Below, piece after piece: positions 1 to 64,000 of a stretch of DNA of 64,000 nt (its first letter is position 1; every line of letters begins with the position of its first letter). The stretch lies in assembly GCA_964512835.1 (NCBI GenBank), contig CAZELA010000002.1, forward strand, positions 105,037 through 169,036, in the 5' to 3' direction. The notes beneath the pieces are model-generated. The model made no database searches and was not told the origin of the DNA. It was given only the letters and a program-made list of their open reading frames with translations. A program made the position numbers and the translations under genes. This DNA comes from an uncultured Candidatus Saccharibacteria bacterium (lineage in GTDB: Bacteria > Patescibacteriota > Minisyncoccia > Phycocordibacterales > UBA2100).

Positions 1-325
1 TCTCCGCGATGAGCGCATCTGCGAAGTCGATCGGAGTTGAGTTGTCGGCATCGGTAAAAAGCCGCATGTCGCCCCTCGCTGCGAGCATGCCGGTACGGAC
101 CGCGGCGCCTTTACCGCGATTGGTCTCGTGTCGTATCAATCGCACGCGTTGTGAAGCCGCGTGACTCACCGATCGTGCGGTGTCGTCGGTTGATCCGTCA
201 TCGACCACAATGATCTCGCTGTCGTAGGGGAGTGACGCACAATACCGCTCGCATGCGGCAACCGTAGGTCCGATGCGGGAACTCTCGTTAAATGCCGGAA
301 TAACGACGGAAAGGCGCGGATGCAT
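1..325 (-). CDS. Glycosyltransferase family 2 (polyprenyl/dolichyl-phosphate sugar synthase-like). Only the 5' part lies in the window; the gene runs off the window start.
   Basis: Reverse-complement translation from the ATG at 325 gives MHPRLSVVIPAFNESSRIGPTVAACERYCASLPYDSEIIVVDDGSTDDTARSV...LIRHETNRGKGAAVRTGMLAARGDMRLFTDADNSTP. It carries the classic GT2 motifs (VVIPAxNE, VVDDGSTDDT, NRGKGxA, DAD). It is absent from the ORF track because it has no in-window stop. Track ORF 166..507(-) lies in another frame and looks spurious. Confidence 0.8.
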   Translation of the reverse strand, partial: MHPRLSVVIPAFNESSRIGPTVAACERYCASLPYDSEIIVVDDGSTDDTARSVSHAASQRVRLIRHETNRGKGAAVRTGMLAARGDMRLFTDADNSTPIDFADALIAE

Positions 326-515
326 GCCGCTATTCGGAAAGTACCCCGATCACCATCTGAGCAGCTGTTGAAAGCGCAAACAGGATCGCGCCGATAAGAA
401 ACACCTTCCAGTCGAAGAACAACACCATGCGGCCGATCGAGTAAATAAGGAAAATAAAGGTGAGCGGCCAGACGAAGAACGAATTCACCGCCATGATGGA
501 TCCCCACATACCGGT

Positions 516-881
516 TTATACGAGCAGTGTGCGCACCTTGGCGACGATCTGTTTCGGCTCGAATTCCACCTTGACCATGTAGTCGATGGCACCGAGCTCC
601 CGCCCTTTCTGAATGTCTTCCGGCTGACCGAGATTGCTGAGAATCACGACGGGTATCTTAGATAACTCCGAATCCTCTTTGAGTGTCTGGAGTACTTCGA
701 AACCGTTCTTTCGGGGCAGCAGAATATCGAGCAGTACGAGATCGGGTCGTTGCTCCTTGGTTACGTTGATTGCCTGTTCACCATCGAACGCATTAGCTAC
801 CTGGTAGCCCGCATCGGAGAGTTCACGGGATAGTATCGAAAAAATAAGCTGGTCGTCCTCGACGATGAGTACCTTTTTCAT
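516..881 (-). CDS. Single-domain response regulator (CheY-like receiver)
   Basis: MKKVLIVEDDQLIFSILSRELSDAGYQVANAFDGEQAI...PDLVLLDILLPRKNGFEVLQTLKED...IPVVILSNLG...GAIDYMVK. Acidic pocket DD, phospho-acceptor D in LLDILLP, and conserved K are present. No output domain and no adjacent kinase. Confidence 0.85.
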   Translation of the reverse strand: MKKVLIVEDDQLIFSILSRELSDAGYQVANAFDGEQAINVTKEQRPDLVLLDILLPRKNGFEVLQTLKEDSELSKIPVVILSNLGQPEDIQKGRELGAIDYMVKVEFEPKQIVAKVRTLLV

Positions 882-922
882 GGTGGTATCAGTATAGCTC
901 AGGAATTGCTGCGGCGGCCCCC

Positions 923-2482
923 CTAGAAAGAACCGACGAGATCTTTGCGTATCATAAGGAATATGTTCAAGTCCGGATCCTCATATGACGGTTTCAGGAC
1001 CGTGTAATCCGTGAGTTCCCGCCGGGCCAGACAGTCGCGGACATCGTAGTGGCTGGTAACGCGTTCCCCGTCGGCACACAGTACAAGCATATAGGGTCCG
1101 TTCGTTGCACCGATCAGGCCCCCTGAGTTTCCTGAGAGGCGGACCAATTGTGTGTCGAGCCTCTCCTCGAGTCCGTCCCAAAGCATGTCGGGCACGAATA
1201 TAAGACCACCGGACCTGAATCCGACCGCGGAAAAGAATGAGTAATCCGCGTAGGCATCGCCTTCGCGGATCATTCTGATATCCGCTGCTGCAGCGTCGAG
1301 GGCACGTTCTGCGATTGCTTCGCGGGACCGGGTCGTAATCGGGTGCTTATGCAGTGCAGCGGCAATGAACGGGGAATTCACCGAAGCGAATATAATTGCG
1401 GCGACCGGTAGTGTCATTAGTACGTTGGGAAACGGGAGATATTCTAATAGAAAGACACCCAGTGCCGACACGGTGAGTGCGAGTGCAAAGGTGGCCGGTA
1501 TCACAAAGCGACTGTCGACCGGTGTTCCGAACACCGCGGCAACGGTGCACTGCAAAAGCATCACCGCTATCAGACCGAGCATCATGTATTTTTTAAACGC
1601 GGTCGCTTTTGAATAGAGGTACAGGCAGGTTGCGCTTGCAATGATCAGGACGGTGAACGCGAGCAGTGCATTCGTCAGGTTCGGGTTCTCCTGCGGAATA
1701 AGGCGCACAAAAAGAGTTTTCACGAGCGCGATAAGGTGACCGCTCGTACGGGCCGGGGTTTCGGTGCCCGGAAAGATAGGTTCTGCAAACATTCGAGGGA
1801 CAAGAAATATGAGAAACGAGTATCCCATAGCCGCCGCTCCTGCAATGCGTACGCCGTGCGCACCGCGGTGCGTATAGGAGGTATAGAGTATCGCTGCGCC
1901 GAAAAGTGGTGCAACCGCGAGGGCTGACATATGCATCGCCAGCGCCGATATGCCGAGGATGATCGACGTGATCAGTAGTGAAATTCGGCCGCTTATGTGC
2001 GCGCGGTATAGCGTGAACGCGGACCCGATCAACAACGGTTCCATAAAGTACGGCTGCCATACAAATGACGAGGTTTCCCGTATCATTTCCGGCGCGACCG
2101 CGTAGAGCAGTGATGCAATAAGTGCCGTACGTGTCCCGAATAAATCGCGACCGAGCAGGTACAGCAGATATATTCCGCCGCACGTAAGCGCGATGAACGC
2201 GATCTCGAGCATCTGCCACGAAGTAGAAATCAGCAGGGGGACTGCAAGTAGGTAGAAATACAACGGACTATTACCGAGATGCGGTAACGTCCCGTTCCAC
2301 GGACCGGCAGCGGGGAAGTTATGGAACGTAACGATATGCTTTGCGGTCAGGTAGTCACGGTAGCCCTCGCCGCCATTCACTCCGAGCGGATGATCATACG
2401 CGATGAATCTCAGAAAAAAGGCAAGACATATGATCGCCGCAATCGCGACATGGGGTCCTGTACGAACGAGAAATTTCCGCAT
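923..2482 (-). CDS. Polytopic membrane glycosyltransferase, GT-C fold (ArnT/PMT/GT39-GT83-like)
   Basis: 519 aa with about 11-13 hydrophobic helices and a C-terminal soluble domain. Immediately upstream (same strand) is a GT2 polyprenyl-phosphate sugar synthase-like gene, the classic donor-synthase plus GT-C transferase pairing. Confidence 0.6.
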   Translation of the reverse strand: MRKFLVRTGPHVAIAAIICLAFFLRFIAYDHPLGVNGGEGYRDYLTAKHIVTFHNFPAAGPWNGTLPHLGNSPLYFYLLAVPLLISTSWQMLEIAFIALTCGGIYLLYLLGRDLFGTRTALIASLLYAVAPEMIRETSSFVWQPYFMEPLLIGSAFTLYRAHISGRISLLITSIILGISALAMHMSALAVAPLFGAAILYTSYTHRGAHGVRIAGAAAMGYSFLIFLVPRMFAEPIFPGTETPARTSGHLIALVKTLFVRLIPQENPNLTNALLAFTVLIIASATCLYLYSKATAFKKYMMLGLIAVMLLQCTVAAVFGTPVDSRFVIPATFALALTVSALGVFLLEYLPFPNVLMTLPVAAIIFASVNSPFIAAALHKHPITTRSREAIAERALDAAAADIRMIREGDAYADYSFFSAVGFRSGGLIFVPDMLWDGLEERLDTQLVRLSGNSGGLIGATNGPYMLVLCADGERVTSHYDVRDCLARRELTDYTVLKPSYEDPDLNIFLMIRKDLVGSF

Positions 2483-2487
2483 GGTGC

Positions 2488-2757
2488 TTACTCACTGGAG
2501 GTTGCAGAACGTGTGACCGCTGCCGCTGCTGAAGCGGGATATACCGTAAGGCGGGGGAATTCGTACACGTGCATCGCCGTTTTCGTAGACTGCATATCTT
2601 GGTATTGGGTACCGATATAAAACGAAAGGACCGGAATCACGCCCACGAACAGAATGATCCCGAGCATACGTGAGAACGGCGTCGGTTCATGCCAGTTAAT
2701 GTTCATGCGGAAAGTATAGCGCGACAGAACTACGCTGATCGCAAAAAAGAACGTCAC
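2488..2757 (-). CDS. Small membrane protein (hypothetical), 2 TM
   Basis: 89 aa ORF ending 5 nt before the GT-C gene start. Two hydrophobic helices (FFFAISVVLSRY, ILFVGVIPVLSFYIG). Confidence 0.4.
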   Translation of the reverse strand: MTFFFAISVVLSRYTFRMNINWHEPTPFSRMLGIILFVGVIPVLSFYIGTQYQDMQSTKTAMHVYEFPRLTVYPASAAAAVTRSATSSE

Positions 2758-2800
2758 CCTCCGCAGGCAAGGGTGACGTGGTATGCGAACGAGGCGACGG

Positions 2801-3385
2801 CTACTTGGTCGCCGAAATGGTGAACGTGGTCGGGCCGCCGGCGAGCGTGAACTTGTTCGGAGAACAGATATTCACATCCTTGATGTTCAGCAGATTCTCC
2901 TTGCCTTGGGCGCTCACGCCGCCGCCGACGAAGTCGAAATAGAGGTCGCGTTTGCAGCTCCCTTCGCCGGTTGTGCCGATGTCGCCGAAGTCGACGACTT
3001 TGGAATCACCGGGTTCGATTCTTGAGCTCGACGGCAAATAATTCTTCCAGGTGCCTTCCTTGTTGCCCTGCTCGGCGTAGAGATTTCTCAGAGCAACCTT
3101 GCTCTTGTTGATGATCTCGACGCTGCGATTGTTCAAGCCGGATTTCGTTGCGGGTTGCGGTGCTGCGGCAGCAGGAGCCGGCGCGGTCTTTGCGGCAGCG
3201 GGTGCCGGAGCCGCAGCGGGTGTCGCCGCAGATCCTTTGGATGCCGACGCAGGTGCCGCAGCGGGTGCGGATTTTGCCGGCGCGGGCGGCGGTGCAGCAG
3301 TCTGCGCCGATACCTGCGTGGTCGCGAGCGCGAAGCCGATGCAAAGCGAGAAAAGGGTATGTGCAGTCCGGCGAAAGTGCCGCAT
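2801..3385 (-). CDS. Secreted Ala/Pro-rich protein with a C-terminal globular domain (hypothetical)
   Basis: The start is trimmed to the internal ATG at 3385 (MRHFRRTAHTLFSLCIGFALATTQVSAQ is a signal peptide), preceded by AAGGAGA 5 nt upstream. The track ORF start at 3487 would overlap the tRNA. An Ala/Pro-rich linker precedes a C-terminal domain of about 110 aa. Confidence 0.6.
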   Translation of the reverse strand: MRHFRRTAHTLFSLCIGFALATTQVSAQTAAPPPAPAKSAPAAAPASASKGSAATPAAAPAPAAAKTAPAPAAAAPQPATKSGLNNRSVEIINKSKVALRNLYAEQGNKEGTWKNYLPSSSRIEPGDSKVVDFGDIGTTGEGSCKRDLYFDFVGGGVSAQGKENLLNIKDVNICSPNKFTLAGGPTTFTISATK

Positions 3386-3492
3386 GGTTGTCTCCTTGGT
3401 TTGTTCGTCTCTCGAAGCCTCAATGTGCTCCGCGGAAACGATACATAGGAGGCAGATCGTCGTCAACGGAACGATATTGTCTGTCAATTGTG

Positions 3493-3566
3493 TGTCAGGG
3501 GCGGGAGTTGAACCCGCGACCTTAGCGTTATGAATGCTATGCTCTAACCAACTGAGCTACCCTGAC
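3493..3566 (-). tRNA. tRNA-Met (anticodon CAT), elongator-type (G1-C72 paired); could also be the tRNA-Ile2 (lysidine) type
   Basis: The reverse complement is GTCAGGGTAGCTCAGTTGGTTAGAGCATAGCATTCATAACGCTAAGGTCGCGGGTTCAACTCCCGCCCCTGACA. It forms a cloverleaf with a 7-bp acceptor stem, a GTTCAACT T-loop and a CAT anticodon. CCA is not encoded. Confidence 0.8.
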
Positions 3567-3704
3567 GAGAGAGGACCAGAAAAGCGAGCATGCTCGCCTT
3601 ATTCCGAACGATGGCAGGGGACGGTCCGAGTACCCTGACGTGTTGTGGAGAATATCGCAAAATGACTTTTTTTGCGAGTCCGGGGATAGGGTACACTTTG
3701 CCTC

Positions 3705-3953
3705 ATGGAACCCATAGAGATCCTTGGTATCGTCTCGGCCGGTATGACGTTGACCGCGTTTGTCGGCAATGAGTACGGCAAATTAACCGCAGAAAGCGTC
3801 TGGTATGACGGACTCAATTTTCTGGCTTCGATCGGGCTGCTTCTGTATGCGGCACACCTGGGCTCACTGCCGTTCATGGTCATAAATACCGTGTGGGCGC
3901 TCGTGTCCGGCTTCGACGTTGTGAAGTACTTCTGGGGGGCGAAAAAAGTTTGA
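3705..3953 (+). CDS. Small membrane protein (hypothetical)
   Basis: 82 aa with 2-3 hydrophobic helices, lying between two tRNA genes. No recognisable motif. Confidence 0.4.
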   Translation: MEPIEILGIVSAGMTLTAFVGNEYGKLTAESVWYDGLNFLASIGLLLYAAHLGSLPFMVINTVWALVSGFDVVKYFWGAKKV

Positions 3954-4005
3954 AAATAGGGGAATTCGTTGTATTCTGTGCCCGTTACGGGTAACCGCTA
4001 ACGAT

Positions 4006-4079
4006 GCAGGTGTAGCTCAATTGGTTAGAGCACTCCCCTGTCACGGGAGAGGCTGCGGGTTCGAGTCCCGTCACTTGCG
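4006..4079 (+). tRNA. tRNA-Asp (anticodon GTC)
   Basis: GCAGGTGTAGCTCAATTGGTTAGAGCACTCCCCTGTCACGGGAGAGGCTGCGGGTTCGAGTCCCGTCACTTGCG. The 7-bp acceptor stem has one G-U pair. Anticodon loop is CTGTCAC and the T-loop is TTCGAGT. CCA is not encoded. Confidence 0.85.
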
Positions 4080-4087
4080 CAAATGAA

Positions 4088-4110
4088 CGACGCCCTTCGG
4101 GGCGTTTTTC
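4088..4110 (+). terminator. Rho-independent terminator after tRNA-Asp
   Basis: GACGCCC-TTCG-GGGCGT stem-loop followed by TTTTT. Confidence 0.6.
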
Positions 4111-4317
4111 ATTTGCGCAGTGAAGCAGAGCGCGGGGTGCTCTGCGTCGGGACTCGAAGGGTTTTGCGCGGGTGCCCGAAAGCTTTCGGGCTCGCAAAAC
4201 CAGGGCCGAGCGGAGCTTTTTCGCGACGGCGAAAAGCGAGCGCTTGACCGAGTCCGTCTTATTCTCAGATAAACGCCGTCCTCCGGCCGCGCTTTTCATT
4301 GTGATAGGATATCTCGC

Positions 4318-4884
4318 ATGCCTCCTCGAGAACCTCAGCGATCATCAGGCCGTACGTGGGTCCTGTTCGTTATTTGTCTTATCCTCATCGGCGCGATAGG
4401 CGGATTCGGTACCTACTCCTTTTATGCACAGAACGAAACGGCGCGACAGACGATCGCGCGCATGGAGACGCAGATCGGGGATTTGAGTAAGTCGGTGCAG
4501 GTTTCAGAAGATCAGAAAAATCTGCTGCAGGAGCAGATCGAGAAACTCAAGTGTAAGACATTCTGGCGAGCAAATGCGTGCGCCCCGGAGAGTGAAATGG
4601 CGTCATTCTCTGCACAACCGTCATCCGGCACGTCGCCGTTGAAAGTTAAATTCACGATCAAAGCCCCGGGTCTCGGATATACGGTGGATTTCGGTGACAG
4701 CTCATCCACGCCGCTCACCATCGCGCAGAATGCCGACGGCGGCTGCACACAGGGAGCAGACGGGCTCTGCACGGTTGTCTTGCAACACACGTATACCGCT
4801 ACTGCGAACACGTCATTTGCGGCCCAGATCAAGAAGGATGATGCGGTCGTGACCGAAACAAAGATCGACGTCCGTGTGAAATAA
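4318..4884 (+). CDS. Membrane-anchored coiled-coil protein with a C-terminal PKD domain
   Basis: N-terminal TM (WVLFVICLILIGAIGGFG), then a heptad-like segment (QIGDLSKSVQVSEDQKNLLQEQIEKLK). PKD signatures follow: SPLKVKFT...VDFGDSS...LQHTYT. Confidence 0.65.
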   Translation: MPPREPQRSSGRTWVLFVICLILIGAIGGFGTYSFYAQNETARQTIARMETQIGDLSKSVQVSEDQKNLLQEQIEKLKCKTFWRANACAPESEMASFSAQPSSGTSPLKVKFTIKAPGLGYTVDFGDSSSTPLTIAQNADGGCTQGADGLCTVVLQHTYTATANTSFAAQIKKDDAVVTETKIDVRVK

Positions 4885-5105
4885 GCGCGTTTGCTATACT
4901 TCCGTCATGGACCCCTTGTACGGATTTCTGAAGACCATCCTCGATTTTCTCGTGCAGATCATCATGTTGTTCATCAACATGATCGTATACATACTGCACT
5001 TCATCGGTGATCTCATTCAGAGTCTCGCGAACTCGGTGTAGTTTTTACATGGGATTTTTCTCTCGTACCCGCACGCACGACGGGGAAACCGCGCACGAGG
5101 GGAGC

Positions 5106-5639
5106 ATGCTCCTCGAGATCGCTAAATACACGCTCATTTCGCTGCTCGTAGTCGCGCCGTTCCGTATTTTCGTGGCGCAGCCGTTCATAGTTTCCGGCGA
5201 GTCCATGAGTACCACGCTCGAGCCGCAGGAGTACCTGATCGTTGATCAGCTCACGTACCGTCGTACCGAACCCGTGCGCGGTGATGTCGTTATATTCAAA
5301 TATCCGCTTGACCCGAGCGTCTACTTCGTAAAGCGCGTCATCGGATTGCCCGGCGAGACGGTGCGGATCGACCATAACGTGGTCACGGTGCAGGGTAGCT
5401 CTATGAGTGAGCCGTTGCGCTTGGATGAGCCGTATGTGTCGTCGGTCTCGCCGGACACGCGGTCGCTGGAGATCACGCTCGAAAGCGATGAATATTTCGT
5501 ACTCGGTGATAATCGAAAAGAAAGCTCCGATTCGCGCGTGTGGGGACCGCTGCAAAGAAAATTCATCGTCGGTCGCGCGTTTGCACGCGTGTTTCCGATT
5601 ACGAAGTTCGCCGCATTTCCGGGTGAACATCGCTATTGA
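5106..5639 (+). CDS. lepB: Signal peptidase I (S26 family)
   Basis: The catalytic Ser box is VSGESMSTTL, the Lys box is YFVKRVIGLPGETV and box E is VLGDNRKESSDSRVWGPL. The start is placed at ATG 5106 (MLLEIAKYTLISLLVV is the TM anchor, preceded by GAGGGGAG). The track ORF begins earlier at 5007, and an ATG at 5049 is also possible. Confidence 0.85.
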   Translation: MLLEIAKYTLISLLVVAPFRIFVAQPFIVSGESMSTTLEPQEYLIVDQLTYRRTEPVRGDVVIFKYPLDPSVYFVKRVIGLPGETVRIDHNVVTVQGSSMSEPLRLDEPYVSSVSPDTRSLEITLESDEYFVLGDNRKESSDSRVWGPLQRKFIVGRAFARVFPITKFAAFPGEHRY

Positions 5640-5740
5640 TGTGTAAACACATCGCGTGAAGATGCTATCCACACGAATGTGTCGCGCGCGGATCATTCGC
5701 AACTGCGTTTAGCGCTATAATATGAGTACGAATACTTTGT

Positions 5741-6217
5741 ATGTCGTCCTTTTTACAGCGCTTGAAAGCGAAAGACGTGATCCCGGGTGCACCCGAGGAC
5801 AAAAAACAGGACAAGGTTGTGATGCAGGCAGAAAAATCGCCCGGTAATCCGTCGACGGATGAACAGCTTCCGGTCGACATCTACAAAATTCCAGGAGCCA
5901 TCATCATTTACGCACAGCTTGCCGGGTCGAACGTCGATGATTTTGGCGTCACTATCGAGGGCGATGGTGACATCGTCACGATAAAGGGCGAGCGAAAGCG
6001 CCCGGAAGGTGAACATTTTCAGTTGCCGACTGCCGAAGGCCGCGAAAAGATCCTCGAAGAATGTTCGTGGGGAAATTTCTATCGGCAGATCATCTTGCCT
6101 TCCGAGGTCGATTCCGACCGTACCGAGGCTGTGATGAAAGAGGGCGTGCTGATGCTCCTGCTTCCGTTGAAAAAGGGAGAGAGTTCGGGCATTCGTATCC
6201 GGGTCAACAAGGCCTGA
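5741..6217 (+). CDS. Hsp20/alpha-crystallin family small heat-shock protein
   Basis: Alpha-crystallin domain: VDIYKIPGAIIIYAQLAG...FGVTIEGD..VTIKGERK....GEHFQ....EECSWGNFYRQIILPSEVD...EAVMKEGVLMLLLPLK. Confidence 0.85.
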   Translation: MSSFLQRLKAKDVIPGAPEDKKQDKVVMQAEKSPGNPSTDEQLPVDIYKIPGAIIIYAQLAGSNVDDFGVTIEGDGDIVTIKGERKRPEGEHFQLPTAEGREKILEECSWGNFYRQIILPSEVDSDRTEAVMKEGVLMLLLPLKKGESSGIRIRVNKA

Positions 6218-6258
6218 TCAATTTTCACACACGTTTCGTGACCGCGAAACGCACCCGC

Positions 6259-7743
6259 ATGAAGCAGACCCGCCGAACGCAGGCATACATTTTCATACTT
6301 ACGGCGCTTTTAAGTGTCGTACCGTTCGCTGTGTCCGCCGCCGAGATGTCCTTCTCGCCGGCGACCGGTTCGTTTGATTCGGGCAAAGAATTTTCCGTCA
6401 AAGTACTCGTCAATCCGGGGGTCGACAGCGTGAACGCCGCCGACGGGCAGATCCTGTTCGACAAGGACGTTCTTTCAGTCTCGAGTGTCACGAAAGACGG
6501 TTCCGCCTTTTCCTTGTGGACCGCAGACCCGGCGTTCTCGAATAGCGCGGGTACCATCGATTTCAGCGGCGGTACGCCGACCGCCTTTTCCAAATCAGGC
6601 ACCGTGATCACGATTAAATTCAAAGGCAAGAAAGTCGGCGATGCAAAGTTGAGTTTTGCAAAGGGTTCGGTTCTCGCTGCCGACGGTAAGGGGACAAACG
6701 TGTACACCAAGGGCGGCGAAGCAACATACGCCATCAAAGAGGCCGCCGCCGCGCCGCCGCCTGAGCCCGCGGCGGAGCCCGAGGCTGCGGGGGAGGCATT
6801 CGGCGGTTCACCGCCTATCGCGCCGACGATCAATTCGGCTACACATCCGAAAGCAGAAAATTGGTACGGAACAAGCACGGTCAAGATGGATTGGAAGGTT
6901 CCGCCCGACGTCACCTCAATCAGGTGGCTTTTCAGCAGTAAAGAAGACGAAAAGCCGACACAGGTACTGAAAGCAGACGTCTCATCGTCGACACAAACCG
7001 GGATTGCAGACGGCGTCTGGTATTTCTATCTCCAATACAAGAACGAAGCGGGGTGGGGCGAGGTCGGTAAGCGAAAGATCATGATCGATACCGTCCAGCC
7101 GCTCGCGTTTGATGTGGGGCTGCTTGATCAGGGTGACAACGCGAATACGCCGAAGTTCTCGATGAAAACAACTGACGAGCTCTCGGGTATGGATCGTTAC
7201 GAAATTTACATCGGTGGCACCCAGGTGGGCAGTGTAAAAGATGCGGACCTCACGGACGGTTACCTGGTGCCGCCGCAGGAAGGAGGGGTGCAAAAAGTTC
7301 TCATCAAGGCGTTCGATAAGGCGGGGAATATCCGGGAATCGGAAAAAGATCTAAACCTGCCCGTTGTCGCGAAACCCGTAAAGGGTGCAAAACCCGGCGA
7401 AGTTGTGGAGGCTCCCGGGTTCTTCACGACCGAACGAATACTACTGCTCATTTTTGCATTCGTGATCGGTGTACTCACGACGCTTAACATACAAAAACGT
7501 AAACATGTCGACAGTGATCGGCTCCACGTGCTGCAGGAGGTGGCGGCGGTGCGCGACAAAAACGACAAGATCTTCTCGGCGATGCGCGAAGAGTTCGAGC
7601 AGATGGTCCAGGATCTGGACGACAAGCCGCAGCTGACGCCCACGGAGCGCGACCTTTTGGAGCGTATAAAAGAGGTCCTCGAGATCTCGGAGGAGATCGT
7701 GGATACCGGTATGGATGAGCTCAAAAAGACGATTCGGGGATAA
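6259..7743 (+). CDS. Cohesin-domain cell-surface protein with a C-terminal TM anchor and a cytoplasmic coiled-coil tail
   Basis: The start is trimmed to ATG 6259 (MKQTRRTQAYIFILTALLSVVPFAVSAAE is a signal peptide). The cohesin-like beta-sandwich region resembles the other cohesins in this window (GSFDSGKEFSVKVLVN...GTIDFSGGTPTAFSKSGTVITIKFKGKKVGDAKLSF). Then come a Pro/Ala linker, a TM helix (ILLLIFAFVIGVLTTL) and a charged helical tail. Confidence 0.7.
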   Translation: MKQTRRTQAYIFILTALLSVVPFAVSAAEMSFSPATGSFDSGKEFSVKVLVNPGVDSVNAADGQILFDKDVLSVSSVTKDGSAFSLWTADPAFSNSAGTIDFSGGTPTAFSKSGTVITIKFKGKKVGDAKLSFAKGSVLAADGKGTNVYTKGGEATYAIKEAAAAPPPEPAAEPEAAGEAFGGSPPIAPTINSATHPKAENWYGTSTVKMDWKVPPDVTSIRWLFSSKEDEKPTQVLKADVSSSTQTGIADGVWYFYLQYKNEAGWGEVGKRKIMIDTVQPLAFDVGLLDQGDNANTPKFSMKTTDELSGMDRYEIYIGGTQVGSVKDADLTDGYLVPPQEGGVQKVLIKAFDKAGNIRESEKDLNLPVVAKPVKGAKPGEVVEAPGFFTTERILLLIFAFVIGVLTTLNIQKRKHVDSDRLHVLQEVAAVRDKNDKIFSAMREEFEQMVQDLDDKPQLTPTERDLLERIKEVLEISEEIVDTGMDELKKTIRG

Positions 7744-7822
7744 CTTTCTGAAAAGTGGGGATTTTACCCCCAGAAATTGTCCAGTTTTGGCTTGAAATCA
7801 GGACAAAATCGCGTTTGTAGGG

Positions 7823-7831
7823 TGCTAAAAT
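7823..7831 (+). promoter_or_regulatory. Candidate extended -10 promoter element (TGcTAAAAT) in the AT-richer 150-nt spacer upstream of the giant gene
   Basis: TGCTAAAAT sits about 63 nt upstream of ATG 7894 in the lowest-GC stretch of the region. No good -35 is present. Pattern match only. Confidence 0.2.
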
Positions 7832-7893
7832 TAGGGAACGGATCTCCGCCATTTTTTGGCGTGTTTTCCGTATAGAAAAAAGCTCCCGAAAAC

Positions 7894-10800
7894 ATGAGGC
7901 TCTCTCACCTCAACGTGCGCAGAAATCGCGTCGCAGCGGCTCTTTTTGCTGCGGCGATTGTTGCGTATGCGCTCTATACGACCGGGCATTATGTGACCGC
8001 ATATCGTGAGACGAAAAGTGCACACGTTTTTCCGACAACGGCGACCGCAACAGGGTGGGATACTCCCGAGGCGGCACTCTCACAGGAGCTCGGGGCGAAT
8101 GCGCCGTTTGAATCGTTCGACACGACGAACTCCGCGCATCTTTCGATTGCGGGTAATACGCCGGTCGTCGAGACGCCGAACATTCCGCCGTCTGCACCGG
8201 ATAGCACTGAACAGCAACCGGTCGAGAACGCAACTACCACTCCCGAGGCTGCACCGTCAGGATCAGAAGCGCCGACGGCTGAGCCCGAGCAGGTACCGCC
8301 TGCGGTGGTCCCGGAGCAGACACCGAGCGCGCCGGTAGAGACGCCGTCAGCAGTTCCGGCAGAAACTCCTGCGGCAACTCCTGCAGAAACACCGACGACA
8401 CCCGCGACCGAAGCGCCCCCGGTCGAAACAAGCGTCTCCAAAATCTTTCACACAATCACGTCTTCACTGGTGAAGACTGCATATGCAACCACGACCGAAA
8501 GCGCGCTTCCGGACGACACGGCCGGCGGCGGGGCAGAAACATCGTCAATGACGGAAGACGTCCCGACATGTTTTTTGCAGCAAAAAGAGTGTCACACGAT
8601 TCAGCTCGACGGCTTCACTGTTTCTGGAGAAATCACCGAGACAAATTTTGAAAAGGCGAACCTGAACTTTTCGTTCGCCGCCGGAATCGGCGAGACGGAG
8701 CTCGTCGACGACAAGCTCGAAGTCCGCTACTACCATGCGGGTAAATGGCGCGAAGTGGGCGAGATTTTCCTCAACAAGCAGCTCTCCAACGCATCCAACG
8801 GCGGCTACTTCACTGCAACACTCGACGACGTGGCGTCGTGGGAAGAAATGTCCGATATCAAAGTCGTTATCGAATACGATCGCAATAACGATTCTGCGGT
8901 CGACCTGTATCTTGATGCGGTATGGATTGATGCGCAGTATCGGGAGCTGTTGTCGGATGTTGTTACCGACGAAGACGACATCCCTGAGTTGCCGGAGAAT
9001 GTGGTTCTGGAGTTGAACGAAGGCGGTGCGGTCGGCGAGCTTGTACTTTCTGACGGCACGCATGTTTCGTTCCCGTATACAGACGACCTTACTGATTCAC
9101 TGGTCATCCGAGCGGACAAGGTTACATACAGCCGCGCCGGAGATGTCGTATATGCGAGTCTCACGAACACGAGTGGCGTTGCTGATTCAGTGCGTTTGTA
9201 TACCGCATTTCCGCGCGGTTTCGGGTCGGTTGTAGATATTTCCGAACTGAAAAAGAATGTTCCGACCACAACGGAAACACCGCAGTACCAGGAGGTTACC
9301 TATCTGTGCGATGCGGGATGGAAATCGCTCGAGGTGAACGCAACGTCGACGGACACCGTTGCGTCCTCCTCACCGGCCGCATCGTATCGATGTGACGCTA
9401 CCGACGAAGAGCGAGTGTGTTCGGTACTCAACGACGATAAGACGAACTGCTCTGTTGACCGGGTGCAAGTCGGTTCGGAAAGCTCCGTCACGTACTCAAG
9501 TGGTTGGGTGCCGCTCATTTCAATCGACGGACAGACCGACCAGGACTCGCTGTCGGAATTTCTACCGCCGCTGTACCGCGTACTCTCAAAAACGACTGAA
9601 ACAATCGACATTCTTCCGGGGCAGACGGTGTATGTTCGCTTGCGACTTGAGTCAAACGAAACGGATGCGCTTCAGTTCACTCTTCTTGCGCAGGGTGCGG
9701 CGATTTCCGGAGACCTGCAGAGCGAGCTCTTGAAGAGCGAGCGTGAACTGAAAGGCGGCGAACCGCTTGCTAAGAAAAAGGGCAACTCGCGCATGTTCGG
9801 TCGTGCGGAGTTCGACGGCGATGAATTACCGGCATTCAAGTTCCAGTTCAAGTCAAAGCGCAACTTCGTATCACGCGGCCTCAATGTGCTGTTGGGTCGG
9901 GGAAACGAGTTCGGCGTTTCCGGCGTGACATTCTTGCGCGAAGACGGAACAGAGGTCACGCTCCCGGTTTCGGTTGAATACGGCGAGGACGGTCAGTGGA
10001 CGCTTGAGATCAAAACGCATCCGCGCGAATTCCGACCGGGTAAATATATGGCGGACATCGTCATGCACGAAGGCACCGACGAATTCACGGAGCGCGTTGA
10101 ATTCTATTGGGGAGTGCTCGCGATGAATATCAATCAGTCTTCGTATCGACCGGGGGAGACGGTACCGATCGCTTTGGCTGCACTTGATGACATGGGCGAC
10201 ACAATCTGCGATGCCGACATTCGACTCACGGTTACGGACCCCACCGGCACATCGACGCCGGTGTCCGTCGAACAGTCCGGGCTTTGCGGCGACAATAACA
10301 TCATCGATGTTGCAGACTATCTTGCCGTCTACACCACGTCGCTCCCCGGCTCGTACACCGCCGTTGCCACCGAATACGATGATCGCGGCCTCATCGTGCA
10401 TCGCGTGTACGATACCTTCGAGGTGCGCGCAGAAGTCCTGTTCACGATCCGTCGAGCGGGCATGACCCGTATTTATCCGGTCGCGGCATACACGATGGAT
10501 CTGGAACTGACATCGAGCGCCGACTTTGCGGGCGAATTCGTGGAATCCGTTCCGGTCGACTTCGATGTCCTCACGAGTGACGGTGCGGAGATCCGCATGT
10601 ACGGCGGTGCAAAAAATCTCGTGTGGCCCGTTGACTTGAAAGCGGGGGAGACGATGAAGGTTTCGTACACGTATGACGCGCCGGACATTTCGCCGTATAT
10701 GTACTTGCTCGGTCCTGCACAGGTACAGGGCGCGTCGGGGTTGCCGTTCGAGGAACCTCGCCAGTGGAAGATTGCATCCGACGCAACCGGGAACATGCTC

Positions 10801-13800
10801 TTGTACTGGGACAGTACGTATATTCCGACAGGGTGGACGTGCGTATCCTGCTTGCCTGCAGATTCGTTCTACCAGCGCTTCGTCATGGGTTCATCCACCG
10901 CCGGCACAAACGGCGGCGCAGCAACGACCGCTCACACTGCAACGGGCGCGGTTACAGCGTCTGCATCGTCACAGACGGTGGGAGCGAACAATCGGGCAAC
11001 TCCGGTCGTGGCGCACACGCACTCGTTTACGCCCGTCATCACTGCGACGAGTACGTTACCTGCGTACCGACAACTTGCGATCATCCAATCCAATACCGCA
11101 GGCGAGCCGTCTTCGATCCCGACCGGAGCGATTGCAATGTTCGATGCCGCAGTACCGAGCGGATGGACCGCGTACACTGCCCAGAACGGACGATACATTC
11201 GAGGTGAGAGCACTTCGACCGCGGGCACGACCGGCGGCAGCAACACGCACAAGCACGATGTTTCCGGAACGACCGGTGCGGCCGTTACTACCGTGAATGC
11301 GCAAAACCCGGGAACTACGATAGCCGTCGCCGCTGCTGCACATACGCACACGCTAACCGCAACAACGACGGGAAGCGTGAGCAACGAACCGCCGTATATT
11401 GAAGTCATTCTCGGTAAGTTGAATGCGACGTCGTCGCCGACGAATCAGATGATCGCAATGTGGAGCGGGGACCCGCCGACCGGATGGACAACGACATCGA
11501 GTTCCTCTGAGGCGATGGCGAACAAGTTCATAAAGGCGTCCACGACATACGGCGGAACAGGCGGCGCATTTACGCACAGTCACATCGATATGACCAACGT
11601 GCCGACCGGCGGTCCGAGCGGAACCGTCAACCGAAATAATGCCGCCGGTACAAACGTTGCGACTGCAGCACATACGCACAATGTGAACATAACGTCGTTC
11701 TCCACCGACTCACATCTGCCCCCGTATCGAACGGCAATCTTTGCAAAGCGAGTGGGCGGTGCCGCACCGAGTGGGCCGACTTTGTACGACGTATTATTTG
11801 CGAACGAACGAACGGGAACTTCGACACCGGCCTTTGAATTCAGTGCGACAGACCCGGACGGCGCTGACACGATCATCTATGAATTCCAATGGGACGACGA
11901 CAGCGACCTCGATACGTCACCGATCGGTGACAGAACGTCGGATGTCGAAACGGGATGCTCGCCGAACTGCTTCCAAAACCTGACAACGCCGATCAATACG
12001 TCACCGTTCACCGAGGGAAATCGTATCCGGTTCACGGTCCAGACACCGCTCGTCTCCGGTACCACATACTACTGGCGTGTACGTGCGCGCGAGAGCGGCG
12101 GTGGCGGCACGTGGGGCACGTGGGCAACAACGACGAGCTTCACCTATCTCGCTGGAACCGACCCGTCCCAGTGGTTCCAGACCACAGACGTCCAGTTTGA
12201 TTCAAACACAATGAGCGGGGCAGAAACGTTCGGGTCGGATGCCGCCCGGCTTGCGATATCGCCCTCGCAGGAAGCGCTTGTTGTCTACGGCGAGGGTACG
12301 GTACAGACGCCGCGATATCGTATATGGAACGGTACCTCGTGGAGCGCGGAAAGTTCCGCAAATTCCGTCGGCGGCGTCATTCAGTGGGTTGTAACCAAAG
12401 CCGCACCGACGAGGGATGAATATGTAAGCGGTACACAAGACAACGTCAACGACGTGAATGTGCAGATATTCAACGGGACCACCGATACGTGGGGATCGGT
12501 CACGGAAATGACGACGGGTGTCGCGAATAATGCCCGACGCGGCTTTGACCTGACTTACGAGTCACAGTCGGGCGACATTATGTCGGTGTACTGCGACGGC
12601 GATGCCGACCCCTCGTATCGTGTCTGGAACGGCTCGTCGTGGAGTGCGCCTCAGACGGTAAACATTACGAGCGCGAACAACTGCGAATGGATCTCGCTTG
12701 CCTCCGACCCGACGTCCGACGAGATCATCCTCGTAGAGCGCGATACGGGCGCGGGTTACGAAGCGCAGGTCTGGGACGGAAGCGCGTGGGGTAATGCCAA
12801 GACGCTCGGCTCCATGACCGATACCGCCCATGAAGGTATCGCAGTTAAATACGAAGAATCGGGTGATCAGGCGATGGTTGTCACCTCGAACGGAAACACA
12901 AGCGGTTTCGTGTGGACGACATGGAGCGGTACCTCGTGGGGTATCACGCAGACGCAGGGTCTCGGCGACGACTTTGAGTGGGGCAGACTTCGTGCGGACG
13001 ACGGATCCGACAAGCTCTCGCTCTGTTACATCGACGAAGACGCAGACGTCGGTACGCTCGTTTGGGACGGTAACGCATGGGATGCATTCACGACCGCGTT
13101 GGATGAACGCGACACGATCGGTAATGCTAAGACAGATCGCGCCGTAGACTGTGCGTACGAAACGACGACAGGACGCGACGGCTACGTTATGTTGCCGTAC
13201 TCCGACACGGCTGCGGCGCAGTACCAGTACTGGAACGGCACATCGTGGACCGCGAAGGCGGCGATCAGCACCATTCAGGACTCGTGGACCGTAAACGCCG
13301 TACGCACATCCGCAGGCGGCGTGCTCGCGTTTTTCCACGACGATGTCAATTCCCGCTATGACTTCTCCGACTGGAACGGAATTTCGTGGTCGACTGCAAC
13401 GACGCTTGAGACGGTGCCGTCCGCCACGACAACGCCGTTCTATCAGCCGATCGATATGGTCGCGCAGGTGTACGAATCGTCGTCGGGCACCATGACCGGC
13501 GGAACGATCGACTTCGACCAGGTACCGGGACGACAGACATGGGGCGAGATCTTGTGGCACACCACCGAGCCGTCGGGTACCGACGTGAAATTACAGGTCT
13601 TGTATGACAGCGGTAGCGGCTGCAGTACGCTCGTGCCGGATGTTGCACTCAATGCAAACCCGGGTCTCAACAGTATCGGCTATGACGCCACGACCTCGCC
13701 GATTAACATCTCCGGGCTCTCAACGTCGACATACAACCGCATTTGTGTTCGTGCGACGTTTACGACAACCAATACAAGTGCGCCGCAGCTTGATGACTGG

Positions 13801-16800
13801 TCGGTCACGTGGGAGCGACAGCCCTACCTGACGCAAACGCATTTCCGCTGGTATGCAAACGCGGCGACCTCGCTCACACCGTCGGACGCGTGGCCGTCGG
13901 GCGGTACCGATCTTGCGGAGGATGCAGCGGTTCCGACCATTTACTCACCGTCACCGGGTGATGTATTGCGTCTACGGATGAGTCTCTTGGAAGAGAACGT
14001 GTCGCTTTCGGCAGGGGATCTCTCGGTAAAACTGCAGTACGCGGAGGGGGCAACGTGCAGTGCCTCGCTTACGTGGCAGGATGTCGGCGCCATAGGATCG
14101 ACCACCGCAAAATGGCGCGGGTATGATAACGCTTCGCTTTCCGACGGAGCAACGCTCGCGTCTACGTTGCTCGCCGGGAGCGATACACGCGCGACCTACG
14201 AAGAAGCAAATGATTCGGCGGTAAACCCGTTCTCGGTTTCAGTCGGCAACGAACTTGAATATGACTGGGTGATTCAGCACAACGCGACCGGCAACACGAA
14301 CTATTGTTTCCGGGCGGTCACATCAACCGGCGTGACACTGAACGAATACGACCTGTATCCGAGTCTTGTCACCGACTCGCCGCCGGATGCACCGACGCTT
14401 GAGTCGCCGTTCAATAACGAATCACTCGCATCTACCACCCCGTGGTTCCAATTCGTCTCCGAAGATCCGGAGAACGATGATGTTACGTACCAGGTGCAGA
14501 TCGATGATGCGTCGGACTTCAGCTCCGTGAATATTGACCGCGATTCACAGAACAATTTTGCGGAATTCCAGAACCTGGTTACGCCGTCGGACAAGGACCC
14601 CTTCACGCCATCAAACTCTACGCGGTTCATACCGTCGTCATCGCTGTCGAACAATACGACCTACTACTGGCGCGTGCGCGCGAAAGACCGAACGAAGTCC
14701 GCCGAATGGAGCGCGTGGTCCGGAACGCAGAGCTTTACGGTCGACACGAGCGTCACCATTTCCACGTGGAAACAGACGACGCTCTATCAGTTCTCTACAG
14801 ACGATCACGAAGATACCGAGGCAACATCGACCGATTCAGTCGTTATCTCGAGCGGCTTCACGGTCGGTACGACCTCGAGTTCACTCATTGACTTCGATTG
14901 GCATACGACCGGAAACGCGTGGGGCTCCTTCAGTTTCAAACACTCCACGACCTCGAGCTCGATCCGATATCACATTGAATATTTCGACACCGACGTGTGG
15001 TCCCTCGTTCCGGATGCGGACTTGCCGGGAAATTCGACGGGCTTCGTCGGGACTACATCGCTCCTTTCAATGAGTCCGACGATCTATAACCAGATACGAA
15101 TCCGGGCCGACATGACGAACAGTGGTGCGTCGCCGCGACTCGATGACTGGACCATCGCCTGGGGCTATGCAGTTGAACAGCCGGCAATAACCACGTTGTT
15201 CGACAACGAAAAGACCGCTACAACAACGCCGTCATTCACATTCAAATCCGGCGATCCGCAGAGCGATGATCTGGTGTACGAAGTTTCCATATCGACGACG
15301 CAGGCATTTACGTCGTCTACGACGCGGCGCTCGAGTCTGAACACGGGCTTTTCGAACACGGCGTCATCGACCGACACAAGCCCGTTCACGCAGAACAATC
15401 TGATCAACTTTACGCTACAAGCCGCAGATGCGCTTACCAACGGTACGACCTACTGGTGGAAGGTTCGCGCAATCGATCCGACCGGCGGCAACGTGTGGTC
15501 TGTGTGGTCGGACCTGCGAAGCTTTACCGTCGATACGTCGGTTGCCGTATCAACGTGGTTCCAGACGACAGATGAACAGTTCCAGTCCGATACGCTCGAC
15601 AATATCGAAACGAGCGGCGGAAAGGCGCAGATTACCTCTACGATCAAGGAGGCATTCATGGTGTACTCCGAAGGTACTGTGCAGGTGCCGCGCTTCCGAT
15701 TGTGGAACGGTACCGTATGGGGAACCGAGCTCTCCGGTGTATCGGTGGGTGACACGATCCGTTTCGAGGAAGCGGCAGCAGCTCCGACGCGCGACGAATA
15801 CATCATCATGACCGAGGGCTCGACCGGCGTTGTCGATGCACAGGTCGTTGACGGCGCAACTGATACCGCCGGCAATATCGCGCGTATCAACACGGCCGTT
15901 TCGGATCCGACGCAGCGCGGATTCGATGTTGCGTACGAAACATCGTCGGGCGATGCGCTCGCGGTTGCGTGTTTCGGCACCGAAGCGACCTATCGCGTGT
16001 GGAACGGGTCGTCGTGGACGGCGACTTCGACGATCAATCTTGCGGTATCCACCAACTGCGAATGGGTCAAGCTGGTGTCAGATCCGACCTCCGACGAGAT
16101 CATCATGGTGGTGCGAGACTCGACGACTGGTGCAGTCGACTATGAGGCGCTTGTCTGGAACGGTTCTGCATGGGGAAATTCCATGACGATGGGTTCACAG
16201 GTTACCGTCGCAAACGAGGGTATCGCGGTAGAGTACGAAGAAAGCGGCGGTCAGGCGATTGTGGCGGTCTCGAACGGGGCAAACAACAACTTTATATGGA
16301 ATTCCTGGAACGGTTCCGCGTGGGCCGGTACTGCGACTGTGGCGATCGGAAACGACTTTGAAGGCGGTCGTATTGTGCGCGATGTGGGAACCGATCGAAT
16401 GACTATGTGTTACATCGATGCAGATTCCGACATCGGCTATGCAACCTGGGGCGGTTCCGCGTGGACCGGATCCACCGAAGTTGAAACACTTGGTAACAGT
16501 GTGAACGATCGACCGGTTTCATGCGAATACGAAACCGCAGGATCGCGCGACGGCTACACCATGATGGTGCACTCGGACACCACACAGGCGGAATATGAAT
16601 ATTGGAACGGCAGTGCCACGACCGCGCCTGCGGTCATCAACACGGTAACCGACTCCGCCGAAGTGCGTACGGCACGAACAGGAGACGGGTTGATTATGGC
16701 GTTCTTCTACGACGACGCAAACACTGAATACGACGTCACATACTGGAACGGAACGACGTGGTCGACCGAACAGCAGATCGAGCCGACCTCGATCACGACC

Positions 16801-19800
16801 GTTGCGCCGCCGACGATCCCGCTCGATATCGTCGCACGACGATATCCTGCGTTCGTTGCGGGATCAATCACGTCGACTGCCATCAATTTCAGTGACGGAA
16901 CCGGTCCGAAATGGGGTGCGATATCGTTCAGTAAAACAACACCGGGCGCGAGTACGGTGAAGCTGCAGGTCGAGTACTTTACCTCCACGAGTTCGTGGGC
17001 GCTCATTCCTGACAGTGTGATCCCCGGCAACTCGGTCGGTACGACAACGACGCTCGACATGTCGAACGTGAATCGAATCACCTATTCGACGATTCGCATG
17101 AAGGCAAACCTCGCTTGTGTTGCCGGTAATTGTCCGACACTCAATGATTGGACGCTCACGTGGGCACAAGGCATCAACGTCCAGGGTACCGTGCAGCAGT
17201 ATGATCAATCGACGAATGTTACGTCCGGTACTGTTGCGGTCGCGGTCAACGGCGTGAAGCAGACGGGGAAGACCGCCACGATCACCGGAAGCGGCACGTT
17301 CTCGATCGCGAACGTTACGGTATTCCAGGATGATATCGTGACCGTCTTTGTTGACGGGGCAGGAGACGCGAGCGAAGCAGTCGCGATCACCAAATACGAC
17401 GGCAACGGCGACATCACCGGCTTAAATCTGTACGAGCGACACCTCTCACTCGGTTCTGACGATAATCAAACGATCACCAACAACAACATTTCGCAGTTCG
17501 ATATGAGTGTCGCGGCAGATGACGACATCTTTTATGACGTGGATGCGGGGAATGACCTCACCGCCACTTCAACCGGTACGGTCTGGGATGTGGAACTCTG
17601 GGTTAAGGCAGGTACCACGTACCGACCCGATAGTGCCTCGAGCGGATTCGCGACAGTGTACGGACTCGAGAATAACGGCACGATCACGATGGACGGAAAC
17701 ACAATGACATTGTTGGGGTCGTGGGACAACAACGCGGTGTTCAATAAAGACGCCTCAACGGTCATCTTTGCCGCCACGTCGTCGACGCGTACGATCGACT
17801 CGACGGGGGCTTCGCTCTCGACGTTCAACCATGTGACGTTCGGTACCGCCTCCACTGCTGCTACGTGGACACTCACGACACCGCTCGATGTTGACGGCAA
17901 CCTCACGCTTAACTTCGGAACGCTCTCGCCCGCCACGACGGCTATCACAATCGGCGGCAATCTCTCAATCGGCGCATCGGGCACCTTTACAAAGGGAACC
18001 GCAACGACAACATTCGACGGATCATCGTCTGCCACGTGGACCGACAGCACGGCTGCAAAACAAGACATGGGATCGGTCGCAATCGACGGTACGACAAAGA
18101 CGGTTCAGCTTGGCTCCGCAGTGAAAGCTACGAATATCACGATCGGTTCCGACGATACGTTGAATGTGACTGCGGGTAACTACGGGATCGAAGTCACCGG
18201 TAATTGGACGAACAATAACTCGTTCGTTGCACAAAGCGGAACGGTCACGTTCAGCTCGACTGCCGTTGGTAAAACAATCGTTCCGGGTTCTTCGAGTTTC
18301 TATAACATTACATTTAACGGCATCGGCGGTAATTGGGCGTTCTCGCAGGCGGTGACCGCAGGGAATGACTTTACAATCGCGACCGGAACGGTGACTTTGC
18401 CGTCATCGACAACGACTATCACCGGTTCGTTCCTTGTGACCGGCGGTGCATTCCAGCCGAATAACGGCGCGGTCGTGTTTAATTCGTCGGCGACCGGCAA
18501 AACGGTGAACCCGAACACGTCGCCCTTCTACGACCTCACATTCTCGGGCACCGGTTCGTGGTCATTCGGTGTGACGAACGCTACGTCATCACGCCACGTC
18601 ATCATTACGCAGGGTGCGGTGACGATGCCGTCGGGAACGCTTGCGATAGGCGGGTCGTTCAGAAAGACGGGCGGATCATTCGCACACAACAACGGCATAC
18701 TCCGATTTACCGCGTCGAATGCGCAAACAGTGCAGTGGAGCGGGTCGGATGCGTATCAGACATACTTTAGCGGGACTGCCGGTTCATGGTCATTCCTCGA
18801 TGCCTCGGCTACCAGTACGAATAATGTGCGATTCGAGGCGGGAACATCGACCCTTCCGTCGGGAACATTTGCGGTCGGCGGGTCGTGGATAGCGACCAAC
18901 GGCGGATTCACCCATAACAGCGGCACGGTTAAGTTCACTGCCACATCGACCGCAAAGACGATATCGACCGGCACATCCATATTCTCGAGTATGTGGTTCG
19001 ACGGGGTAGGCGGCGGCTGGACGCTCTCGGGTAGCACAACTGCGGCGGGCGCCTTTACGCTCTCGAATGCGACCGCATTCACCATGTCTCCGAATTTTAC
19101 GCTTGCGGTCGGCGGCGCGTTCACCAATGCGGTCGGCGGGTCGGCGACCACATGGGCCACATCAACACTTTCGCTCTACTCCGGCACGAATTACTCTATT
19201 AATACAAAGACGACAGGGGGTGATGTGTACGGAACACTCTCGCTTGGCGCAAATACGAACATTCGATCATGGAACTCGACCGCGGCTACGACGACGGTCG
19301 CCTCAACCGCATCGGTATACTCGCAAGACAACTCCACCATCGGTGGGACACCGGTTGACGGCGATCTCTATATATATGGAGCATTTACAAGCTCGGCGAA
19401 TGAATACTGGAGTTACGCGACCGATTTCGACGGCACCGCGCTCGGCGTTTCATCGCGCCAGGTGAATGTGCGTATCGCAACTTCGAGTACTATTGCGTAC
19501 AACACGGGAACGCTGCAGATCCTGGGTACCTCGACCGCGACGACGACCATCCAAAATCAGGGAACCGGTCGCTACGCATTCGCGATCTCCGGCGGCACAT
19601 TGCAGGCTCAGTATTACTCGGTAAAGAACGGTGACGTAAACGGGTTCTCGATCTCGGGCTCGACGGCGATTTCGTCACTTGCAGACGGCGACTTCGAGCT
19701 GGGAGTGAACGGCGGGACCGCACTCAAAGTTACAAGTACCGTCATTGATGCGAACAGTGCGCTCCAGATTCAGCGTGTGAGATTCGCAACCTCGACCGGC

Positions 19801-22800
19801 ATCACGACGGGATTCAACGTGACCGAAACGGGTACACCAAGTTCGTACTGGTGGTTCCGCAATCACTACGGCAATTACGCCGGCGAGAGTTTTGATTCGG
19901 ATCCGGGGCCGAATAGCGGTAATCCCGGTTATGTACGATGGGACGACTCGGGCTTTACGATCTCTGTTTCGGGAAATGTGTACTCGGACGAAGGCAGTAC
20001 CGCGATCGGTTCACCGGCCTGCGACGGCGTCACCGCGAACGTGCGCATTGTGGTGAACTTCGGATCGTTCGCGTCGTCGACCCCGTGCAATGCCTCGACG
20101 GGTGCGTACACAATTTCCGGCATTACCTTCAGCGGCGACGCGGTCCTCACGACGTATTTGAATACGAACGGCGGCGCACGCGCAGTAACGGTTACGCGAA
20201 CGGCAACCGCGAACGTGACCGGTCTCGATCTCTACCAAAACGAAGTCATCGTGCGACACGAGGACGTTGCTCCGCTTACGATCGCGAACATGGCGGTGTA
20301 CGACTCGGGTGATGACAGCGATATCCCGTTCACTGCGGCAACAGGCACACCCGACACACTCACGGTCTCGCCCGGCAATGAATTGCATGTCTGGACCGGT
20401 AAGACATTCGTGCCGGGAGGCAACATGTCGCTGACCAGCGGGGGAGCGAACGGCTCGAAGGATGGTCGGCTCCACATTGCGACCTCGTCTGTATTCACCG
20501 CAACGGGCGCAGAATCACACTCGATCGGCGGCGGACTTGCGATCCAATCAGGGGCAACATTTACGACCGCAAGCTCGACGTTTACGTTCACGGCGACCAC
20601 GACGAACAAGTCGATCTATGCGGTCGCTCCGATATCGTTCTGGAACACGACATTCAACGGTTCCGGCGGCTCATGGTCGTTTGATAACGGATTCTCGACG
20701 ACGACCGTGCTCAATACCATGACGTTCACTGCGGGAACGCTGACCGGCACGGGAGACCTAACGCTCACGCAGGGCACGCTTACGGGATCAGGCACCGTGA
20801 ACATGACGGGCGGCACCATTACACTCCACGGTACCGGTGTGTTCGGTAACAACAATAACTGGCAGTTCTCGACGCTCTCGCTCGGTAACGGCACAAACGC
20901 AGGGTCGTCGGTGAAAACAGGAACCGGCACAACGACCGTTACCGGTGTGCTCCGCATCAATACATTGCAGCGACTGTATGCCGCAACGTCGTCGTGGGTC
21001 TTGTCGGGATCGGGAACACCGTTTGCGGTTGCCTCCGGTGCAACGTTTACCGCGCAAGTGGCGCCGTTCACATTCTCGGGAACCGGCGCAACGACGGTCG
21101 CGGATCAGGCATATGCGGCGCTCTTGCTCACACCGAGCGCAGCGGGTACTCCTACATACACGCTCCGTGGCGGTACATTGTCGGCAACCTCACTCGCCGT
21201 AGGCAGTACGAATCCTGTGGCCGTCGACGTAAATACGAATGACCCGTCACTTTCGATTTCGGGCACGGTGACGATCGGATCCGGCAGTACACTTATTGCA
21301 TCGAATGTCGGCGCGCTCGATGTAGGCGGTAGCTGGTCGAACCTTGGAACATTCACTTCCTCCGCGGGCACGGTTAACTTCAACTCGTCAGATACAGGCG
21401 AGACGATTGATCCGGGTCAGTCGAGCTTTGCGACACTTTCATTCAACGGTGTCGGCGGTGGGTGGACGATACTTCAGAATGCTACATCCACGGGCGACAC
21501 GTTGCTGGTAAATGCCTCGGCATTTACGCTATCTCCGAACAAGACCCTTGCAGTGGGCGGCACCTTCACGAACTCAGTCGGCGGGTCGGCGACCACGTGG
21601 GCAACATCGACCCTCTCGCTCTATTCGGGCACAAGCTACTCTATTAATACAAAGTCGGCGGGGAATGATCTGTACGGTACGCTCCTGATCGGTGCAAACA
21701 CCGATGTGCGCATGTGGAATTCGAGTGCGGCCACTACTACGGTGAACTCGACCGGCTCGCTCTACTCGCAGGATCACGCGGCGGTCGACGGAAGTCTTTA
21801 TATCTGGGGCGAATATGTACGGTCGACCGGCAGCGACTATTGGAGCTATCTGACCGACTTCGACGGCACATCGCTTGCCACCTCGACGCCGCGTGGCGTA
21901 TCGGTCCTGATCGCAACATCGAGCTCGATCACGCTCTCCGGCGGCTCACTCGATATTACAGGTACAACAACAGCGACTACCACAGTTCAAAATCAGGGAA
22001 CGGGCCGCTACGCGTTTACTGTTTCCGGCGGTACGTTCAATGCGCAGTACTACCAGATCCGAAACACTGACCTCAACGGCCTTTCGTTCACCGGTTCACC
22101 GACCATTACCACGCTGTCCGACGGTGATCTGCAGCTCGGTGTAAACGGGGGTAGCACGATCACGGTTGCAGGAACGGTGATCGATGCGAATCCGCTGAAG
22201 ATCTTCCAGCGCAATAATTTCTCGACCACGACCGCGAGCGGTATTACGAGCGGCTTTAACGTGAAGGCGACGGGATCTTCCGGCTCTTCGTGGAAGTTCA
22301 ACCTGCACTACGGCGCATTCGGCGGCGAAGCGTACGATTCCGATCCGGACGGCGACCCGGGGTACCTGCGATGGGATGACAGCGCAAGTTCGATCTCTGT
22401 TTCGGGCAATGTGTACTCCGACGAAGGTTCGACGGTCTCCGGTGCATGTAACGGCTCCACGCAGGTGGTGCGCCTCAAGGTGCAGGGTGCCGGTACGTAT
22501 ACATCGTCGTGCAGCTCTGCAACGGGCGCATACTCGATCTCGGGAGTCGCGTTCAACCCGGGCGACACGCTGACCGTCTTCTTGGACAACGCGACGGGCA
22601 CGCGCCGTGCGGCAAACGTATCGATCGATCCGATCAGTTCGATATCGAACATGCACCTGTACGAAAATCGCGTAATCGTTCGTCACGAAGATACAAGCGC
22701 GATCACTATCGCAAAAATGGCGCAGTACGATGCCGACCAGGATAGTGACATTCCGTTCAATGCGACCGATGCGGCGACCGATACGCTCGTTGCGACCGGC

Positions 22801-25800
22801 ACAAAACTTATCGTATTTACCGGAAAAACATTCACGCCGGGCGGCAACATTACGCTGATCGGGGGCGCTGCAAATGCCTATGACGCAACGCTCGAGGTTG
22901 CAACGAGCTCAAGCCTGATCGCTGCAAATAATCAGTACTACTCGATCGGCGGGTCGCTGATCATCGGTAGCAGTGCGACGTTCACATCTGCCAGCTCGAC
23001 GGTCACCATGACCGCGACGACGACCGGTAAGACAATCACGCTCAATAATTCGACGCTCTACAATATCGTGTTCAGCGGAACCGGCGGCAACTGGGCATTC
23101 AGCGGCTCAACCATGACTGCGCTCGGCGACTTCCTCGTTACCGCCGGTACCGTTAACCTGCCGACCGCAACGTCAACGGTCGCGGGCTCGTTCCTCAATT
23201 CAGGCGGCACACTGCAGCACAACAACGGAACGCTCTACCTTACCGCGACCTCAACCGGCAAGGTGGTGCGACTGAATAATTCAAATCTCTACAATATCGA
23301 ATTCAACGGCACCGGCGGTGCATGGTCCTTTGCCGATGCGTCCGCCACGTCGTCGAACAATGTCACGATAACCGCCGGCACCGTGACCGCACCTACGACC
23401 ATGCTTACGGTCGGCGGATCATTCCAGAATTTCGGCACGTACACCGCAGGCGTCGGCACAACGAAGTTCACAGCGAACGCGACGGGTAAGTCGATCCGAT
23501 TCGGAGGTTCTGCGCTCTACAACATTCTCGTTGACGGCGTCGGCGGCGGCTGGACCATTACGGATACGAGCGCGACGGCGACACGCGACTTCACGATCCT
23601 GCACGGTACGACAACGCTACCGACGGGCACGTTCACGGTCGGCGGTTCCTGGACCACGACGGGCGCCGGCTTTACCGCGGCAACGACGAGTACGGTGCTC
23701 TTCAACGCGACCACGACCGGGAAGACCATCGATCCGGGCATCTCGACGTTCGGCGGCGTTACATTCAATAGTTCGGCCGGCGGCTGGACGGTATCACAGA
23801 GCGCGACGTCGACAGGTGACACAACGATCACTGCCGCGACAAGCTTTACGCTCTCGCCGAATAAGACGCTTGCGGTCGGGGGCACGTTCACGAACTCAGT
23901 CGGCGGCGCAGCGACCACCTGGGCGACCTCGACGCTCTATCTGTACTCGGGCACGAATTACTCTATTAATACAAAGTCGGCAGGGAACGATGTGTACGGG
24001 ACGCTCTTCGTGGGAGCAAACACCGATGTGCGTATGTGGAAGTCGACCGCCGCGACCACGACCGTTACCTCGACCGGTTCGCTGTACTCGCAGGACAATG
24101 CCGCAATCAACGGTACGGCTGTGGCGGGCAATTTGTACATCTGGGGAGAGTATGTTCGATCGTCAGGCAACGACTATTGGAGTTATGCGACCGACTTCGA
24201 CGGAGCGGCGCTCGGCGGCTCGTCGCGTATCGCAAACGTACGTATTGCAACGTCGAGCTCGGTTACGATTTCGGGTGGCTCGCTCGAAATAATCGGCGCT
24301 GCAGGTGCCACGACCACAATTCAAAACCAGGGTACAGGCAGCTATGCATTCACGGTTTCCGGCGGCACGTTCAACGCAACCCGCTACCAGATCCGTAATA
24401 CCGACGTGAACGGGCTCAACTTCACCGGTACGCCGGCGATCACGTCGCTCGATCTCGGTGACTTCCAGCTTGGAGTGAACGGCGGCAGCATGATATCGGT
24501 CAGCGGCGCAGCCATCGATGCCAACGCGTCGAAGCAGATCAGTTATGTGCAGTTCGCCACGTCAACCGGCATCGCATCCGGCTACAACGTGTCGCTCACG
24601 AGTTCATCGACTGCTGCATGGACGTTCCTGTCGCACTACGGAAACTATGCCGGTGAATCCTATGACTACGACGGAGCGGATACGTGCGGCAAGATTCGCT
24701 GGAGCGACAGCTCGTGTCTCTTTGTGAACCAGGGTCACTACCGATGGCGAAACGATGACGGCGGCGTCGGCGCTCCGACGACGGAATGGTACAACGCGTC
24801 ATGGTCGAAGCGACAGAAGGTTGTCGTCTCGAACTCGACGGCGTCCGTGCTCACGAATCAGGCGGTGCAGATCGTCGTGCCGTACGACGCAGACATGCAG
24901 AGCGACTTCGACGACCTACGGTTTACGGACTCGACCGGTACGACGTCGATCTCTTACTGGATCGAAAACACGAACGCATCGGCCTCATCGACGGTGTGGG
25001 TGAAGCTCCCGTCCGTTCCGGCAAACGGATCATCGGTCATCTATATGTATTACGGTAACTCCGGCGCGTCGGACGCAAGTAACGGCACAAACACGTTTAA
25101 GACGTTCGAAGATTTTGAATCGGGATCCGTGTCGGGTTATTCAGGCGACACGTCGCTCTTCAGCGTCGGTACTACATACCACCACACGCACACCTACGGG
25201 CTCGACGCCGGAACGAACTTCAATGACTTTACGACAAGCGGGTTGTATAAGACCGGCTCGCTGAGCGCGCAGGGCGATACGATCCACTTCTATCAGTATG
25301 TGGATGACTCGCGTGACGACGAGCCGTGTACGCTCTTCGGCGTGGGCGGTTCGGCAAATAACTATGCGGTATGTCTCGATCACTATCCGGTGGAGAGGAT
25401 TTCCATCGCAAAGAACGTAACGAGAAACGACGAAAGCGGTACGGTGCTCGCATCGACCACAGTCTCGTATTCGACCGGCTGGTACGACGTACGGGTGGAT
25501 TGGCTCACCAACAACTCTATTAATGTGACCGTATTGAATGACGACGGATCGGCATTTGCCACACTGAATACGACCGATTCAAGTCACACGAGCGGTGGGT
25601 ACGGGTTCTCGTACTGGGCGATGAAGGGCGGGTGGGACTTCTTCTCGGTTCGACCGTACGTATCGGCGACGCCGACGTATGTATTTGGTACCGAACAAAT
25701 TAGCGACGGCGCATCGTGGCTTGCCGCCGAGGACACCGTCACGTCCGGTATATCAACAGGACAGAATGTGCGCGTGCGATTCACGGTACAGAACACGGGG

Positions 25801-27003
25801 GCACCGCTCTCGAGTAAGCAGTTCAAATTGCAGTTCGCCGCCAAGAACGCATTGAACTGCGAATCAACGACCGGATTCAGTGATGTTCCGACGCAAAGCG
25901 GCGGCAGCTGCACCGGCAACGCTGCGTGTATGGCACCGTCGTCGCAGTTCGTTGATCAGACCTCGATCTCTGACCTCTTGTCTCGCCCGGCGAGCATGAC
26001 CTTTACGCAGGGCAAGATCGTCGAGGATACGTCGGCAACGACGAATGCGATCAATGTCGGCACGAACGAGGCAACGGAAGTCGAATTCAACTTCCAGCTC
26101 ACGACGAACGCCGTTGCCAATTCGTACTGTTTCCGCACCGCTCGAACCGATACGGGTGCACTCGACAGCTACGACCATGTGGCAGAGATCGGCCTCACGT
26201 TCCCGCCGACGATCTCGAATTTCAACTTCCCGCTCATCTACTACGCAACCAGTTCCGGTATCGCGCTGACAGAAGGTACGACCACGCTTGTATACGCAAC
26301 GGGAACGGTGACCGACTTCAACGGGTATGCCGATATCGTGCTCGCCTCGTCAACGATCTACCGATCCGGCGTCGGCTCGACATGTTCGGCGAATGACAAC
26401 AACTGCTACAAGGTTCCTTCGTGTGCACTCTCGCTCTGCTCCGGCAATTCGTGCACCATCACGTGCTCCGCAAATGTGCAGTATTTTGCAGAGCCGACCG
26501 ATGCACAAAGCCCCTCGTACAGTGCAGAAAGCTGGCTCGCGAGCGTGCGCATCCAGGATGCCGCAGGACTCTCGGCGACCGCGACGACGAGCGCGGAAAT
26601 GGGTACTATGCGAGGACTCTCCGTGAATACATCGATCGCATACGATGACGACACGATACCGGGTATGGATCCGGGTGCGAACACCGGTTCCCGCCTTGCT
26701 ACTACAACGGTCACAAACACCGGCAATTCGCCGATCGATATCCGTCTGTCCGGCGAAAATGTAGGCTCAATCCCGGTGAACAGTCAGAAGTATTCGACGA
26801 GCACGTTTACGTACGCCTCGTGCTCGGTCTGTGCGTTGCTCTCCGGCCCGTCGACTCCTGTCGGTGCAGGGCTTAATATCCCGAAAGCTACGGCCTCGAC
26901 GACGCCGACGACAAGCGACGTGTACTGGGGTATCTCGATCCCGATTCCCACCGCAACAGGGCTCCAGCAGGGAACTAACTACTTTGAAGCGGGAGCTCCG
27001 TGA
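7894..27003 (+). CDS. Giant (6369 aa) N-terminally anchored, multi-domain repeat-rich cell-surface protein (adhesin-like)
   Basis: One uninterrupted 19,110-nt ORF. It starts with an N-terminal signal-anchor (VAAALFAAAIVAYALY) and a Pro/Thr/Ala/Glu-rich linker. Next come three HxH...LPPY tail-collar-like repeats (about 10.9-11.8 kb) and FN3-like modules ending in TTYYWRVRA. Two copies follow of a region of about 570 aa with WNG[ST]SW blades. A long array of Thr/Gly/Ser beta-helix-like units of about 55 aa sits inside three near-identical 2.3-2.4-kb tandem repeats. The C-terminal region has a motif set (HYRWRNDDG..., LRFTD..G, VWVKLP, YMYYGN) that resembles DUF2341 (from memory), then a LamG/concanavalin-like region. 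The tail carries SWLASVRIQD....VYWGISIP, shared with the ORF at 32239..34140. Confidence 0.85.
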   Translation: MRLSHLNVRRNRVAAALFAAAIVAYALYTTGHYVTAYRETKSAHVFPTTATATGWDTPEAALSQELGANAPFESFDTTNSAHLSIAGNTPVVETPNIPPSAPDSTEQQPVENATTTPEAAPSGSEAPTAEPEQVPPAVVPEQTPSAPVETPSAVPAETPAATPAETPTTPATEAPPVETSVSKIFHTITSSLVKTAYATTTESALPDDTAGGGAETSSMTEDVPTCFLQQKECHTIQLDGFTVSGEITETNFEKANLNFSFAAGIGETELVDDKLEVRYYHAGKWREVGEIFLNKQLSNASNGGYFTATLDDVASWEEMSDIKVVIEYDRNNDSAVDLYLDAVWIDAQYRELLSDVVTDEDDIPELPENVVLELNEGGAVGELVLSDGTHVSFPYTDDLTDSLVIRADKVTYSRAGDVVYASLTNTSGVADSVRLYTAFPRGFGSVVDISELKKNVPTTTETPQYQEVTYLCDAGWKSLEVNATSTDTVASSSPAASYRCDATDEERVCSVLNDDKTNCSVDRVQVGSESSVTYSSGWVPLISIDGQTDQDSLSEFLPPLYRVLSKTTETIDILPGQTVYVRLRLESNETDALQFTLLAQGAAISGDLQSELLKSERELKGGEPLAKKKGNSRMFGRAEFDGDELPAFKFQFKSKRNFVSRGLNVLLGRGNEFGVSGVTFLREDGTEVTLPVSVEYGEDGQWTLEIKTHPREFRPGKYMADIVMHEGTDEFTERVEFYWGVLAMNINQSSYRPGETVPIALAALDDMGDTICDADIRLTVTDPTGTSTPVSVEQSGLCGDNNIIDVADYLAVYTTSLPGSYTAVATEYDDRGLIVHRVYDTFEVRAEVLFTIRRAGMTRIYPVAAYTMDLELTSSADFAGEFVESVPVDFDVLTSDGAEIRMYGGAKNLVWPVDLKAGETMKVSYTYDAPDISPYMYLLGPAQVQGASGLPFEEPRQWKIASDATGNMLLYWDSTYIPTGWTCVSCLPADSFYQRFVMGSSTAGTNGGAATTAHTATGAVTASASSQTVGANNRATPVVAHTHSFTPVITATSTLPAYRQLAIIQSNTAGEPSSIPTGAIAMFDAAVPSGWTAYTAQNGRYIRGESTSTAGTTGGSNTHKHDVSGTTGAAVTTVNAQNPGTTIAVAAAAHTHTLTATTTGSVSNEPPYIEVILGKLNATSSPTNQMIAMWSGDPPTGWTTTSSSSEAMANKFIKASTTYGGTGGAFTHSHIDMTNVPTGGPSGTVNRNNAAGTNVATAAHTHNVNITSFSTDSHLPPYRTAIFAKRVGGAAPSGPTLYDVLFANERTGTSTPAFEFSATDPDGADTIIYEFQWDDDSDLDTSPIGDRTSDVETGCSPNCFQNLTTPINTSPFTEGNRIRFTVQTPLVSGTTYYWRVRARESGGGGTWGTWATTTSFTYLAGTDPSQWFQTTDVQFDSNTMSGAETFGSDAARLAISPSQEALVVYGEGTVQTPRYRIWNGTSWSAESSANSVGGVIQWVVTKAAPTRDEYVSGTQDNVNDVNVQIFNGTTDTWGSVTEMTTGVANNARRGFDLTYESQSGDIMSVYCDGDADPSYRVWNGSSWSAPQTVNITSANNCEWISLASDPTSDEIILVERDTGAGYEAQVWDGSAWGNAKTLGSMTDTAHEGIAVKYEESGDQAMVVTSNGNTSGFVWTTWSGTSWGITQTQGLGDDFEWGRLRADDGSDKLSLCYIDEDADVGTLVWDGNAWDAFTTALDERDTIGNAKTDRAVDCAYETTTGRDGYVMLPYSDTAAAQYQYWNGTSWTAKAAISTIQDSWTVNAVRTSAGGVLAFFHDDVNSRYDFSDWNGISWSTATTLETVPSATTTPFYQPIDMVAQVYESSSGTMTGGTIDFDQVPGRQTWGEILWHTTEPSGTDVKLQVLYDSGSGCSTLVPDVALNANPGLNSIGYDATTSPINISGLSTSTYNRICVRATFTTTNTSAPQLDDWSVTWERQPYLTQTHFRWYANAATSLTPSDAWPSGGTDLAEDAAVPTIYSPSPGDVLRLRMSLLEENVSLSAGDLSVKLQYAEGATCSASLTWQDVGAIGSTTAKWRGYDNASLSDGATLASTLLAGSDTRATYEEANDSAVNPFSVSVGNELEYDWVIQHNATGNTNYCFRAVTSTGVTLNEYDLYPSLVTDSPPDAPTLESPFNNESLASTTPWFQFVSEDPENDDVTYQVQIDDASDFSSVNIDRDSQNNFAEFQNLVTPSDKDPFTPSNSTRFIPSSSLSNNTTYYWRVRAKDRTKSAEWSAWSGTQSFTVDTSVTISTWKQTTLYQFSTDDHEDTEATSTDSVVISSGFTVGTTSSSLIDFDWHTTGNAWGSFSFKHSTTSSSIRYHIEYFDTDVWSLVPDADLPGNSTGFVGTTSLLSMSPTIYNQIRIRADMTNSGASPRLDDWTIAWGYAVEQPAITTLFDNEKTATTTPSFTFKSGDPQSDDLVYEVSISTTQAFTSSTTRRSSLNTGFSNTASSTDTSPFTQNNLINFTLQAADALTNGTTYWWKVRAIDPTGGNVWSVWSDLRSFTVDTSVAVSTWFQTTDEQFQSDTLDNIETSGGKAQITSTIKEAFMVYSEGTVQVPRFRLWNGTVWGTELSGVSVGDTIRFEEAAAAPTRDEYIIMTEGSTGVVDAQVVDGATDTAGNIARINTAVSDPTQRGFDVAYETSSGDALAVACFGTEATYRVWNGSSWTATSTINLAVSTNCEWVKLVSDPTSDEIIMVVRDSTTGAVDYEALVWNGSAWGNSMTMGSQVTVANEGIAVEYEESGGQAIVAVSNGANNNFIWNSWNGSAWAGTATVAIGNDFEGGRIVRDVGTDRMTMCYIDADSDIGYATWGGSAWTGSTEVETLGNSVNDRPVSCEYETAGSRDGYTMMVHSDTTQAEYEYWNGSATTAPAVINTVTDSAEVRTARTGDGLIMAFFYDDANTEYDVTYWNGTTWSTEQQIEPTSITTVAPPTIPLDIVARRYPAFVAGSITSTAINFSDGTGPKWGAISFSKTTPGASTVKLQVEYFTSTSSWALIPDSVIPGNSVGTTTTLDMSNVNRITYSTIRMKANLACVAGNCPTLNDWTLTWAQGINVQGTVQQYDQSTNVTSGTVAVAVNGVKQTGKTATITGSGTFSIANVTVFQDDIVTVFVDGAGDASEAVAITKYDGNGDITGLNLYERHLSLGSDDNQTITNNNISQFDMSVAADDDIFYDVDAGNDLTATSTGTVWDVELWVKAGTTYRPDSASSGFATVYGLENNGTITMDGNTMTLLGSWDNNAVFNKDASTVIFAATSSTRTIDSTGASLSTFNHVTFGTASTAATWTLTTPLDVDGNLTLNFGTLSPATTAITIGGNLSIGASGTFTKGTATTTFDGSSSATWTDSTAAKQDMGSVAIDGTTKTVQLGSAVKATNITIGSDDTLNVTAGNYGIEVTGNWTNNNSFVAQSGTVTFSSTAVGKTIVPGSSSFYNITFNGIGGNWAFSQAVTAGNDFTIATGTVTLPSSTTTITGSFLVTGGAFQPNNGAVVFNSSATGKTVNPNTSPFYDLTFSGTGSWSFGVTNATSSRHVIITQGAVTMPSGTLAIGGSFRKTGGSFAHNNGILRFTASNAQTVQWSGSDAYQTYFSGTAGSWSFLDASATSTNNVRFEAGTSTLPSGTFAVGGSWIATNGGFTHNSGTVKFTATSTAKTISTGTSIFSSMWFDGVGGGWTLSGSTTAAGAFTLSNATAFTMSPNFTLAVGGAFTNAVGGSATTWATSTLSLYSGTNYSINTKTTGGDVYGTLSLGANTNIRSWNSTAATTTVASTASVYSQDNSTIGGTPVDGDLYIYGAFTSSANEYWSYATDFDGTALGVSSRQVNVRIATSSTIAYNTGTLQILGTSTATTTIQNQGTGRYAFAISGGTLQAQYYSVKNGDVNGFSISGSTAISSLADGDFELGVNGGTALKVTSTVIDANSALQIQRVRFATSTGITTGFNVTETGTPSSYWWFRNHYGNYAGESFDSDPGPNSGNPGYVRWDDSGFTISVSGNVYSDEGSTAIGSPACDGVTANVRIVVNFGSFASSTPCNASTGAYTISGITFSGDAVLTTYLNTNGGARAVTVTRTATANVTGLDLYQNEVIVRHEDVAPLTIANMAVYDSGDDSDIPFTAATGTPDTLTVSPGNELHVWTGKTFVPGGNMSLTSGGANGSKDGRLHIATSSVFTATGAESHSIGGGLAIQSGATFTTASSTFTFTATTTNKSIYAVAPISFWNTTFNGSGGSWSFDNGFSTTTVLNTMTFTAGTLTGTGDLTLTQGTLTGSGTVNMTGGTITLHGTGVFGNNNNWQFSTLSLGNGTNAGSSVKTGTGTTTVTGVLRINTLQRLYAATSSWVLSGSGTPFAVASGATFTAQVAPFTFSGTGATTVADQAYAALLLTPSAAGTPTYTLRGGTLSATSLAVGSTNPVAVDVNTNDPSLSISGTVTIGSGSTLIASNVGALDVGGSWSNLGTFTSSAGTVNFNSSDTGETIDPGQSSFATLSFNGVGGGWTILQNATSTGDTLLVNASAFTLSPNKTLAVGGTFTNSVGGSATTWATSTLSLYSGTSYSINTKSAGNDLYGTLLIGANTDVRMWNSSAATTTVNSTGSLYSQDHAAVDGSLYIWGEYVRSTGSDYWSYLTDFDGTSLATSTPRGVSVLIATSSSITLSGGSLDITGTTTATTTVQNQGTGRYAFTVSGGTFNAQYYQIRNTDLNGLSFTGSPTITTLSDGDLQLGVNGGSTITVAGTVIDANPLKIFQRNNFSTTTASGITSGFNVKATGSSGSSWKFNLHYGAFGGEAYDSDPDGDPGYLRWDDSASSISVSGNVYSDEGSTVSGACNGSTQVVRLKVQGAGTYTSSCSSATGAYSISGVAFNPGDTLTVFLDNATGTRRAANVSIDPISSISNMHLYENRVIVRHEDTSAITIAKMAQYDADQDSDIPFNATDAATDTLVATGTKLIVFTGKTFTPGGNITLIGGAANAYDATLEVATSSSLIAANNQYYSIGGSLIIGSSATFTSASSTVTMTATTTGKTITLNNSTLYNIVFSGTGGNWAFSGSTMTALGDFLVTAGTVNLPTATSTVAGSFLNSGGTLQHNNGTLYLTATSTGKVVRLNNSNLYNIEFNGTGGAWSFADASATSSNNVTITAGTVTAPTTMLTVGGSFQNFGTYTAGVGTTKFTANATGKSIRFGGSALYNILVDGVGGGWTITDTSATATRDFTILHGTTTLPTGTFTVGGSWTTTGAGFTAATTSTVLFNATTTGKTIDPGISTFGGVTFNSSAGGWTVSQSATSTGDTTITAATSFTLSPNKTLAVGGTFTNSVGGAATTWATSTLYLYSGTNYSINTKSAGNDVYGTLFVGANTDVRMWKSTAATTTVTSTGSLYSQDNAAINGTAVAGNLYIWGEYVRSSGNDYWSYATDFDGAALGGSSRIANVRIATSSSVTISGGSLEIIGAAGATTTIQNQGTGSYAFTVSGGTFNATRYQIRNTDVNGLNFTGTPAITSLDLGDFQLGVNGGSMISVSGAAIDANASKQISYVQFATSTGIASGYNVSLTSSSTAAWTFLSHYGNYAGESYDYDGADTCGKIRWSDSSCLFVNQGHYRWRNDDGGVGAPTTEWYNASWSKRQKVVVSNSTASVLTNQAVQIVVPYDADMQSDFDDLRFTDSTGTTSISYWIENTNASASSTVWVKLPSVPANGSSVIYMYYGNSGASDASNGTNTFKTFEDFESGSVSGYSGDTSLFSVGTTYHHTHTYGLDAGTNFNDFTTSGLYKTGSLSAQGDTIHFYQYVDDSRDDEPCTLFGVGGSANNYAVCLDHYPVERISIAKNVTRNDESGTVLASTTVSYSTGWYDVRVDWLTNNSINVTVLNDDGSAFATLNTTDSSHTSGGYGFSYWAMKGGWDFFSVRPYVSATPTYVFGTEQISDGASWLAAEDTVTSGISTGQNVRVRFTVQNTGAPLSSKQFKLQFAAKNALNCESTTGFSDVPTQSGGSCTGNAACMAPSSQFVDQTSISDLLSRPASMTFTQGKIVEDTSATTNAINVGTNEATEVEFNFQLTTNAVANSYCFRTARTDTGALDSYDHVAEIGLTFPPTISNFNFPLIYYATSSGIALTEGTTTLVYATGTVTDFNGYADIVLASSTIYRSGVGSTCSANDNNCYKVPSCALSLCSGNSCTITCSANVQYFAEPTDAQSPSYSAESWLASVRIQDAAGLSATATTSAEMGTMRGLSVNTSIAYDDDTIPGMDPGANTGSRLATTTVTNTGNSPIDIRLSGENVGSIPVNSQKYSTSTFTYASCSVCALLSGPSTPVGAGLNIPKATASTTPTTSDVYWGISIPIPTATGLQQGTNYFEAGAP
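12160..13880. repeat. Intragenic duplicated module, copy 1 (about 570 aa, repeated WNG[ST]SW blades, beta-propeller-like)
   Basis: The protein segment from TDPSQWFQTTDVQFDSN to WNGISWSTATT has 8 or more W-N-G-[ST]-[SAT]-W motifs spaced about 55-75 aa apart. Copy 2 is at 15550..17160 with the same blade order. Confidence 0.6.
15550..17160. repeat. Intragenic duplicated module, copy 2 (paralogous to 12160..13880)
   Basis: VSTWFQTTDEQFQSD....RFRLWNGTVWGTE...RVWNGSSWTAT...LVWNGSAWGNS...IWNSWNGSAWAG...TWGGSAWTGS...YWNGTTWSTE is collinear with copy 1 at the protein level. The nucleotide sequences have diverged. Confidence 0.6.
18900..24720. repeat. Three near-identical tandem long repeats (units about 2.45 kb, 2.32 kb, then a truncated third) inside the giant gene
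   Basis: The anchor string ctattaatacaaag recurs at 19196, 21641 and 23963 (spacings 2445 and 2322 nt). Each copy has long flanking runs of near-identical nucleotides (e.g. WATSTLSLYSGT.YSINTK...YWSY.TDFDGT...RIATSS...IQNQGTG.YAF..SGGT..AQYY...N.D.NG). Identity is high enough to be recombinogenic. Confidence 0.75.
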
Positions 27004-27704
27004 TGATTGCCATGACCACACAACGTTCACATACCCGTTCACCGAAAAAGCGCACCACCATGATCGTCAGCGCAGTCATTTTGTTGTGCGTGGCCGGTTT
27101 TGCGTACATCAATTTCAGCGCATCGCGATTCGAGAAGTCGTTTGGAGCGTACGACGCAGCTGAACGTGCCTACGAGGAATCCGCCTTCAAACCCGGCGCG
27201 GAGGAAAATCCGGTGCGCCAGCAGGTTAACCAGTTACTTGCACAGGTGCTGCAGGTGGACATGTCGCAGGAGGCGCGTATAGACATGGCGCGGCAGGGTA
27301 TCGCGCACCTTGATGATATTGAAGATCAGATCGATGATGTGAAGGAAAAAGGGGATGTTGTCGCGCCGCTTCTTGCCTCCGTTGAAAAAGGCGCACGCTC
27401 ACCGGGTAATGCGGCAAAGCGATCGGATCTGATGGAGATCGTGAAGCTCGGTAAGCGCCAGACCGAGATTATTGCTGATATTCGCGGTCTTTCGTACCGG
27501 GCCGACTACTACACGACCGAGATCTTTGAACGGGTGATTGACGACCAGGGTCTGATAACCGACGACCATAAGACCTACCTCAACGGCCAGATCCCGCAGC
27601 TCGAAGAGCAATTCAATAAGCGTTCAAATCTGTATAGGGAGCTGGCCGACAACCGTTCAAAACTCAACGAACTTGCCGTAAAGCTCGGGTACACGAGCCA
27701 ATAG
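27003..27704 (+). CDS. Membrane-anchored helical protein (hypothetical). Its start overlaps the giant-gene stop.
   Basis: The GTG at 27000 or ATG at 27003 overlaps the TGA at 27001..27003 (translational coupling). It has a basic N-terminus, one TM (MIVSAVILLCVAGFAYINF) and then a charged, largely helical domain of about 190 aa. No known motif. Confidence 0.5.
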   Translation: MIAMTTQRSHTRSPKKRTTMIVSAVILLCVAGFAYINFSASRFEKSFGAYDAAERAYEESAFKPGAEENPVRQQVNQLLAQVLQVDMSQEARIDMARQGIAHLDDIEDQIDDVKEKGDVVAPLLASVEKGARSPGNAAKRSDLMEIVKLGKRQTEIIADIRGLSYRADYYTTEIFERVIDDQGLITDDHKTYLNGQIPQLEEQFNKRSNLYRELADNRSKLNELAVKLGYTSQ

Positions 27705-27730
27705 CGGGGAGGTGGGGATATGCAGTCGGA

Positions 27731-28081
27731 ATGAATAGAGTACAATGGCGAGCAACTATGGAAGAAACGTACACACACGACCACGATGTGCATGCGCGTC
27801 GAGAGACCGGGGGTTTTATGCGTACCGTCGATAGCATCAGTGACTTTTTTGTGCGGGCGCTCGGCACCATTGCACACGATGCTTCACTCTTTATCGGGGT
27901 AGCGCTCACGCTCGTCGGTTTGCTTTCGATCGAGGCTGATAAGTTCTGCGACGGTAACACCGCGGACTATTTGTCATGCACACGACCGTCGACCTACTAC
28001 TTTTACAGTCCGCTTGATATTGCGATCGTTGTTGTCGGTGTATTTTTGATTCTGATTTGGGTACGCAGCCGTCGTGACTGA
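27731..28081 (+). CDS. Small membrane protein (hypothetical), 2 TM
   Basis: 116 aa with two hydrophobic helices (LFIGVALTLVGLLSI; IAIVVVGVFLILIWV). Followed by a terminator hairpin. Confidence 0.4.
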   Translation: MNRVQWRATMEETYTHDHDVHARRETGGFMRTVDSISDFFVRALGTIAHDASLFIGVALTLVGLLSIEADKFCDGNTADYLSCTRPSTYYFYSPLDIAIVVVGVFLILIWVRSRRD

Positions 28082-28126
28082 TTTTTCCCGAGACTGCGAA
28101 CGTTGAACGAAACACGGGTGTTACAC

Positions 28127-28154
28127 TGAAGAGGCCACGCGCGGCCTCTTTTTG
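28127..28154 (+). terminator. Rho-independent terminator
   Basis: AAGAGGCC-ACGCGC-GGCCTCTT stem followed by TTTTT, immediately before the FN3 gene start. Confidence 0.55.
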
Positions 28155-28156
28155 AT

Positions 28157-29596
28157 ATGCAACACTCGATACACGCACGGATCAAAGCGATATGCATCAC
28201 ACTGTGTGCCGCTGCGATCGTCGTGATTGCGTTTCGCGCATATGCTGCCGAAATATCCAATGTAAAGATCACCGACGTAAAGTCGGATTCCGCGACTGTA
28301 TCGTGGTCGACCGATAAAAAAACGGATGCGACCATCAATTTCGGTCTTGATGAGCGGTTCGGTACGGTCCGCGACAGTGCGTTTGATAAAAAAGACCATA
28401 CGCTCACCATCGACAGCCTCGAGCCTGCGACCACGTACCACTTCCGTGTCGTCTCGACGGACGAAGAGGGCAACAAAAGCACGACTGCCGGGTATGTGTT
28501 CACGACAAAAGACGATCAACAGAAGATCAAAGAGCGCATCATCAAGGACATCAAAAAGATCAAGGAGCCCGAAGCGATCCTTGAGATCAATGAACAGGTA
28601 AAGGAAACCGCCGGCGACATATTGAAACCGCCCACGATTCTCGGTCTCCCGCGTGTGACGGTGGATCAGACAAAGGCGACCATCGTATGGACGACCGACC
28701 GTGAATCAAGCTCCATGGTGTACCTATCGCCCGACAGTGACTACACCGGCTCGTCGAACGATTACACGATTGCGCAGGGTGATCCGAATGCGTCGGAATC
28801 CAAGCACACGGTCGAGGTCATCGGGCTCGAGCCGTCGACGCTGTATCACTTCAAAGTCGTCTCCGATGACTCAACAGGGCTTGCCGGTGAAAGCGAAGAC
28901 GACACGTTCAAGACCAAATCGATCCTGCCTTCGATCAGGAACGTAAAGGTAAACCGTATTCAGGAAAAATCCGCCGTCATTTCGTGGGACACCGGCGGTG
29001 TGCTTGCGCGCGGTATCGTGGAGTACACGAATACACGCACCAAGATCACGAAGGTCGCAGGTTCATCCGTCTTTGCTGCAAATCAGAATGTGCAGCTTGC
29101 CGATCTTGAATTCGGCACGCGTTACACCGCAGTCATCCGTACCACCAACCAGGACGGTGACAACGCCGAGAGCCAGCCGTTTCAGTTCATTACCATCCGC
29201 GACGTGATCCCGCCGGCGATTTCAAAGGTAAAGAACGAATCAACGCTCTTCCCGGGGGAAGACGTGAAAATCCAGACCATTATCGCGTGGGAGACCGATG
29301 AGCCTGCGACGTGCCAGGTGTTTTACTCTCAGGGACTTTCGACCGGAAACGGCGGAACGGGTGCAGAATTCGTGCCGAAAGAAACGAATCCGCTGACATC
29401 GCACACCTCGGTCATCGTCGGGTTTACGCCGGGCACCGTCTATCAATTCTGGGTAGTCTGTAACGATGAGGGTCAGAACGAAAGCCGTTCGGAAGACTTC
29501 GTGCTGATCACGCCGATCAAGGAAAAGTCGATCATCGACATCATTCTTCAGAACTTCCAGGGTACATTCGGCTGGGTCAACAACATCGGCAAATAG
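28157..29596 (+). CDS. Membrane-anchored protein with four fibronectin type III-like repeats (purple-acid-phosphatase-N-like FN3)
   Basis: N-terminal TM/signal (ICITLCAAAIVVIAF). Four repeats follow, of the form VK[IV]T....S.ATVSW.TD........G......GT.........H...I..LEPATTYHFRVVSTD..GN. Confidence 0.75.
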   Translation: MQHSIHARIKAICITLCAAAIVVIAFRAYAAEISNVKITDVKSDSATVSWSTDKKTDATINFGLDERFGTVRDSAFDKKDHTLTIDSLEPATTYHFRVVSTDEEGNKSTTAGYVFTTKDDQQKIKERIIKDIKKIKEPEAILEINEQVKETAGDILKPPTILGLPRVTVDQTKATIVWTTDRESSSMVYLSPDSDYTGSSNDYTIAQGDPNASESKHTVEVIGLEPSTLYHFKVVSDDSTGLAGESEDDTFKTKSILPSIRNVKVNRIQEKSAVISWDTGGVLARGIVEYTNTRTKITKVAGSSVFAANQNVQLADLEFGTRYTAVIRTTNQDGDNAESQPFQFITIRDVIPPAISKVKNESTLFPGEDVKIQTIIAWETDEPATCQVFYSQGLSTGNGGTGAEFVPKETNPLTSHTSVIVGFTPGTVYQFWVVCNDEGQNESRSEDFVLITPIKEKSIIDIILQNFQGTFGWVNNIGK

Positions 29597-29597
29597 T

Positions 29598-30944
29598 ATG
29601 GCAAAAACTTCCATTCGTACCGACAAGATGTTCATTACCTACAACAAGGGTAAATCGAACGAATTCAAGGCGCTGCAAGACGTGAACGTCGAGATCTATC
29701 CGCGCGAATACATCATTCTGTTCGGTCCGTCCGGCTGCGGAAAGTCGACACTTTTGTACACCATGCTCGGCGGTATTCCGCCGTCCGACGGTCACATGTT
29801 CGTGCAGAACGAAGACATTTATGCGTATACGCCCGAGGAGTTGAACCGCTATCAGCAGACGACGATCGGCATCGTGTATCAGCAGTTCAACCTGATTTCG
29901 TCGCTCTCCGTTATCGATAACGTCGCGCTACCCATGCTCTTTTTGGGCATACAACCTGCCGAACGACTGGCTCGTGCGGCGCAGCTATTGCGTCGATTCG
30001 GAGTGCCGGAGCGCGTCGAGAATAAACTTCCTGTGGAAATGTCCGGCGGTCAGCAGCAGCGTGTTGCCGTTGCGCGCGCACTCATCAACGACCCGGAAAT
30101 TCTGCTCGCCGACGAACCGGTGGGTAACCTGGACTCCATTTCCGCAGAGCACGTTATGGATTCGTTCCAAGAGATCAATGAGCGCGACCGCAAAACCGTG
30201 ATCCTCGTTACGCACGATGCGAAGTACCTTCCGTATGCGCACCGGGTGTTCTACATGCGCGACGGCAAACTACGCCGCATCGTCGTGAACCCGCAGAAAG
30301 AGCAGGTCAAACGAACGAAGCCCGGCGAGACCATCGTGACCGAGATCGAGCAGCTTGCACGCATGTATCCGTATGCGGAACCGGTGGAGTTGAAGGTGAA
30401 GAGTGTCGTGAACTTCGTTACGCAGTCGATCGGATTCAGCCAGGTGCAACGCCTCGAAGAAGCAATTCTGTATGTGCTGAAGGGCACCATGAACGAACAG
30501 ATGTTCTCGGAGTTTTTGGGGAAGCCGTTCCATCTGGGCGGCGTCGGTATTCCGCCCGAAGAAGTGGAGCCGATGGCAAGCAGGGTGTTCAACCTTATCC
30601 GCTATTCGATCGATGTGCAGCGATTCCGAAGCGAGACCCAGAGCGACAACATGTTTATGCACCAACAAAAGTTCGTTGAGCGACTGCTCACGTACCTGAA
30701 AGAAGAAGTCGGGTTTCAGTGTTCGCAGGAGCAGCTACGCACGCTCCGCGAAGCGGTTGCCGACCGCGTAGGCGGCATTACCGATGCCGAACAGTTCAGT
30801 GAAAGGCTTTTGTTGAACAACGAAATGGGCGGCGCAGGATTCGAGGAACGAATGGGATACAAAATAGCAGTGCACATGGAAAAACTTATCGCCCAAGGCG
30901 GGTACGTCATTCTCCCGAACGAACTGGAGGGAGGCCACACTTGA
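29598..30944 (+). CDS. ABC transporter ATP-binding protein (MacB/LolD/FtsE-type) with an atypical C-terminal extension of about 220 aa
   Basis: Walker A is GPSGCGKST, the Q-loop is VYQQFNL, the signature is MSGGQQQRVAVARAL, Walker B is ILLADEP and the H-loop is VTHD. The ABC domain ends near residue 230. A further domain of about 220 aa with no motif I recognise follows. Confidence 0.9.
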   Translation: MAKTSIRTDKMFITYNKGKSNEFKALQDVNVEIYPREYIILFGPSGCGKSTLLYTMLGGIPPSDGHMFVQNEDIYAYTPEELNRYQQTTIGIVYQQFNLISSLSVIDNVALPMLFLGIQPAERLARAAQLLRRFGVPERVENKLPVEMSGGQQQRVAVARALINDPEILLADEPVGNLDSISAEHVMDSFQEINERDRKTVILVTHDAKYLPYAHRVFYMRDGKLRRIVVNPQKEQVKRTKPGETIVTEIEQLARMYPYAEPVELKVKSVVNFVTQSIGFSQVQRLEEAILYVLKGTMNEQMFSEFLGKPFHLGGVGIPPEEVEPMASRVFNLIRYSIDVQRFRSETQSDNMFMHQQKFVERLLTYLKEEVGFQCSQEQLRTLREAVADRVGGITDAEQFSERLLLNNEMGGAGFEERMGYKIAVHMEKLIAQGGYVILPNELEGGHT

Positions 30945-30945
30945 T

Positions 30946-32154
30946 ATGCAGGTACGCGACATTGCATTGCTTTCGACCCGTATGTTCAAAACGAACCCGT
31001 CTCGTACGTGGCTTACGATTTTGGGCATGGGTGTGGGAACGGGTGCCGTTGTGGCGCTGGTGGGTTTGGGCTTCGGTCTCCAGAGCATCATCCTCGACAA
31101 GATCGTGCTCGGCGACTCGCTGCTCTCGCTCAACGTTTCGAACCCCGCATCAAAGATCGTCGTGCTCGACCTGCCGACGACCGAAGCGTTCGCTGCCATG
31201 GATACGGTCAAAGATGTTTCCGGCGTGGTTACGTTCCCGACGCTTGTTACGTATCAGGGTCTGACCGGTAACGCCAACATTCAGGGTCTCGCGCCGTCGT
31301 ACTTTTTGTATACCGGCGCACAGGCTGCGGCAGGGGATCTGTTTACGAATGAGGACGCAGAGACCGATCGCAATGCGGTCGTTATCAGTAGTGCCATGCT
31401 GAAGCTCTTCGGTGTCGAAGATCCCGAAGAGGTGCTCGGTAAAACGCTTACCTTTCGCGTATTTGTACCGAACGAAGGCAGTGAATCAACGACAGAAGTG
31501 CAGCTGCCCAAGCAGTACAAGATCAAGGGGGTAACGGCCGACACCGGCAACCTGTCCGCAGCGATCACGCTCGAGGAGTTTCAGTCCAATTTTAAGATTC
31601 CGTATTTCGATCGCGTACAGGTGCGTGTAATCGACACCAAATCACTGCCACTCGCCCAGGACGCCATCATTGCTAAGGGTTTTACCGTGACCGCACTCTC
31701 AAAAACAGTGGAACAGGCGAACAAGATCTTTCAGGGCATCCAGGTGATTCTCGCGGTGTTCGGCGGCATTGCGCTTACGGTATCCGCGATCGGTATGTTC
31801 AACACCATGACCGTTACGCTCCTCGAGCGTACGGCCGAGATCGGTGTTATGCGTACGATCGGCGCATCGTCAAAAGACATCGTTATCTTGTTCGTGGCAG
31901 AGGCCATTATCGTGGGTTTGTTGGGCGGTGTGGTGGGGATCCTCATCGGGGGAGGCATCGGCATGTTCTTCAACGGACTCCTCTCAGTGGCTGCAAGTAA
32001 ATTCGGGGGAGAATCGGTCAGTCTCTTCAAATACCCGGTCTGGTTCCTTATATTCATCTGCTCGTTCTCGGGCGGGGTAGGGTTCCTCACGGGGCTTTTT
32101 CCGGCTAGGCGTGCCGCAAAGATCAACCCGCTCGACGCGATCCGTTACAAATAG
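30946..32154 (+). CDS. ABC transporter permease, FtsX/MacB family (4 TM with a large extracytoplasmic domain between TM1 and TM2)
   Basis: TM1 is TWLTILGMGVGTGAVVALVGLGFGL. A soluble domain of about 230 aa follows, then three C-terminal TMs with the FtsX-like motif LERTAEIGVMRTIGAS..DI. Its start is 1 nt after the ATPase stop. Confidence 0.85.
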   Translation: MQVRDIALLSTRMFKTNPSRTWLTILGMGVGTGAVVALVGLGFGLQSIILDKIVLGDSLLSLNVSNPASKIVVLDLPTTEAFAAMDTVKDVSGVVTFPTLVTYQGLTGNANIQGLAPSYFLYTGAQAAAGDLFTNEDAETDRNAVVISSAMLKLFGVEDPEEVLGKTLTFRVFVPNEGSESTTEVQLPKQYKIKGVTADTGNLSAAITLEEFQSNFKIPYFDRVQVRVIDTKSLPLAQDAIIAKGFTVTALSKTVEQANKIFQGIQVILAVFGGIALTVSAIGMFNTMTVTLLERTAEIGVMRTIGASSKDIVILFVAEAIIVGLLGGVVGILIGGGIGMFFNGLLSVAASKFGGESVSLFKYPVWFLIFICSFSGGVGFLTGLFPARRAAKINPLDAIRYK

Positions 32155-32238
32155 CATTCAGTTAAGCCGTAAAATCGGTACTTATCCACATTGGAAACCC
32201 TCGTAAAGAGGGTACGGGTGCTACGATTCTTAGTAAGT

Positions 32239-34140
32239 ATGTCCGAAACGATGCATCGGAGGCTAGGCGTATTCCTCAAACGGACACGCACGACCGAGGG
32301 AAAGATCACGATTTTTACGTCGCTGGTCGGCTGTTTGGTCTTGGTATGCGTATTTACGATATTCCAGGTGAACGTGCCTGTGGCAAGCGCCGACGACGTG
32401 CAGACGTCTGTCACTGTGCTTAACACACCGCCCACATTTGATACCGATGTCGCTGAATCTCCGGCATCCGCTACGACAACGCCCACGAACGCTGGGGCGG
32501 TGTTGTCGTTCACGGTGCAGGCCACCGACTCGTCGGGAGACAACTACTACCTGCTAATCTGCAAGGTTGGAGGGACGGCAACGGGCAACTCGGGCGCTGC
32601 GCCCACATGCCCAGGCGGTATATCGAATCAGTGGGCGGTATCGGGCGCAACGGCGAGCGGTGCCGTAGCAACGGCCGCAACCACCACCAAGAACGATCTG
32701 CCGTTCAATAACGAGCGCAACGACTGGTTTGCGTACATTTGTGATAACAACGCGACGCTCGCGCGCTGCAACGCAACCGCAAACCGCGGAACACCCAATG
32801 CTGATAGCGCGTCTCCGTTCTTTATCAACCACATCCCGGTGTTTTACTCACTCTCCAACAACTCCCCACAAAACCCGGGCGGTACCGTAACCTGGACCAC
32901 CGGATCGTCGGACCCTGATTCGCTGGCCGGGGCGCAAAATATTACGTTATACGTGTGTAAGACGGCGGCATTTAACGGGTCGCAGTGCACAACGGGCGGT
33001 GCATGGGCAACGTCTACAGCGGTTACCTCGAATGCGGGTACATCAACACCTATTGCGATTCCGACCGCCGATCGCTTGTATAACGCCTATGTATACATCT
33101 CGGATCAATACGGACTCGCCGCAACGTCCTCGTTCCAAGGATCGAACTCGTTCTTTTCTGTAAGTAACCAAACGCCTTCGATAAGTGCGGCAGGCATCAG
33201 TCTGCTTGATACGGACAACGTTGGTAACCTTACGCTTACCGTACCGCAGGCGACATCCGGCCCGTTCAAGGTTCAGTTCGTGGTCGCGGACAACAACGGG
33301 TGTTTGAATGCATCATCTACAAGCGAAATTGTTTCCAATGTGATTTCGGTGTACCGATCAAGTGCAACATGCACATCCGGCTCTAACTACGATTCCAACA
33401 ACTGCTATGCATCGTCGTCGCCCTTGTTCACGCCGTTCTATTCGTGTGCCATTGATTCCGCGGTCAACGCCTGCAGTGGCGCAACGGACAGCGATGTCGG
33501 CGTGACATGCACGTTCTCGCTGTGGTACAACGCCGACGCAACAGACGGTGTTTCCTCTGCAACGTCTGTGTACTTTGCCGACAACTGGCTCGCTGCGGTG
33601 CGAGCAACCGATGACAACGCATCGTCGAGTCCGGTTACGGTCTCCTCGACCGGTAATGAGCTGACGAGCTTCCTCGCGTTCGATGTTTCTACAACGACTG
33701 TGGCATACGGCTCGTTGCAGCCGGGCGAAACAACAACGCCGATGATCGCCAACACCGACCTCAAGGCAGTCGGTAACGTGGGTCTCGATGAGGATCTCTA
33801 CGGTTCCACCATGTGCACCACCTGGGTGGGTGGAGGCGGCGGTTCGGCTCCGGATAACTGCGATGTCGGTGGTCCGAACGCAGGTACCAAGATCCCGGTA
33901 GGCCAGCAGCGCGTCGCAACATCATCTATCGCGTATTCATCGACCGATTCGTACACGCTTACCGCATCGACTTCGCCGGCATCGGTCCTGATCAACGTGC
34001 AAAAGACAACTGCTACGAGCTCGCCGCAAACCAAGAACACCTATTGGGGTATCGCGATCCCGACGACCATCACACTCGCCGGTAACTACTCGGGCCAAAA
34101 CACTATCGTCGGAAAGAAGAGCAGTCCTGCTAACTGGTAG
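32239..34140 (+). CDS. Secreted/anchored Thr/Ser-rich protein. Its C-terminal domain is paralogous to the giant protein's C-terminus (NWLAAVRATDD ... YWGIAIP).
   Basis: The start is trimmed to ATG 32239 (the track begins at 32191). A signal-anchor (IFTSLVGCLVLVCVFTIF) is followed by the mature N-terminus ADDVQTSVTVL. The C-terminal region of about 250 aa aligns by eye with the last 250 aa of the 6369-aa protein. Confidence 0.7.
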   Translation: MSETMHRRLGVFLKRTRTTEGKITIFTSLVGCLVLVCVFTIFQVNVPVASADDVQTSVTVLNTPPTFDTDVAESPASATTTPTNAGAVLSFTVQATDSSGDNYYLLICKVGGTATGNSGAAPTCPGGISNQWAVSGATASGAVATAATTTKNDLPFNNERNDWFAYICDNNATLARCNATANRGTPNADSASPFFINHIPVFYSLSNNSPQNPGGTVTWTTGSSDPDSLAGAQNITLYVCKTAAFNGSQCTTGGAWATSTAVTSNAGTSTPIAIPTADRLYNAYVYISDQYGLAATSSFQGSNSFFSVSNQTPSISAAGISLLDTDNVGNLTLTVPQATSGPFKVQFVVADNNGCLNASSTSEIVSNVISVYRSSATCTSGSNYDSNNCYASSSPLFTPFYSCAIDSAVNACSGATDSDVGVTCTFSLWYNADATDGVSSATSVYFADNWLAAVRATDDNASSSPVTVSSTGNELTSFLAFDVSTTTVAYGSLQPGETTTPMIANTDLKAVGNVGLDEDLYGSTMCTTWVGGGGGSAPDNCDVGGPNAGTKIPVGQQRVATSSIAYSSTDSYTLTASTSPASVLINVQKTTATSSPQTKNTYWGIAIPTTITLAGNYSGQNTIVGKKSSPANW

Positions 34141-34229
34141 GTACGCTGTTGCGCAAAAGGGGTTCAAAGTCGGGGAATATCCAGGTTTTACTGGACTTTT
34201 GAGGGCCTCACCGTGATACTATTGAGACC

Positions 34230-35228
34230 ATGATGTCACTGCCGTGGCGGCTGTTAGGACTGCGGTTTTTTGCCGCCCTACTCTTGATACTTGTCTTTTT
34301 TGGCGGGTTCAGGTTTGCCTCGGCCGGATTTGGTATCACGCCGCCGTACGTCCAGAATGAACGCCTCACGCGCGGAACGGTGTATGAACAGCGCATCACC
34401 ATTGTGCGCTCGGACCCGACCGTAGATCAAAAAGCGGAGATAAGTATGAACATCCCGGGTGTCGAATCCTGGTTCGTCGTTGACCGTGGCACATCGTTCC
34501 TGCTTCCAAAAGGTGAGACGCAGGTACCGATCGTGATCGCGGTGCATGTGCCGGCAGATGCAGAATACACACGGCACCAAGGAACCATCCGAATCCGCAC
34601 GTCGTCAGCGGAGGGTTCAGACGGTGGAGCCGGCGTGTCGATTGCACTCGGTGCGCAGATCGACGTTGATATTAAGGTCGTCGACAAGATCTACGATTTT
34701 GACGTGCGACGCATTCGCAGTGCGGACGTGGAAGAGAGTCGTCGCAGGTGGGGACTTGTGTTCCCGGCAAAGATTCGGTTTTTCATGACGATCGAGAACA
34801 CGGGTAATGCTGTGTACGGACCGACAAAAGTAAAATTTGATATCTACGACAGCGAGGTGGAGAAGCTATACGAGACGACATACAACACCAACAAGATCGA
34901 TCAGATCGATCCGTTCGCGATCAAGGAAGTGCTCGCGGAATTGCCGACGCGGTTACCAGTGGGGCGCTACACGGCTAAGTACACGATCTACAAGGGCGAA
35001 GAGATCGCGCAACAGAATCAGATAAATCTTTCGATTGCATCGCTCGGCGCCGTGCAGGGGTATACAGGCTACGGTTTTGACGGGCTCTCGACAAAGGACA
35101 AACTGAAAGTTGCCGGCGTTGTTTCGATACCTGTACTGCTTTTGCTGAGCCTGTTCATCGCACTTGGCGTGCGCCGCCGCAGACAGCGGGCCCGCCGTAA
35201 CGCATACCAAAACGCGGCTCGCCGCTAG
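34230..35228 (+). CDS. Surface protein with signal peptide, beta-rich ectodomain and a C-terminal TM anchor (DUF916/CscA-like architecture)
   Basis: Signal peptide (LLGLRFFAALLLILVFFGGFRFASA). The ectodomain carries the motifs WFVV, HVPADAEYTRHQGTIRI and VAGVVSIP. A TM (VLLLLSLFIALGV) follows, then a basic tail (RRRRQRARR). Same layout as 54768, 56114 and 58937. Confidence 0.7.
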   Translation: MMSLPWRLLGLRFFAALLLILVFFGGFRFASAGFGITPPYVQNERLTRGTVYEQRITIVRSDPTVDQKAEISMNIPGVESWFVVDRGTSFLLPKGETQVPIVIAVHVPADAEYTRHQGTIRIRTSSAEGSDGGAGVSIALGAQIDVDIKVVDKIYDFDVRRIRSADVEESRRRWGLVFPAKIRFFMTIENTGNAVYGPTKVKFDIYDSEVEKLYETTYNTNKIDQIDPFAIKEVLAELPTRLPVGRYTAKYTIYKGEEIAQQNQINLSIASLGAVQGYTGYGFDGLSTKDKLKVAGVVSIPVLLLLSLFIALGVRRRRQRARRNAYQNAARR

Positions 35229-35234
35229 CGCGGT

Positions 35235-36371
35235 ATGCATATGGTCGACAAACGTCTCGCGGTACCGGGCCTCATTGTCGTCGCGGCATTTTTGCTCGGC
35301 ATTATGATCCAGTTCGCGTTTGCCGCAGATGTACAGACGTCGCTCTCGATGCTCGTGTGCGGCGACGGTATAAACGGCGGCGGTGTTGAAGTGTGTGACG
35401 ACGGGATCAACCTCGGCGGTTACGGCTCCACGACTGCCGAGCGTAAATGCATGCCGGGCTGCACTGCATACGACAACTACTGCGGCGACGGTATTCTGCA
35501 GGCTCGGTTCGGTGAGCAGTGCGACGACGGAAACACGATAGCGACCGACTTGTGTTCACTGTCATGCCGCACACTTGCACCAGCCGGTTCCACGGTATCG
35601 GGCTCGCCGACCGTCGGCTCGACGCCGTTCATTCCCGGTGCACAAGCGGGCACTATCGCATCAGAAACACAGACGCGCGTCGTGCTGCGCGGCAAGGCCT
35701 ACCCGAACGCTGTGGTCAATGTGCTGCTCGACGGAAAAATAAAAGGTACCGCACTCGCGGATTCGAACGCCGACTTTCAGTTCATTTCGACCGAGATCAC
35801 GCCGGGTACCGCCACGTTCGGCTTCACGGCAAAGGATTCCAACGGAGTGGAATCGGTCACGACATCGGTCGTGTTCGATGTGGCGCAGAGCGCGGTATCC
35901 ACCGTCGCAAACGTATTCTTCCCGCCAACGATCCAGGTGAGCGAGCGCCAAGTGCCGAAAGGTGAGCCCCTGACGGTCTCCGGTTTTTCGGTGCCGAAAG
36001 CAAGTATTTCGAGCGAGATCGGCGGCGGCACAAAGACGACACTGAACGCAACTGCCGACGGGACGGGGGCATGGGCGCTGCGTGTTGATACCTCGTCACT
36101 GACCGACGGCATGCACACCGTAAAATCGTACTTCAAACTCGACACGAGCATTCAGTCCGGATTCGGTAAGTCGATATCGTTTAGTGTGGGAGAGGGAGCG
36201 TTTGCCGATACGGGCTCAGCGGATCTCAACGGCGACGGCAAAGTGAACCTCGTCGACTTCTCGATCTTTCTGTTGAAGTGGCAATCCGACGACATTCAGA
36301 GCGACTTCAACGCCGACGGCACGGTCAATCTGGGAGACTTTTCGATCATGTTGTTTAACTGGACCGGATAA
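35235..36371 (+). CDS. Secreted protein with Myxococcus-type cysteine-rich repeats, an Ig-like region and a C-terminal dockerin
   Basis: Signal peptide, then the mature N-terminus ADVQTSLSML. Two repeats have the form CGDG..N...E.CDDG.N / CGDGILQARFGEQCDDGNT...CS.SC. The C-terminal dockerin pair is DLNGDGKVNLVDFSIFLLKW....DFNADGTVNLGDFSIMLFNWTG. Confidence 0.75.
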   Translation: MHMVDKRLAVPGLIVVAAFLLGIMIQFAFAADVQTSLSMLVCGDGINGGGVEVCDDGINLGGYGSTTAERKCMPGCTAYDNYCGDGILQARFGEQCDDGNTIATDLCSLSCRTLAPAGSTVSGSPTVGSTPFIPGAQAGTIASETQTRVVLRGKAYPNAVVNVLLDGKIKGTALADSNADFQFISTEITPGTATFGFTAKDSNGVESVTTSVVFDVAQSAVSTVANVFFPPTIQVSERQVPKGEPLTVSGFSVPKASISSEIGGGTKTTLNATADGTGAWALRVDTSSLTDGMHTVKSYFKLDTSIQSGFGKSISFSVGEGAFADTGSADLNGDGKVNLVDFSIFLLKWQSDDIQSDFNADGTVNLGDFSIMLFNWTG

Positions 36372-36403
36372 ATATGACGCTAAAAAACCGCTATACTGCT
36401 CGT

Positions 36404-37327
36404 ATGAATCGCGTTTTGGTCGCCATCGCACTCGGCGCTGCGCTTGTTGTTCCCGCTCTTGTTGATGCGGCGACTATTTACGTAAACCCCACCGAGGGAA
36501 CATACGGCCTCTCCGACACATTCATCACCGACATTCGCCTCGACAATCAGAACGAATGTGTGAATGCTATCCACGTTGAAATCCGCTACCCGACCGAAAC
36601 ACTCCGAGCCGTCGATTTCAGTAAGGGCAATTCGATCCTCAGCCTGTGGATCGAAGAGCCGAAGATTGATACCGATAAAGGCACAATCTCGTTCTCCGGC
36701 GGCATCCCGGGAGGGTATTGCGGACGAATCCCGGGCGACCCCGTGCTCTCCAATGTGCTCGGCAAGATCGTCTTTAGTGTGGTCGGTGCCGAGCAAAAAA
36801 GCGCAACCGTTTCCGTCGAGGAAGGTTCTGCGGTATACAAGAACGACGGACAGGGCAGCCGTGCCGAGCTCACTCGTCAGAGCGGTATTTATTCAATCAA
36901 GCCGACGCCACTCTCCGCTACTAATCCGTGGCTCGCGCAAGTCGGAGACGACAAGACTCCGCCGGATGAATTCGTGATTACCGTTGAATCAACACGCGGG
37001 GTATTCGGCGGCGATTACTACGCGGTCTTTTCGACCGAGGACAAACAGAGCGGACTCGACCACTACGAGATCTTCGAGCGCGGCAGCTGGCGGCCCGTTA
37101 CGTCCCCGCATCAGCTGAAGGATCAGCACCTGCTCAATATTCAGATCAAAGCAATCGACAAAGCAGGTAATGAACGCATGGGTACATATGTGCAGGGCAG
37201 TGCGGCGCCGCGTGTTCCGGAAGAGAACGACTACTCGATCGCGATCGCAGTCGTCATCGGACTGCTCCTGCTTGGCGGGTACATGTGGTATCGCGACCGC
37301 AAGCGCAAGGCCTCCGCCGCAGCATGA
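36404..37327 (+). CDS. Cohesin-domain protein with a C-terminal TM anchor (cell-surface anchoring scaffold)
   Basis: The start is at ATG 36404 (MNRVLVAIALGAALVVPALVDA); the track begins at 36374. The cohesin-like region is ATIYVNPTEGTYGLSDTFITDIRL......IHVEIRYP.E.L.....S.GNSILSLW.......DKGTISFSGGIPGG. A C-terminal TM (IAIAVVIGLLLLGGYMWY) and a basic tail follow. Confidence 0.7.
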   Translation: MNRVLVAIALGAALVVPALVDAATIYVNPTEGTYGLSDTFITDIRLDNQNECVNAIHVEIRYPTETLRAVDFSKGNSILSLWIEEPKIDTDKGTISFSGGIPGGYCGRIPGDPVLSNVLGKIVFSVVGAEQKSATVSVEEGSAVYKNDGQGSRAELTRQSGIYSIKPTPLSATNPWLAQVGDDKTPPDEFVITVESTRGVFGGDYYAVFSTEDKQSGLDHYEIFERGSWRPVTSPHQLKDQHLLNIQIKAIDKAGNERMGTYVQGSAAPRVPEENDYSIAIAVVIGLLLLGGYMWYRDRKRKASAAA

Positions 37328-38292
37328 AACGGTACCTCGCACTTGTAGGAGTATGCCTCTTTGCTCTACCGGGAGTCGTGTGCGCGGCCGAGGGTGTGCT
37401 CTACATTTCTCCCGACCACGGCACCTATACGCTCGACAGTGAATTCGTAGTCGACGTGCTGGCTGATACCGACGGAACCGCGTCGTTTGCCGCCGAGGCC
37501 GATATTGCATTCAATCCGCAGTCGCTCGCCGTACAAAAAATCTCGACCGACGGTTCGGTGCTCGCGCTCTGGCCGACGCCGCCCGAATTCTCGAATACCA
37601 AAGGAACAATCAGATTCTCGGGAACTGCCGCCGAGCGATTCAATGCTCGTGACGCGCGGCTTATTCGGATAACCTTCCGGGCGATCGGGGTACATGCGGC
37701 AGACCTGCACATCGAATCCGGCGCTATACTCGAGAACAACGCACGTGCGATGAACATCATTACATCGATGCGTTCCGCCAATCTCACGATTGTCGCAAAA
37801 CAGGACGTGCCTACTCCTCCTGAAACGGTCGCCGTGCCCGAGACTGAACCCATCGTGCCCGAGGTGAAGGGTGCACAAATCTCTGTCCCGAATATCAGCG
37901 GCTATGACGACCGCGTGTCTGTCGGCGACCGCATCACTTTGCAGGGGAGTGCCACACCGGATTCGTCGATCACGGTTTTTTTGCAGCATGACGACGACAC
38001 ACCGATCGAAAGCACGGTGCTCACGACTCGCGACGGATCGTTCACGTATGTTGCCCGCGAGAAAGCGGTGCGCGGCGTATATCGCGCTTGGGCGACCGCG
38101 GCAGGAACCAGCGAACCGCTTATGTCCGACAAGGTTGTGATCGCCGTGGGAGGCAACGCATTTGCTGCCGCTGCCGAGAGCCTGACACCAATGCTGTTGA
38201 TGGGCTTGCCGTATTTGCTCGCACTCATCGTTGCCGGCATCTCGCTCGGATTTTTGTATAACCGTCGTTCCGCAACAAAGCGGATCATGTAA
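37324..38292 (+). CDS. Cohesin-domain protein with a C-terminal TM anchor (second anchoring scaffold)
   Basis: The start ATG 37324 overlaps the previous stop (ATGA). Signal peptide is MKRYLALVGVCLFALPGVVCA. The cohesin-like region is EGVLYISPDHGTYTLDSEFVVDVL......FAAEADIAF.P.SL......DGSVLALW.......TKGTIRFSG. A Thr/Pro linker and C-terminal TM (LLMGLPYLLALIVAGISLGFLY) follow. Confidence 0.7.
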   Translation: MKRYLALVGVCLFALPGVVCAAEGVLYISPDHGTYTLDSEFVVDVLADTDGTASFAAEADIAFNPQSLAVQKISTDGSVLALWPTPPEFSNTKGTIRFSGTAAERFNARDARLIRITFRAIGVHAADLHIESGAILENNARAMNIITSMRSANLTIVAKQDVPTPPETVAVPETEPIVPEVKGAQISVPNISGYDDRVSVGDRITLQGSATPDSSITVFLQHDDDTPIESTVLTTRDGSFTYVAREKAVRGVYRAWATAAGTSEPLMSDKVVIAVGGNAFAAAAESLTPMLLMGLPYLLALIVAGISLGFLYNRRSATKRIM

Positions 38293-39078
38293 CTACTGAC
38301 GCATTCGCGTAAAGAAAATCGACAGGTCGGCCAGATTGCATGCGCCGTCACGATCAAGGTCGTACTTCGCGTTATACGGTGCGATGATCTGGATCGCGAT
38401 GATCGAAAGGTCTACAACGTTCACTTTGCCGTCGCCGTTGAAGTCGATCGTCGGCGGGGCAAGTGTCTCGTCATTCATTTTGGATGCCGCAGTGCTACGG
38501 GATGCGGGTGCTTCGTCCGGGATATCAAACGTATAGATTCTCCTGCTGCTCTGTACCTCCGTGCCTTTTCCGTCGGCTGCGAATATTTGTGCGTCTTTGA
38601 ACGACAGCTGCGCGGAGCCGGATTTCTTTGCCTTGAGCGAAAGCGTAACGATGGTGCCGATCCCCGAAAGGCCTCCGCCTTCGATGGTACCGCCCGAAAA
38701 ATGCACCTCACCGAGCTTTTCTTTGATGCTGGTTTCCTCGGTCCACAGATCCAGGAACGAGTTTTCTTTGCTGATACCCACGATCTCTATCATGTCCTCC
38801 GGAAATTTGATCGTCGCACCGACCGTATTGATCGGCGTCTTTGTGTTGATGCGGATGTCGACATCGGTCGTCTCGCCGACTTTCAGTGTGGACGAGCTGT
38901 GAGGGGAGATATACAGCACGGTCTCGTTTCCCATTGATGCGGCGCTCCCTGCGATCAGGGTCACGATCGAGTCGCCGCGGTTGATGAGCACGGTTGTGGA
39001 AGCGGTAAGCAGTACTAAAACAGCGATTGCATGAAGAATGCCGATTTTGTGCACGAAATCAGCGATCCTGTGGAACAT
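38293..39078 (-). CDS. Cohesin + dockerin adaptor scaffold protein
   Basis: N-terminal signal-anchor (ILHAIAVLVLLTASTTVL). The cohesin-like region is TVLYISPHSSSTLKVGETTDVDIRINT.TPINTVGATIKFPEDMIEIVGISKENSFLDLW........GEVHFSGGT. The C-terminal dockerin pair is DFNGDGKVNVVDLSIIA.....KYDLDRDGACNLADLSIFFTRM. Confidence 0.7.
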   Translation of the reverse strand: MFHRIADFVHKIGILHAIAVLVLLTASTTVLINRGDSIVTLIAGSAASMGNETVLYISPHSSSTLKVGETTDVDIRINTKTPINTVGATIKFPEDMIEIVGISKENSFLDLWTEETSIKEKLGEVHFSGGTIEGGGLSGIGTIVTLSLKAKKSGSAQLSFKDAQIFAADGKGTEVQSSRRIYTFDIPDEAPASRSTAASKMNDETLAPPTIDFNGDGKVNVVDLSIIAIQIIAPYNAKYDLDRDGACNLADLSIFFTRMRQ

Positions 39079-39093
39079 GAGAAAAGTCTAGCA

Positions 39094-39870
39094 TCATTCC
39101 TCAACGGCCGGTGACGGGATGATGAAGGGGGTGTTTACACTCAGGATCGTTGTCGTGGATTCGTAATTATCACCGTGGACAAGTACGCCGCGCACGGACG
39201 GCGTATCATCGATAAGTACGTCCACTGTCCCGGTGGCGATCCGCTGTACAAGGGATCGTAGCGTTCCGCCCTCGACAAGCTGCCCCTCCTTCGATACTCG
39301 GAAACGATACGAGTGGTACGTCGTGGTGCCGACCGAGAGGTCGGTCGGTTTACCGGTAAGCGTCAGATACGCGCCGCCGTTCCCAAGGATCGCCAGCGTG
39401 TCCAAAAACGGTCCCGCAACGGCGATGTTCTGATACTGCGGGGGAATGGAAGCTGCGGGTAGGCGGTGCCACTCCGGACCGTTTGGGATCGTCTTTTTTA
39501 AGAGCGGGCTGTCAGTCTCGATTTTTACGTACACGCTGTCTCCGACAGCCAGGTTCTGGAGGCTAAAAGTATGGGATTGCTCATGTTTGGACAGTTCGGG
39601 CGTGAAGAGGGTGGTGGTTGCGAACGATCCATATCGTTTGCCCTCATAATCCAGCCTATAGAGGCCGGAAATGCGCATAGCGCGCGCCGAGACCACGGTC
39701 GCTGTGTCCACTGTCATTTCGTACGATCGAAGCCCTTGAACGGCTTGTATAGCGGTTTGAAGCCGCTCATCGAACGAGCCCGATGACTCCGCTCTGTAGA
39801 GTAGGTATCCGCCTACCAACAGACCGACAAGGCAGATGGCTATCGCATATCTGTAAACGTGCGTATGCAT
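39094..39870 (-). CDS. Membrane-anchored exported protein (hypothetical)
   Basis: The start is trimmed to ATG 39870 (MHTHVYRYAIAICLVGLLVGGYLLY is a signal-anchor); the track begins at 39993. No recognisable motif. Co-directional with the cohesin-dockerin adaptor. Confidence 0.5.
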   Translation of the reverse strand: MHTHVYRYAIAICLVGLLVGGYLLYRAESSGSFDERLQTAIQAVQGLRSYEMTVDTATVVSARAMRISGLYRLDYEGKRYGSFATTTLFTPELSKHEQSHTFSLQNLAVGDSVYVKIETDSPLLKKTIPNGPEWHRLPAASIPPQYQNIAVAGPFLDTLAILGNGGAYLTLTGKPTDLSVGTTTYHSYRFRVSKEGQLVEGGTLRSLVQRIATGTVDVLIDDTPSVRGVLVHGDNYESTTTILSVNTPFIIPSPAVEE

Positions 39871-40041
39871 GGCGGACGTCTCATCAGTGTATAGGTCATC
39901 AGGTAGAGAACAAGGGGTTCGTCGCGCAAAAAAGGACAGCGACCGGATCAAAAAATGGCGAAAGACAAACTCGACACCTCGAAAGTTGTCCACATCGAAA
40001 AATAGGCTAAAAACCTAGGGATTATACAATTACCTCATGAC

Positions 40042-40088
40042 ATCTCGACCCCCGAGATTGCATAAATGAGTAAAACTCGACCCTCGAG
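40042..40088 (+). promoter_or_regulatory. Two palindromic operator-like sites immediately upstream of, and overlapping the start of, the HTH gene
   Basis: Site 1 is ATCTCGACCCCCGAGAT (40042..40058, perfect 6-bp arms). Site 2 is CTCGACCCTCGAG (40076..40088, perfect 5-bp arms). Both share the half-site CTCGA-CCC-TCGAG, are about 30 bp apart, and the second abuts the start codon at 40091/40097. Confidence 0.4.
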
Positions 40089-40090
40089 AT

Positions 40091-40486
40091 TTGCCTATGA
40101 TGACGAAAAAAAGCGAATACATTTCACTTCGAGAAGCGGCGGCCATGTCCGGCTACACTCCCGACTATGTCGGGCAGTTGATTCGCAGCGGAAAACTGCC
40201 GGGTAAGCAGGTGTTTGCAAACGTCGCTTGGATGACGACCGAGGACGCACTTCGTGACTACATGGACAAAAAGCGTGGTGCTCCGCTCACAAAAGGGGCG
40301 GTATCGACGGGTTTTATGAACACTATTCAGCGAGAGATCGAATCGCCGCGCCTCGTAAAGCGGCTTTCGATCGCTCTCATGATCGTGAGCGTCGCATTCC
40401 TGATGCTTGTTTTCTACATATTTTCAACTTCGCTCGACCAGCGACTCAATCAGCGCGCCATTCAGCGCCTCGAGCAACAAACCTGA
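40091..40486 (+). CDS. Small helix-turn-helix (excisionase/MerR-like HTH) protein with a C-terminal TM helix
   Basis: The HTH is ISLREAAAMSGYTPDYVGQLIRSGKLPGKQV; the pattern hydrophobic-xxEAA..hG.s...h..hh..G.hP is typical of HTH_17/excisionase-type domains. A C-terminal TM follows (LSIALMIVSVAFLMLVFYIFS). The track uses TTG 40091; ATG 40097 is equally possible. Confidence 0.65.
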   Translation: MPMMTKKSEYISLREAAAMSGYTPDYVGQLIRSGKLPGKQVFANVAWMTTEDALRDYMDKKRGAPLTKGAVSTGFMNTIQREIESPRLVKRLSIALMIVSVAFLMLVFYIFSTSLDQRLNQRAIQRLEQQT

Positions 40487-40490
40487 TCAC

Positions 40491-43400
40491 ATGAACACAC
40501 ATACACGATCATGGGTAAGCATGAATCGAAGCATCCCGCGACTGATCGCGGTTCTTGCATGTGTGATTATGTGCACGATTGCTTTCGCAGACACGGCGCA
40601 CGCAGCAACCGGGGTGCCGCGAATCATGAACTACCAGGGCCGTCTCATGAACTCGGGCGGTTCGCTCCTCGGCGGATCGAGCGGCACGGATTACTGCGTA
40701 AAGTTCTCGCTCTACGACAACGCATCCGTCGGTTCCGGCACGAAGCTGTGGCCGTCGTCGGCGCCGTCGACTATGACGGTCAATGTGAAGAGCGGTGTGT
40801 TTAATGCGGGTGTGGGAGACACGAATGCCGGGGGAGACACGTTGAACTTTGATTTTGAGTCGAACGATGCGGTGTACCTCAACGTCGAAGTGGCAAGCAA
40901 GGTCGGTGCGACGTGCGCTGCCGGCGACGGTGCAGAGAGTTTTGAAAATCTGTCACCCCGTCAGCGCGTGACCGCGTCGGGGTACGCAATCAATTCTGCA
41001 ACGCTCGGCGGTCAGACCGGGGCGTACTACCGCGCAAATTCATACTCAACCACGAGTGCCGCGTACGACCTCTCAACGTACGACAAAGGGTATTTCTTTT
41101 CGACGACGTCGGTGAACTACTGGAATTCGACGGTAGGTGCCTGGGCGACAACCTCGTCAGATGCGTGGTTTGCAACAAAGACGACAGATAACCTTCCGCA
41201 GGGTATTACGAATCTGTACTACTCGAACAGCGCGGTCAATGCATTCCTTGCGGGATCAACGACGGTTGCGAAGTCGTTCAGTAACAACTCGTTCAGCGGC
41301 GTGAATAATTTCACGGGCGACGTAACGCTCACCAATGCGACGACCTCGAATTTTAATATTCTGAACACTGTTTCGGGTGGCGGACTTGTTTCGTGCTCGG
41401 CGAGTTCGGACAAACTCATCTGGAATGCTACGACGCGGCAGTTCGGATGTGGTGCAGATGCCGGGGCAGGCGGCGGTTTGACGGCGCTCGGGGCGGAATT
41501 CTCCTCGTATCAGACAGGTTCGTCTCAGACGCTTGCAACGAGCTCGGATACAAACATCGGCATCACCATTACGTCATCCGGCGACACGCACACGTTCACC
41601 CCGACCTGGTCGGGAACACTCGGTGCCGGTCGCGGCGGAACCGGTATCGGTTCGGTATCACAAAACGGCATCCTGATCGGCGCGGCGGGAAATACATGGT
41701 CGCAGGTATCAACGTCGTCCCTCGGTCTGCCGACATTTGCGACTCTCTCGTCGTATCTCGGACTCTCGGCGTGGTACGCAACCACGACCGATGCGCTTAC
41801 CGAAGGTGTAACGAACAAGTATTACACCGATACACGCGTTGCGAGCGTGATCGCAGGCACGACTACCGACGCGCTCGCAGAGGGTGCAACAAACAAGTAC
41901 TACACGGACAACCGCGTACAAACATACTTGAACGGCGTCGACAAGGGGTTCTACTTTTCTACCACCAGCGCATCACAGTTCGCATCCGTCGGTCTTGCGT
42001 TCTCGACAACATCAGCAGCGTACTTTAATTCCGTTAATCCCGGGGCATCATTTTCTACCACATCGGCCTCGTACTTCTCGTCGCTCGGTCTCGCATACTC
42101 GACGACATCGACTGCGTTCAATCTGTCGACCTACGACAAGGGTTACTTCTTCTCGACCACATCGGTCGCGTTCTGGGATTCGACGCAGTTCCGATGGGCA
42201 ACCACCAGCTCGGACGCATGGCTCGCGACGAAGTCGACAACGGATCTTGCCGAAGGCAGCAACCTCTACTACACGCCGACTCGTGTTGCCGGTGTGATTG
42301 CAGGCACCACGACCGATGCGCTGGCAGAGGGAACGAACAATAAGTACTTCACCGATAATCGTGTGGCGAGCGTGATCGCCGGCACCACAACTGATGCGCT
42401 TGCCGAGGGAAGCGTGAACAAGTACTACTCGAACGGGTTGGTGCAGACGTATTTGAACGGCGTCGACAAAGGCTACTTCTTCTCGACCACGTCGGCGCTG
42501 TACTTCAATGCGCAGAATCCTGGTGCGTCGTTCTCAACAACCTCTGCGGATTTCTGGAAGACGCAGAACAATTTCCACTCAACCACATCGTTTGCGTTTA
42601 ATCTTTCGACCTACGACAAGGGATACTTCTTCTCGACGACATCGGTGAATTACTGGGAGGGAACACAGAACCGCTGGGCGACAACATCATCAGATGCGTG
42701 GCTTGCGACCAAGTCCACGAGCGATCTTGCGGAGGGAAGTAATCTCTACTACACCCCGACTCGTGTTGCCGGTGTGATTGCAGGCACCACGACCGATGCG
42801 CTGGCAGAGGGAACGAACAATAAGTACTTCACCGATAATCGTGTCGCAACCGTTATCGCCGGCACTACCACTGATTCACTCGCAGAGGGTGCGACAAACA
42901 AGTATTACCAGGATTCGCGCGTTGCCTCATACATCAACGGCTCGTCCACGATCCCGTCGGTCGGGGGAGGTGCGTACGGCGATATCTTATCGTGGAACGG
43001 TTCGCGCTGGAGCGTGGCTGCTACATCATCGATCGGGCTCCCGACATTTGCGAATCTTGCAAACTACTTCACGCTCGCGTCGTGGTACGCAACCACAACT
43101 GATGCGCTCGACGAGGGAGTAAACAATATGTATTTCACGCCGGCGCGGTTTGCAGCATCGCTCGCAGCGACAACGACCGACGCGCTCGCGGAAGGCACGA
43201 ACAATCTCTACTTCTCTACGAACCGAGTCGCGACGGTACTTGCCGCAACCACAACCGATGCGATCGCAGAGGGAAGCGCGAACAAGTACTACAATGATTC
43301 CCGCGTTCAGACGTTCCTTAATACAATTTCCAAAGGCTACTTCTTCTCCACCACGTCGGCGTCGAATTTTGCATCCGCCGGACTCGCGTTCTCTACCACG

Positions 43401-46400
43401 TCGACCGACTACTGGAAGTCGCAGCAGAATTTCCACTCGACGTCATCGTTTGCGTTTAATCTCGGAACGTACGACAAGGGGTACTTCTTCTCGACCACAT
43501 CGGTTAATTACTGGGAGGGAACACAGAACCGCTGGGCAACCACCAGCTCGGACGCATGGCTTGCGACGAAGTCGACCAGTGATGTGGCCGAGGGTATCAA
43601 TCTGTACTTCACGCCGACGCGCGTTGCGGAGATTATTGCCGGCACCACAACTGATGCGCTTGCCGAGGGAAGCGTGAACAAGTACTACTCGAACGGGTTG
43701 GTGCAGACGTATTTGAACGGCGTCGACAAAGGCTACTTCTTCTCGACCACATCGGCAGCGTATTACGCTTCGCAGAATCCGCAGAGCTTCTCGACGTCGT
43801 CTGCGAATTACTACATGCAGGCTTCGACGACGGTTCCGAAAACATATTCAAACAACACGTTCACCGGAACCAATGATTTCCAAAACGTGACTGCCGCCAG
43901 CGCGACGTCGACGACCTCATTTACGGGTACCGCATCGTCCAGCAATCTGTATTCGAACATCGCGAACATCGGCTCCTTGATCGCGGGCGCATTCACCGGA
44001 AACGTCATCACCGCAACGAATGCAACCACGACAACCTTGTACGCAGGCACCGCATCCTCGACGAATTCGTTCACAAATACCGCGACCATTGGTACTGCGA
44101 ACGTGGGCAGCGCAACGGTTAATTCGTTGACGCTCAATAATGCGCTGACCGCGGGCAACGGGGGAACCGGACTGAGCACGGTGACGCAAAACGCTCTATT
44201 AATAGGAGGCCCGGCCAACACCTGGACGCAGATTGCTACGTCGTCGCTCGGGCTGGTCGCATTCTCTGATCTGGGTGCCTACATGGGCTTGGCACAGTGG
44301 TATGCAACGACAACCGATGCGCTCGCCGAGGGATCAAACAATAAGTACTTTACGGTAAATCGCGTCGCTGCCGTGCTTGCCGCAACCACGACGGATGCGA
44401 TCGCAGAGGGAAACACCAATCTCTACTTCACACCGAATCGTGTTGCGGGTGTCATTGCGGGCACCACAACCGACGCGCTTGCCGAAGGCACAACGAATAA
44501 GTACTACTCGAACGGTTTGGTTCAGACATATTTGAACGGAATCGACAAGGGGTTCTACTTCTCGACGACCAGCTCGGATGCATGGCTCAACACGAAAACC
44601 TTTGCTTCGTTCTCGACCACATCGGCGGACTATTGGAAAACGCAGAACAATTTCCACTCCACGACCTCGTTCGCGTTTAATCTTTCGACTTACGACAAGG
44701 GTTATTTCTTCTCGACGACATCGGTGAACTACTGGGAGGGAACACAGAACCGCTGGGCAACCACCAGCTCGGACGCATGGCTTGCGACCAAGTCCACGAG
44801 CGATCTTGCGGAGGGAAGTAATCTCTACTACACCCCGACTCGTGTTGCCGGTGTGATTGCGGGCACGACGACGGATGCGCTCGCAGAGGGTGCAACAAAC
44901 AAGTACTACCAGGATTCGCGCGTTGCCTCATACATCAACAGCTCGTCCACGATCCCGTCAATTGGAGGCTCATCCTACGGAGACATTCTGTCATGGAACG
45001 GTTCGCGCTGGAGTGTTGCAGCTACATCTTCGATCGGGCTTCCGACATTCGCAAACCTTGCAAACTACTTCACGCTCGCATCGTGGTACGCAACCACAAC
45101 TGATGCGCTCGACGAGGGCGTAAACAATATGTATTTCACTCCGGTACGCGTGGCAACCGTGCTTGCCGCAACGACGACCGATGCGATCGCAGAGGGAACG
45201 AATAACCTCTACTTTACCGCTAATCGCGTTGCGAGCGTTTTGGCGGCAACGACGTCTGACGCAATCGCTGAAGGCTCGACCAATCAGTACTACACCGATA
45301 ACCGAGTGCAGTCGTTCCTGAACACGGTCTCAAAAGGCTACTTCTTCTCGACCACGTCTGCTTCAAATTTCGCGGCAGCCGGGCTCGCATTCTCCACGAC
45401 GTCATCGAACTACTGGCTTTCGACTCAGACGATACCTTCGTTCTCGACAACCTCTGCAGATTTCTGGAAAACCCAGAACAATTTCCACTCCACGACCTCG
45501 TTCGCGTTTAATCTTTCGACTTACGACAAGGGTTATTTCTTCTCGACGACATCGGTGAACTACTGGGAGGGAACACAGAACCGCTGGGCAACCACCAGCT
45601 CGGACGCATGGCTTGCGACCAAGTCCACGAGCGATCTTGCGGAGGGAAGTAATCTCTACTACACCCCGACTCGTGTTGCCGGTGTGATTGCAGGCACCAC
45701 GACCGATGCCCTGGCAGAGGGATCGAATAACAAGTACTACACGGACAACCGCGTCCAAACATACTTGAACGGTGTCGATAAGGGCTTCTACTTCTCGACC
45801 ACTTCGGCATCGGTGTTCTCGGCCCGCGGCCTTTCGTTCTCGACGACCTCCACCGACTATTGGCGAAGCGTAAACAACTTCTTCTCGACAACGAGCGCGT
45901 CGCACTTCTCGTCGCTCGGTCTCGCGTTCTCGACAACATCAGCCGCGTATTTCCTCGGGCTGAATCAGGGCGCGGCATTCTCGACAACATCAGCAAATCA
46001 TTTTGTCGATGCATCAACAACGATCCCCAAGACATATACGAACAACACGTTCAGTGGGACGAACAGTTTCTCGAACATTACGTTCGTGCAGGGCACCTCG
46101 ACCTCGCTCTTTGCAAATGTGTTGTCGGCGGTCAGCAGCTTGTTCGGCAGCTTTAGCGCTACATCGACAACAGCCACGTCCACCATCTCGGGACCGGTGG
46201 CGTTTGGTACATCCACAACGAACTATAAGTATTCGTTCATGGGCCAGACAACCGGTGCGACCGGTGCCACAGGCACAGCGATTGTTGCGATATCGAACGA
46301 CAACAATACGCTTTCGTCCGGCAACAATGTGTTGCGACTCAACCTCCGAACGCCGTACGCGACCGCATGTACGAGCGCAACGACGTGCCCGCGATTCGAG

Positions 46401-49400
46401 GAATATTTCACGGGTGTGAATTCGGGATCAGACACTGGTGGACGCAGCGTGGGCAGTCTCCGTTTGTCGACTGCAGGAACGGGCATCACACAGACCTCAG
46501 GCGCGGCCGACTTTGCGGAGTACATGCAGCTGAGCGAGTCCGCGGCGGTCGGCGATATCGTATCGCTCAACTCGAGCGGTGAGTATCGAAAGGCGACGGC
46601 GGGCGAGTCGCTGATCGGCGTCGTCTCTGACAATGCCGCATTCGTCGGTAATGCAAATCTTGAGGGCGAAACGAACGCATATATCGTGGGTTTTGCCGGC
46701 GTGATTCGCACGACGGTCTCGACCGCAAACGGCACCATCAATGCAGGTGATCTTATCGCCGCCTCAGACGTGCCGGGCGTCGGTATCAAGCTGTCGAAAT
46801 CCGGTTATGCACTCGGTCAGGCACTCGAAAGCTACAGCGGCGGCGGCCAGGGAACAATCGCGGTGTTGGTACTGCCGAAATTCGTAGATGCAGCCGTGGC
46901 GCTCGAGAGCTACGGTGGCGGCGCATCCGGCGCGTCCGGGTACTGGGATCTCTCGACGAGCACGAATACCGTATCGCTCGCATCGAGCACGTATTCGGTA
47001 TCGATCGGGACGAGCGCATCGACATCGAACCTTGTCGTGTCGAACGGATTCACGTTCGGCAAGGCAAGCGGCGTGCTCAAGTCGGTTGCCGGTGTCGTTA
47101 CCTCGACGCTCGTAAACCTCGCCGGCGATGTGACCGGCGTGCTCGGTATTTCAAACGGGGGAACGGGAACTTCGACCGCACCGCAGAATGGTCAGGTGCT
47201 CGTCGGTAACGCTACTGGCGGCTACGACCTCGTGGCGGCCTCGACACTTGTTTCGCAGAATCAGGGTAATACATTCTCCACCACCTCAACCGACTACTGG
47301 AAAACACAGAATAATTTCTTCTCCACCACCTCTGCTTCAGTCTTCTCCGCAAATGGTCTATCGTTCTCGACCACCTCGACCGACTATTGGCGAAGCGTAA
47401 ACAACTTCTTCTCGACAACGAGCGCGTCGCACTTCTCGTCGCTCGGTCTTGCGTTCTCGACCACGTCGGCGCAGTACTTCCTCGGACAGAATCTTGGCGG
47501 CGCGTTCTCGACCACCTCGACCGACTACTGGAAAACGCAGAATAATTTCCACTCGACCACCTCGACCGCATACGATCTCTCGACCTATGACAAGGGATAC
47601 TTCTTCTCCACTACATCAGCCTCCGCGTTCCTCGCGCTCAATCAGGGCGCGGCGTACTCCACAACCTCTGCAGCATTCAATTTGTCGACCTACGACAAGG
47701 GATACTTCTTCTCGACGACATCGGTGAACTACTGGGAGGGAACACAGAACCGCTGGGCAACCACCAGCTCGGACGCATGGCTTGCGACCAAGTCCACGAG
47801 CGATCTTGCGGAGGGAAGTAATCTCTACTACACCCCGACTCGTGTTGCCGGTGTGATTGCAGGCACCACGACCGATGCGCTCGCGCAGGGTGCGACCAAC
47901 AAGTACTTCAGCAACGGGCTTGTTGATCAATACCTTGCGTCGTCGTCGTCCGTCCCGAAAACCTTCACGAACAATACGTTCACGGGTACCAATGCATTCG
48001 GCGCGATCACCGCGGGCGGCGCAACGACGACCGCGCTTTCTACGAATAGTGCGTCGACCTCGAACCTTGTTATCTCAACCCTTCAGAATTCCATGCTCTA
48101 CACAGGGGCGGGCGGCGTCGTTTCGGCCGCGACAATCTCGGGACCGCTTTCGTTCTCTGCCGGCACGCTCTCGATCCAGCAGGCAAGTGCGTCTCAGAAC
48201 GGTTACCTTTCGTCGTCGGATTTCAATTCGTTCAATAACCGACTCTCCACGTCGTCACTCAATACTATAGATAGGGGACAGTTCTTCTCGACCACCTCGG
48301 CGTCGGCGTTTTCTGCGAGCGGCCTTTCGTTCTCGACCACCTCGACCGACTACTGGCGAAGCGTAAACAACTTCTTCTCGACAACGAGCGCGTCGCACTT
48401 CTCGTCGCTCGGTTTGGCGTTCTCGACGACATCCGCATCCACATTCCTCGGGCTGAACCAGGGAGCTGCGTTCTCCACCACGTCGGCATCGAACTTCGCA
48501 GCTGCGGGCCTCGCGTTCTCGACGACCTCGGCACAATATTTCCAGTCGCAGAACGACACGTCGTACTCCACGACTTCGGAGAATTATTATCAGCAGTCGT
48601 CGACGACGGTCGTGACTGCATACAAGAACAACACGTTTACCGGCACCAATTCGTTCCAGAACATCACTGCGACCGGCGCAACCACCACTGTTATCTCGAC
48701 AACCATTGCGTCAACGACGAATCTCGTTGTATCGGGCCAGTCCAATGCATTACTCGGTACGGGTGCAAATGGGGTTGTACAGGCAACCACGTTCTCAGGC
48801 CCGCTCTCGTACAACGGCGGCATTCTCACGCTCACGCAGTCCGGTGCAGCACAGAACGGCTACCTTTCATCCACCGATTGGAATTCGTTTAACAGCCGAC
48901 TCTCCACCAGCACACTCGCGCTCATCGATAAGGGCTTCTTCTTCTCGACCACATCCGCATCGGTATTTGCGGCGTCGGGCCTCGCGTTCTCGACGACCTC
49001 GACGGATTACTGGAAATCGCAGAATAATTTCTTCTCGACCACTTCGGCATCGTTCTTCTCGACCCTTGGTCTCGCATTCTCCACCACATCGGCTGCGTAC
49101 TTTACGTCACAGAACCAGGGTGCGTCGTTCTCGACTACTTCGCAGAATTACTACATGCAGTCATCGACCACCGTTCCCACAACCTACAAGAACAACACAT
49201 ACACCGGCACGAATTCATTCCAGAATGTCACGGCGACCGGCGCAACCACCACCGTTATCTCGACCGGCATCGCATCGACCACGAACCTGGTGGTCGGTAT
49301 CTCGAACGGCCTCCTCGGGTCGGCCGTGAACGGCGCAGTGCAGGCAACCACGTTCTCGGGACCGCTCTCGTACAACGGCGGCATTCTCACGCTCACGCAG

Positions 49401-51614
49401 TCCGGTGCAGCACAGAACGGCTACCTTTCATCCACCGACTGGAATTCGTTTAACAGCCGACTCTCGACCAGCACACTCGCGCTGTTTGATAAGGGCTATT
49501 TCTTCTCGACGTCATCGACCGATTACTACATGCAGTCATCAACAACGGTGCCGACGACCTACAAGAACAATACGTTCATCGGTGTGAACGCATTCGCGAA
49601 CATCACGGCGACCGGTGCTACCACCACGTCGCTCTTTACCGGGGTCGCATCCTCGACGAACCTCTTCTCGACATCTGCGCGCTTCGGTTCACTCGCGGGC
49701 TTCTCACTCACGGGATCCGTTGCCGCTGCTGCAAACAGCATTACGGGCATCAACATCGCATCCACGACCGACCTGTGGATCTCGAATATTCGTAACGGAC
49801 TGCTTGCGACTAACGGGCAGGGGACGGTCGTCGCATCATCAACCCCCACTGCGTCGAGCTTTAACGCGACAAGCAATACGGCTTCTCAGCTACCATACGC
49901 ATCAACGACCGCGATCTCGGCATTGCAACAGCTTTCTATCGGTGCAGCGAACGGCACGATATTGCAGGGCGGTTCAACAGGAACGTCGACCATCGCCGGT
50001 GTCATCAATGTTACGGGCACGAACTCGACGTCGACCTTCTCGGGAGGGGTGAGCGCAACACGATTCAGCTTCTCGGCTACGTCCACCGGCTCACAGGGTA
50101 TCAACCTCACCGGCGGCTGTTTTGCCATCAACGGCACGTGCGTGAGCGGCGCCGTGAATTCGGTGAGTGCAACAAATACAACGCTGACCGTAAATCCGAA
50201 TGCGGGCAACGTGGGCATCTCGCTCAATCTTTCCAATCCGAATCTCTGGACCGGCTTGCAGCAGTTCGGAAATGCGACGACGAGCCTGCTCGAGGCAACG
50301 CAGTTCTATGCACGCACGATCGCCGCAACGTCGTCGAACGTGCTTTCGTTGCAGGGTAATTCGGGACTGACATTCGGTTCTACGACCGCGCAGATGCTCG
50401 CGATCACACCGTCGACGAACCGGGTCACACTCGGCACCGGCGGATCGAACCCGTCGCTCCTCGTGCTCGACACGAAGAACACGGCAGGAGACCCAACGGG
50501 TATCGACGGATCGATGTATTTCAACTCGAATATAGGCGTATTTCGCTGCTACAACGGTGGATGGGTAACCTGCGGCGGGGAAGCGGCAAGCTCGACCGGC
50601 GACGTACAGTTCCGAAACGTGGACGGCTCGTTCACCGCGACATCGAACTTTAACTGGTCGCAGGTCGGCAACGGCCTCACACTTACGGGCTCATCCACAA
50701 CGCAGACGCTCGATATCTTCAAGATCGCCTCGAGCTCCGGTCGAGTTATGTTCGGGGTCAGTGGTATGGGTATTGTCGCTCTCTCTACAACGACAGACCC
50801 CACGACTCCGCCAGCCGGCGAACTTAATATATACGCAAAAGAAATCGCTGGACGAGTCATGCCGAAATGGGTCGGTCCTGCCGGTGTAGACACGCCGTTT
50901 CAGGCAGGCCTCGGCTTTAACCGGACTGCGCTCATGATGCCCGCCGGCGGTGCGACTGCGACAACTTTTATCGGTGGCTACGGATCGACATTTACAAACG
51001 TTGTAACGACCGCGGCAAATCCGACCCCTGCAACGACGAACCTTTTGACATCCACGAGACGTGCCACGTTCAGTACGAACGCAACCGCAAACACGATTAC
51101 ATCTCATCGCCAAAGTACGTTGCAGGTTACTCGCGGTAACGCTTCAAATATTGGAGGATTCTTCTACACCATCCGTTTTGGAACGTCGGCAACCGCCGCC
51201 GGTAATCGCGTGTTCGTGGGCCTCTCAGATTCTGTAGCTGCCCCGACGAACATTGATCCACTCGTGACGGGTACAATCGGGCGCGTAGGCATGGCTGCTA
51301 ATCTCAATACCGGCAACTGGAGCTTTGTTCAAAATGCAGCGGGTACCGGCGTTACTGCATTTAATCTCGGCGCGAATTTCCCGATTGATAACACAAGCTT
51401 GTACGAGCTCATTTTGTACGCGAAACCGAATGACACGGTGATAAATTATCGAGTCACGAATTTGTCCACGGGAGCGCAGATTTCAAGTACGACGAACCCA
51501 ACCAACCTGCCCAGCAATACCACGTATCTCGCGCCTCAATTCTGGATGGTCAATGTTGCCGCATCAATCGTGACATTTGACTTCGGTGGGTGGTATTTGG
51601 AAAGTGACCAGTAA
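40491..51614 (+). CDS. Giant (about 3700 aa) secreted fibrous protein built from phage-tail-fibre-type repeats
   Basis: The start is placed at ATG 40491 or 40521 (MNRSIPRLIAVLACVIMCTIAFADTAHAA is a signal peptide); the track begins at 40407. There are dozens of units of about 20 aa of the form TTDALAEG[ST]NNKY[YF]TDNRV..VIAG. These match the phage tail fibre repeat consensus (T.D.L.EG..NLY.T..R.), as recalled from memory. They are interleaved with units such as GYFFSTTS..F......FSTTS. The C-terminal 900 aa are non-repetitive. Confidence 0.85.
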   Translation: MNTHTRSWVSMNRSIPRLIAVLACVIMCTIAFADTAHAATGVPRIMNYQGRLMNSGGSLLGGSSGTDYCVKFSLYDNASVGSGTKLWPSSAPSTMTVNVKSGVFNAGVGDTNAGGDTLNFDFESNDAVYLNVEVASKVGATCAAGDGAESFENLSPRQRVTASGYAINSATLGGQTGAYYRANSYSTTSAAYDLSTYDKGYFFSTTSVNYWNSTVGAWATTSSDAWFATKTTDNLPQGITNLYYSNSAVNAFLAGSTTVAKSFSNNSFSGVNNFTGDVTLTNATTSNFNILNTVSGGGLVSCSASSDKLIWNATTRQFGCGADAGAGGGLTALGAEFSSYQTGSSQTLATSSDTNIGITITSSGDTHTFTPTWSGTLGAGRGGTGIGSVSQNGILIGAAGNTWSQVSTSSLGLPTFATLSSYLGLSAWYATTTDALTEGVTNKYYTDTRVASVIAGTTTDALAEGATNKYYTDNRVQTYLNGVDKGFYFSTTSASQFASVGLAFSTTSAAYFNSVNPGASFSTTSASYFSSLGLAYSTTSTAFNLSTYDKGYFFSTTSVAFWDSTQFRWATTSSDAWLATKSTTDLAEGSNLYYTPTRVAGVIAGTTTDALAEGTNNKYFTDNRVASVIAGTTTDALAEGSVNKYYSNGLVQTYLNGVDKGYFFSTTSALYFNAQNPGASFSTTSADFWKTQNNFHSTTSFAFNLSTYDKGYFFSTTSVNYWEGTQNRWATTSSDAWLATKSTSDLAEGSNLYYTPTRVAGVIAGTTTDALAEGTNNKYFTDNRVATVIAGTTTDSLAEGATNKYYQDSRVASYINGSSTIPSVGGGAYGDILSWNGSRWSVAATSSIGLPTFANLANYFTLASWYATTTDALDEGVNNMYFTPARFAASLAATTTDALAEGTNNLYFSTNRVATVLAATTTDAIAEGSANKYYNDSRVQTFLNTISKGYFFSTTSASNFASAGLAFSTTSTDYWKSQQNFHSTSSFAFNLGTYDKGYFFSTTSVNYWEGTQNRWATTSSDAWLATKSTSDVAEGINLYFTPTRVAEIIAGTTTDALAEGSVNKYYSNGLVQTYLNGVDKGYFFSTTSAAYYASQNPQSFSTSSANYYMQASTTVPKTYSNNTFTGTNDFQNVTAASATSTTSFTGTASSSNLYSNIANIGSLIAGAFTGNVITATNATTTTLYAGTASSTNSFTNTATIGTANVGSATVNSLTLNNALTAGNGGTGLSTVTQNALLIGGPANTWTQIATSSLGLVAFSDLGAYMGLAQWYATTTDALAEGSNNKYFTVNRVAAVLAATTTDAIAEGNTNLYFTPNRVAGVIAGTTTDALAEGTTNKYYSNGLVQTYLNGIDKGFYFSTTSSDAWLNTKTFASFSTTSADYWKTQNNFHSTTSFAFNLSTYDKGYFFSTTSVNYWEGTQNRWATTSSDAWLATKSTSDLAEGSNLYYTPTRVAGVIAGTTTDALAEGATNKYYQDSRVASYINSSSTIPSIGGSSYGDILSWNGSRWSVAATSSIGLPTFANLANYFTLASWYATTTDALDEGVNNMYFTPVRVATVLAATTTDAIAEGTNNLYFTANRVASVLAATTSDAIAEGSTNQYYTDNRVQSFLNTVSKGYFFSTTSASNFAAAGLAFSTTSSNYWLSTQTIPSFSTTSADFWKTQNNFHSTTSFAFNLSTYDKGYFFSTTSVNYWEGTQNRWATTSSDAWLATKSTSDLAEGSNLYYTPTRVAGVIAGTTTDALAEGSNNKYYTDNRVQTYLNGVDKGFYFSTTSASVFSARGLSFSTTSTDYWRSVNNFFSTTSASHFSSLGLAFSTTSAAYFLGLNQGAAFSTTSANHFVDASTTIPKTYTNNTFSGTNSFSNITFVQGTSTSLFANVLSAVSSLFGSFSATSTTATSTISGPVAFGTSTTNYKYSFMGQTTGATGATGTAIVAISNDNNTLSSGNNVLRLNLRTPYATACTSATTCPRFEEYFTGVNSGSDTGGRSVGSLRLSTAGTGITQTSGAADFAEYMQLSESAAVGDIVSLNSSGEYRKATAGESLIGVVSDNAAFVGNANLEGETNAYIVGFAGVIRTTVSTANGTINAGDLIAASDVPGVGIKLSKSGYALGQALESYSGGGQGTIAVLVLPKFVDAAVALESYGGGASGASGYWDLSTSTNTVSLASSTYSVSIGTSASTSNLVVSNGFTFGKASGVLKSVAGVVTSTLVNLAGDVTGVLGISNGGTGTSTAPQNGQVLVGNATGGYDLVAASTLVSQNQGNTFSTTSTDYWKTQNNFFSTTSASVFSANGLSFSTTSTDYWRSVNNFFSTTSASHFSSLGLAFSTTSAQYFLGQNLGGAFSTTSTDYWKTQNNFHSTTSTAYDLSTYDKGYFFSTTSASAFLALNQGAAYSTTSAAFNLSTYDKGYFFSTTSVNYWEGTQNRWATTSSDAWLATKSTSDLAEGSNLYYTPTRVAGVIAGTTTDALAQGATNKYFSNGLVDQYLASSSSVPKTFTNNTFTGTNAFGAITAGGATTTALSTNSASTSNLVISTLQNSMLYTGAGGVVSAATISGPLSFSAGTLSIQQASASQNGYLSSSDFNSFNNRLSTSSLNTIDRGQFFSTTSASAFSASGLSFSTTSTDYWRSVNNFFSTTSASHFSSLGLAFSTTSASTFLGLNQGAAFSTTSASNFAAAGLAFSTTSAQYFQSQNDTSYSTTSENYYQQSSTTVVTAYKNNTFTGTNSFQNITATGATTTVISTTIASTTNLVVSGQSNALLGTGANGVVQATTFSGPLSYNGGILTLTQSGAAQNGYLSSTDWNSFNSRLSTSTLALIDKGFFFSTTSASVFAASGLAFSTTSTDYWKSQNNFFSTTSASFFSTLGLAFSTTSAAYFTSQNQGASFSTTSQNYYMQSSTTVPTTYKNNTYTGTNSFQNVTATGATTTVISTGIASTTNLVVGISNGLLGSAVNGAVQATTFSGPLSYNGGILTLTQSGAAQNGYLSSTDWNSFNSRLSTSTLALFDKGYFFSTSSTDYYMQSSTTVPTTYKNNTFIGVNAFANITATGATTTSLFTGVASSTNLFSTSARFGSLAGFSLTGSVAAAANSITGINIASTTDLWISNIRNGLLATNGQGTVVASSTPTASSFNATSNTASQLPYASTTAISALQQLSIGAANGTILQGGSTGTSTIAGVINVTGTNSTSTFSGGVSATRFSFSATSTGSQGINLTGGCFAINGTCVSGAVNSVSATNTTLTVNPNAGNVGISLNLSNPNLWTGLQQFGNATTSLLEATQFYARTIAATSSNVLSLQGNSGLTFGSTTAQMLAITPSTNRVTLGTGGSNPSLLVLDTKNTAGDPTGIDGSMYFNSNIGVFRCYNGGWVTCGGEAASSTGDVQFRNVDGSFTATSNFNWSQVGNGLTLTGSSTTQTLDIFKIASSSGRVMFGVSGMGIVALSTTTDPTTPPAGELNIYAKEIAGRVMPKWVGPAGVDTPFQAGLGFNRTALMMPAGGATATTFIGGYGSTFTNVVTTAANPTPATTNLLTSTRRATFSTNATANTITSHRQSTLQVTRGNASNIGGFFYTIRFGTSATAAGNRVFVGLSDSVAAPTNIDPLVTGTIGRVGMAANLNTGNWSFVQNAAGTGVTAFNLGANFPIDNTSLYELILYAKPNDTVINYRVTNLSTGAQISSTTNPTNLPSNTTYLAPQFWMVNVAASIVTFDFGGWYLESDQ
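42270..47890. repeat. Dispersed near-identical intragenic repeats (88 to about 440 nt) within the 11-kb gene
   Basis: For example, gactcgtgttgccggtgtgattgcaggcaccacgaccgatgcgctggcagagggaacgaacaataagtacttcaccgataatcgtgt is identical at 42279 and 42759. Blocks of about 200 nt beginning ctacgacaagggttatttcttctcgacgacatcggtgaactactgggagggaacacagaaccgctgggc recur at about 44690, 45530 and 47695. The YGDILSWNGSRWSVAATSSIGLPTFANLANYFTLASWYATTTDALDEGVNNMYFTP block recurs at about 42960 and 45000. Confidence 0.7.
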
Positions 51615-51635
51615 TTATTAAGTACCGAAAATAGT

Positions 51636-52514
51636 ATGTATAGATCCGACAACAAATCTGCAGTGTGCCTACTCTCACTCGCGATCACGCTCATGATCAC
51701 GGTGCCGTTTATCGCGTTTGCAGAGGCCGAAGCACAGGCGGCCGATGCAGCTGCTCAGATCGCAGAGACAACATCTGTTATGCCTGAGGCGTCGGCAGAC
51801 ACCGCCGCGACTGATTCTGTCGTCAATACGCCCGCGCCCACAAGTGAACAGTCGACTGAGGCGGTGCAAGAAACTGCCACGAGTACGCAGAGTACAGCGG
51901 GAGTCGACGAACTTGCCGGTACGGTCGACCCGACGGAAGGGGGGACCGAAAGCACGCCGATACCGGTCGAAGAAGCTACATCGACCGATGCGGTCACGCC
52001 CGAAACTATTCCGCTTCCGGAACCGACGCCTAATCTTGCACCCGACCAAATACCGGTAGAGGCGCATTCTGACCTCACCGTTGTTGCGACGGGTATCAAG
52101 GACGAAGCACGCGAACTCAGTAATGCAGAGCTCAACGCGCTCATCGAGCCTGATTTCGTGACGCAATTGTCGGGCAAAACGATTCCGACCAAGGTGAAGG
52201 TTGGTGAGTCGGAAGCAGTAACAGCGACGGCTGACCCCGTTTCCGGAGATCTTCATCTCTCGGGTACATGCGATGATATCTACTATGTCGTGCTGTTGTA
52301 CAAGAACCAGACCGACTACGAAACCGACCCGGGCTCGTACATTGTGAATAGGGCATACCCTTGCACGAACGGCGCGTACACCTATACGCTCGACGATATC
52401 CCTCCGAGAGTGCAGAACGGCACCTACTATCTGTTGATCGGTGCTCAGGGTGAGCACGGTTCATGGCGACCGGTCACCCCGCTTCAGGAAGTATCTATTA
52501 ATAGAAGCCATTAA
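51636..52514 (+). CDS. Secreted acidic Thr/Glu/Pro-rich protein with a C-terminal globular domain (hypothetical)
   Basis: Signal peptide (AVCLLSLAITLMITVPFIAFAEA), then a low-complexity acidic linker. The C-terminal domain of about 130 aa contains Cys pairs (CDDIYYVVLLY...CTNGAY). Confidence 0.55.
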   Translation: MYRSDNKSAVCLLSLAITLMITVPFIAFAEAEAQAADAAAQIAETTSVMPEASADTAATDSVVNTPAPTSEQSTEAVQETATSTQSTAGVDELAGTVDPTEGGTESTPIPVEEATSTDAVTPETIPLPEPTPNLAPDQIPVEAHSDLTVVATGIKDEARELSNAELNALIEPDFVTQLSGKTIPTKVKVGESEAVTATADPVSGDLHLSGTCDDIYYVVLLYKNQTDYETDPGSYIVNRAYPCTNGAYTYTLDDIPPRVQNGTYYLLIGAQGEHGSWRPVTPLQEVSINRSH

Positions 52515-52524
52515 GCCTGTATCC

Positions 52525-52923
52525 ATGATTCAAACCATCGTTCGTTCGATCACGCAGGGCCTCATATTCGCCATATTCGCCGCGAGCGTGCTTTTTGTGT
52601 ATGCGAATCACATCGCGCCCTCGCAAGTTAGCGCGTTTCCTGCTGTGCCTTCCGAGAAATGGCAGGCGGTATTTCTCTCCGGCGGCCAGGTCTATTTTGG
52701 CAAGCTAACGGACGCGGGTATCGGATACGTCACACTTTCAGACGTGTACTACCTTAAATCCGCAAGTGAGCTGGAACAGTCCAATCTCAACCTCGTAAAA
52801 CTCGGTGGTGAACTGCATGGTCCGGAGGACACCATCTATATCCGCAAAGAAAGCATCTCGTTCTGGGAGAACATGAAAGATTCCTCGCGCGTCGTGCAGT
52901 CAATCGAAAGCGCGAAGCGCTAA
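52525..52923 (+). CDS. Small N-terminally anchored exported protein (hypothetical)
   Basis: The start is trimmed to ATG 52525 (MIQTIVRSITQGLIFAIFAASVLFVYA). The track ORF start at 52441 overlaps the previous gene. About 100 aa of soluble domain. Confidence 0.45.
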   Translation: MIQTIVRSITQGLIFAIFAASVLFVYANHIAPSQVSAFPAVPSEKWQAVFLSGGQVYFGKLTDAGIGYVTLSDVYYLKSASELEQSNLNLVKLGGELHGPEDTIYIRKESISFWENMKDSSRVVQSIESAKR

Positions 52924-52928
52924 GGCCT

Positions 52929-53399
52929 ATGACCATCGATCTCCGTAAACATGCAGCCCGTCCGGAATACGAACACGCCCGTATGCCGAACGCGCCGCGC
53001 GCGGAGACGCATACCGATGTTCCGCGTGCGCGTATGCAGCCGAAACGGTCACGCGAAAAGCTTGTGATGCTCGTTGCGGCGGGCGCAATCGCACTTATTG
53101 TGTTGATACTCGTTATATTCGGTATCACAAAGGCGTGGGGAGCGCTTTTTGGCGGAACCGAATACGAAATGAAGTCTCTGGTTGCCGACGTCGGCGAGCA
53201 CATGCTCCTGCCGGAGAACGAAACCCCGACACTCGCGACCGTGAGCGATCTGCACGCGCTCGAAGGGCAGATGTTCTTCCGCAATGCGGCAGTGGGCGAC
53301 AAGGTCCTTATGTACCTCGTATCGCAACAGGCGATTCTGTATCGGCCTTCGATCGACAAGATTATTGAGGTCGGGCCGATAACCGGCAGTGCACAATAA
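52929..53399 (+). CDS. Small N-terminally anchored exported protein (hypothetical)
   Basis: Basic N-terminus, one TM (LVMLVAAGAIALIVLILVIFGI), then about 100 aa of soluble domain. Its stop is 1 nt before the next gene's start. Confidence 0.45.
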   Translation: MTIDLRKHAARPEYEHARMPNAPRAETHTDVPRARMQPKRSREKLVMLVAAGAIALIVLILVIFGITKAWGALFGGTEYEMKSLVADVGEHMLLPENETPTLATVSDLHALEGQMFFRNAAVGDKVLMYLVSQQAILYRPSIDKIIEVGPITGSAQ

Positions 53400-53400
53400 T

Positions 53401-54735
53401 ATGTATGCCTCGCGTACACAGCGAAAAGCAATCGGCGCGTTCGTCGCGGCGGTGCTGTGTGCACTGACAACGTCGTACGTGTTTGCAGACCAGCTATCGA
53501 GCTCGAATTTTCAATTCAATGACTCGGGTTTTACGCAGCTCGGCGGCTACTCCACAACAACGAATTTTAAACAGTTCGGCACACTACAGCCTATTGCCGA
53601 CGGCGAGTCGCAGAGTACGCACTTTCTCCTCGCCGGGGGGTATCTGTACCCGGCTGATACTACGCCTCTCGTTACCCAGAACTGGCGTTGGTACGACGAT
53701 TCAGTGAACGATGAACCGACGATCCCATATGCGTCGGAAAACGTCGCCCCGTCCGCCGTGGGCTACGACGATCCGTTGAAACTTCGCATCACCGTAAAGG
53801 ACGACAGCGGTGCCGGCGTCACACATGTAAAACTGCGACTGCAATTCGCGACATCGTCCGATTTTTCCGAAGGAGTTTCGTTTGTGGGCGAGCAGGGCAC
53901 CTGCGGCACGACGACATGGTGCTATGCAAACGGGGGCGGCACCGACAATCAGCCTGTCCAGTCTAATTTGTTGTCGGATTCGCAGAGCTGTTCCGGCGGC
54001 GTCGGAGACGGGTGCGGTACGTATAACGAGTCGGGAACGTCAACATCACTCTTCTTCCATTGGCCGAGCACCCGTCGTGAGTACGACTTTACGATCAAGC
54101 AATCAAACGCGCCGCAAAGTACGGTGTACTTTTTCCGTCTCGTCGACGCAGAAACGGGTTCTCCGCTTGGATTAAACTCGGGCGCAACATACCCGAGCCT
54201 TACCGTCGCAGGCGGCACGCTGACCTTTTCAATCGGCGGACTCGCGTCAGGGACGTCTACGGAAGGTGTGGTGACCGATGTTACAACGTCTCCCACTACG
54301 GTCGGATTCGGAACGCTGACGCTCGGAGCGCCGACAATCGCTGCGCATCGCCTTACGGTGAACACAAATGCAGGCTCCGGGTATAAGATCTACACGTATC
54401 AACGGCAGGGGTTGCTGAGTGCAACCTCCAAAGAAATTGCGCCGTTTATAGCAACCAACGACGCACCGCTCGGATGGAGTACCGGCTGTACGTCCACGTC
54501 GACGGGATGTTACGGATACCATACCGGCAAGGATGTGCTCGAGGGAGGTTCCACGCGATTTGCCGCCGACGATTCATTCGCAAAGTTCACTTCAATCCCG
54601 ACCGAGGTTGCATTCGGTTCAGGACCGGCGACCGACGAGACGACGGACATCGTTTACAAGATTGAGGTGAACGATCTGCAGGACGCAGGGTCATATCAGG
54701 GAGCGATTCTCTATATTGTTACCCCCGTCTTTTAA
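53401..54735 (+). CDS. Secreted beta-rich protein with a WxL-like C-terminal motif (...YQGAILYIVTPVF), paralogous to 57679..58833
   Basis: ATG 53401 (MYASRTQRKAIGAFVAAVLCALTTSYVFA is a signal peptide). It has Thr/Gly-rich beta segments of the form T.TF.I.G.A.GT. An upstream Trp motif (LGWSTG) lies about 95 aa before the C-terminal L.Y.V.TPVF motif. Confidence 0.7.
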   Translation: MYASRTQRKAIGAFVAAVLCALTTSYVFADQLSSSNFQFNDSGFTQLGGYSTTTNFKQFGTLQPIADGESQSTHFLLAGGYLYPADTTPLVTQNWRWYDDSVNDEPTIPYASENVAPSAVGYDDPLKLRITVKDDSGAGVTHVKLRLQFATSSDFSEGVSFVGEQGTCGTTTWCYANGGGTDNQPVQSNLLSDSQSCSGGVGDGCGTYNESGTSTSLFFHWPSTRREYDFTIKQSNAPQSTVYFFRLVDAETGSPLGLNSGATYPSLTVAGGTLTFSIGGLASGTSTEGVVTDVTTSPTTVGFGTLTLGAPTIAAHRLTVNTNAGSGYKIYTYQRQGLLSATSKEIAPFIATNDAPLGWSTGCTSTSTGCYGYHTGKDVLEGGSTRFAADDSFAKFTSIPTEVAFGSGPATDETTDIVYKIEVNDLQDAGSYQGAILYIVTPVF

Positions 54736-54767
54736 GTTGTGCATAAAAAGCAGCTCTAATCCTTGTT

Positions 54768-56111
54768 ATGCTAAGCGGAACGAACTCTATGACGCAGCGA
54801 TTGAGGATCGGATTTTTTCTGCTGGCATCGCTCGCATTCGCTGTCATCACGCCGGTTTCGGCTCACGCGCAGGTTGCAGCAACTATGACCGTGAGTCCGG
54901 TCGTGATCGACGAAAAAGCAAAGGCGCGCGATATCCTGAAAGAAACGATCACGCTCACCAATACATCGCAGCGAAAGATCATGCTCTATCCGTCGGTTAA
55001 CAACGTGAAGCCGAAAGACGGGCAGGAAGCATTTGTTTCCGCGCAGGATGCAACCGATCGGCAGGATTCACTCGCAAATTGGATCGAAATATCGCGCGGC
55101 GTCATCGAGTTGAGTCCCGGAGAGACGCGCGAAGTGCCGTTTGTGATACGTGTGAGCCTCAATGCCCTCCCGGATACGTACCACGCCGACATTTCGTTCT
55201 ACGAGGGGAGTGCACGCGAGGGGGCCGAAACACAGAACCCGCTCTCGGTAGTGACCGTAAATACAGAGGTCCAGGCCGATATCAAGGAGTCGATGCAATT
55301 GAATAAATTCATGACCGACGGATTCTTTTTTTCCGGAGACGATGTGCTGTTCAACTACCAGGTTGAAAACATCGGCAATCAGGAGTTAAAACCGAAGGGC
55401 GAGATCAGGATCTACGACCGCAAGGGTCGGGAGGTCGCATCGATCCCCGTGAACGCCGAGGGAAAAAGCCTTACACCCGAACAAAAGGCGCAGCTGGCCT
55501 CGGCGTGGAGCAGTGCGCAGGGGTTCGGAAAGTTCAAGGCGTTTTTGAATATCGATTACGGCAACAACCAGAACGGTACGCTGCAGGACACGGTCTTTTT
55601 CTGGATCATTCCGTGGCAGCAGTTGCTTGCGCTTCTGACCGTAAGCATTATCGCGATCATCATCTCGGCGCTGTATTTCCACCGGTGGCTCGAGCACAAA
55701 CACATGCAACGCTTTGCTTCGATGCACGGCGGTGCCGCAGCGCTCTCTGCACCGCCCGGAATGATCACTCCGGTTAACGCTGCGCCTATTGCGGCGATCA
55801 TGCCTGCACCTGTTACGGAAGAAAAGGCGGATAAGCCTACAAAGAGCGGATTCTTTTCGCGCTTCCGTTTCTTCAAGAAGAAGGCGTCTCAAGAAGCGGC
55901 GGCACCCGTTTCGGTAGCGGCATCGCCGGTTGTGCCCGAACAGCCGACACCGGCACGCGTTCCAGCGCCGGAGCCCGTCCGAGCGCCGATACCCGCGGCT
56001 CGTACGAGTGCACAGCGCACACAGGCGACCATCGATCTCACAGCCACCCAGATGACCGCGCCGACTCCGCGCACAGAAGGTCACGTCATCAACCTAAAGA
56101 ACGGTTCCTGA
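54768..56111 (+). CDS. Signal peptide + beta-rich ectodomain + C-terminal TM + Pro/Ala-rich cytoplasmic tail (DUF916/CscA-like architecture)
   Basis: Signal peptide (IGFFLLASLAFAVITPVSAHA). Motifs are WIEISRGVIELSPGETREVPFVIRV, DTYHADISFYEG and the sequence FFWIIP just before the TM (LLALLTVSIIAIIISALYF). A disordered tail of about 130 aa follows (APVSVAASPVVPEQPTPARVPAPEP...). Confidence 0.7.
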   Translation: MLSGTNSMTQRLRIGFFLLASLAFAVITPVSAHAQVAATMTVSPVVIDEKAKARDILKETITLTNTSQRKIMLYPSVNNVKPKDGQEAFVSAQDATDRQDSLANWIEISRGVIELSPGETREVPFVIRVSLNALPDTYHADISFYEGSAREGAETQNPLSVVTVNTEVQADIKESMQLNKFMTDGFFFSGDDVLFNYQVENIGNQELKPKGEIRIYDRKGREVASIPVNAEGKSLTPEQKAQLASAWSSAQGFGKFKAFLNIDYGNNQNGTLQDTVFFWIIPWQQLLALLTVSIIAIIISALYFHRWLEHKHMQRFASMHGGAAALSAPPGMITPVNAAPIAAIMPAPVTEEKADKPTKSGFFSRFRFFKKKASQEAAAPVSVAASPVVPEQPTPARVPAPEPVRAPIPAARTSAQRTQATIDLTATQMTAPTPRTEGHVINLKNGS

Positions 56112-56113
56112 GT

Positions 56114-57430
56114 ATGGTAAAGCGCTTCATTGCACTATTCGCGTTTGTTGTGATCGCCGGCGCACTGCCGGCATTCGCACAAGAATCGTTGTCGGTCACC
56201 GTTACACCGCCGCTGTTTCAGCTCTCGTTGAATCCGGGCGATACCTGGTCCAGTAATGTGAAAGTCGTAAACAATAACTCCTACGATATGGAGTACGCGG
56301 CGCAGGTCGTTGATTTTGAAACGCAGGGGGAATCCGGTCAGGCGACCTTTGTACCGTTGATCGAATCGTTCGCGAACGGATCATCGTCGGGGAGTTCACT
56401 CGGGTCGTGGATCGAAATATCCAAAGATCCGATCATGATACCTGCGGGGGAAAGCCGCCAGATCGAGTTTACCGTTCATACGCCCGAAAATGCCGACCCC
56501 GGAGGGCACTACGCCGCCATCATGGTCGGTCCGTACGAAGGACCGGACAAGATCAAAGGCTCTCACATGAAAGTCTCGAGTCTCGTCACATCACTGCTGT
56601 TTGTGCGTATAAAGGGCGAGATCATCGAGAGTGGTCGCATTCGGGAATTTACACCCGAGAAAACGCTCTACCAGCGCCCCGAGGCGAACTTTGCGCTGCG
56701 ATTTGAGAACACGGGGAACACGCATCTTCGACCGCAGGGTTCGATCACGATCTACAACATGTGGGGTAAAGAACGGGGACAGGTCCTGATAAACGAAAAG
56801 AGCACGTTCGGCAACGTATTGCCTCGCTCGATCCGGAAGTTTGAGTTCTCGTGGAATGGCGAGGAGAACTCGTTTGATATCGGTCGCTACAGCGCTGTCG
56901 TAACCCTCAACTACGGCGACGACGAAAAGCAAAACACGTCGGCAACGACGTATTTCTGGGTAATTCCGGTTGTGCCGGCCGCGATCACGATCGGCACTAT
57001 TATAGCGATCGTCCTCCTGATGACCTGGTTCATTCGCCGCTACATTCGCCGCGCGCTCTCTCTTGAGCGGGCGCATCTCGGCATTACCGACCATCCGGAT
57101 GTTCCCGATCGCCGCATCGCGCCGCGCGAGCCCGTATCGACGTTCCAAGCGCTCGTGCAGCCGATCAAAGAGGGGGTCGTGGATCTGCGATCCATTGGGG
57201 CGGCTCCCGCGCAGCGGATGCGCCTCGAGACGCCGGATTACGTCGAACCGATGACTGTCGGCAGCTTCTTCGCGAAATACCGCCTCTTTTTTGTCTTTGT
57301 ATTGCTCGTTATCGTAATTTCCGGTGGTACGTGGCTCTACTTAGCCAAGGTTTTGGTTCCACAGCGGGATTTCGAGATCCACGAACTTAAATCGACCGCA
57401 ACGTCGACCGTTGCGACGGAAGGTCGTTAA
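56114..57430 (+). CDS. Paralogue of 54768..56111: signal peptide + ectodomain + TM + cytoplasmic tail with a second C-terminal TM
   Basis: Signal peptide (FIALFAFVVIAGALPAFA). Motifs are WIEISKDPIMIPAGESRQIEFTVHTP, GGHYAAIMVGP and YFWVIP, then a TM (AAITIGTIIAIVLLMTWFI). A C-terminal segment of about 120 aa ends in a second hydrophobic helix (LFFVFVLLVIVISGGTWLYLA). The start is 2 nt after the previous stop. Confidence 0.7.
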   Translation: MVKRFIALFAFVVIAGALPAFAQESLSVTVTPPLFQLSLNPGDTWSSNVKVVNNNSYDMEYAAQVVDFETQGESGQATFVPLIESFANGSSSGSSLGSWIEISKDPIMIPAGESRQIEFTVHTPENADPGGHYAAIMVGPYEGPDKIKGSHMKVSSLVTSLLFVRIKGEIIESGRIREFTPEKTLYQRPEANFALRFENTGNTHLRPQGSITIYNMWGKERGQVLINEKSTFGNVLPRSIRKFEFSWNGEENSFDIGRYSAVVTLNYGDDEKQNTSATTYFWVIPVVPAAITIGTIIAIVLLMTWFIRRYIRRALSLERAHLGITDHPDVPDRRIAPREPVSTFQALVQPIKEGVVDLRSIGAAPAQRMRLETPDYVEPMTVGSFFAKYRLFFVFVLLVIVISGGTWLYLAKVLVPQRDFEIHELKSTATSTVATEGR

Positions 57431-57678
57431 GACTGTTCTCCACGGGCCGCTTGCGTCGGAACTCAGGTTTTAAGCGGTTATCCCCATCGTTTGGCTTGAT
57501 ATCAGAGGCTTTGTCAATACGATACCGTATACTTTACACAGGCGTGTTTTGTGGGTTCGGTACGTTTCTAGCTGCATTGGTCGAGCAATTGCAGGTGGAC
57601 GCGTATTTCTCTCTTATCGAACTATAGATACGCCTATTAGTACAAAGCAGTTAAAAAATCGAATTAGTTCACTGTTAT

Positions 57679-58833
57679 ATGAACGTATTTGAACAAAGTA
57701 AGCAGTCGATGGCCTCCGTCCTGTCGTCTCCGCTCGCGATGATTCTGATCATCTCGACGCTTCTCTGGGCGACAGGAGCACCGATGCTTACCAAGCATGC
57801 AGATGCGGCACAGGTCACGCAGATCAGCGATACGCTGTACGATTCCGACCTCGGTGTAGCTTCTAAGCACATCCTTAGATACACCACGGCCTCATCTACA
57901 CCGGCTGGCGGCACGATCCAGTTCATATTTGATCCGACTACCAGCGCATTCGGAATGGCGGGCCCGACCGCAACGACAACGCAGATTACGGCTATCGGTA
58001 TGACGGTCGTTACTACGTGCGGTGGTGGTTCAGACGAAGTAACAGTCTCAACGAACTACACGGCCGGTTCAGAAGGATTTACGCTGACTGTCTGCGGTGG
58101 CGACTCCGTCCCGGCGGGGGCCAAGGTTATTAACTACGGCGCAACATCGTCTCCGATCATTACGAACCCTGCATCTGCCGGCTCGTATCGAGTGAATATG
58201 GTTGGCTCCAACGGAGACGTCGGTGCTACCCGTATTGCAATCATCGACGACGTCGTTGTTACTGCTGCAGTTGATACAACATTCACGTTCACTGTAGCGG
58301 GTGTTGCGACATCGACGGTGGTGAATGGCGAAACGACAACGGGCTCAACAACAGCAACGGCCATTAATTACAACTACATTACGCCGGGCTCGGGTGGTGC
58401 ACAGGTGATGGGTCAGTACCTATCGGTAATCACCAACGCAGCCTACGGATTCTCGGTAACAGTGCGAGAAGATACGAACCTGCTGTCATCGACAGGTGCA
58501 GACATTGACCTCTTCAAGGACGGAGCAACGACATCGGTTCCGACTGCATGGACGTCTCCGACGAATACTCTCGGAAGTGAATGGACGTACGGTCACTTCG
58601 GCGTAACATCGCAAGATACAACGCTCTCAGCGGGTGACGAATTCGGCTCTTCGCTGTTCGCCGGCAACATCGACACACCGCGACAGGTCTTCTATCACAA
58701 CGGACCGTCCGACGGTACAACCGACGATATCGGCGACACCTTCGTGGCGTACAAGGTAGAGATCGGTTCGCTGCAGGAAGCAGGTACCGACTACACCAAC
58801 ACGCTCACATACGTGGCAACCCCGGTGTTCTAA
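57679..58833 (+). CDS. Secreted beta-rich protein with a WxL-like C-terminal motif (...YTNTLTYVATPVF), paralogous to 53401..54735
   Basis: Signal peptide (LAMILIISTLLWATGAPMLTKHADA). Its central region is collinear with 53401 (TFTFTVAGVATSTVVNGETTTGSTTA vs TLTFSIGGLASGTSTEGVVTDVTTS). The proximal W motifs (AWTSP, EWTYG) lie about 90-105 aa before the C-terminus. A 248-nt untranslated leader precedes it. Confidence 0.7.
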   Translation: MNVFEQSKQSMASVLSSPLAMILIISTLLWATGAPMLTKHADAAQVTQISDTLYDSDLGVASKHILRYTTASSTPAGGTIQFIFDPTTSAFGMAGPTATTTQITAIGMTVVTTCGGGSDEVTVSTNYTAGSEGFTLTVCGGDSVPAGAKVINYGATSSPIITNPASAGSYRVNMVGSNGDVGATRIAIIDDVVVTAAVDTTFTFTVAGVATSTVVNGETTTGSTTATAINYNYITPGSGGAQVMGQYLSVITNAAYGFSVTVREDTNLLSSTGADIDLFKDGATTSVPTAWTSPTNTLGSEWTYGHFGVTSQDTTLSAGDEFGSSLFAGNIDTPRQVFYHNGPSDGTTDDIGDTFVAYKVEIGSLQEAGTDYTNTLTYVATPVF

Positions 58834-58936
58834 ACGCAGCAAACAGAGCTCGAAGTTTGCAGACATCCCCGCACTACGCGGGGATGTTGCGTTCATGGCG
58901 TGGTACAGTATGGCCATACTCCCTAAGACGGAAAAC

Positions 58937-60019
58937 ATGAACGCAACGCTGCGAAATGCCTCCCTTGCTCTTGTGCTTACACTCGCCGTACTTTTGTTCG
59001 GTGCAACGCAGACGCTCGCGCAAACTGCGACAGGCGGAGAGGGTGTGCAGATCAAGCCCGCTATCATAGAGGATCGTGCGGAACCGGGCAGTACGTATTC
59101 GTTCACGATGCGCGTGACAAATATATCCGGAACTGAAAAGACGTTTTATTTGGCCGCACAAGACATAAAGGGAATTACCGATGAGGGTGTTCCGATTTTT
59201 TCCGAAGAGAACGAAGTAACTCCGTACGAACTGAGTAAATGGATTCAGTTGCCGCAGGATAGCGTGGTGATTCCGGCTGACGGCACAGTTACCATACCGT
59301 TTACCGTGATTGTTCCGAAAGATGCATCGCCGGGCGCGCACTTTGGCGGCGTATTTTTGCTTGCAACACCGCCGAAGCAGCGTGTGACGGGATCCTCTAT
59401 CGGTATGAAAGTGGGATCTATTGTGAACCTGCGCATCGCGGGGGACGTGAACGAAGATGCGCAGCTTCGCGAGTTCTCATCGGGGCACATCGTGTATGGT
59501 TCTGCCGCGTCGATCGATTTTAATACGCGCATTGCGAATCTCGGCAATGTGCTGCTGCGTCCGCATGGCTTGATCGAGATCACGGACATGCGCGGCGCAA
59601 AAGTGGCAGTGGTAAAGATAAACGACAGCGGGGCAGGTGTGTTTCCTGCGAGCGATAAGACATTTGCATCGGTCTGGAATTACGACGGATTTGCTCTTGG
59701 GCGGTATCAGGCGGTTGCGAGTGTTGTCTATGGCGAGGATGGACGAAAAACGATTTCGTCTGCGACCAGTTTCTGGGTGCTCCCGCTGAAGCCTATTCTT
59801 TCGGTGCTCGGTTCGATCTTCGTGGCGCTCCTGATTCTCTATATGATCGTTCGTTCGTATATCAATCGAAAGATCCGCGAGATGAGCGGCGGCAGAGGCG
59901 GGGCGGAGCTCTATGCGCGGCGCAACCGATCCCCGGTACCGCGCCTGCTTATCATCGCGCTCGCACTGCTGTTCCTCGCAATCGTATTCCTCTTGATGTT
60001 GTTTGTGATGTTCGCATAA
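58937..60019 (+). CDS. Signal peptide + beta-rich ectodomain + C-terminal TM anchor (DUF916/CscA-like architecture), third paralogue
   Basis: The start is trimmed to ATG 58937 (MNATLRNASLALVLTLAVLLFGATQTLA). Motifs are WIQLPQDSVVIPADGTVTIPFTVIVP, GAHFGGVFL and SFWVLP, then a TM (ILSVLGSIFVALLILYMIV), a basic tail and a second hydrophobic C-terminal segment (LLIIALALLFLAIVFLLMLFVMFA). Confidence 0.7.
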   Translation: MNATLRNASLALVLTLAVLLFGATQTLAQTATGGEGVQIKPAIIEDRAEPGSTYSFTMRVTNISGTEKTFYLAAQDIKGITDEGVPIFSEENEVTPYELSKWIQLPQDSVVIPADGTVTIPFTVIVPKDASPGAHFGGVFLLATPPKQRVTGSSIGMKVGSIVNLRIAGDVNEDAQLREFSSGHIVYGSAASIDFNTRIANLGNVLLRPHGLIEITDMRGAKVAVVKINDSGAGVFPASDKTFASVWNYDGFALGRYQAVASVVYGEDGRKTISSATSFWVLPLKPILSVLGSIFVALLILYMIVRSYINRKIREMSGGRGGAELYARRNRSPVPRLLIIALALLFLAIVFLLMLFVMFA

Positions 60020-60026
60020 GTCCCGT

Positions 60027-60416
60027 ATGGCGAAGCGAAAAAAACACGCGTATCGCGACGAAAAGGAAATCATCCGGCGAACCGCGATCGTGATCGCTCT
60101 TGTGCTGTTCATATATGCGACGTCTATCGCATCGCCGAAAGTGTTGGTGCAGAGTGCCGCATCGATGCTCGGTTCGGCGGAAGTCGGTGTCTCGATGGGT
60201 GTTGCACCGAATCCGTATAACACCGCTGCGGCAGAGCTTGCGGCAAAGCAAAGCGAGCTTGATGCGCGAGAGGCACTGATCCGTGCAAACGACGGCGGTT
60301 CGCTAGCAGGCACCCGCATGCTCGCCGCAGGCAGCTTTATTGTGAGTATTCTCGTACTGATGCTTGTTGCAATGAACTACTACATGGACTGGCGGCGCGA
60401 TCGTCGCGTTGCATAA
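60027..60416 (+). CDS. Small membrane protein (hypothetical), 2 TM
   Basis: Basic N-terminus, then TM1 (TAIVIALVLFIYATSIA), about 60 aa, and TM2 (LAAGSFIVSILVLMLVAMNYY). It starts 8 nt after the previous stop. Confidence 0.45.
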   Translation: MAKRKKHAYRDEKEIIRRTAIVIALVLFIYATSIASPKVLVQSAASMLGSAEVGVSMGVAPNPYNTAAAELAAKQSELDAREALIRANDGGSLAGTRMLAAGSFIVSILVLMLVAMNYYMDWRRDRRVA

Positions 60417-60464
60417 AGAACCGCTGTGCGAATCCGGTGCAGTGTGTAGAACGGATCATGCATA

Positions 60465-61331
60465 GTGCGGGGTATAATTCATGGAATGAAAGCGCTCCTT
60501 CGATGGATCGTTGTTACCGTATGCACCGTTGTTTTGACGACGCTCGGTTTGAATGCGTTCGATAATCGCGACAACCCGCAGAACTCAATGCTCGGCGCTG
60601 CGTATACTGCAGTGAAAGGTGAGCCCTCAAAATGTCCGAAAGGCATGGCGTTCATCGGTGCCTCAGGCGGCGGATTTTGTATTGATGCATACGAAAATGC
60701 GACGGGAGATTCGTGCGCGGTACCGGACCCTGCAAGCAAATCACAATCGAGCGACAACTTGGCAGTCTCCTCGTGTAAACCGGTCTCCGAAGCAAAGCGC
60801 ACGCCATGGAGAAACATTTCACGCGACCAGGCGGAGCTTGCGTGCGCGCGGGCAGGGAAGCGCTTGCCGACAGCGCCCGAATGGTACAAAGCCGCACTCG
60901 GCACTCCCGACGGCGCCGAACCGACTCCAAACGGATGCAATATCGGTTTACGTGGTGCCGGCACGCTTTCGCAGACGGGTGCGCGGACCGAATGCGTCTC
61001 GCCGGCAGGTGCGTTCGACATGGTCGGAAACGCGTGGGAGTGGACTCAGGAAACCGTGACCAACGGTATGCTCGGCGCGACGCAGCTGCCGCCCGAAGGC
61101 TACATTAAAGGTATCGACGGCAACGGTATTCCGATTGCGACCGATCACGATGCTCCCGATCCGTCATTCTTTTCGGACTATTTTTGGATGGACCCGACGG
61201 ACACACGCGGCATCCTTCGCGGCGGTTACTGGAACAGTCAGACGGACGCGGGCCAGTACGCAATCAACATCACGGTACCGCCGTCGTTCTCGGGCGAGGC
61301 GGCAGGATTCCGCTGCGTGAAAGATATCTGA
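60465..61331 (+). CDS. Formylglycine-generating-enzyme-like (FGE-sulfatase / SUMF1 domain) protein with an N-terminal TM anchor
   Basis: Motifs characteristic of the FGE-sulfatase domain: RTPWRNISRDQAELACARAGKRLPTAPEWYKAA (cf. V.W.DA.AYC.W.G.RLPTEAEWE.AA), MVGNAWEWTQ, RGGYWNS and GFRCV. N-terminal TM: LLRWIVVTVCTVVLTTLGL. Confidence 0.7.
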   Translation: MRGIIHGMKALLRWIVVTVCTVVLTTLGLNAFDNRDNPQNSMLGAAYTAVKGEPSKCPKGMAFIGASGGGFCIDAYENATGDSCAVPDPASKSQSSDNLAVSSCKPVSEAKRTPWRNISRDQAELACARAGKRLPTAPEWYKAALGTPDGAEPTPNGCNIGLRGAGTLSQTGARTECVSPAGAFDMVGNAWEWTQETVTNGMLGATQLPPEGYIKGIDGNGIPIATDHDAPDPSFFSDYFWMDPTDTRGILRGGYWNSQTDAGQYAINITVPPSFSGEAAGFRCVKDI

Positions 61332-61332
61332 T

Positions 61333-63033
61333 ATGCGGCGGCTCTTAGCGGTGCTCATGGTTCTCATACCGCTCGCGTGCGCGCAGACCGCGCACGCGGG
61401 GTACATGTCGCCGATGTCGGACCTCATCAGCACCTCAAAACCGAGCACCGCCGCCTCACACATTTTTATTTTTAAAGTAACGAACGCCATTCCCGCATCC
61501 GGCTCGATTACCATCACGCCCGAAAACGCATTTTCCATCCCGGTCGGGTTTGGCTTTAACGATGTTGATCTTGCAGTATCGAGCGGCGGCCCGTATGCGG
61601 AGCGCGATCTTGCAGCGTCGGCAAGCGCCTCGTCGGACGGTGTGTTTGCGGTTTCCGGCGCCTCCGGCTCGATCACGATTACGTTGAATTCGTCGTCGGG
61701 GATTGCTGCCGGATCAATGGTGCGCATCGTGCTCGGCACCGCAGCATCCCATCAGACAGCCGGAAGTGCGTCGCCGATTAATCCTGCTTCTGCGGGTTCA
61801 TACCGTATACGTATTGATACGGCGAACGGTCCGTCGCACATCGACGACGCAAAGGCCATGATCGCGATCGTGCAACCGGTAACGACGGAACTCGTAGTTC
61901 CGTATCTGGCACCGATCATCTCGAACGGGTATCCGTCCGGTCAGTTACCCGCAGGGAGTGCACTGGTAGAACTTTCGATTCAGACCGACAAACCGTCGAG
62001 GTGTCGTTATTCCACGACGCCCGGCGTCGACTACGACGACATGACCAATACGTTCAGTAATATCGGAAACCTCCTGTTCTATACCGTGGTATCAGGCCAT
62101 GTCGACGGCGCATCATATGCGTACTATGTGCGCTGCTCTGATTTCGGTAACCTCGTGAATCTTGATGACTACGTGATTTCATTTTCGCTCGCTACAACAC
62201 CGACCGTTACGTCATCGGACGGCAATACGCCCAGCGGCGGTTCCGCAACCGGCGGTTCGGGCGGATCGGGAGGTTCCGGACCGTTTGCGGGCGGGAGCGC
62301 GCTCCTGTTCCTCTCGAACGTAACGCTCTCGGGTAAGGCGCCGCCGGGGACGACAGTAACCGTGCTTCGAGACGGGAAGGCGGCACTCACTATTCCGGCA
62401 GGTGCCGACGGATCGTTCTCGGGCAAAGTGACCGGCCTCGAACGAGGAACCTATACCTTTGTTACCTACGCCACGGATAAAGACGGTAACAAGACCGCGC
62501 GCTTTTCGTCCACGATCACGTTCGGATCGGGAACAAGCAACTACATTTCAAGCATCATGCTCTCACCCACGGTTTCAGTCGCAAAAACGATTCCCATTGG
62601 AGACGACGTACCGGTCTCCGGGCTCGCGATCCCCAACAGTACGGTGAACCTGGTCGTGCGAGATGTGCCGAAAACGGGTGTGGGTACGCCGAGGGAATAC
62701 ACGGCATCGAGCACGGCAGAAGGGACGTGGACCATCACGTTGCCGGCAAAGGGCTTTTCGCGCGGCACGTATGATTTCCGCGCGAAGTCGGTCATGCCGG
62801 AATCCTCGAGCGAATATTCAGCTCCATCGTACATGGGATACGGCGAGGATCCGTCGCAAAAAGCCGACACGGGTAACCGGTCCGACATCAATAAAGACGG
62901 CAAGGTGAATCTGGTCGACTTTTCGATCCTGCTCACGCACTGGAACGAGGCCGATGATGACGCCGACATCAATCAGGACGGCATCGTGAACCTGTCCGAC
63001 TTCTCGATATTGCTCTTTAACTGGACGGGGTAG
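61333..63033 (+). CDS. Secreted Ser/Thr/Gly-rich protein with Ig-like regions and a C-terminal dockerin
   Basis: Signal peptide (LLAVLMVLIPLACAQTAHA). The C-terminal dockerin pair is DINKDGKVNLVDFSILLTHWN....DINQDGIVNLSDFSILLFNWTG, with the same ...LFNWTG ending as 35235..36371. Confidence 0.7.
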   Translation: MRRLLAVLMVLIPLACAQTAHAGYMSPMSDLISTSKPSTAASHIFIFKVTNAIPASGSITITPENAFSIPVGFGFNDVDLAVSSGGPYAERDLAASASASSDGVFAVSGASGSITITLNSSSGIAAGSMVRIVLGTAASHQTAGSASPINPASAGSYRIRIDTANGPSHIDDAKAMIAIVQPVTTELVVPYLAPIISNGYPSGQLPAGSALVELSIQTDKPSRCRYSTTPGVDYDDMTNTFSNIGNLLFYTVVSGHVDGASYAYYVRCSDFGNLVNLDDYVISFSLATTPTVTSSDGNTPSGGSATGGSGGSGGSGPFAGGSALLFLSNVTLSGKAPPGTTVTVLRDGKAALTIPAGADGSFSGKVTGLERGTYTFVTYATDKDGNKTARFSSTITFGSGTSNYISSIMLSPTVSVAKTIPIGDDVPVSGLAIPNSTVNLVVRDVPKTGVGTPREYTASSTAEGTWTITLPAKGFSRGTYDFRAKSVMPESSSEYSAPSYMGYGEDPSQKADTGNRSDINKDGKVNLVDFSILLTHWNEADDDADINQDGIVNLSDFSILLFNWTG

Positions 63034-63043
63034 AATAGCCACC

Positions 63044-63598
63044 ATGCCGGGACTTACGCTCATACAACGAATCCCACTGCCGAAAAGCCGTAATGGGCGT
63101 ATTGCGCTCGCCGCGATCGTGCTCGTGCTGCTTGTGTCGCTCCTGTTCTGGATCCGATACCATCCGCGCGCGGGTGCCGTGTCGTTTGCACCGACGTACG
63201 AACTCACGCTCAAGGATTACAGCGGTAACGACGTACGACTGTCGCAGTACAAACGCGAAGTTCTGGTCGTCCACGCATGGGCGACGTGGTGTGTGTATTG
63301 TGCGGACGAGCTGAAGAATCTTGCAACGCTCAAGAAAAAGTACGGAGACAATATAGAAATACTTGCTCCCAACCGGGCCGAATCGGTCTACACCGCGAAA
63401 CCCTTTACGGATGCGCTGGACCTTGGCGAAACAATCACGTTCCTCCTAGATCCCGATGATGTGTTTTATAAATCGATCGGGGGATACGCGATGCCGGAGA
63501 CACTGTTCATCAACGACCGTGGCGAAGTGTTCTTCCACCAGCGGGGACCGATGAACCTCGTCGAGGTTGAGACAAAGATAGGGGAGCTGATCAACTAG
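63044..63598 (+). CDS. Membrane-anchored thioredoxin-fold thiol:disulfide oxidoreductase (TlpA/ResA-like)
   Basis: N-terminal TM (IALAAIVLVLLVSLLFWI). Active site WATWCVYCADE (CxxC) in a thioredoxin-like fold context (VLVVHAW...LKNLATLKKKYGDNIEILAPN...). Confidence 0.8.
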   Translation: MPGLTLIQRIPLPKSRNGRIALAAIVLVLLVSLLFWIRYHPRAGAVSFAPTYELTLKDYSGNDVRLSQYKREVLVVHAWATWCVYCADELKNLATLKKKYGDNIEILAPNRAESVYTAKPFTDALDLGETITFLLDPDDVFYKSIGGYAMPETLFINDRGEVFFHQRGPMNLVEVETKIGELIN

Positions 63599-63610
63599 AT
63601 CAGGTGCGGA

Positions 63611-63991
63611 CTAGTTCGTTTCCGGGGGTTTATTACCGGATTCTTCGCGGAACGCGACGAATTCTTTTTGCAGGGTTTCCAACTGTTCGTCGGAGAGGTC
63701 TTCCACGTCGATGAGTTGATCGCGGGCTTCTTTGATCGCCTTGATGAGCTCGTCGAGCTTCAGGTGGATCGCGTGTGCGTCGCGATTCTGTGTGTTCTGA
63801 ATCAGGAATACCATGAGGAACGTCAGAATGGTCGTGCTCGTGTTGATGACCAATTGCCACGAATCAGAAAAGTGAAAGATCGGCCCCGAGACGCCCCATA
63901 TAATGACGGCGCACACGGCGATCACGAACGCCCATGGAGAGCCCATGTGCTTACTCGTTTCCTGTGCAATCTTTCTGAATACTGCGTGCAT
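63611..63991 (-). CDS. Low-affinity iron permease family small membrane protein
   Basis: 126 aa: GSPWAFVIAVCAVIIWGVSGPIFHFSDSWQLVINTSTTILTFLMVFLIQNTQNRDAHAIHLKLDELIKAIKEA. This is the motif pattern of the bacterial low-affinity iron permease family (I recall FLMVFLIQN.QNRD....KLDELI as conserved). Convergent with the TlpA-like gene. Confidence 0.6.
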   Translation of the reverse strand: MHAVFRKIAQETSKHMGSPWAFVIAVCAVIIWGVSGPIFHFSDSWQLVINTSTTILTFLMVFLIQNTQNRDAHAIHLKLDELIKAIKEARDQLIDVEDLSDEQLETLQKEFVAFREESGNKPPETN

Positions 63992-64000
63992 GGCTACCAG

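Follow-up and report, generated by a model that had tools for sequence, protein, structure and literature searches.

The window analyzed here, a stretch of 64,000 nucleotides from contig CAZELA010000002.1, contains an open reading frame (ORF) for a giant protein of 6369 aa (positions 7894..27003, forward strand), in which residues 956 to 1290 constitute, judging from the structural model, a compact all-beta module built from three tandem repeats. Tail proteins encoded in phage tail-gene modules, which likewise have three repeats, are homologous to it along its entire length; more distant relatives are the homotrimeric fiber tips typified by Pa223 gp60 and T4 gp37 and the Collar motif. The giant is one ortholog of a widespread Patescibacteria family of 5800- to 6300-aa proteins, and its gene is the first in a conserved gene cluster for membrane and surface proteins. 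With a probability of roughly 0.7, it is an N-terminally anchored modular cell-surface fiber of Patescibacteria (CPR; Paceibacteria/Parcubacteria-type). Giant DUF2341 proteins of Patescibacteria have already been described as putative adhesins (PMC11809585); the phage-fiber-related HxH module is unannotated.

The HxH module

The module (about 10792..11763) occupies ∼320 aa within the anchor-proximal 15 to 20% of the chain and consists of three ∼110-aa repeats (about 10792..11097, 11098..11427, and 11428..11763), as had been surmised in the first-pass annotation from histidine pairs followed by [LE]PPY; the repeats span aa ∼967 to 1290. Each of them contains, in this order, a PxGW motif, a GG..HxH segment, a second HxH, and a terminal [LE]P[PA]Y. 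The PxGW (aa 978, 1088, and 1195) and [LE]P[PA]Y (aa 1055, 1165, and 1275) motifs each occur three times in the entire giant, PxGW once per repeat, and five of its six HxH motifs fall inside the module. Across 2000 shuffled sequences, the best window held 0.42 HxH motifs on average, and none reached 5. The repeats recognize each other with E values of 1.6e-6 to 7e-11. Repeat 1 has a degenerate first HxH (T-A-H), and the five other motifs of the module are intact; the second HxH pairs of the three repeats are H1041/1043, H1150/1152, and H1260/1262. An AlphaFold2 model of the module (pTM 0.76, core pLDDT >95) displays an identical six-strand pattern in every repeat.

The module family comprises 3523 cluster representatives and has no Pfam or NCBIfam model. 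Among 193 module instances, the histidines are the most conserved feature, with the 12 His positions conserved in 85 to 99% and the Trp residue of PxGW in 92 to 98% of the sequences. In every repeat, the second HxH is preserved in 95 to 98% of the instances and the first one in 76 to 91%; in this set, losses of the first HxH occur singly and not in all three repeats at once, which speaks against a six-His site of the strict all-or-none kind. In solved phage fibers, the HxH part has been described as a metal-binding motif at the fiber tip, and the HxH motifs of T4 gp37 bind iron (PMC11705849). The module of the giant is predicted to be, and probably is, stabilized by metal.

Relationship to phage tail proteins

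The profile of the cellular family matches 11 viral tail proteins with scores of 47 to 102 bits. In an hhalign comparison, the cellular and viral profiles aligned over 310 of 317 columns with 99.85% probability (E value of 9.9e-31). Pas28 and Pas29 of the Actinoplanes phage phiAsp2 gave profile scores of 76 and 60 bits, respectively, and were also retrieved, as proteins of the same fold, when the structural model of the module was used in a Foldseek search of BFVD (E values of 1.6e-15 for Pas28 and 5.9e-16 for Pas29, probability 1.00, query-normalized TM scores of 0.55 and 0.54, respectively); the same approach matched a “Phage tail collar domain containing protein” with an E value of 7e-3. 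The GenBank record of Pas29 lists it as a possible receptor-recognizing protein with HXHY motifs. Viral relatives from IMG/VR match PHROG 5795/8469/1800 and are encoded next to the genes for tape-measure and minor tail proteins; the annotations of the PHROG families that they hit are “tail protein,” “tail fiber,” and “tail collar fiber protein.”

Similarly to the module of the giant, the phage proteins, such as Pas28 and Pas29, carry three tandem repeats in a single chain; each repeat starts with PxGW, HxH motifs are present in several copies, and an E/N-P-P/E-Y strand lies at the end. However, these are proteins of 415 to 1291 aa encoded in tail-gene modules, whereas the module of the giant lies inside an anchored 6369-aa protein whose gene belongs to a cellular operon. 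More HxH motifs are present in the phage proteins, which also retain the Collar-type CDG..GTPDLR segment, while the giant has no direct PHROG match: at an E value of ≤0.01, neither its module, nor four cellular members of the family, nor other parts of the giant matched any PHROG family.

The relation to the Collar domain (Pfam PF07484), suggested in the first-pass annotation as a likeness to a phage tail-collar or MdpB domain, holds as homology to viral tail proteins and does not hold as membership in the Pfam family. Every repeat opens with a Collar-like “G-x-I-x-x-F ... P-x-G-W” hairpin, so that the N-terminal part of the motif is present in each of them, but the subsequent C-D-G ... (L/T)-P-D-(L/M)-R part (CDG...LPDLRGR in Collar) is absent from the repeats of the giant. 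The Collar profile, which has a threshold of 24 bits, gave no match at an E value of ≤10 to the module or to any of its repeats and none at an E value of ≤1 among 32 members of the module family. It is the only Pfam family that matches the viral relatives, one of seven being above the threshold, with the match covering about profile positions 1 to 24; the Pa223 fiber scores 20 bits, below the cutoff. The phage link thus rests on profile and structure comparisons, as there is no direct Collar or PHROG match.

A profile search of PDB with the module returned a single match, the homotrimeric fiber of Pseudomonas phage Pa223 (gp60; PDB entry 9nxk), and a Foldseek search of PDB with the module model returned none. 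A single chain of gp60 contains the motifs PxGW, GG, HxH, HxH, and PP[FY], arranged in the order found in a repeat of the giant. The tip of the Pa223 fiber has been reported to resemble that of T4 gp37 (10.1101/2025.06.11.659172). Both Pa223 gp60 and the T4 gp37 tip (PDB entry 2xgf) are trimers of identical chains, whereas the giant has three repeats in one chain; the module resembles a phage fiber element recast as one chain with three repeats. The HxH motifs of T4 gp37 are described iron sites; in the giant, HxH motifs recur at equivalent places of the three repeats.

Domain architecture of the giant

The only hydrophobic segment of the giant is the predicted N-terminal signal-anchor (aa 13 to 31, 7930..7986, forward strand, as are all features listed below), which is preceded by Arg-rich residues. 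It is followed by a linker (aa 85 to 200, 8146..8493) composed of 19.8% Pro, 18.1% Thr, 15.5% Ala, and 11.2% Glu; the anchor and the Pro/Thr/Ala linker had both been recognized before, and Glu has to be added to the latter. The N-terminal stalk (aa 201 to 955, 8494..10758) includes, at aa ∼751 to 829, an Ig segment that weakly resembles MG2 (23 to 24 bits with Pfam MG2, below the cutoff) and ends at the junction RQWKIASDA, which is kept in the homologs P0096-P0102 and leads into the HxH module.

The central part of the protein contains three FN3-like modules (11776..12123, 14419..14733, and 15196..15513), with the expected TTYYWRVRA ends, in the form TTYYWRVRA or TTYWWKVRA, at aa 1390 (TTYYWRVRA), 2255, and 2518. 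The tile with modules 2 and 3 scored 38.2 bits with Ig_Rha78A_N against a cutoff of 27.4, the match above the cutoff being at module 3; module 1 stayed below the threshold with 18 to 19 bits. The two W-N-G regions that had been called propeller-like were recovered as regions of ∼8 repeats, each inserted into a jelly-roll-like domain. In cassette 1 (aa 1427 to 1974, 12172..13815), this domain is split by a ∼415-aa propeller-like insert with eight W-[ND]-G-x-x-W repeats spaced by ∼50 aa; cassette 2 (aa 2555 to 3091, 15556..17166), the second jelly-roll and propeller-like copy, is 43 to 52% identical to it. A third, uninterrupted copy of the jelly-roll-like domain is found at aa 2292 to 2424 (14767..15165). 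The AlphaFold2 model of the cassette is all-beta (pTM 0.74), with ∼30 strands in residues 35 to 431, which is consistent with a propeller fold. The domain at aa 2008 to 2173 (13915..14412) is a paralog of aa 5945 to 6114 (22% identity, E value of 4.6e-5); in the homologs P0098 and P0099, its equivalents come directly after the HxH module.

The Thr/Ser/Gly/Asn-rich repeat block (aa ∼3113 to 5640, 17230..24813) shows a 76-aa periodicity (z score of about 4.6) and three macro-copies that are 52 to 72% identical, with three copies of a ∼130-aa domain at aa 3113, 4050, and 4847. The repeats proposed in the first-pass annotation are therefore there; their beta-helix fold is a presumption, and the block has no Pfam or PDB match. 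The DUF2341 assignment was confirmed by Pfam at aa 5671 to 5745 (24904..25128; 89 bits, E value of 2.1e-25). The region behind it (aa 5746 to 5944, 25129..25725), initially described as LamG-like, is conserved among the orthologs. However, aa 5743 to 5949 gave no Pfam match, including to Laminin_G_3, at an E value of ≤10, and the profile built from orthologs retrieved nothing relevant from PDB. The C-terminal domains (aa 5945 to 6369, 25726..27000) comprise the aforementioned paralog of aa 2008 to 2173, a Cys-rich segment, and a terminal beta domain that ends with YWGISIP... This tail had been considered WxL-like, but the WxL profile gave no match at an E value of ≤10 in the giant and none in 9 to 10 diverged homologous tails, and the “YWGISIP” string comes before the G-x-Y-x-G strand and not after it. 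Both the LamG-like and the WxL-like assignments were dropped, as neither had profile support.

Pfam searches with ten 800-aa tiles and with the individual claimed segments at an E value of ≤10 retrieved only DUF2341, the FN3-like domains, and the weak MG2 match, with no hemagglutinin-type family anywhere in the giant, and NCBIfam searches with all the tiles found nothing. Sequence and profile searches of PDB with the C-terminal region, propeller cassette, stalk, and repeat block gave nothing meaningful; matches to the MS2 coat and SafD proteins look spurious and were set aside.

Gene neighborhood and phyletic distribution

The stop codon TGA of the giant overlaps the start codon ATG of the next gene at 27003 (TGATG). 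This conserved partner gene (27003..27704, forward strand) codes for a 233-aa protein with an N-terminal transmembrane (TM) segment at aa 16 to 41 and a hydrophilic, charged remainder. It directly follows a giant in all eight contexts (8/8), with the identity of the partner proteins going down to 34 to 38%, which supports the earlier idea as far as a conserved partner is concerned; its role as a dedicated accessory factor is putative. Further downstream on the same strand, a cluster conserved across genomes (27731..38292) encodes a 116-aa protein with two TM segments, a 479-aa FN3 protein, an ABC ATPase, a MacB/FtsX permease, a 649-aa protein, and four membrane-anchored proteins (DUF4215/dockerin, with cohesin weak or faint in orthologs); it is followed by a terminator-like hairpin at 38453. 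A diversity-generating retroelement was considered near an ORF with the FGE-sulfatase fold and was dropped, as no template/variable repeat pair was found there.

In 44 of 53 species-representative genomes, nearly all of them from labelled Patescibacteria lineages, the module is part of a long, intact ORF. Orthologous giants of 5860 to 6342 aa with the matching downstream cluster are encoded in independent assemblies, a search with a 3061-aa query retrieved seven proteins, and the nearest relatives of the giant all come from labelled Patescibacteria lineages. The architecture, called notable and unusual in the first-pass annotation, is therefore conserved rather than unusual within its clade. 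The module also serves as the main extracellular domain of some short anchored proteins.

The giant (>4000-aa) DUF2341/FhaB proteins of Patescibacteria, inferred to be adhesins with shuffled domains (PMC11809585), share with the present giant the phylum, size class, DUF2341, shuffled modules, and a presumed function in adhesion or in interaction with hosts. However, no phage-fiber-like module was reported in that study and no full-length homologs were found for its proteins, whereas the present giant has many full-length orthologs and a conserved operon.

A different comparison is offered by the RTX/Bap-type giant adhesins (LapA, SiiE, and MpIBP), long modular fibers with repeated Ig/FN3-like extenders and ligand-binding domains at one end, which are secreted by type I systems C terminus first and retained at the outer membrane. 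Both they and the present giant are encoded next to ABC transporter genes. In contrast to these adhesins, the giant has an N-terminal signal-anchor and no RTX repeats, and its ABC neighbor is of the MacB/FtsX type and not a type I secretion component.

Predicted function

As an anchored surface fiber, the giant would be exported by the Sec system and held by its own signal-anchor, with the Pro/Thr-rich linker and the Ig-like stalk spanning the envelope. The three HxH repeats could fold as a single-chain stand-in for a fiber trimer, in which near-invariant His pairs, two per repeat, might converge on metal ions and form a rigid node. Reach and ligand binding, presumably for attaching to host cells or to a substrate, would be provided by the FN3, jelly-roll, and propeller cassettes, the long repeat rods, and, at the distal end, DUF2341 and the C-terminal domains; the conserved partner genes may aid in fiber assembly or retention.

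Several other readings have to be weighed against this one. The gene is internally repetitive and contains a phage-related module, as might be expected of an assembly artifact, a pseudogene, or a prophage or tailocin gene rather than a cellular one; this reading has been effectively refuted. The ORF is uninterrupted, as stated in the first-pass annotation, and the check for orthologs proposed there found long intact homologs in dozens of independent Patescibacteria assemblies; in the nearest relative, L014, with 95% identity in the module, the corresponding frame is open for at least 4632 aa. Internal DNA repeats of the gene are only 65 to 83% identical, too diverged for assembly collapse, which was accordingly dropped. 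The GC content is uniform over the region, the cluster has no phage structural genes, and the neighbors of the giant (S26 signal peptidase, HSP20, and an ABC transporter) are cellular, so a prophage origin was dropped as well. More serious, albeit still improbable, is the suggestion that the giant is not an adhesin but an envelope- or pilus-associated structural part or a polysaccharide-acting enzyme scaffold, for instance with DUF2341 as part of a type IV pilus-like system or with lyase-like beta-helical rods. The periodic Thr/Ser/Gly/Asn-rich repeats could indeed be beta-helices as in glycan-degrading enzymes, and the neighboring genes encode cohesin/dockerin-like proteins. However, no catalytic family from Pfam or NCBIfam matches any part of the giant, the conserved cluster contains no pilus genes, and the succession of anchor, linker, Ig/FN3 domains, rods, and distal domains is the layout of a fibrous adhesin.

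A separate question is whether the HxH module itself is the host-recognition element, so that an episymbiont would pick its host by a phage-type receptor-binding device, as implied in the first-pass annotation. The phage relatives are tail and fiber proteins, including Pas29 with its receptor-related annotation, the module is the principal extracellular domain in the short anchored proteins, and its family is large and diverse. Against this, the module sits next to the N-terminal anchor (aa 956 to 1290) and not at the distal end; its location in the anchor-proximal fifth of the chain leaves the “receptor-binding” label of the first-pass annotation unproven. In addition, the strongest conservation is seen in the histidines and the PxGW/PPY framework and not in variable surface loops, and the authors of the Pa223 study doubt that the highly conserved fiber is the primary receptor binder (10.1101/2025.06.11.659172). 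Host recognition by the module is therefore unlikely, though less so than a nonadhesive role of the giant, and the anchored surface fiber with the module as an internal structural element is the preferred interpretation.

Implications

The ways in which ultrasmall episymbionts find and hold their hosts are largely unknown; in Saccharibacteria, surface proteins predicted as adhesins have been reported to be essential (PMC11665869). The present analysis provides a testable annotation for the giants of one large Patescibacteria lineage, a ∼320-aa phage-tail-homologous module with twelve near-invariant histidines that is small enough for expression, metal-content tests, and binding assays, and defines a family of >3500 sequence clusters. 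The conserved operon made up of the giant and its partner genes reduces the number of targets to consider for knockouts and imaging. If the module is merely a structural knot, this would be a useful annotation and little beyond. A much bolder possibility, put forward here only tentatively, is that a single-chain form, with three repeats, of the trimeric HxH fiber element is common to phages, Patescibacteria, and, in sporadic cases, archaea, Actinobacteria, and Chloroflexi, and has been built into giant surface fibers; host cells would then be gripped or recognized by phage-derived attachment hardware, and the module family could serve as a general marker of host-attachment proteins in the CPR.

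Domain organization of the giant surface protein

The 6,369-aa surface protein is encoded by a single unbroken ORF (positions 7894..27003 of the window, + strand) of even GC content. As the DNA repeats inside this ORF are only 65 to 83% identical, repeat collapse or misassembly is unlikely. A check for frameshifts in independent assemblies bore out the initial reading of one intact gene: in a 95%-identical relative (locus L014, contig CAZWFX010000005.1), the same frame is open for at least 4,632 aa; of 53 species-representative genomes, 44 have the homologous region inside an ORF that reaches past the end of the fetched locus, typically with >3,333 aa downstream; and several assemblies contain called orthologues of 5,860 to 6,342 aa.

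The layout of the protein was derived from tiled self-comparison, Pfam searches, and analysis of hydropathy and composition. An Arg-rich N terminus precedes the sole hydrophobic segment (aa 13-31) and is followed by a Pro/Thr/Ala/Glu linker (aa 85-200) and a stalk region (aa 201-955) that includes a weak MG2-like segment and ends in the junction RQWKIASDA. Next come three ∼110-aa repeats with paired HxH motifs (aa ∼967-1290), three FN3-like modules (at aa 1390, 2255, and 2518) that end in TTYYWRVRA or TTYWWKVRA, and two copies of a large cassette (aa 1427-1974 and 2555-3091; window positions 12172-13815 and 15556-17166). The remainder consists of a Thr/Ser/Gly/Asn-rich block with a 76-aa periodicity and three macro-copies (aa ∼3113-5640), a DUF2341 domain (aa 5671-5745; E = 2e-25), and ∼620 aa of conserved C-terminal domains without a family assignment. 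One of the tiles holding FN3-like modules matched the Pfam domain Ig_Rha78A_N above the cutoff, at 38 bits.

Each cassette is a clear case of domain-within-domain nesting: a ∼415-aa insert of eight ∼50-aa W-[ND]-G-x-x-W repeats interrupts a ∼133-aa jelly-roll-like domain, which is also present once in uninterrupted form (aa 2292-2424; window positions 14767-15165). The AlphaFold2 model of the first cassette (pLDDT 77.5, pTM 0.74) is all-beta: the insert accounts for ∼30 strands, and a beta-sandwich comes after it. This would be consistent with an eight-bladed propeller.

Neither the LamG-like region nor the WxL-like tail proposed in the first-pass annotation was supported by Pfam searches at E ≤ 10, by an analysis of ten diverged tails, or by profile searches of the PDB. 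The WxL-interacting-protein peptidoglycan-binding domain (WxLIP_PGBD), unexpected in a Patescibacteria genome, was matched by the ORFs at 56114-57430 and 58895-60019 (26.5 and 28.2 bits, respectively; cutoff, 27.3), leading to an additional WxL test of the giant's tail, which was also negative. In the 557-aa protein P0002, encoded on a 4,275-bp NCBI contig, HxH repeats 2 and 3 immediately adjoin a homologue of the Cys-rich and terminal domains found at the C terminus of the giant, a fusion showing that these modules recombine in varied combinations.

The HxH repeats and phage tail proteins

The entire giant has exactly three PxGW and three [LE]P[PA]Y motifs, at a spacing of ∼110 aa, and this 340-aa span holds five of its six HxH motifs. 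None of 2,000 shuffles had five or more HxH motifs in any such window; the repeats are not a product of chance. A homology search revealed 46 proteins of 344 to 621 aa that share the three repeats, with no Pfam domain over the module, and an exhaustive profile search yielded 3,523 cluster representatives at E ≤ 1e-3, of which 598 reach E ≤ 1e-30. The proteins that carry this module reach 6,807 aa, and some contain two copies. In the 193 near-full-length instances, the twelve histidines rank with the best-conserved positions; depending on the repeat, the second HxH is retained in 95 to 98% and the first in 76 to 91%. All six motifs are intact in 106 of these instances; 31 display the pattern seen in the giant, in which the first motif is degenerate. 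That first-position HxH motifs are lost singly speaks against a strict need for six His residues at that site. For the giant's module, the AlphaFold2 model is confident (pTM 0.76, core pLDDT >95) and shows one six-strand pattern shared by all repeats. The short stand-alone family members P0011 and P0021 (loci L087 and L086) are found in two types of context, one phage-like, where three HNH nucleases accompany numerous short ORFs on the same strand, and the other plainly cellular, next to genes for FtsK, RecA, RecX, and glycosyltransferases.

The likeness of these repeats to the phage tail-collar domain, pointed out in the first-pass annotation, holds as relatedness but not as membership in the Collar family, and any role in receptor binding is putative. 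Pfam Collar did not match the giant at E ≤ 10 or any of 32 family members at E ≤ 1, and the module had no direct match in PHROG. The sole match in the PDB profile search was the homotrimeric tail fiber of Pseudomonas phage Pa223 (9nxk; E = 0.0027), in which PxGW, GG, HxH, HxH, and PPF stand in the order of the corresponding motifs of the module; the tip of this fiber was likened to T4 gp37 by its authors (10.1101/2025.06.11.659172). A scan of viral contigs revealed eleven loci, most of whose proteins are 396 to 441 aa long with three repeats. At both loci examined (L071 and L074), the viral protein adjoins tape-measure, minor-tail, and tail-fiber genes and matches the PHROG families "tail protein" (3e-25), "tail fiber protein," and "tail collar fiber protein." The HMM of the cellular family recognized all 11 viral proteins (47 to 102 bits), and hhalign aligned the two families over 310 of 317 columns with 99.85% probability (E = 1e-30). 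Collar is the sole Pfam family that matches the viral proteins, with one of seven above the threshold and only approximately the first 24 profile positions covered; the Pa223-type fiber reaches 20 bits, below the Collar cutoff of 24. In a Foldseek search of viral predicted structures, the module model matched Pas29 and Pas28 of the Actinoplanes phage phiAsp2 (E = 6e-16 and 1.6e-15; TM 0.54 and 0.55, respectively), as well as a "Phage tail collar domain containing protein" (E = 7e-3). The Pas29 gene is located directly 3′ of that for the putative major tail protein, and its product is described in GenBank as [quoted passage not shown]

Since the chain is anchored at its N terminus, the module (aa 956-1290) belongs to the proximal fifth. 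It occupies the same junction in the close homologues P0096 to P0099; more distant giants (P0100 to P0102) have the stalk in common, with other domains in place of the module. Because of this anchor-proximal position, and because the HxH motifs of the gp37 tip have been described as iron-binding sites (PMC11705849), we infer that the module would serve as a rigid node, probably metal-stabilized, in which three tandem repeats stand in for trimerization. Ligand binding would be more likely in the propeller cassettes or distal domains.

Gene neighborhood

The TGA codon of the giant overlaps the ATG at 27003 of the next gene (27003..27704, + strand), whose 233-aa product has one N-terminal transmembrane segment and a hydrophilic, charged remainder. 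The product has 49 homologues. In all eight contexts examined, the gene lies directly 3′ of a giant, with gaps of 2 to 64 nt. Seven of these giants are called at 1,898 to 6,342 aa and contain DUF2341; the eighth runs for 3,521 aa to a contig edge, and the DUF2341 count covers the other seven. The partner is followed by a conserved cluster, which encodes a small protein and an FN3 protein, a 448-aa ABC ATPase along with a MacB/FtsX permease, and anchored proteins that have matches to DUF4215/dockerin and cohesin-like domains. This constant order makes the earlier suggestion of a dedicated partner well supported. No convincing same-strand terminator was found before 38453, just past the last gene of the cluster, and the terminator count in the region did not exceed that in shuffles.

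A second giant ORF (40407-51614, + strand; 3,735 aa from the listed TTG) has a signal peptide after an internal Met (...AFADTAHA) and lacks the HxH module. At aa ∼2023-2100, it contains the Pfam domain Peptidase_G2 ("IMC autoproteolytic cleavage domain"; 30.8 bits, cutoff 25), which is typical of phage tail-spike or appendage proteins. Membrane-anchored proteins cluster around both giants (6061-7743, 35235-36371, 36374-37327, 37285-38292, 38293-39078 on the - strand, and 61333-63033). Several have cohesin-like and/or dockerin matches, with scores around the cutoffs (Dockerin_1, 23.6 to 27.5 bits; Cohesin, 23.5 to 25.1 bits), and several combine an N-terminal signal with a C-terminal transmembrane segment and a basic tail, which suggests a cohesin-dockerin-type surface assembly. 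The 288-aa ORF at 60465-61331 contains an FGE-sulfatase (C-type-lectin-like) domain (55 bits), a fold often targeted by diversity-generating retroelements; a search of 56000-64000 gave no template/variable repeat pair, and no reverse transcriptase was noted.

Phyletic distribution

Nearly all relatives are labeled as Patescibacteria lineages (Paceibacterota, Parcubacteria, Lloydbacteria, Kaiserbacteria, WWE3, and "Saccharibacteria"). Long ORFs with the HxH module (37 to 41% identity) also occur sporadically in bins assigned to Methanocellales, Woesearchaeota, Actinobacteria, and Chloroflexi (loci L052, L053, L054, and L055), which points to cross-domain spread or, possibly, to mis-binned contigs. 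Patescibacteria giants of >4,000 aa that contain DUF2341, FhaB segments, or both are reported to be likely adhesins whose domains have been reshuffled (PMC11809585); a literature search of limited coverage found no report of a phage-fiber-type module in them. The first-pass observation was largely correct. The architecture proves to be a conserved one and not an exception. What the analysis chiefly adds is the recognition of a large, uncurated three-repeat HxH domain family common to phage tail proteins and the giant surface fibers of Patescibacteria.

Follow-up and report, generated by a model that had tools for sequence, protein, structure and literature searches.

A probable ancient triplication of a predicted beta-helix module, with occasional intragenic gene conversion, in a giant surface protein of Patescibacteria

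Results

A giant gene carrying three related modules

The window analysed here, a 64,000-nucleotide stretch of DNA, was originally predicted to hold three near-identical repeats inside a single 19.1-kb coding sequence, and one forward-strand open reading frame of that size was indeed found (Table 1). Its translation starts with a basic and hydrophobic segment, read as a signal anchor, and continues into a Thr/Ser/Gly/Ala-rich extracellular body. Comparison with orthologous sequence gave Ka values of 0.01-0.03 against Ks values of 0.18-0.63, indicating purifying selection. Pfam matched the giant protein only with Ig_Rha78A_N, weakly with MG2, and with DUF2341; no Pfam family covered the cores described below, and no beta-helix family was matched at E≤0.01 anywhere in the protein. 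Neither an autotransporter C-terminal beta-barrel translocator nor an N-terminal TPS domain was detected with Pfam. Self-blastp revealed a separate, older internal duplication upstream of the cores, with an offset of about 1126 aa and 42-50% identity. The genuinely high-identity repeats of the window lie in another giant ORF (40407-51614).

The anchor 14-mer CTATTAATACAAAG, for which 0 matches are expected by chance, was recovered once in each of the three copies, with start-to-start distances of 2445 and 2322 nt, equivalent to 815 and 774 aa in the protein. All three copies likewise contain the motifs YWSY.TDFDG and IQNQGTG.YAF. The copies are not three full units of 2.3-2.4 kb as had been proposed, since the third consists of the ~365-aa core only and is then followed by DUF2341. 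What all three have in common is about 1.1 kb per 2.3-2.4-kb period: the core occurs three times and a tail of ~410-445 aa twice, after cores A and B. The two tails are 40% identical at the amino acid level and show pure positional orthology. Many homologues have the same succession of core, DUF2341 and C-terminus that is seen for core C. In place of the predicted ~14 sub-repeats of ~55 aa per unit, we found a period of 76-77 aa in 3-4 copies each, confined to short stretches that precede cores A and C.

Table 1. Positions of the giant ORF and of features within it (window coordinates).
Feature	Position	Strand	Residues	Basis or remark
Giant ORF	7894..27003	+	6369 aa	ORF call; translation and composition; 92% identical, indel-free L001 orthologue
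Older internal duplication, first copy	11737..13818	+	1282-1975	Self-blastp
Older internal duplication, second copy	15175..17169	+	2428-3092	Self-blastp
Core A, predicted beta-helix module, copy 1	18862..19965	+	3657-4024	Three-core HMM, alignment, positional clade in 46/47 genomes
Putative relic gene-conversion tract, core A	19054..19320	+		Holds anchor 14-mer at 19196
Tail A, putative beta-sandwich insert, then further beta-helix	19966..21309	+	4025-4472	Duplicated once as tail B
Core B, predicted beta-helix module, copy 2	21310..22398	+	4473-4835	Sequence used for modelling
Homologous tract, core B	21499..21765	+		Anchor at 21641
Tail B	22399..23625	+	4836-5244	Last part is three 76-77-aa sub-repeats running into core C
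Core C, predicted beta-helix module, copy 3	23626..24726	+	5245-5611	HMM and alignment; no tail, DUF2341 directly after
Homologous tract, core C	23821..24087	+		Anchor at 23963
DUF2341 domain	24904..25128	+	5671-5745	Pfam PF10102, E 4.9e-25

The copies are strongly diverged

The tandem, in-frame repeats, which have one exact 14-mer in common, had been taken to result from very recent expansion or ongoing homogenisation, with recA-dependent gain or loss of ~800 aa at a likely site of assembly error. The copies described as near-identical proved to be 65.6% (A-B, over 944 nt), 72.1% (B-C, 820 nt) and 69.1% (A-C, 640 nt) identical by blastn. Where long stretches of identical nucleotides had been claimed, the longest exact runs were 20 nt (A-B), 23 nt (B-C) and 27 nt (A-C), and a scan of all offsets in the giant ORF returned no exact repeat of at least 40 nt at the unit offsets. 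Paralogue Ks between the cores was 1.5-1.9, with synonymous sites near saturation, and codon identity at conserved residues was 0.45-0.51, where codon usage alone predicts 0.40-0.42; these two measures exclude a very recent expansion. Nor do the repeats stand out from the remaining gene by much higher conservation: identity to the relative L001 is 88-93% in the cores and 91-94% elsewhere. Any usual read or k-mer is longer than 27 nt, the maximum exact run that two copies share, so the units pose no assembly hazard, and the flag of hyper-recent repeats and assembly hazard can be lifted for this gene.

That the repeat structure itself is an artefact, in the form of a chimeric or duplicated contig, is scarcely credible even though the gene is long and repetitive and the window probably derives from a metagenome assembly. 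An assembler would not be misled by units so divergent, the same architecture recurs in 60 independent assemblies, the L001 alignment is gapless, and a 989-aa JGI fragment (P0043) is 100% identical to the C-terminus.

The three-core architecture is conserved and apparently old

In a homologue search with unit B all named homologues were from Patescibacteria, assigned to Kaiserbacteria, Minisyncoccia or Paceibacterota. The canonical three-core layout, with spacings of ~2.4 and ~2.3 kb, was present in 47 GTDB species-level Patescibacteria genomes and at 13 metagenome loci. Of the 56 genome loci that have three cores or more, exactly three were present in 54 and the spacings of the window in 47, while a few distant relatives had one, two or four. 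L001 (92.1% nucleotide identity) is colinear and shows no indel across the 15.7 kb of the gene that align, and L002 (68-70%) is also colinear with it. The comparison of orthologues for copy-number polymorphism that the original prediction had called for thus returned the same number almost throughout, and stepwise changes in length of ~800 aa were not seen. Because layout and spacings are the same across genomes and L001 aligns without an indel, comparative sequence evidence establishes the copy number as fixed at three.

The age of the triplication was read from neighbour-joining trees with simple corrected distances. Over the last 78 residues at the core's C-terminus, the three positions formed clades of 46, 47 and 47 out of 47 genomes, and the nearest neighbour lay within the same genome for 0 of 141 cores. 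In P0001, core 1 grouped with core A (bootstrap 90) and core 2 with core B (bootstrap 100). Since each position forms its own clade in 46-47 of 47 genomes at this edge, the alignments place the triplication before the whole sampled clade. Trees of the whole cores did not recover positional clades; we dropped them as evidence against an ancient triplication, since splitting the cores into centre and edge recovers these clades. A metagenome scan for contigs of the same species gave a best match of 74% identity, and rare copy-number variants could still occur within the population of the window species.

Gene conversion in the core centres

The centres of the cores behaved differently from their edges. 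Here the within-genome distance (0.71) was below that between orthologues (0.77) and between different positions (0.82). Sites that group cores by genome numbered 40 per genome pair compared with 16 in a homoplasy control, and they were spatially segregated from sites that group cores by position (runs test, p about 0). The tails served as a negative control and had no excess of genome-grouping sites (6.9 vs 5.8). GC-driven parallel amino acid drift was rejected as the source of these sites, since the excess was independent of GC difference and the tails of these genes lacked it. Fresh identical tracts between cores, with Ks 0, were found in five relatives: L004 (473 nt), L006 (467 nt), L009 (447 nt), L024 (255 nt) and L081 (711 nt), although in metagenome-assembled genomes an assembler that merges near-identical paths could slightly overstate such perfect identity. 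These comparisons indicate that intragenic gene conversion homogenises the central part of the cores, and only this part, in the giant-protein family.

The predicted concerted evolution therefore holds for the core centres at the level of the family; as an ongoing process in the window it does not, the last event there being old. Since the split from L001 there has been 1 genome-grouping site against 333 position-grouping sites, and hence no conversion. The fresh tracts of 255-711 nt do show that recombination between units is possible in the family, but the relatives that carry them also have three units at normal spacing. Taken with the 27-nt longest run, the near-saturated Ks and the constant core number, this leaves the recent expansion or ongoing homogenisation of the three units very improbable.

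A probable relic tract in core A

Within core A, one block of ~270 nt departs from the pattern of positional orthology. Over this tract core A is 81-82% identical at the amino acid level to cores B and C and only 50-55% identical to its orthologue L002_1. Paralogue Ks in the tract, about three times the divergence from L001, is about 1.0-1.2 (1.06-1.18), compared with 1.4 to saturated elsewhere in the core. The surviving block has 72-77% nucleotide identity (at most 81% over 50 codons) with a few common runs of 14-27 nt; it is this block that had originally drawn attention. From the protein-level mosaic we infer that B/C-type sequence replaced this part of copy A in the past.

A reading in which no gene conversion took place in the window lineage, and strong purifying selection acted together with parallel change or co-evolution of three modules with a common ligand, is unlikely. 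It would account for the presence in the tract of the family's most conserved residues, including the invariant G107, K115 and Y122, and it agrees with a tract Ks that is still about 1.0-1.2 and with the lack of a direct nucleotide trace in the window. Purifying selection is nonetheless insufficient because core A is nearer to B and C than to the orthologous cores (50-61%), which have kept 75-79% identity to one another. The signal has sharp boundaries, tracts with Ks 0 occur in the same region of the five relatives, and tract Ks lies below both that of the rest of the core and that to L002. Selection-driven parallel change in place of conversion retains some probability in the window lineage, since the tract Ks is only moderately under that of the rest of the core.

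We consider it likely that the locus holds an anciently triplicated beta-helix module of fixed copy number, with occasional conversion of the core centres, in a conserved giant surface protein of Patescibacteria. Under this triplication and conversion scheme, a right-handed beta-helix module of ~365 aa would have been triplicated before the sampled clade arose, cores A and B each with a tail of ~410-445 aa, in a giant cell-surface protein of Patescibacteria (CPR; Paceibacteria/Kaiserbacteria-like) held by an N-terminal anchor. Core edges and tails would then have diverged independently, and the core centres would now and then have been homogenised by intragenic gene conversion. The last such event in the window lineage would be the replacement of ~270 nt of core A by B/C-type sequence, probably at a time when the L002 lineage had already split off, long before the split from L001.

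Predicted fold and possible function

The suggestion of beta-helix-like repeats was borne out, the module being predicted as a right-handed beta-helix. The three-dimensional fold of the module matched solved beta-helices of the right-handed parallel, pectate-lyase-like type. A structure model of the whole unit had a pLDDT of 88; Foldseek of the whole-unit model against the PDB gave no significant match. The beta-sandwich insert and beta-helix of tail A are putative assignments read across from the model of unit B. The core alignment contains invariant D/E/R/K columns, among them D183, D185, E340 and D345. By analogy with other beta-helix adhesins and tailspikes, the protein may be an extracellular fibre that binds, and possibly cleaves, a glycan of the host or prey surface.

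More speculatively, and with a low probability in our estimation, the three cores might share a target and act jointly on it, in the manner of a trivalent binder or of a single-chain mimic of a trimeric tailspike, with conversion of the central face keeping the binding surfaces in step. If so, a change of specificity in one module could spread to the others, and episymbionts could switch or track host surface structures with protein length unchanged.

Discussion

Gene conversion drives concerted evolution of paralogues such as tufA/tufB in enterobacteria and the rRNA operons. The giant-protein family resembles these in having within-genome paralogues that are closer than orthologues, mosaic tracts, and recent identity that reaches synonymous sites. 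The smaller within-genome than orthologue distance, with clustered boundaries, is seen for the core centre, and identity at synonymous sites is found in L004, L006, L009, L024 and L081, with a weak trace in the window. Unlike conversion in tufA/tufB or rRNA operons, that described here is intragenic, limited to some 90-240 central codons of each module, and episodic. It is frequent enough in the family to blur deep phylogeny, with none in the window lineage since before the L001 split. The family is thus a clean natural case of conversion limited to a sub-region of intragenic repeats, with the tails as an internal negative control and events of all ages.

The original prediction implied membership of the Periscope Proteins (SasG/Aap, Rib/alpha C, Sgo_0707 SHIRT, CdrA), a class of surface proteins in which tandem repeats are highly identical in DNA and differ in number even between similar strains (PMC8201768). 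The likeness extends to large size, surface location and tandem in-frame structural modules. Periscope repeats have very high DNA identity, whereas here it is 65-72%; their unit is a small single domain, whereas here it is about 800 aa; and their number varies, whereas here it is three across about 60 loci.

Proteins of Patescibacteria that exceed 4000 aa, contain DUF2341 or FhaB domains and are presumed to act in adhesion have been described (PMC11809585), and the protein studied here resembles them in phylum, size (6369 aa), DUF2341 and presumed adhesion or host interaction. For those proteins no full-length homologues were found, and rapid domain reshuffling was suggested (PMC11809585). The present family, in contrast, retains one architecture in 47 species genomes, and such a widely conserved, fixed three-module family contrasts with the published picture of rapidly reshuffled giant proteins without full-length homologues. 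Homologues of ~1200 aa, which may be fragments or complete short proteins, also occur in the family.

Among beta-helix proteins, the adhesin passengers Fap2, Vag8, pertactin, Ag43, EtpA and FHA share 10-13% sequence identity with the giant protein. Autotransporter and TPS adhesins differ from it in that it has no barrel or TPS domain (Pfam), the apparent anchor being the N-terminal hydrophobic segment; the organism's lineage is generally considered to lack an outer membrane. Compared with phage tailspikes, capsule depolymerases and pectate-lyase-like enzymes, the difference lies in arrangement: tailspikes are homotrimers with one beta-helix per chain, and here three helices lie in one chain. 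The giant protein is an ordinary adhesin-like surface protein with a mildly interesting evolutionary mode and nothing surprising in kind, and it is a reasonable candidate in the search for the host-attachment apparatus of Paceibacteria.

Organization of the giant gene

The giant gene is a single open reading frame on the forward strand (7894–27003) with a product of 6369 aa. The 14-mer CTATTAATACAAAG, on which a prediction of three tandem repeats had been based, occurs exactly three times in the window, at 19196, 21641 and 23963, where none would be expected by chance, and a repeat search of the window recovered three copies of one family, 2445 and 2322 nt apart. The tandem order and period are therefore real. 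In the protein the repeats are offset by 815 and 774 aa and are 57–69% identical in the best 300-aa blocks. Unit alignment, together with an HMM built from that alignment, defined a core of about 365 aa as the element common to all three copies. Cores A and B are followed by tails of 448 and 409 aa respectively, with 40% tail-to-tail identity; core C has no tail, and a DUF2341 domain (Pfam, E 4.9e-25) follows it immediately. The gene therefore contains the three predicted repeats as cores, and only two complete core-plus-tail units. Sub-repeats of about 55 aa, some 14 per unit, had also been described; the internal period is 76–77 aa, with only three or four copies, located just before cores A and C.

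A separate, older duplication of about 700 aa upstream of the cores (42–50% identity between copies) carries many 'YRVWNGSSW'-type sub-repeats of about 100 aa, with Ig_Rha78A_N-like domains on its flanks. Residues 977–1293 (window about 10822–11772) form three repeats of about 110 aa, each with His-x-His motifs (AHTHSF, HKHDV, AHTHTL, HSHIDM, AHTHNV). These repeats had no match in a Pfam search and resemble the metal-binding repeats of phage tail-collar or tail-fibre proteins.

Features of the giant gene, its surroundings and its relatives (window nucleotides unless stated)
Feature	Position	Strand	Remark
Core A	aa 3657–4024 of giant protein	+	unit alignment and HMM
Core B	aa 4473–4835 of giant protein	+	unit alignment and HMM
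Core C	aa 5245–5611 of giant protein	+	unit alignment and HMM
Older duplication, copy 1	11737–13818	+	aa 1282–1975
Older duplication, copy 2	15175–17169	+	aa 2428–3092
Putative relic tract, core A	19054–19320	+	holds the 14-mer
Counterpart tract, core B	21499–21765	+	
Counterpart tract, core C	23821–24087	+	
Signal peptidase I	5007–5639		just upstream of giant gene
MacB-type ABC transporter	29598–32154		ATPase and FtsX/MacB permease; just downstream of giant gene
Small proteins	6061–7743, 35235–36371, 38293–39078		weak cohesin and dockerin matches
Second giant ORF	40407–51614	+	3735 aa
Identical tract, relative L004	cores B–C		473 nt
Identical tract, relative L006	cores B–C		467 nt
Identical tract, relative L009	cores A–B		447 nt
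Identical tract, relative L024	cores B–C		255 nt
Identical tract, relative L081	cores B–C		711 nt

Divergence of the copies

The copies are not near-identical, as had been thought. Sensitive self-blastn aligned A and B at 65.6% over 944 nt, B and C at 72.1% over 820 nt and A and C at 69.1% over 640 nt. The longest exact runs in common were 20, 23 and 27 nt, and at no offset between 1500 and 5200, all of which were scanned, did the gene contain an exact repeat of at least 40 nt. The aligned units gave pS of 0.65–0.69 and Ks of 1.5–1.9 (Nei-Gojobori), and at residues identical in two copies the same codon was used in 45–51% of cases, where the codon usage of the gene alone predicts 40–42%. Synonymous positions have thus been all but randomised, which rules out the proposed very recent expansion of the units in the window genome. 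The assembly hazard attributed to near-identical copies does not arise at this gene. These findings confirm the original observation in part, in that the repeats are present but divergent.

Relatives and copy number

A homologue search with unit B as the query returned 52 proteins, and those bearing names are nearly all from Candidatus Kaiserbacteria, Minisyncoccia, Pacebacteria or Peregrinibacteria. One of them (P0043), which represents a JGI protein cluster with 12 member sequences, matches the final 989 aa of the giant protein at 100% identity (window 24034–27000). Other public metagenomes therefore contain this organism and could provide reads for a check of copy number.

We scanned one genome per GTDB species with the alignment of cores and obtained 75 loci, almost all in Patescibacteria MAGs. 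The closest, L001, is colinear with window 11318–32399 at 92.1% nt identity and has zero indels across the 15.7 kb aligned within the giant gene; L002, at 68–70% nt identity, is colinear through all three units. Exactly three cores were present in 54 of the 56 genome loci with at least three, and 47 of these 54 had spacings of 2.35–2.50 kb and 2.25–2.36 kb. In such canonical loci the ORF ends about 5.6 kb past the start of the second core, where the locus reaches far enough, and a metagenome scan added 13 more of them. Within this conserved protein family the copy number is therefore fixed, and the comparison of orthologues, suggested as a way to detect copy-number polymorphism, gave no sign of the recA-dependent gain and loss of units that had been proposed.

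Among distant relatives, four cores occur in L046 and L061, and seven others (L056, L068, L074, L085, L087, L095 and L099) have a first spacing of 3.3–4.7 kb. Over deep time, then, the architecture has been altered, chiefly upstream of core B. Many of the relatives' MAGs (L001, L002, L005 and others) are labelled uncultured Candidatus Saccharibacteria, and the protein names of the closest homologues are Kaiserbacteria, Minisyncoccia or Paceibacterota. Odd bin labels also occur, namely Neomarinimicrobiota (L013), Planctomycetota (L050) and Gammaproteobacteria (L061). These few bin labels are probably due to mislabelling or binning contamination.

Concerted evolution of the core centres

The two cores of P0001, a protein fragment from another organism, grouped with core A (bootstrap 90) and core B (bootstrap 100). 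Trees and distances were also calculated for the 141 cores of the window and 46 relatives (47 genomes). Over the whole core, the nearest neighbour was the same position in another genome for 128 of the 141, but the positions were not monophyletic, with paralogue distances of 0.29–1.27. Site patterns accounted for this. Quartets of two genomes and two positions gave means per genome pair of 40 genome-grouping and 43 position-grouping sites, with 16 for the homoplasy control, and these counts did not depend on GC difference. The two kinds of site occupied different parts of the core (runs test, p about 0), with position-grouping sites at both edges and genome-grouping sites in the middle. The C-terminal 78 residues yielded positional clades of 46/47, 47/47 and 47/47 genomes, and zero cores had their nearest neighbour within their own genome. 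In the central 240 or so residues the largest pure positional clade had only 13 members, and distances were 0.71 for within-genome paralogues versus 0.77 for orthologues. The tails served as an internal control, with 6.9 genome-grouping, 5.8 homoplasy-control and 29.9 position-grouping sites. This contrast between edges, centres and tails argues that the triplication predates the whole clade and that concerted evolution has been confined to the core centres.

In five relatives, two of the core centres have a nucleotide tract in common without a single mismatch; Ks in these tracts is 0, and the C-terminal edge alongside is saturated. An independent repeat search of four of these relatives (L004, L006, L009 and L024) gave 92–100% identity over 300 nt. 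L004 and L006 are just 63–70% identical to one another, so at least those two conversion events were independent. The best-window identities form a graded series of 100%, 93%, 91%, 86% (L001, B–C) and 83% (window, B–C), as episodic conversion followed by decay would predict. Every genome in the series retains three normally spaced units; unequal crossing-over has therefore not accompanied conversion.

In the core centre the distance between the window and L002 was unusually large at position 1 (0.72) and only 0.24 and 0.30 at positions 2 and 3; core 1 of L002 (L002:7580–8680) was close to that of another relative, L007 (0.36). The asymmetry at position 1 revealed an apparent relic conversion tract. 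Residues 65–153 or so of the window's core A are 81–82% identical to cores B and C, versus only 50–55% to the L002 orthologue and 57–61% to that of L007, and these two orthologues are 75–79% identical to each other. The C-terminal edge of these cores keeps the expected species relationships. This pattern suggests that B/C-type sequence took the place of the block in the window's lineage. Within the tract lie the 14-mer and the longest runs common to the copies. Ks between paralogues inside it was 1.0–1.2, below the values for the L002 orthologues (1.7–1.9) and the remainder of the core (1.4 to saturated) and about three times that to L001 (0.34–0.59). Since the split from L001, 1 site groups by genome versus 333 by position. 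Thus the conversion event appears real but old. Concerted evolution, as originally envisaged, does act on core centres in the family, with fresh tracts in relatives, and in the window's lineage it is old. The original interpretation was mostly wrong for the window genome, yet it named a process that is active in the family.

Predicted fold, neighbours and related proteins

The predicted model of the whole unit (pLDDT 88) has the core helix, a compact beta-sandwich (unit residues about 360–440) and then more helix; a Foldseek search with it gave no significant match. Thr, Ser, Gly and Ala make up 45% of the giant protein, which starts with a basic segment and then a hydrophobic one. Its neighbours include an fn3 protein and a second giant ORF. 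Judged by gene order, the signal peptidase I and the MacB-type ABC transporter could be its export or processing partners, and the small proteins hint at a cohesin-dockerin-type surface assembly around both giant genes. From fold and context, the giant protein may be tethered to the membrane and extend outside the cell as a fibre, where it would bind or process a glycan on the surface of a host or partner cell.

In Periscope Proteins, high DNA identity among tandem repeats leads to rapid change in repeat number (PMC8201768). The original prediction invoked this mechanism; however, neither the high identity nor the rapid change was found for the giant protein. Its fold matches those of beta-helix adhesins and tailspikes, and Pfam searches detected in it neither the secretion domains characteristic of autotransporters nor those of two-partner-secretion proteins. 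Patescibacteria proteins of more than 4000 aa with DUF2341 and/or FhaB domains are on record, with a presumed role in adhesion or host interaction (PMC11809585), and similar functions have been guessed for giant genes in other phyla (bioRxiv 10.1101/2023.11.21.568195). The gene is best placed among the giant DUF2341 surface proteins of Patescibacteria, in a subfamily whose architecture is unusually stable and in which conversion drives part of the repeated module to evolve in concert.

The second giant ORF has a weak Pfam match to the Peptidase_G2 intramolecular-chaperone cleavage domain. Its internal repeats are far more alike than those of the 7894–27003 gene, at up to 92–93% nt identity across some 250 nt and up to 85% at the protein level, and they share exact runs of 173, 155 and 104 nt. 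In that ORF, recent conversion or expansion would be plausible, as would a problem of assembly.

Follow-up and report, generated by a model that had tools for sequence, protein, structure and literature searches.

The gene trio at 28157..32154 of the window (the whole 64,000-nt stretch of DNA that was analysed), from an ultrasmall bacterium of the Patescibacteria, appears to be an envelope machine particular to its lineage and not an ordinary transporter, because its FN3-repeat partner is near-constant and its ATPase carries a domain that appears unlike any described. The trio is the conserved core of the locus. An ORF check of the window placed the genes at 28157-29596, 29598-30944 and 30946-32154 (479, 448, and 402 aa) with a stop-to-start spacing of 1 nt at both junctions, so that the three tightly linked genes of the preliminary description were recovered with exact ORF coordinates. 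The products are a protein with four FN3 repeats, a complete ABC ATPase extended by 220 aa, and a four-TM permease with MacB_PCD and FtsX domains. Public annotation reads 'putative ABC transport system'.

28157..29596, plus strand: FN3-repeat partner gene, 479 aa (Pfam; in 40/41 species an orthologue immediately precedes the ATPase gene)
29598..30944, plus strand: ABC ATPase gene with C-terminal extension, 448 aa (Pfam, NCBIfam, motifs)
29598..30287, plus strand: nucleotide-binding domain (NBD) of MacB/LolD/FtsE type, aa 1-230 (NCBIfam, Foldseek, catalytic motifs)
30946..32154, plus strand: MacB/FtsX-type permease gene, 402 aa, four TM (Pfam MacB_PCD and FtsX)
31081..31725, plus strand: permease extracytoplasmic domain, aa 46-260 (~215 aa), between TM1 and TM2 (hydropathy, MacB_PCD)

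The ATPase, many orthologues of which are exactly 448 aa in length, matches ABC_tran in Pfam over aa 26-175 (E = 7e-30) and contains a Walker A motif (GPSGCGKS, aa 43), Q-loop (aa 94), signature (MSGGQ, aa 148), Walker B (ILLADEP, aa 168), D-loop (GNLD, aa 176), and H-switch (VTHD, aa 204). It thus retains the full catalytic set and is an ATPase of the MacB/LolD/FtsE type. The best NCBIfam matches of the NBD are DarD, LolD, FtsE, MacB, and DevA, and the top Foldseek hits of the NBD model are MJ0796, the MacB NBD, Spr0694, BceA, LolD, FtsE, HrtA, and YbbA (TMt 0.87-0.95), with YtrE also among them. In the permease, MacB_PCD matches aa 21-242 (E = 6.3e-21) and FtsX aa 271-395 (E = 1.6e-16), and a hydropathy scan located TM segments at ~aa 21-45, 261-287, 307-343, and 363-387, which indicates a four-TM topology with a MacB-type extracytoplasmic domain. 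Conservation of this domain (0.42-0.66) is lower than that of the TM segments (0.75-0.98). The complete NBD, its similarity to MacB/LolD/FtsE, and a permease with four TM segments, a large TM1-TM2 extracytoplasmic domain, and a C-terminal FtsX domain place the pair in the type VII ABC superfamily. Both ABC proteins therefore answer to their earlier descriptions, the ATPase as one with canonical motifs running about 220 aa past its ABC domain (motifs, Pfam/NCBIfam) and the permease as an FtsX/MacB protein with a large extracytoplasmic domain (Pfam, hydropathy).

The NBD is closest in fold and sequence to MacB, Spr0693-0695, LolCDE, and YbbAP-TesA, and the permease matches MacB_PCD and FtsX over its full length, as in MacB-like systems; however, the equivalog cut-offs were all missed and the extra cytoplasmic domain is unique. 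A MacAB-TolC pump was rejected on scores of 166.9 and 87.7 bits with NF007826 (cut-off 966); whereas MacB joins NBD and permease in one protein, the two are encoded here by separate genes, and there is no MacA/HlyD adaptor, with no HlyD-type match among the neighbors scanned. LolCDE was likewise rejected (LolD 172.7 bits versus 307.75, lolCE 66.1 versus 362.45), the locus having a single permease gene with no second paralogue and no LolA- or TesA-like partner. FtsEX in the strict sense was rejected as well, with FtsE TIGR02673 at 172.4 bits against a cut-off of 264.85, and the FtsX models at 27.6-42.3 bits against 225-255 and matching the TM2-TM3 region only. No partner combining a coiled coil with a peptidoglycan hydrolase or activator was found, and the operon proteins scanned contain no hydrolase domain.

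The NCBIfam models stop at ~aa 226-247 of the ATPase, leaving ~200-220 aa unmatched, and aa 230-448 have no Pfam or NCBIfam match. The extension comprises the following elements.

30288..30422, plus strand: linker aa 231-247 of low confidence, then two short helices, GETIVTEIEQLARMYPY...LKVKS..N (pLDDT, conservation)
30432..30617, plus strand: repeat unit 1, aa 279-340; helix, G, helix, GGVG loop, helix (hhalign, AF2)
30618..30722, plus strand: end of the long helix and connector helix joining the units, aa 341-375 (AF2 models)
30723..30908, plus strand: repeat unit 2, aa 376-437; helix (R..GG), helix, GGAG loop, helix (hhalign, AF2)

Comparison of the two units with hhalign (probability 96.7%, E = 3.3e-10, 62 columns), together with the AF2 models, indicates a folded all-α domain built from two homologous three-helix units. 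In the region of unit 1 the AF2 helices span aa 280-295, 300-308, and 320-346, and the last helix of unit 2 ends in an invariant EKLIAQG. The pLDDT of the extension is 80 when modelled alone and 85-96 in the full-length model, where its placement relative to the NBD is uncertain (pTM 0.70) across a low-confidence linker (pLDDT 60-73); the block of short helices at aa 241-260 has a conservation of 0.84. Two units are present in 43/47 full-length family members and three in 2/47. The family comprises 284 clusters, and the extension is always fused to this ATPase among the complete proteins examined: it lies C-terminal to the NBD in the 52 representatives that combine a Walker A motif with the extension, and ABC_tran is present in all 10 of the longer proteins scanned.

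Searches with 24 family members gave no consistent match at E values up to 1, the best match among PDB sequences had an E value of 0.78, and the best Foldseek match of the fold one of 1.1. TOBE/MalK, NIL/MetN, CBS, Wzt_C, oligo_HPY, and ABC_tran_CTD were rejected in the absence of any sequence or fold match. SHOCT (PF09851) was also rejected, its best score being 15.6 bits against a Pfam gathering cut-off of 27, with the sub-threshold match confined to 11-13 residues around the motif GIITxEEF in 3/24 family members. The earlier designation of the extension as uncharacterised is thus upheld, no known fused domain having been matched in Pfam, NCBIfam, PDB, or Foldseek searches, and by sequence and model it appears unlike any described domain. 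The placing of an additional cytoplasmic domain after the NBD is shared with MalK, MetN, ModC, OpuA-CBS, and Wzt, whose extra domains dimerise, mediate trans-inhibition, or recognise substrate. Those domains are, however, β-rich (TOBE, NIL/ACT-like, CBS, jelly-roll) and sit on importers or ABC-2 exporters, whereas the present extension is predicted to be all-α, internally duplicated, without sequence or fold match, and located on a type VII NBD.

From N to C terminus, the FN3 protein has a signal peptide or anchor, the first FN3 repeat, a charged linker, the other three repeats (FN3-2 to FN3-4), and a conserved tail.

28166..28258, plus strand: N-terminal hydrophobic segment, aa 4-34, signal peptide or signal anchor (hydropathy scan)
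28247..28510, plus strand: FN3 repeat 1, ~aa 31-118 (Pfam; conserved W/TD/YxFRV pattern)
28511..28636, plus strand: charged linker between FN3-1 and FN3-2, probably helical, ~aa 119-160 (sequence composition)
28637..29197, plus strand: FN3 repeats 2 and 3, ~aa 161-347 (Pfam best stretches aa 170-253 and 259-344)
29204..29512, plus strand: FN3 repeat 4, ~aa 350-452, part of the conserved C-terminal module (conservation, Pfam)
29513..29593, plus strand: conserved hydrophobic C-terminal tail PIKEKSIIDIILQNFQGTFGWVNNIGK, aa 453-479, proposed docking element (alignment)

Pfam matches are confined to FN3-type families (Pur_ac_phosph_N in four stretches, E = 1.3e-28; fn3, E = 3.9e-24), which bears out the four repeats proposed earlier. 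Membrane anchoring, also proposed, is uncertain, since the N-terminal hydrophobic stretch reads AYA|AE at its end, a typical signal peptidase I site, and may be cleaved. The strongest constraint in the protein falls on the last FN3 domain and the 27-aa hydrophobic tail (KEKSIIDIILENFxGTFGW). FN3 repeat 4 is among the best-conserved blocks (0.59-0.81 identity) and is shared with the 1152-3058-aa FN3 partners of distant systems, and the tail is nearly invariant in 23 aligned sequences that include the distant FN3 giants; the linker between FN3-1 and FN3-2 is less conserved than the repeats flanking it.

Synteny was counted over 49 species, with denominators that vary by neighbor gene. The three genes proved syntenic in related genomes, as had been supposed, with the FN3 gene upstream of the ATPase in 40/41 species and the permease gene directly downstream in 47/47. 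In a reverse search from the FN3 C terminus, the extended ATPase lay directly downstream (≤700 nt) in 47/54 loci and within ~2 kb in three more, and four had no ATPase downstream. Distant family members retain the trio with FN3 partners of 1152, 2301, 3058, and 2076 aa that carry the same tail. The FN3 protein thus co-occurs with both ABC genes across distant lineages, and the deepest and tightest partnership of the ABC pair appears to be with this protein via its conserved C-terminal module. The exceptions are one lineage (L061/L062) with the pair but no adjacent FN3 gene, and one Paceibacteria-type species (L019) with murA-murB upstream in its place.

In the Paceibacteria-type genomes recovered, the trio lies within a conserved surface-protein operon of ~13 genes.

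7894..27003, plus strand: giant surface protein gene, 6369 aa, first gene of the clade's conserved operon (synteny, Pfam)
27000..28081, plus strand: two small membrane-protein genes between the giant and FN3 genes (conserved in 27/39 and 30/41 species)
32191..39993, mixed strands: conserved surface-protein genes downstream of the trio (synteny, Pfam)

The giant protein matches Ig_Rha78A_N and DUF2341, and its C-terminal 1000 aa were found upstream in 23/27 species. The small membrane proteins have 234 aa (one TM and a helical region, no Pfam match) and 116 aa (two TM). Downstream are a Cys-rich 649-aa protein with a C-terminal domain in common with the giant protein (29% identity, E = 1e-16), a WxLIP-like 332-aa protein with a C-terminal TM, a 378-aa protein with DUF4215, Big, and dockerin-like matches, a 317-aa protein, a 335-aa protein with a faint, sub-threshold cohesin match, and on the minus strand proteins of 261 (cohesin and dockerin) and 299 aa; synteny of the downstream genes is 42/44, 38/40, 36/38, and 35/36. 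By hydropathy scan, all other operon proteins are secreted or membrane-anchored. On the earlier question of whether such ATPases always occur at giant-protein loci, linkage is usual in the Paceibacteria-type genomes recovered (23/27; downstream genes 35/36-42/44), but in distant lineages trios lie elsewhere. In distant relatives the trio stands alone beside hrcA-grpE-dnaK (L054-L056), and in one lineage (L061) the ATPase-permease pair lies between secY and adk within the ribosomal-protein operon. These positions, and the closer tie to the FN3 protein, do not support the earlier proposal in its stated form, that the ABC system is there to serve the giant adhesin and a 'WxL-like' module.

The reading we favor, at even confidence, is that the trio is a type VII (MacB/FtsX-fold) ABC mechanotransducer of Patescibacteria with the FN3 protein as its extracytoplasmic partner. 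By analogy with FtsEX-EnvC, LolCDE-LolA, or YbbAP-TesA, ATP binding and hydrolysis in an (ATPase)2(permease)2 complex would move the extracytoplasmic domains. The FN3 protein would dock on these through its C-terminal module and act as a rod, kept in place or shifted by the complex, that extends into the cell wall and surface layer. Beneath the ATPase dimer would hang the cytoplasmic extension, which may govern the ATPase cycle either through its own dimerisation or through a cytoplasmic factor or ligand bound at the conserved R/GGxG loops; since nothing known matches it, this role is proposed only from what such C-terminal domains do in other ABC ATPases. The regulatory or partner-binding function suggested earlier is likewise putative. 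In Paceibacteria-type genomes the machine would have been incorporated into the operon of giant, WxLIP-like, and cohesin/dockerin-like proteins, and there it probably anchors, positions, or actuates the surface apparatus.

It is less probable, though conceivable, that the FN3 protein is the substrate rather than a fixed partner of an extraction or release machine akin to LolCDE, HrtBA, or YbbAP, in which the FN3 tail, or the C-terminal domain common to the giant and 649-aa proteins, lies in or on the membrane and the ABC proteins extract the protein and pass it to the wall or surface. Lipoproteins, haem, or hydrophobic compounds are pulled out of the membrane by known type VII systems (PMC12646458, PMC5985334), and the tail segment IIDIILENFxGTFGW is hydrophobic (mean H 0.27) and has a helical moment that is only modest (muH 0.30). 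The domain shared by the giant and 649-aa proteins and the secreted or membrane-anchored nature of the remaining operon proteins are also consistent with extraction. However, the tail is too short, and both of its ends too polar, for a TM anchor, and neither a LolA-like carrier nor an acylation signal is evident. The ABC pair is moreover accompanied by the FN3 protein alone in distant lineages, and the giant and 649-aa proteins are therefore not general substrates.

Resemblance to FtsEX extends from the separate ATPase and four-TM permease genes to the large TM1-TM2 extracytoplasmic domain, the dedicated elongated extracytoplasmic partner encoded nearby, and a probable function in signalling or in transmitting force, not in transport. 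A functional analogue of FtsEX, controlling a cell-wall hydrolase in growth or division with the FN3 protein as adaptor, would suit the housekeeping contexts (secY/adk, murA-murB, hrcA-grpE-dnaK), and the FtsEX partners EnvC, PcsB, CwlO, and RipC are likewise elongated and extracytoplasmic (PMC7668044, PMC10694151). We nevertheless consider it improbable. FtsE and FtsX equivalog scores are far under the cut-offs, the permease extracytoplasmic domain is of MacB_PCD and not FtsX type, and the ATPase has a 200-aa cytoplasmic domain that FtsE does not. In place of a coiled coil plus hydrolase or activator, the partner has arrayed FN3 repeats that end in a conserved tail, and LytM, CHAP, NlpC/P60, and amidase domains are absent from the FN3 protein and scanned neighbors. 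In addition, other genomes of Patescibacteria have genes annotated as ftsE and ftsX (PMC11809585, PMC13059738), which may be distinct from this family. A conventional efflux or resistance pump of the MacB/BceAB type, acting on a peptide, lipid, or antimicrobial and only incidentally flanked by surface-protein genes, is very unlikely: the public annotation and the best NCBIfam matches (the darobactin exporter DarD, a bacteriocin exporter, and MacB) agree with it, but those matches are far under the equivalog cut-offs, no HlyD/MacA adaptor, histidine kinase, or precursor-peptide gene occurs among the proteins scanned, and a pump would not be expected to be linked so strictly, and in both directions, with the C-terminal module of the FN3 protein in different lineages.

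The 'WxL-like/DUF916-like' label given earlier to 32239-35228 may hold in part. The 649-aa protein lends it no support (none of 20 family members has a Pfam match at E values up to 0.01) and no WxL-domain protein was detected at this locus, in which it differs from the WxL/DUF916 (Csc) clusters of Firmicutes. Csc clusters are not known to contain an ABC system, FN3 partner, or giant proteins. The 332-aa protein has no Pfam match itself, and one of 20 family members matches WxLIP_HBD (E = 2.4e-4); moderate support comes from hhalign comparison with the window's WxLIP_PGBD-like proteins (probability 75-83%, E ~1e-5). Its layout is that of WxLIP in the Csc clusters, with two β-sandwich domains followed by a C-terminal TM anchor.

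The three genes occupy exactly the positions assigned to them in the preliminary description and are tightly linked, with a single base between each stop codon and the next ATG.

Genes of the trio in the window
28157-29596 (+), FN3-repeat protein, 479 aa
29598-30944 (+), ABC ATPase, 448 aa
30946-32154 (+), MacB/FtsX-type permease, 402 aa

The four FN3 repeats, earlier likened to the N-terminal domain of purple acid phosphatases, were recovered as four stretches matching Pfam Pur_ac_phosph_N (E 1.3e-28) and as fn3 (E 3.9e-24). The membrane anchoring proposed for this protein is less certain: the N-terminal hydrophobic segment is present and ends AYA|AE, so it may be a cleaved signal peptide and not an anchor. 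Assignment of the permease to the FtsX/MacB family was borne out by Pfam matches to MacB_PCD (residues 21-242, E 6.3e-21) and FtsX (residues 271-395, E 1.6e-16), and by hydropathy it spans the membrane four times and has ~215 aa in its extracytoplasmic domain. The ATPase matches Pfam ABC_tran at residues 26-175 (E 7e-30) and has the complete motif set reported earlier, with GPSGCGKS at residue 43, a Q-loop, MSGGQ at 148, ILLADEP at 168, GNLD at 176 and VTHD at 204; on its sequence it is catalytically complete. Both the nucleotide-binding domain (NBD) and the permease belong to the type VII group. A Foldseek search with the full-length ATPase model aligned the NBD alone (~228 columns), with the best matches in the type VII group (MJ0796/LolD, MacB, Spr0694, BceA, LolD, FtsE, HrtA, YbbA, and YtrE). 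The NCBIfam LolD, FtsE, MacB, and DarD models align only to about residues 226-247, and ~200-220 residues are consequently left unmatched, in agreement with the ~220 aa previously noted past the ABC domain.

This C-terminal extension (residues ~230-448) had been called uncharacterised, and it matches no described domain. A scan of the whole ATPase placed no Pfam or NCBIfam family in it, the extension sequences of 24 family members gave no consistent Pfam family at E up to 1, and a PDB sequence search returned nothing better than E 0.78, where the sole match, phosphoglycerate kinase, is a chance one. AlphaFold2 with the family alignment produced an all-helical model of the isolated extension (mean pLDDT 80, pTM 0.75). 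The full-length ATPase model has a mean pLDDT of 89.5, with values of 85-96 over most of the extension and low confidence in the linker of residues 231-250 that joins it to the NBD. Judged by these models the extension is a real folded domain, for which Foldseek found no clear counterpart (best E 1.1). Profile-profile comparison of its two halves gave a probability of 96.7% (E 3.3e-10, 62 columns) and thereby defines unit 1 as residues 279-340 and unit 2 as residues 376-437; at the level of sequence the extension is an internal tandem duplication. Each unit consists of a helix, a Gly, a second helix, a GGxG loop and a third helix, and the family-wide signature reads ...R..G.I....F...L.LP...GG.GL...A......LE.L. 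The last residues of unit 2, EKLIAQG, do not vary within the window's clade, and GETIVTEIEQLARMYPY, located directly before the units, is as well conserved as the NBD core. The extension is acidic, with a pI of 5.0 (family median 6.1).

Several candidate assignments were rejected. Resemblance to SHOCT is limited to a motif of 11-13 residues (15.6 bits vs a cut-off of 27), and a reading of the GGxG loops as DNA-binding helix-hairpin-helix (HhH) motifs is countered by spacing off the HhH consensus, by the acidity of the domain and by the absence of any HhH family match. A YqeY-like match in one distant member (26.3 bits vs 27) sits in an extra tail past the extension, and the long tails of the family proteins P0083, P0086, and P0148 hold no further repeat units, being low-complexity sequence rich in Pro, Lys, Ser and Thr.

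The extension is folded and internally duplicated, and in all complete proteins examined it comes after the NBD. That order was found in 52 of 52 representatives with a Walker A motif and an extension; ABC_tran was present in 10/10 longer family proteins scanned, and the number of units was two in 43 of 47 proteins and three in 2 of 47. The longer members carry added low-complexity tails. Relatives numbered 41 in a word-indexed search of 5.8 billion proteins; when 1.84 billion cluster representatives were searched exhaustively with a profile, 284 matched at E up to 1e-3, of which 154 had an E up to 1e-10. A genome scan with the EKLIAQG motif yielded 49 species, a lower bound since the scan rested on a single motif. 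Every one is a Patescibacteria MAG carrying the label Paceibacterota, Parcubacteria, Adlerbacteria, Kaiserbacteria or Spechtbacterales, with many TPA records bearing 'Candidatus Saccharibacteria' as a record label only; a single species among the 49 shares 99% identity with the window. Public annotation of the family is confined to 'hypothetical protein' and 'putative ABC transport system'. In a distant clade (P0024, P0026, P0027, P0029-P0031; loci L001, L002, and L004) the extension is followed by a basic amphipathic tail of ~35 aa, AKKFEEMDKGxLxKxxxxLHRxKK. At L001 gene calling splits both the ATPase gene and the FN3 gene in two, pointing to frameshifts or errors of assembly.

The best-conserved part of the FN3 protein is its last FN3 domain together with a 27-aa tail, TPxKEKSIIDIILENFxGTFGWvkNIGK, a module that also ends all giant FN3 partners of the distant systems. 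A reverse search of metagenome contigs with this C-terminal module alone gave 54 loci with at least 1.5 kb downstream, where NBD plus extension was found within 700 nt of the module in 47 and within ~2 kb in 3 more, and was absent downstream in 4. The link between the FN3 C-terminal module and the extended ATPase is therefore strict and reciprocal, seen from either gene. The last FN3 domain with the KEKSIIDIILENFxGTFGW tail provides a partner signature by which the cognate surface protein, ranging from 479 to >3000 aa, can be sought in any genome.

Synteny was as predicted for related genomes, with the permease and FN3 gene almost invariably in place.

Genes flanking the ATPase gene in the 49 species (loci with enough flanking sequence only)
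Upstream, C-terminus of the giant protein (protein of 6369 aa in the window, 7894-27003), 23/27
Upstream, 234-aa membrane protein, 27/39
Upstream, 116-aa membrane protein, 30/41
Upstream, FN3 gene, 40/41
Downstream, permease, 47/47
Downstream, 649-aa protein, 42/44
Downstream, 332-aa protein, 38/40
Downstream, 378-aa protein, 36/38
Downstream, 317-aa protein, 35/36

By these counts the trio lies at the centre of an operon conserved in the Paceibacteria-type genomes, which has ~13 genes and codes for proteins that are secreted or anchored, the ATPase being the only operon protein that lacks a hydrophobic leader. Linkage of extended ATPases to giant-protein loci, earlier raised as a question, holds for most of these species, but distant members occur in other contexts. 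P0083 lies between an upstream FN3 protein of 1152 or 2301 aa and a downstream permease, then hrcA-grpE-dnaK-dnaJ; P0103 is preceded by a 3058-aa FN3 protein, P0162 by a 2076-aa Kelch-plus-FN3 protein and P0060 by an FN3 C-terminal fragment. P0124 and its permease are found between secY and adk in a ribosomal-protein operon with no adjoining FN3 gene. The ancient unit is accordingly the trio rather than the larger operon. The 1-nt coupling seen in the window is not universal, since some metagenome loci (L085, L086, L104, and L141) carry insertions of 0.5-4 kb between FN3 and ATPase or ATPase and permease genes.

Two arrangements were recorded in more detail. The ATPase-permease insertion between secY and adk in one distant lineage (L061, 8001-11047; L062, 1228-4274) encodes an ATPase with an extra YqeY-like tail, and the ribosomal-protein operon concerned has no L30 gene between S5 and L15, a CPR trait. 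In one Paceibacteria-type species (L019, 1402-3751) murA and murB lie directly upstream of the ATPase, in the usual place of the FN3 gene, with the downstream surface genes kept.

On each defining feature that can be tested, the trio belongs to the type VII ABC superfamily, and it is classified as a type VII system distinguished by a new family of cytoplasmic domains and by FN3 partners of a new class; its anatomy and linkage are specific and solidly established. It differs from FtsEX, MacAB, and LolCDE in failing each equivalog test and in lacking their partners (MacA, LolA, and a hydrolase or activator). The extension is unrelated to any known ABC ATPase C-terminal domain, and we know of no cytoplasmic domain like it in FtsE, LolD, MacB, BceA, HrtA, or YbbA. 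Literature searches on Patescibacteria turned up giant proteins that carry DUF2341 or FhaB domains and the routine annotation of ftsEX (PMC11809585, PMC13059738), but neither the trio nor the extension domain.

As to function, we infer, with about even confidence, that the FN3 C-terminal module is held by the extracytoplasmic domains of the permease, which pass ATP-driven movement on to it, and that the extension regulates the ATPase cycle. The permease domains would grip the module, and the extension would serve as a cytoplasmic platform setting the cycle, as do the C-terminal domains of MalK and MetN, to whose folds that of the extension is unrelated. Analogues for such a mechanism are FtsEX-EnvC, LolCDE-LolA, and YbbAP-TesA (PMC7668044, PMC12646458, PMC5985334). 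Extraction or release of the FN3 protein in the manner of LolCDE is a possible, rather improbable, alternative. Control of wall hydrolysis in the manner of FtsEX would suit the secY-adk and murA-murB surroundings, but the FtsE and FtsX models fail and no hydrolase domain was found in the proteins scanned, making this reading unlikely. A plain efflux pump is very improbable.

The preferred reading of a gripped FN3 module can be carried further, in a speculative form that we regard as doubtful, to an unrecognised Patescibacteria-specific class of ATP-driven envelope actuator with a cytoplasmic clutch and an FN3 rod. Here, the cytoplasmic domain of the ATPase would act as sensor or clutch and gate a MacB-type mechanotransducer, which in turn would hold the C terminus of the rod, itself a giant adhesin in some lineages, and ATP would be used from inside to extend, retract, tension or release the host-attachment apparatus. 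In the Paceibacteria-type systems the rod would link the motor with the giant protein and the cohesin/dockerin scaffold, both encoded in its own operon.

Patescibacteria (CPR) make up a large, mostly uncultured share of bacterial diversity, and those in culture live attached to other cells; to our knowledge, little has been established on how they build and control the attachment surface. The compact three-gene module, recurring across distant Patescibacteria lineages, the partner signature and the new domain family on a type VII ABC ATPase are all testable. ABC transporter biology would gain a new mode of cytoplasmic control for mechanotransmission systems, and CPR biology a candidate host-interaction apparatus in the conserved surface-structure operon.

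A promoter and terminator scan of 26900-39200 gave nothing above the shuffled background. At 28129-28153 there is a perfect 8-bp hairpin, AAGAGGCC / ACGCGC / GGCCTCTT, unlisted in the consensus scan and followed by a T-run (RNAfold, 9 bp paired, -15.1 kcal/mol), with the stem ending 6 nt upstream of the start codon of the FN3 gene. In form it resembles a terminator or attenuator that would separate the trio from the 116-aa gene, and it was present in the window and the conspecific L005 only, being absent in 39 other species.

The last ~220 aa of the giant protein (26330-27003) are homologous to the ~250 C-terminal aa of the 649-aa protein (33320-34140), with 29% identity (E 1e-16), and both end near YWGI(S/A)IP; the 649-aa family has at least 14 invariant cysteines and an invariant C-terminal Trp. 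The earlier WxL-like/DUF916-like label receives moderate support for the 332-aa protein and none for the 649-aa protein. Alignment of the 332-aa family (34230-35228) with WxLIP-like proteins of the window (hhalign probability 75-83%) spans both β-sandwich domains and the C-terminal TM anchor, and 3/20 members have weak Wzt_C matches. A second giant cluster (40407-60019) consists of a 3735-aa protein followed by ~8 secreted proteins, three of them similar in size (448, 447, and 438 aa). WxLIP_PGBD-like matches occur in two of the secreted proteins (56114-57430 and 58895-60019). This cluster contains no ABC system, and its giant (40407-51614) lacks the C-terminal domain that the first giant shares with the 649-aa protein. 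Weak cohesin- and/or dockerin-like matches in secreted proteins encoded at 6061-7743, 35235-36371, 37285-38292, 38293-39078 (-), and 61333-63033, two of these neighbours having Big_6 or Big_13 Ig domains, suggest that this non-cellulolytic organism has a surface scaffold of the cohesin-dockerin type. Upstream of the surface operon are two tRNA genes and a signal peptidase gene.

3492-3566 (-), tRNA-Met
4006-4080 (+), tRNA-Asp
5007-5639, signal peptidase I (S26)
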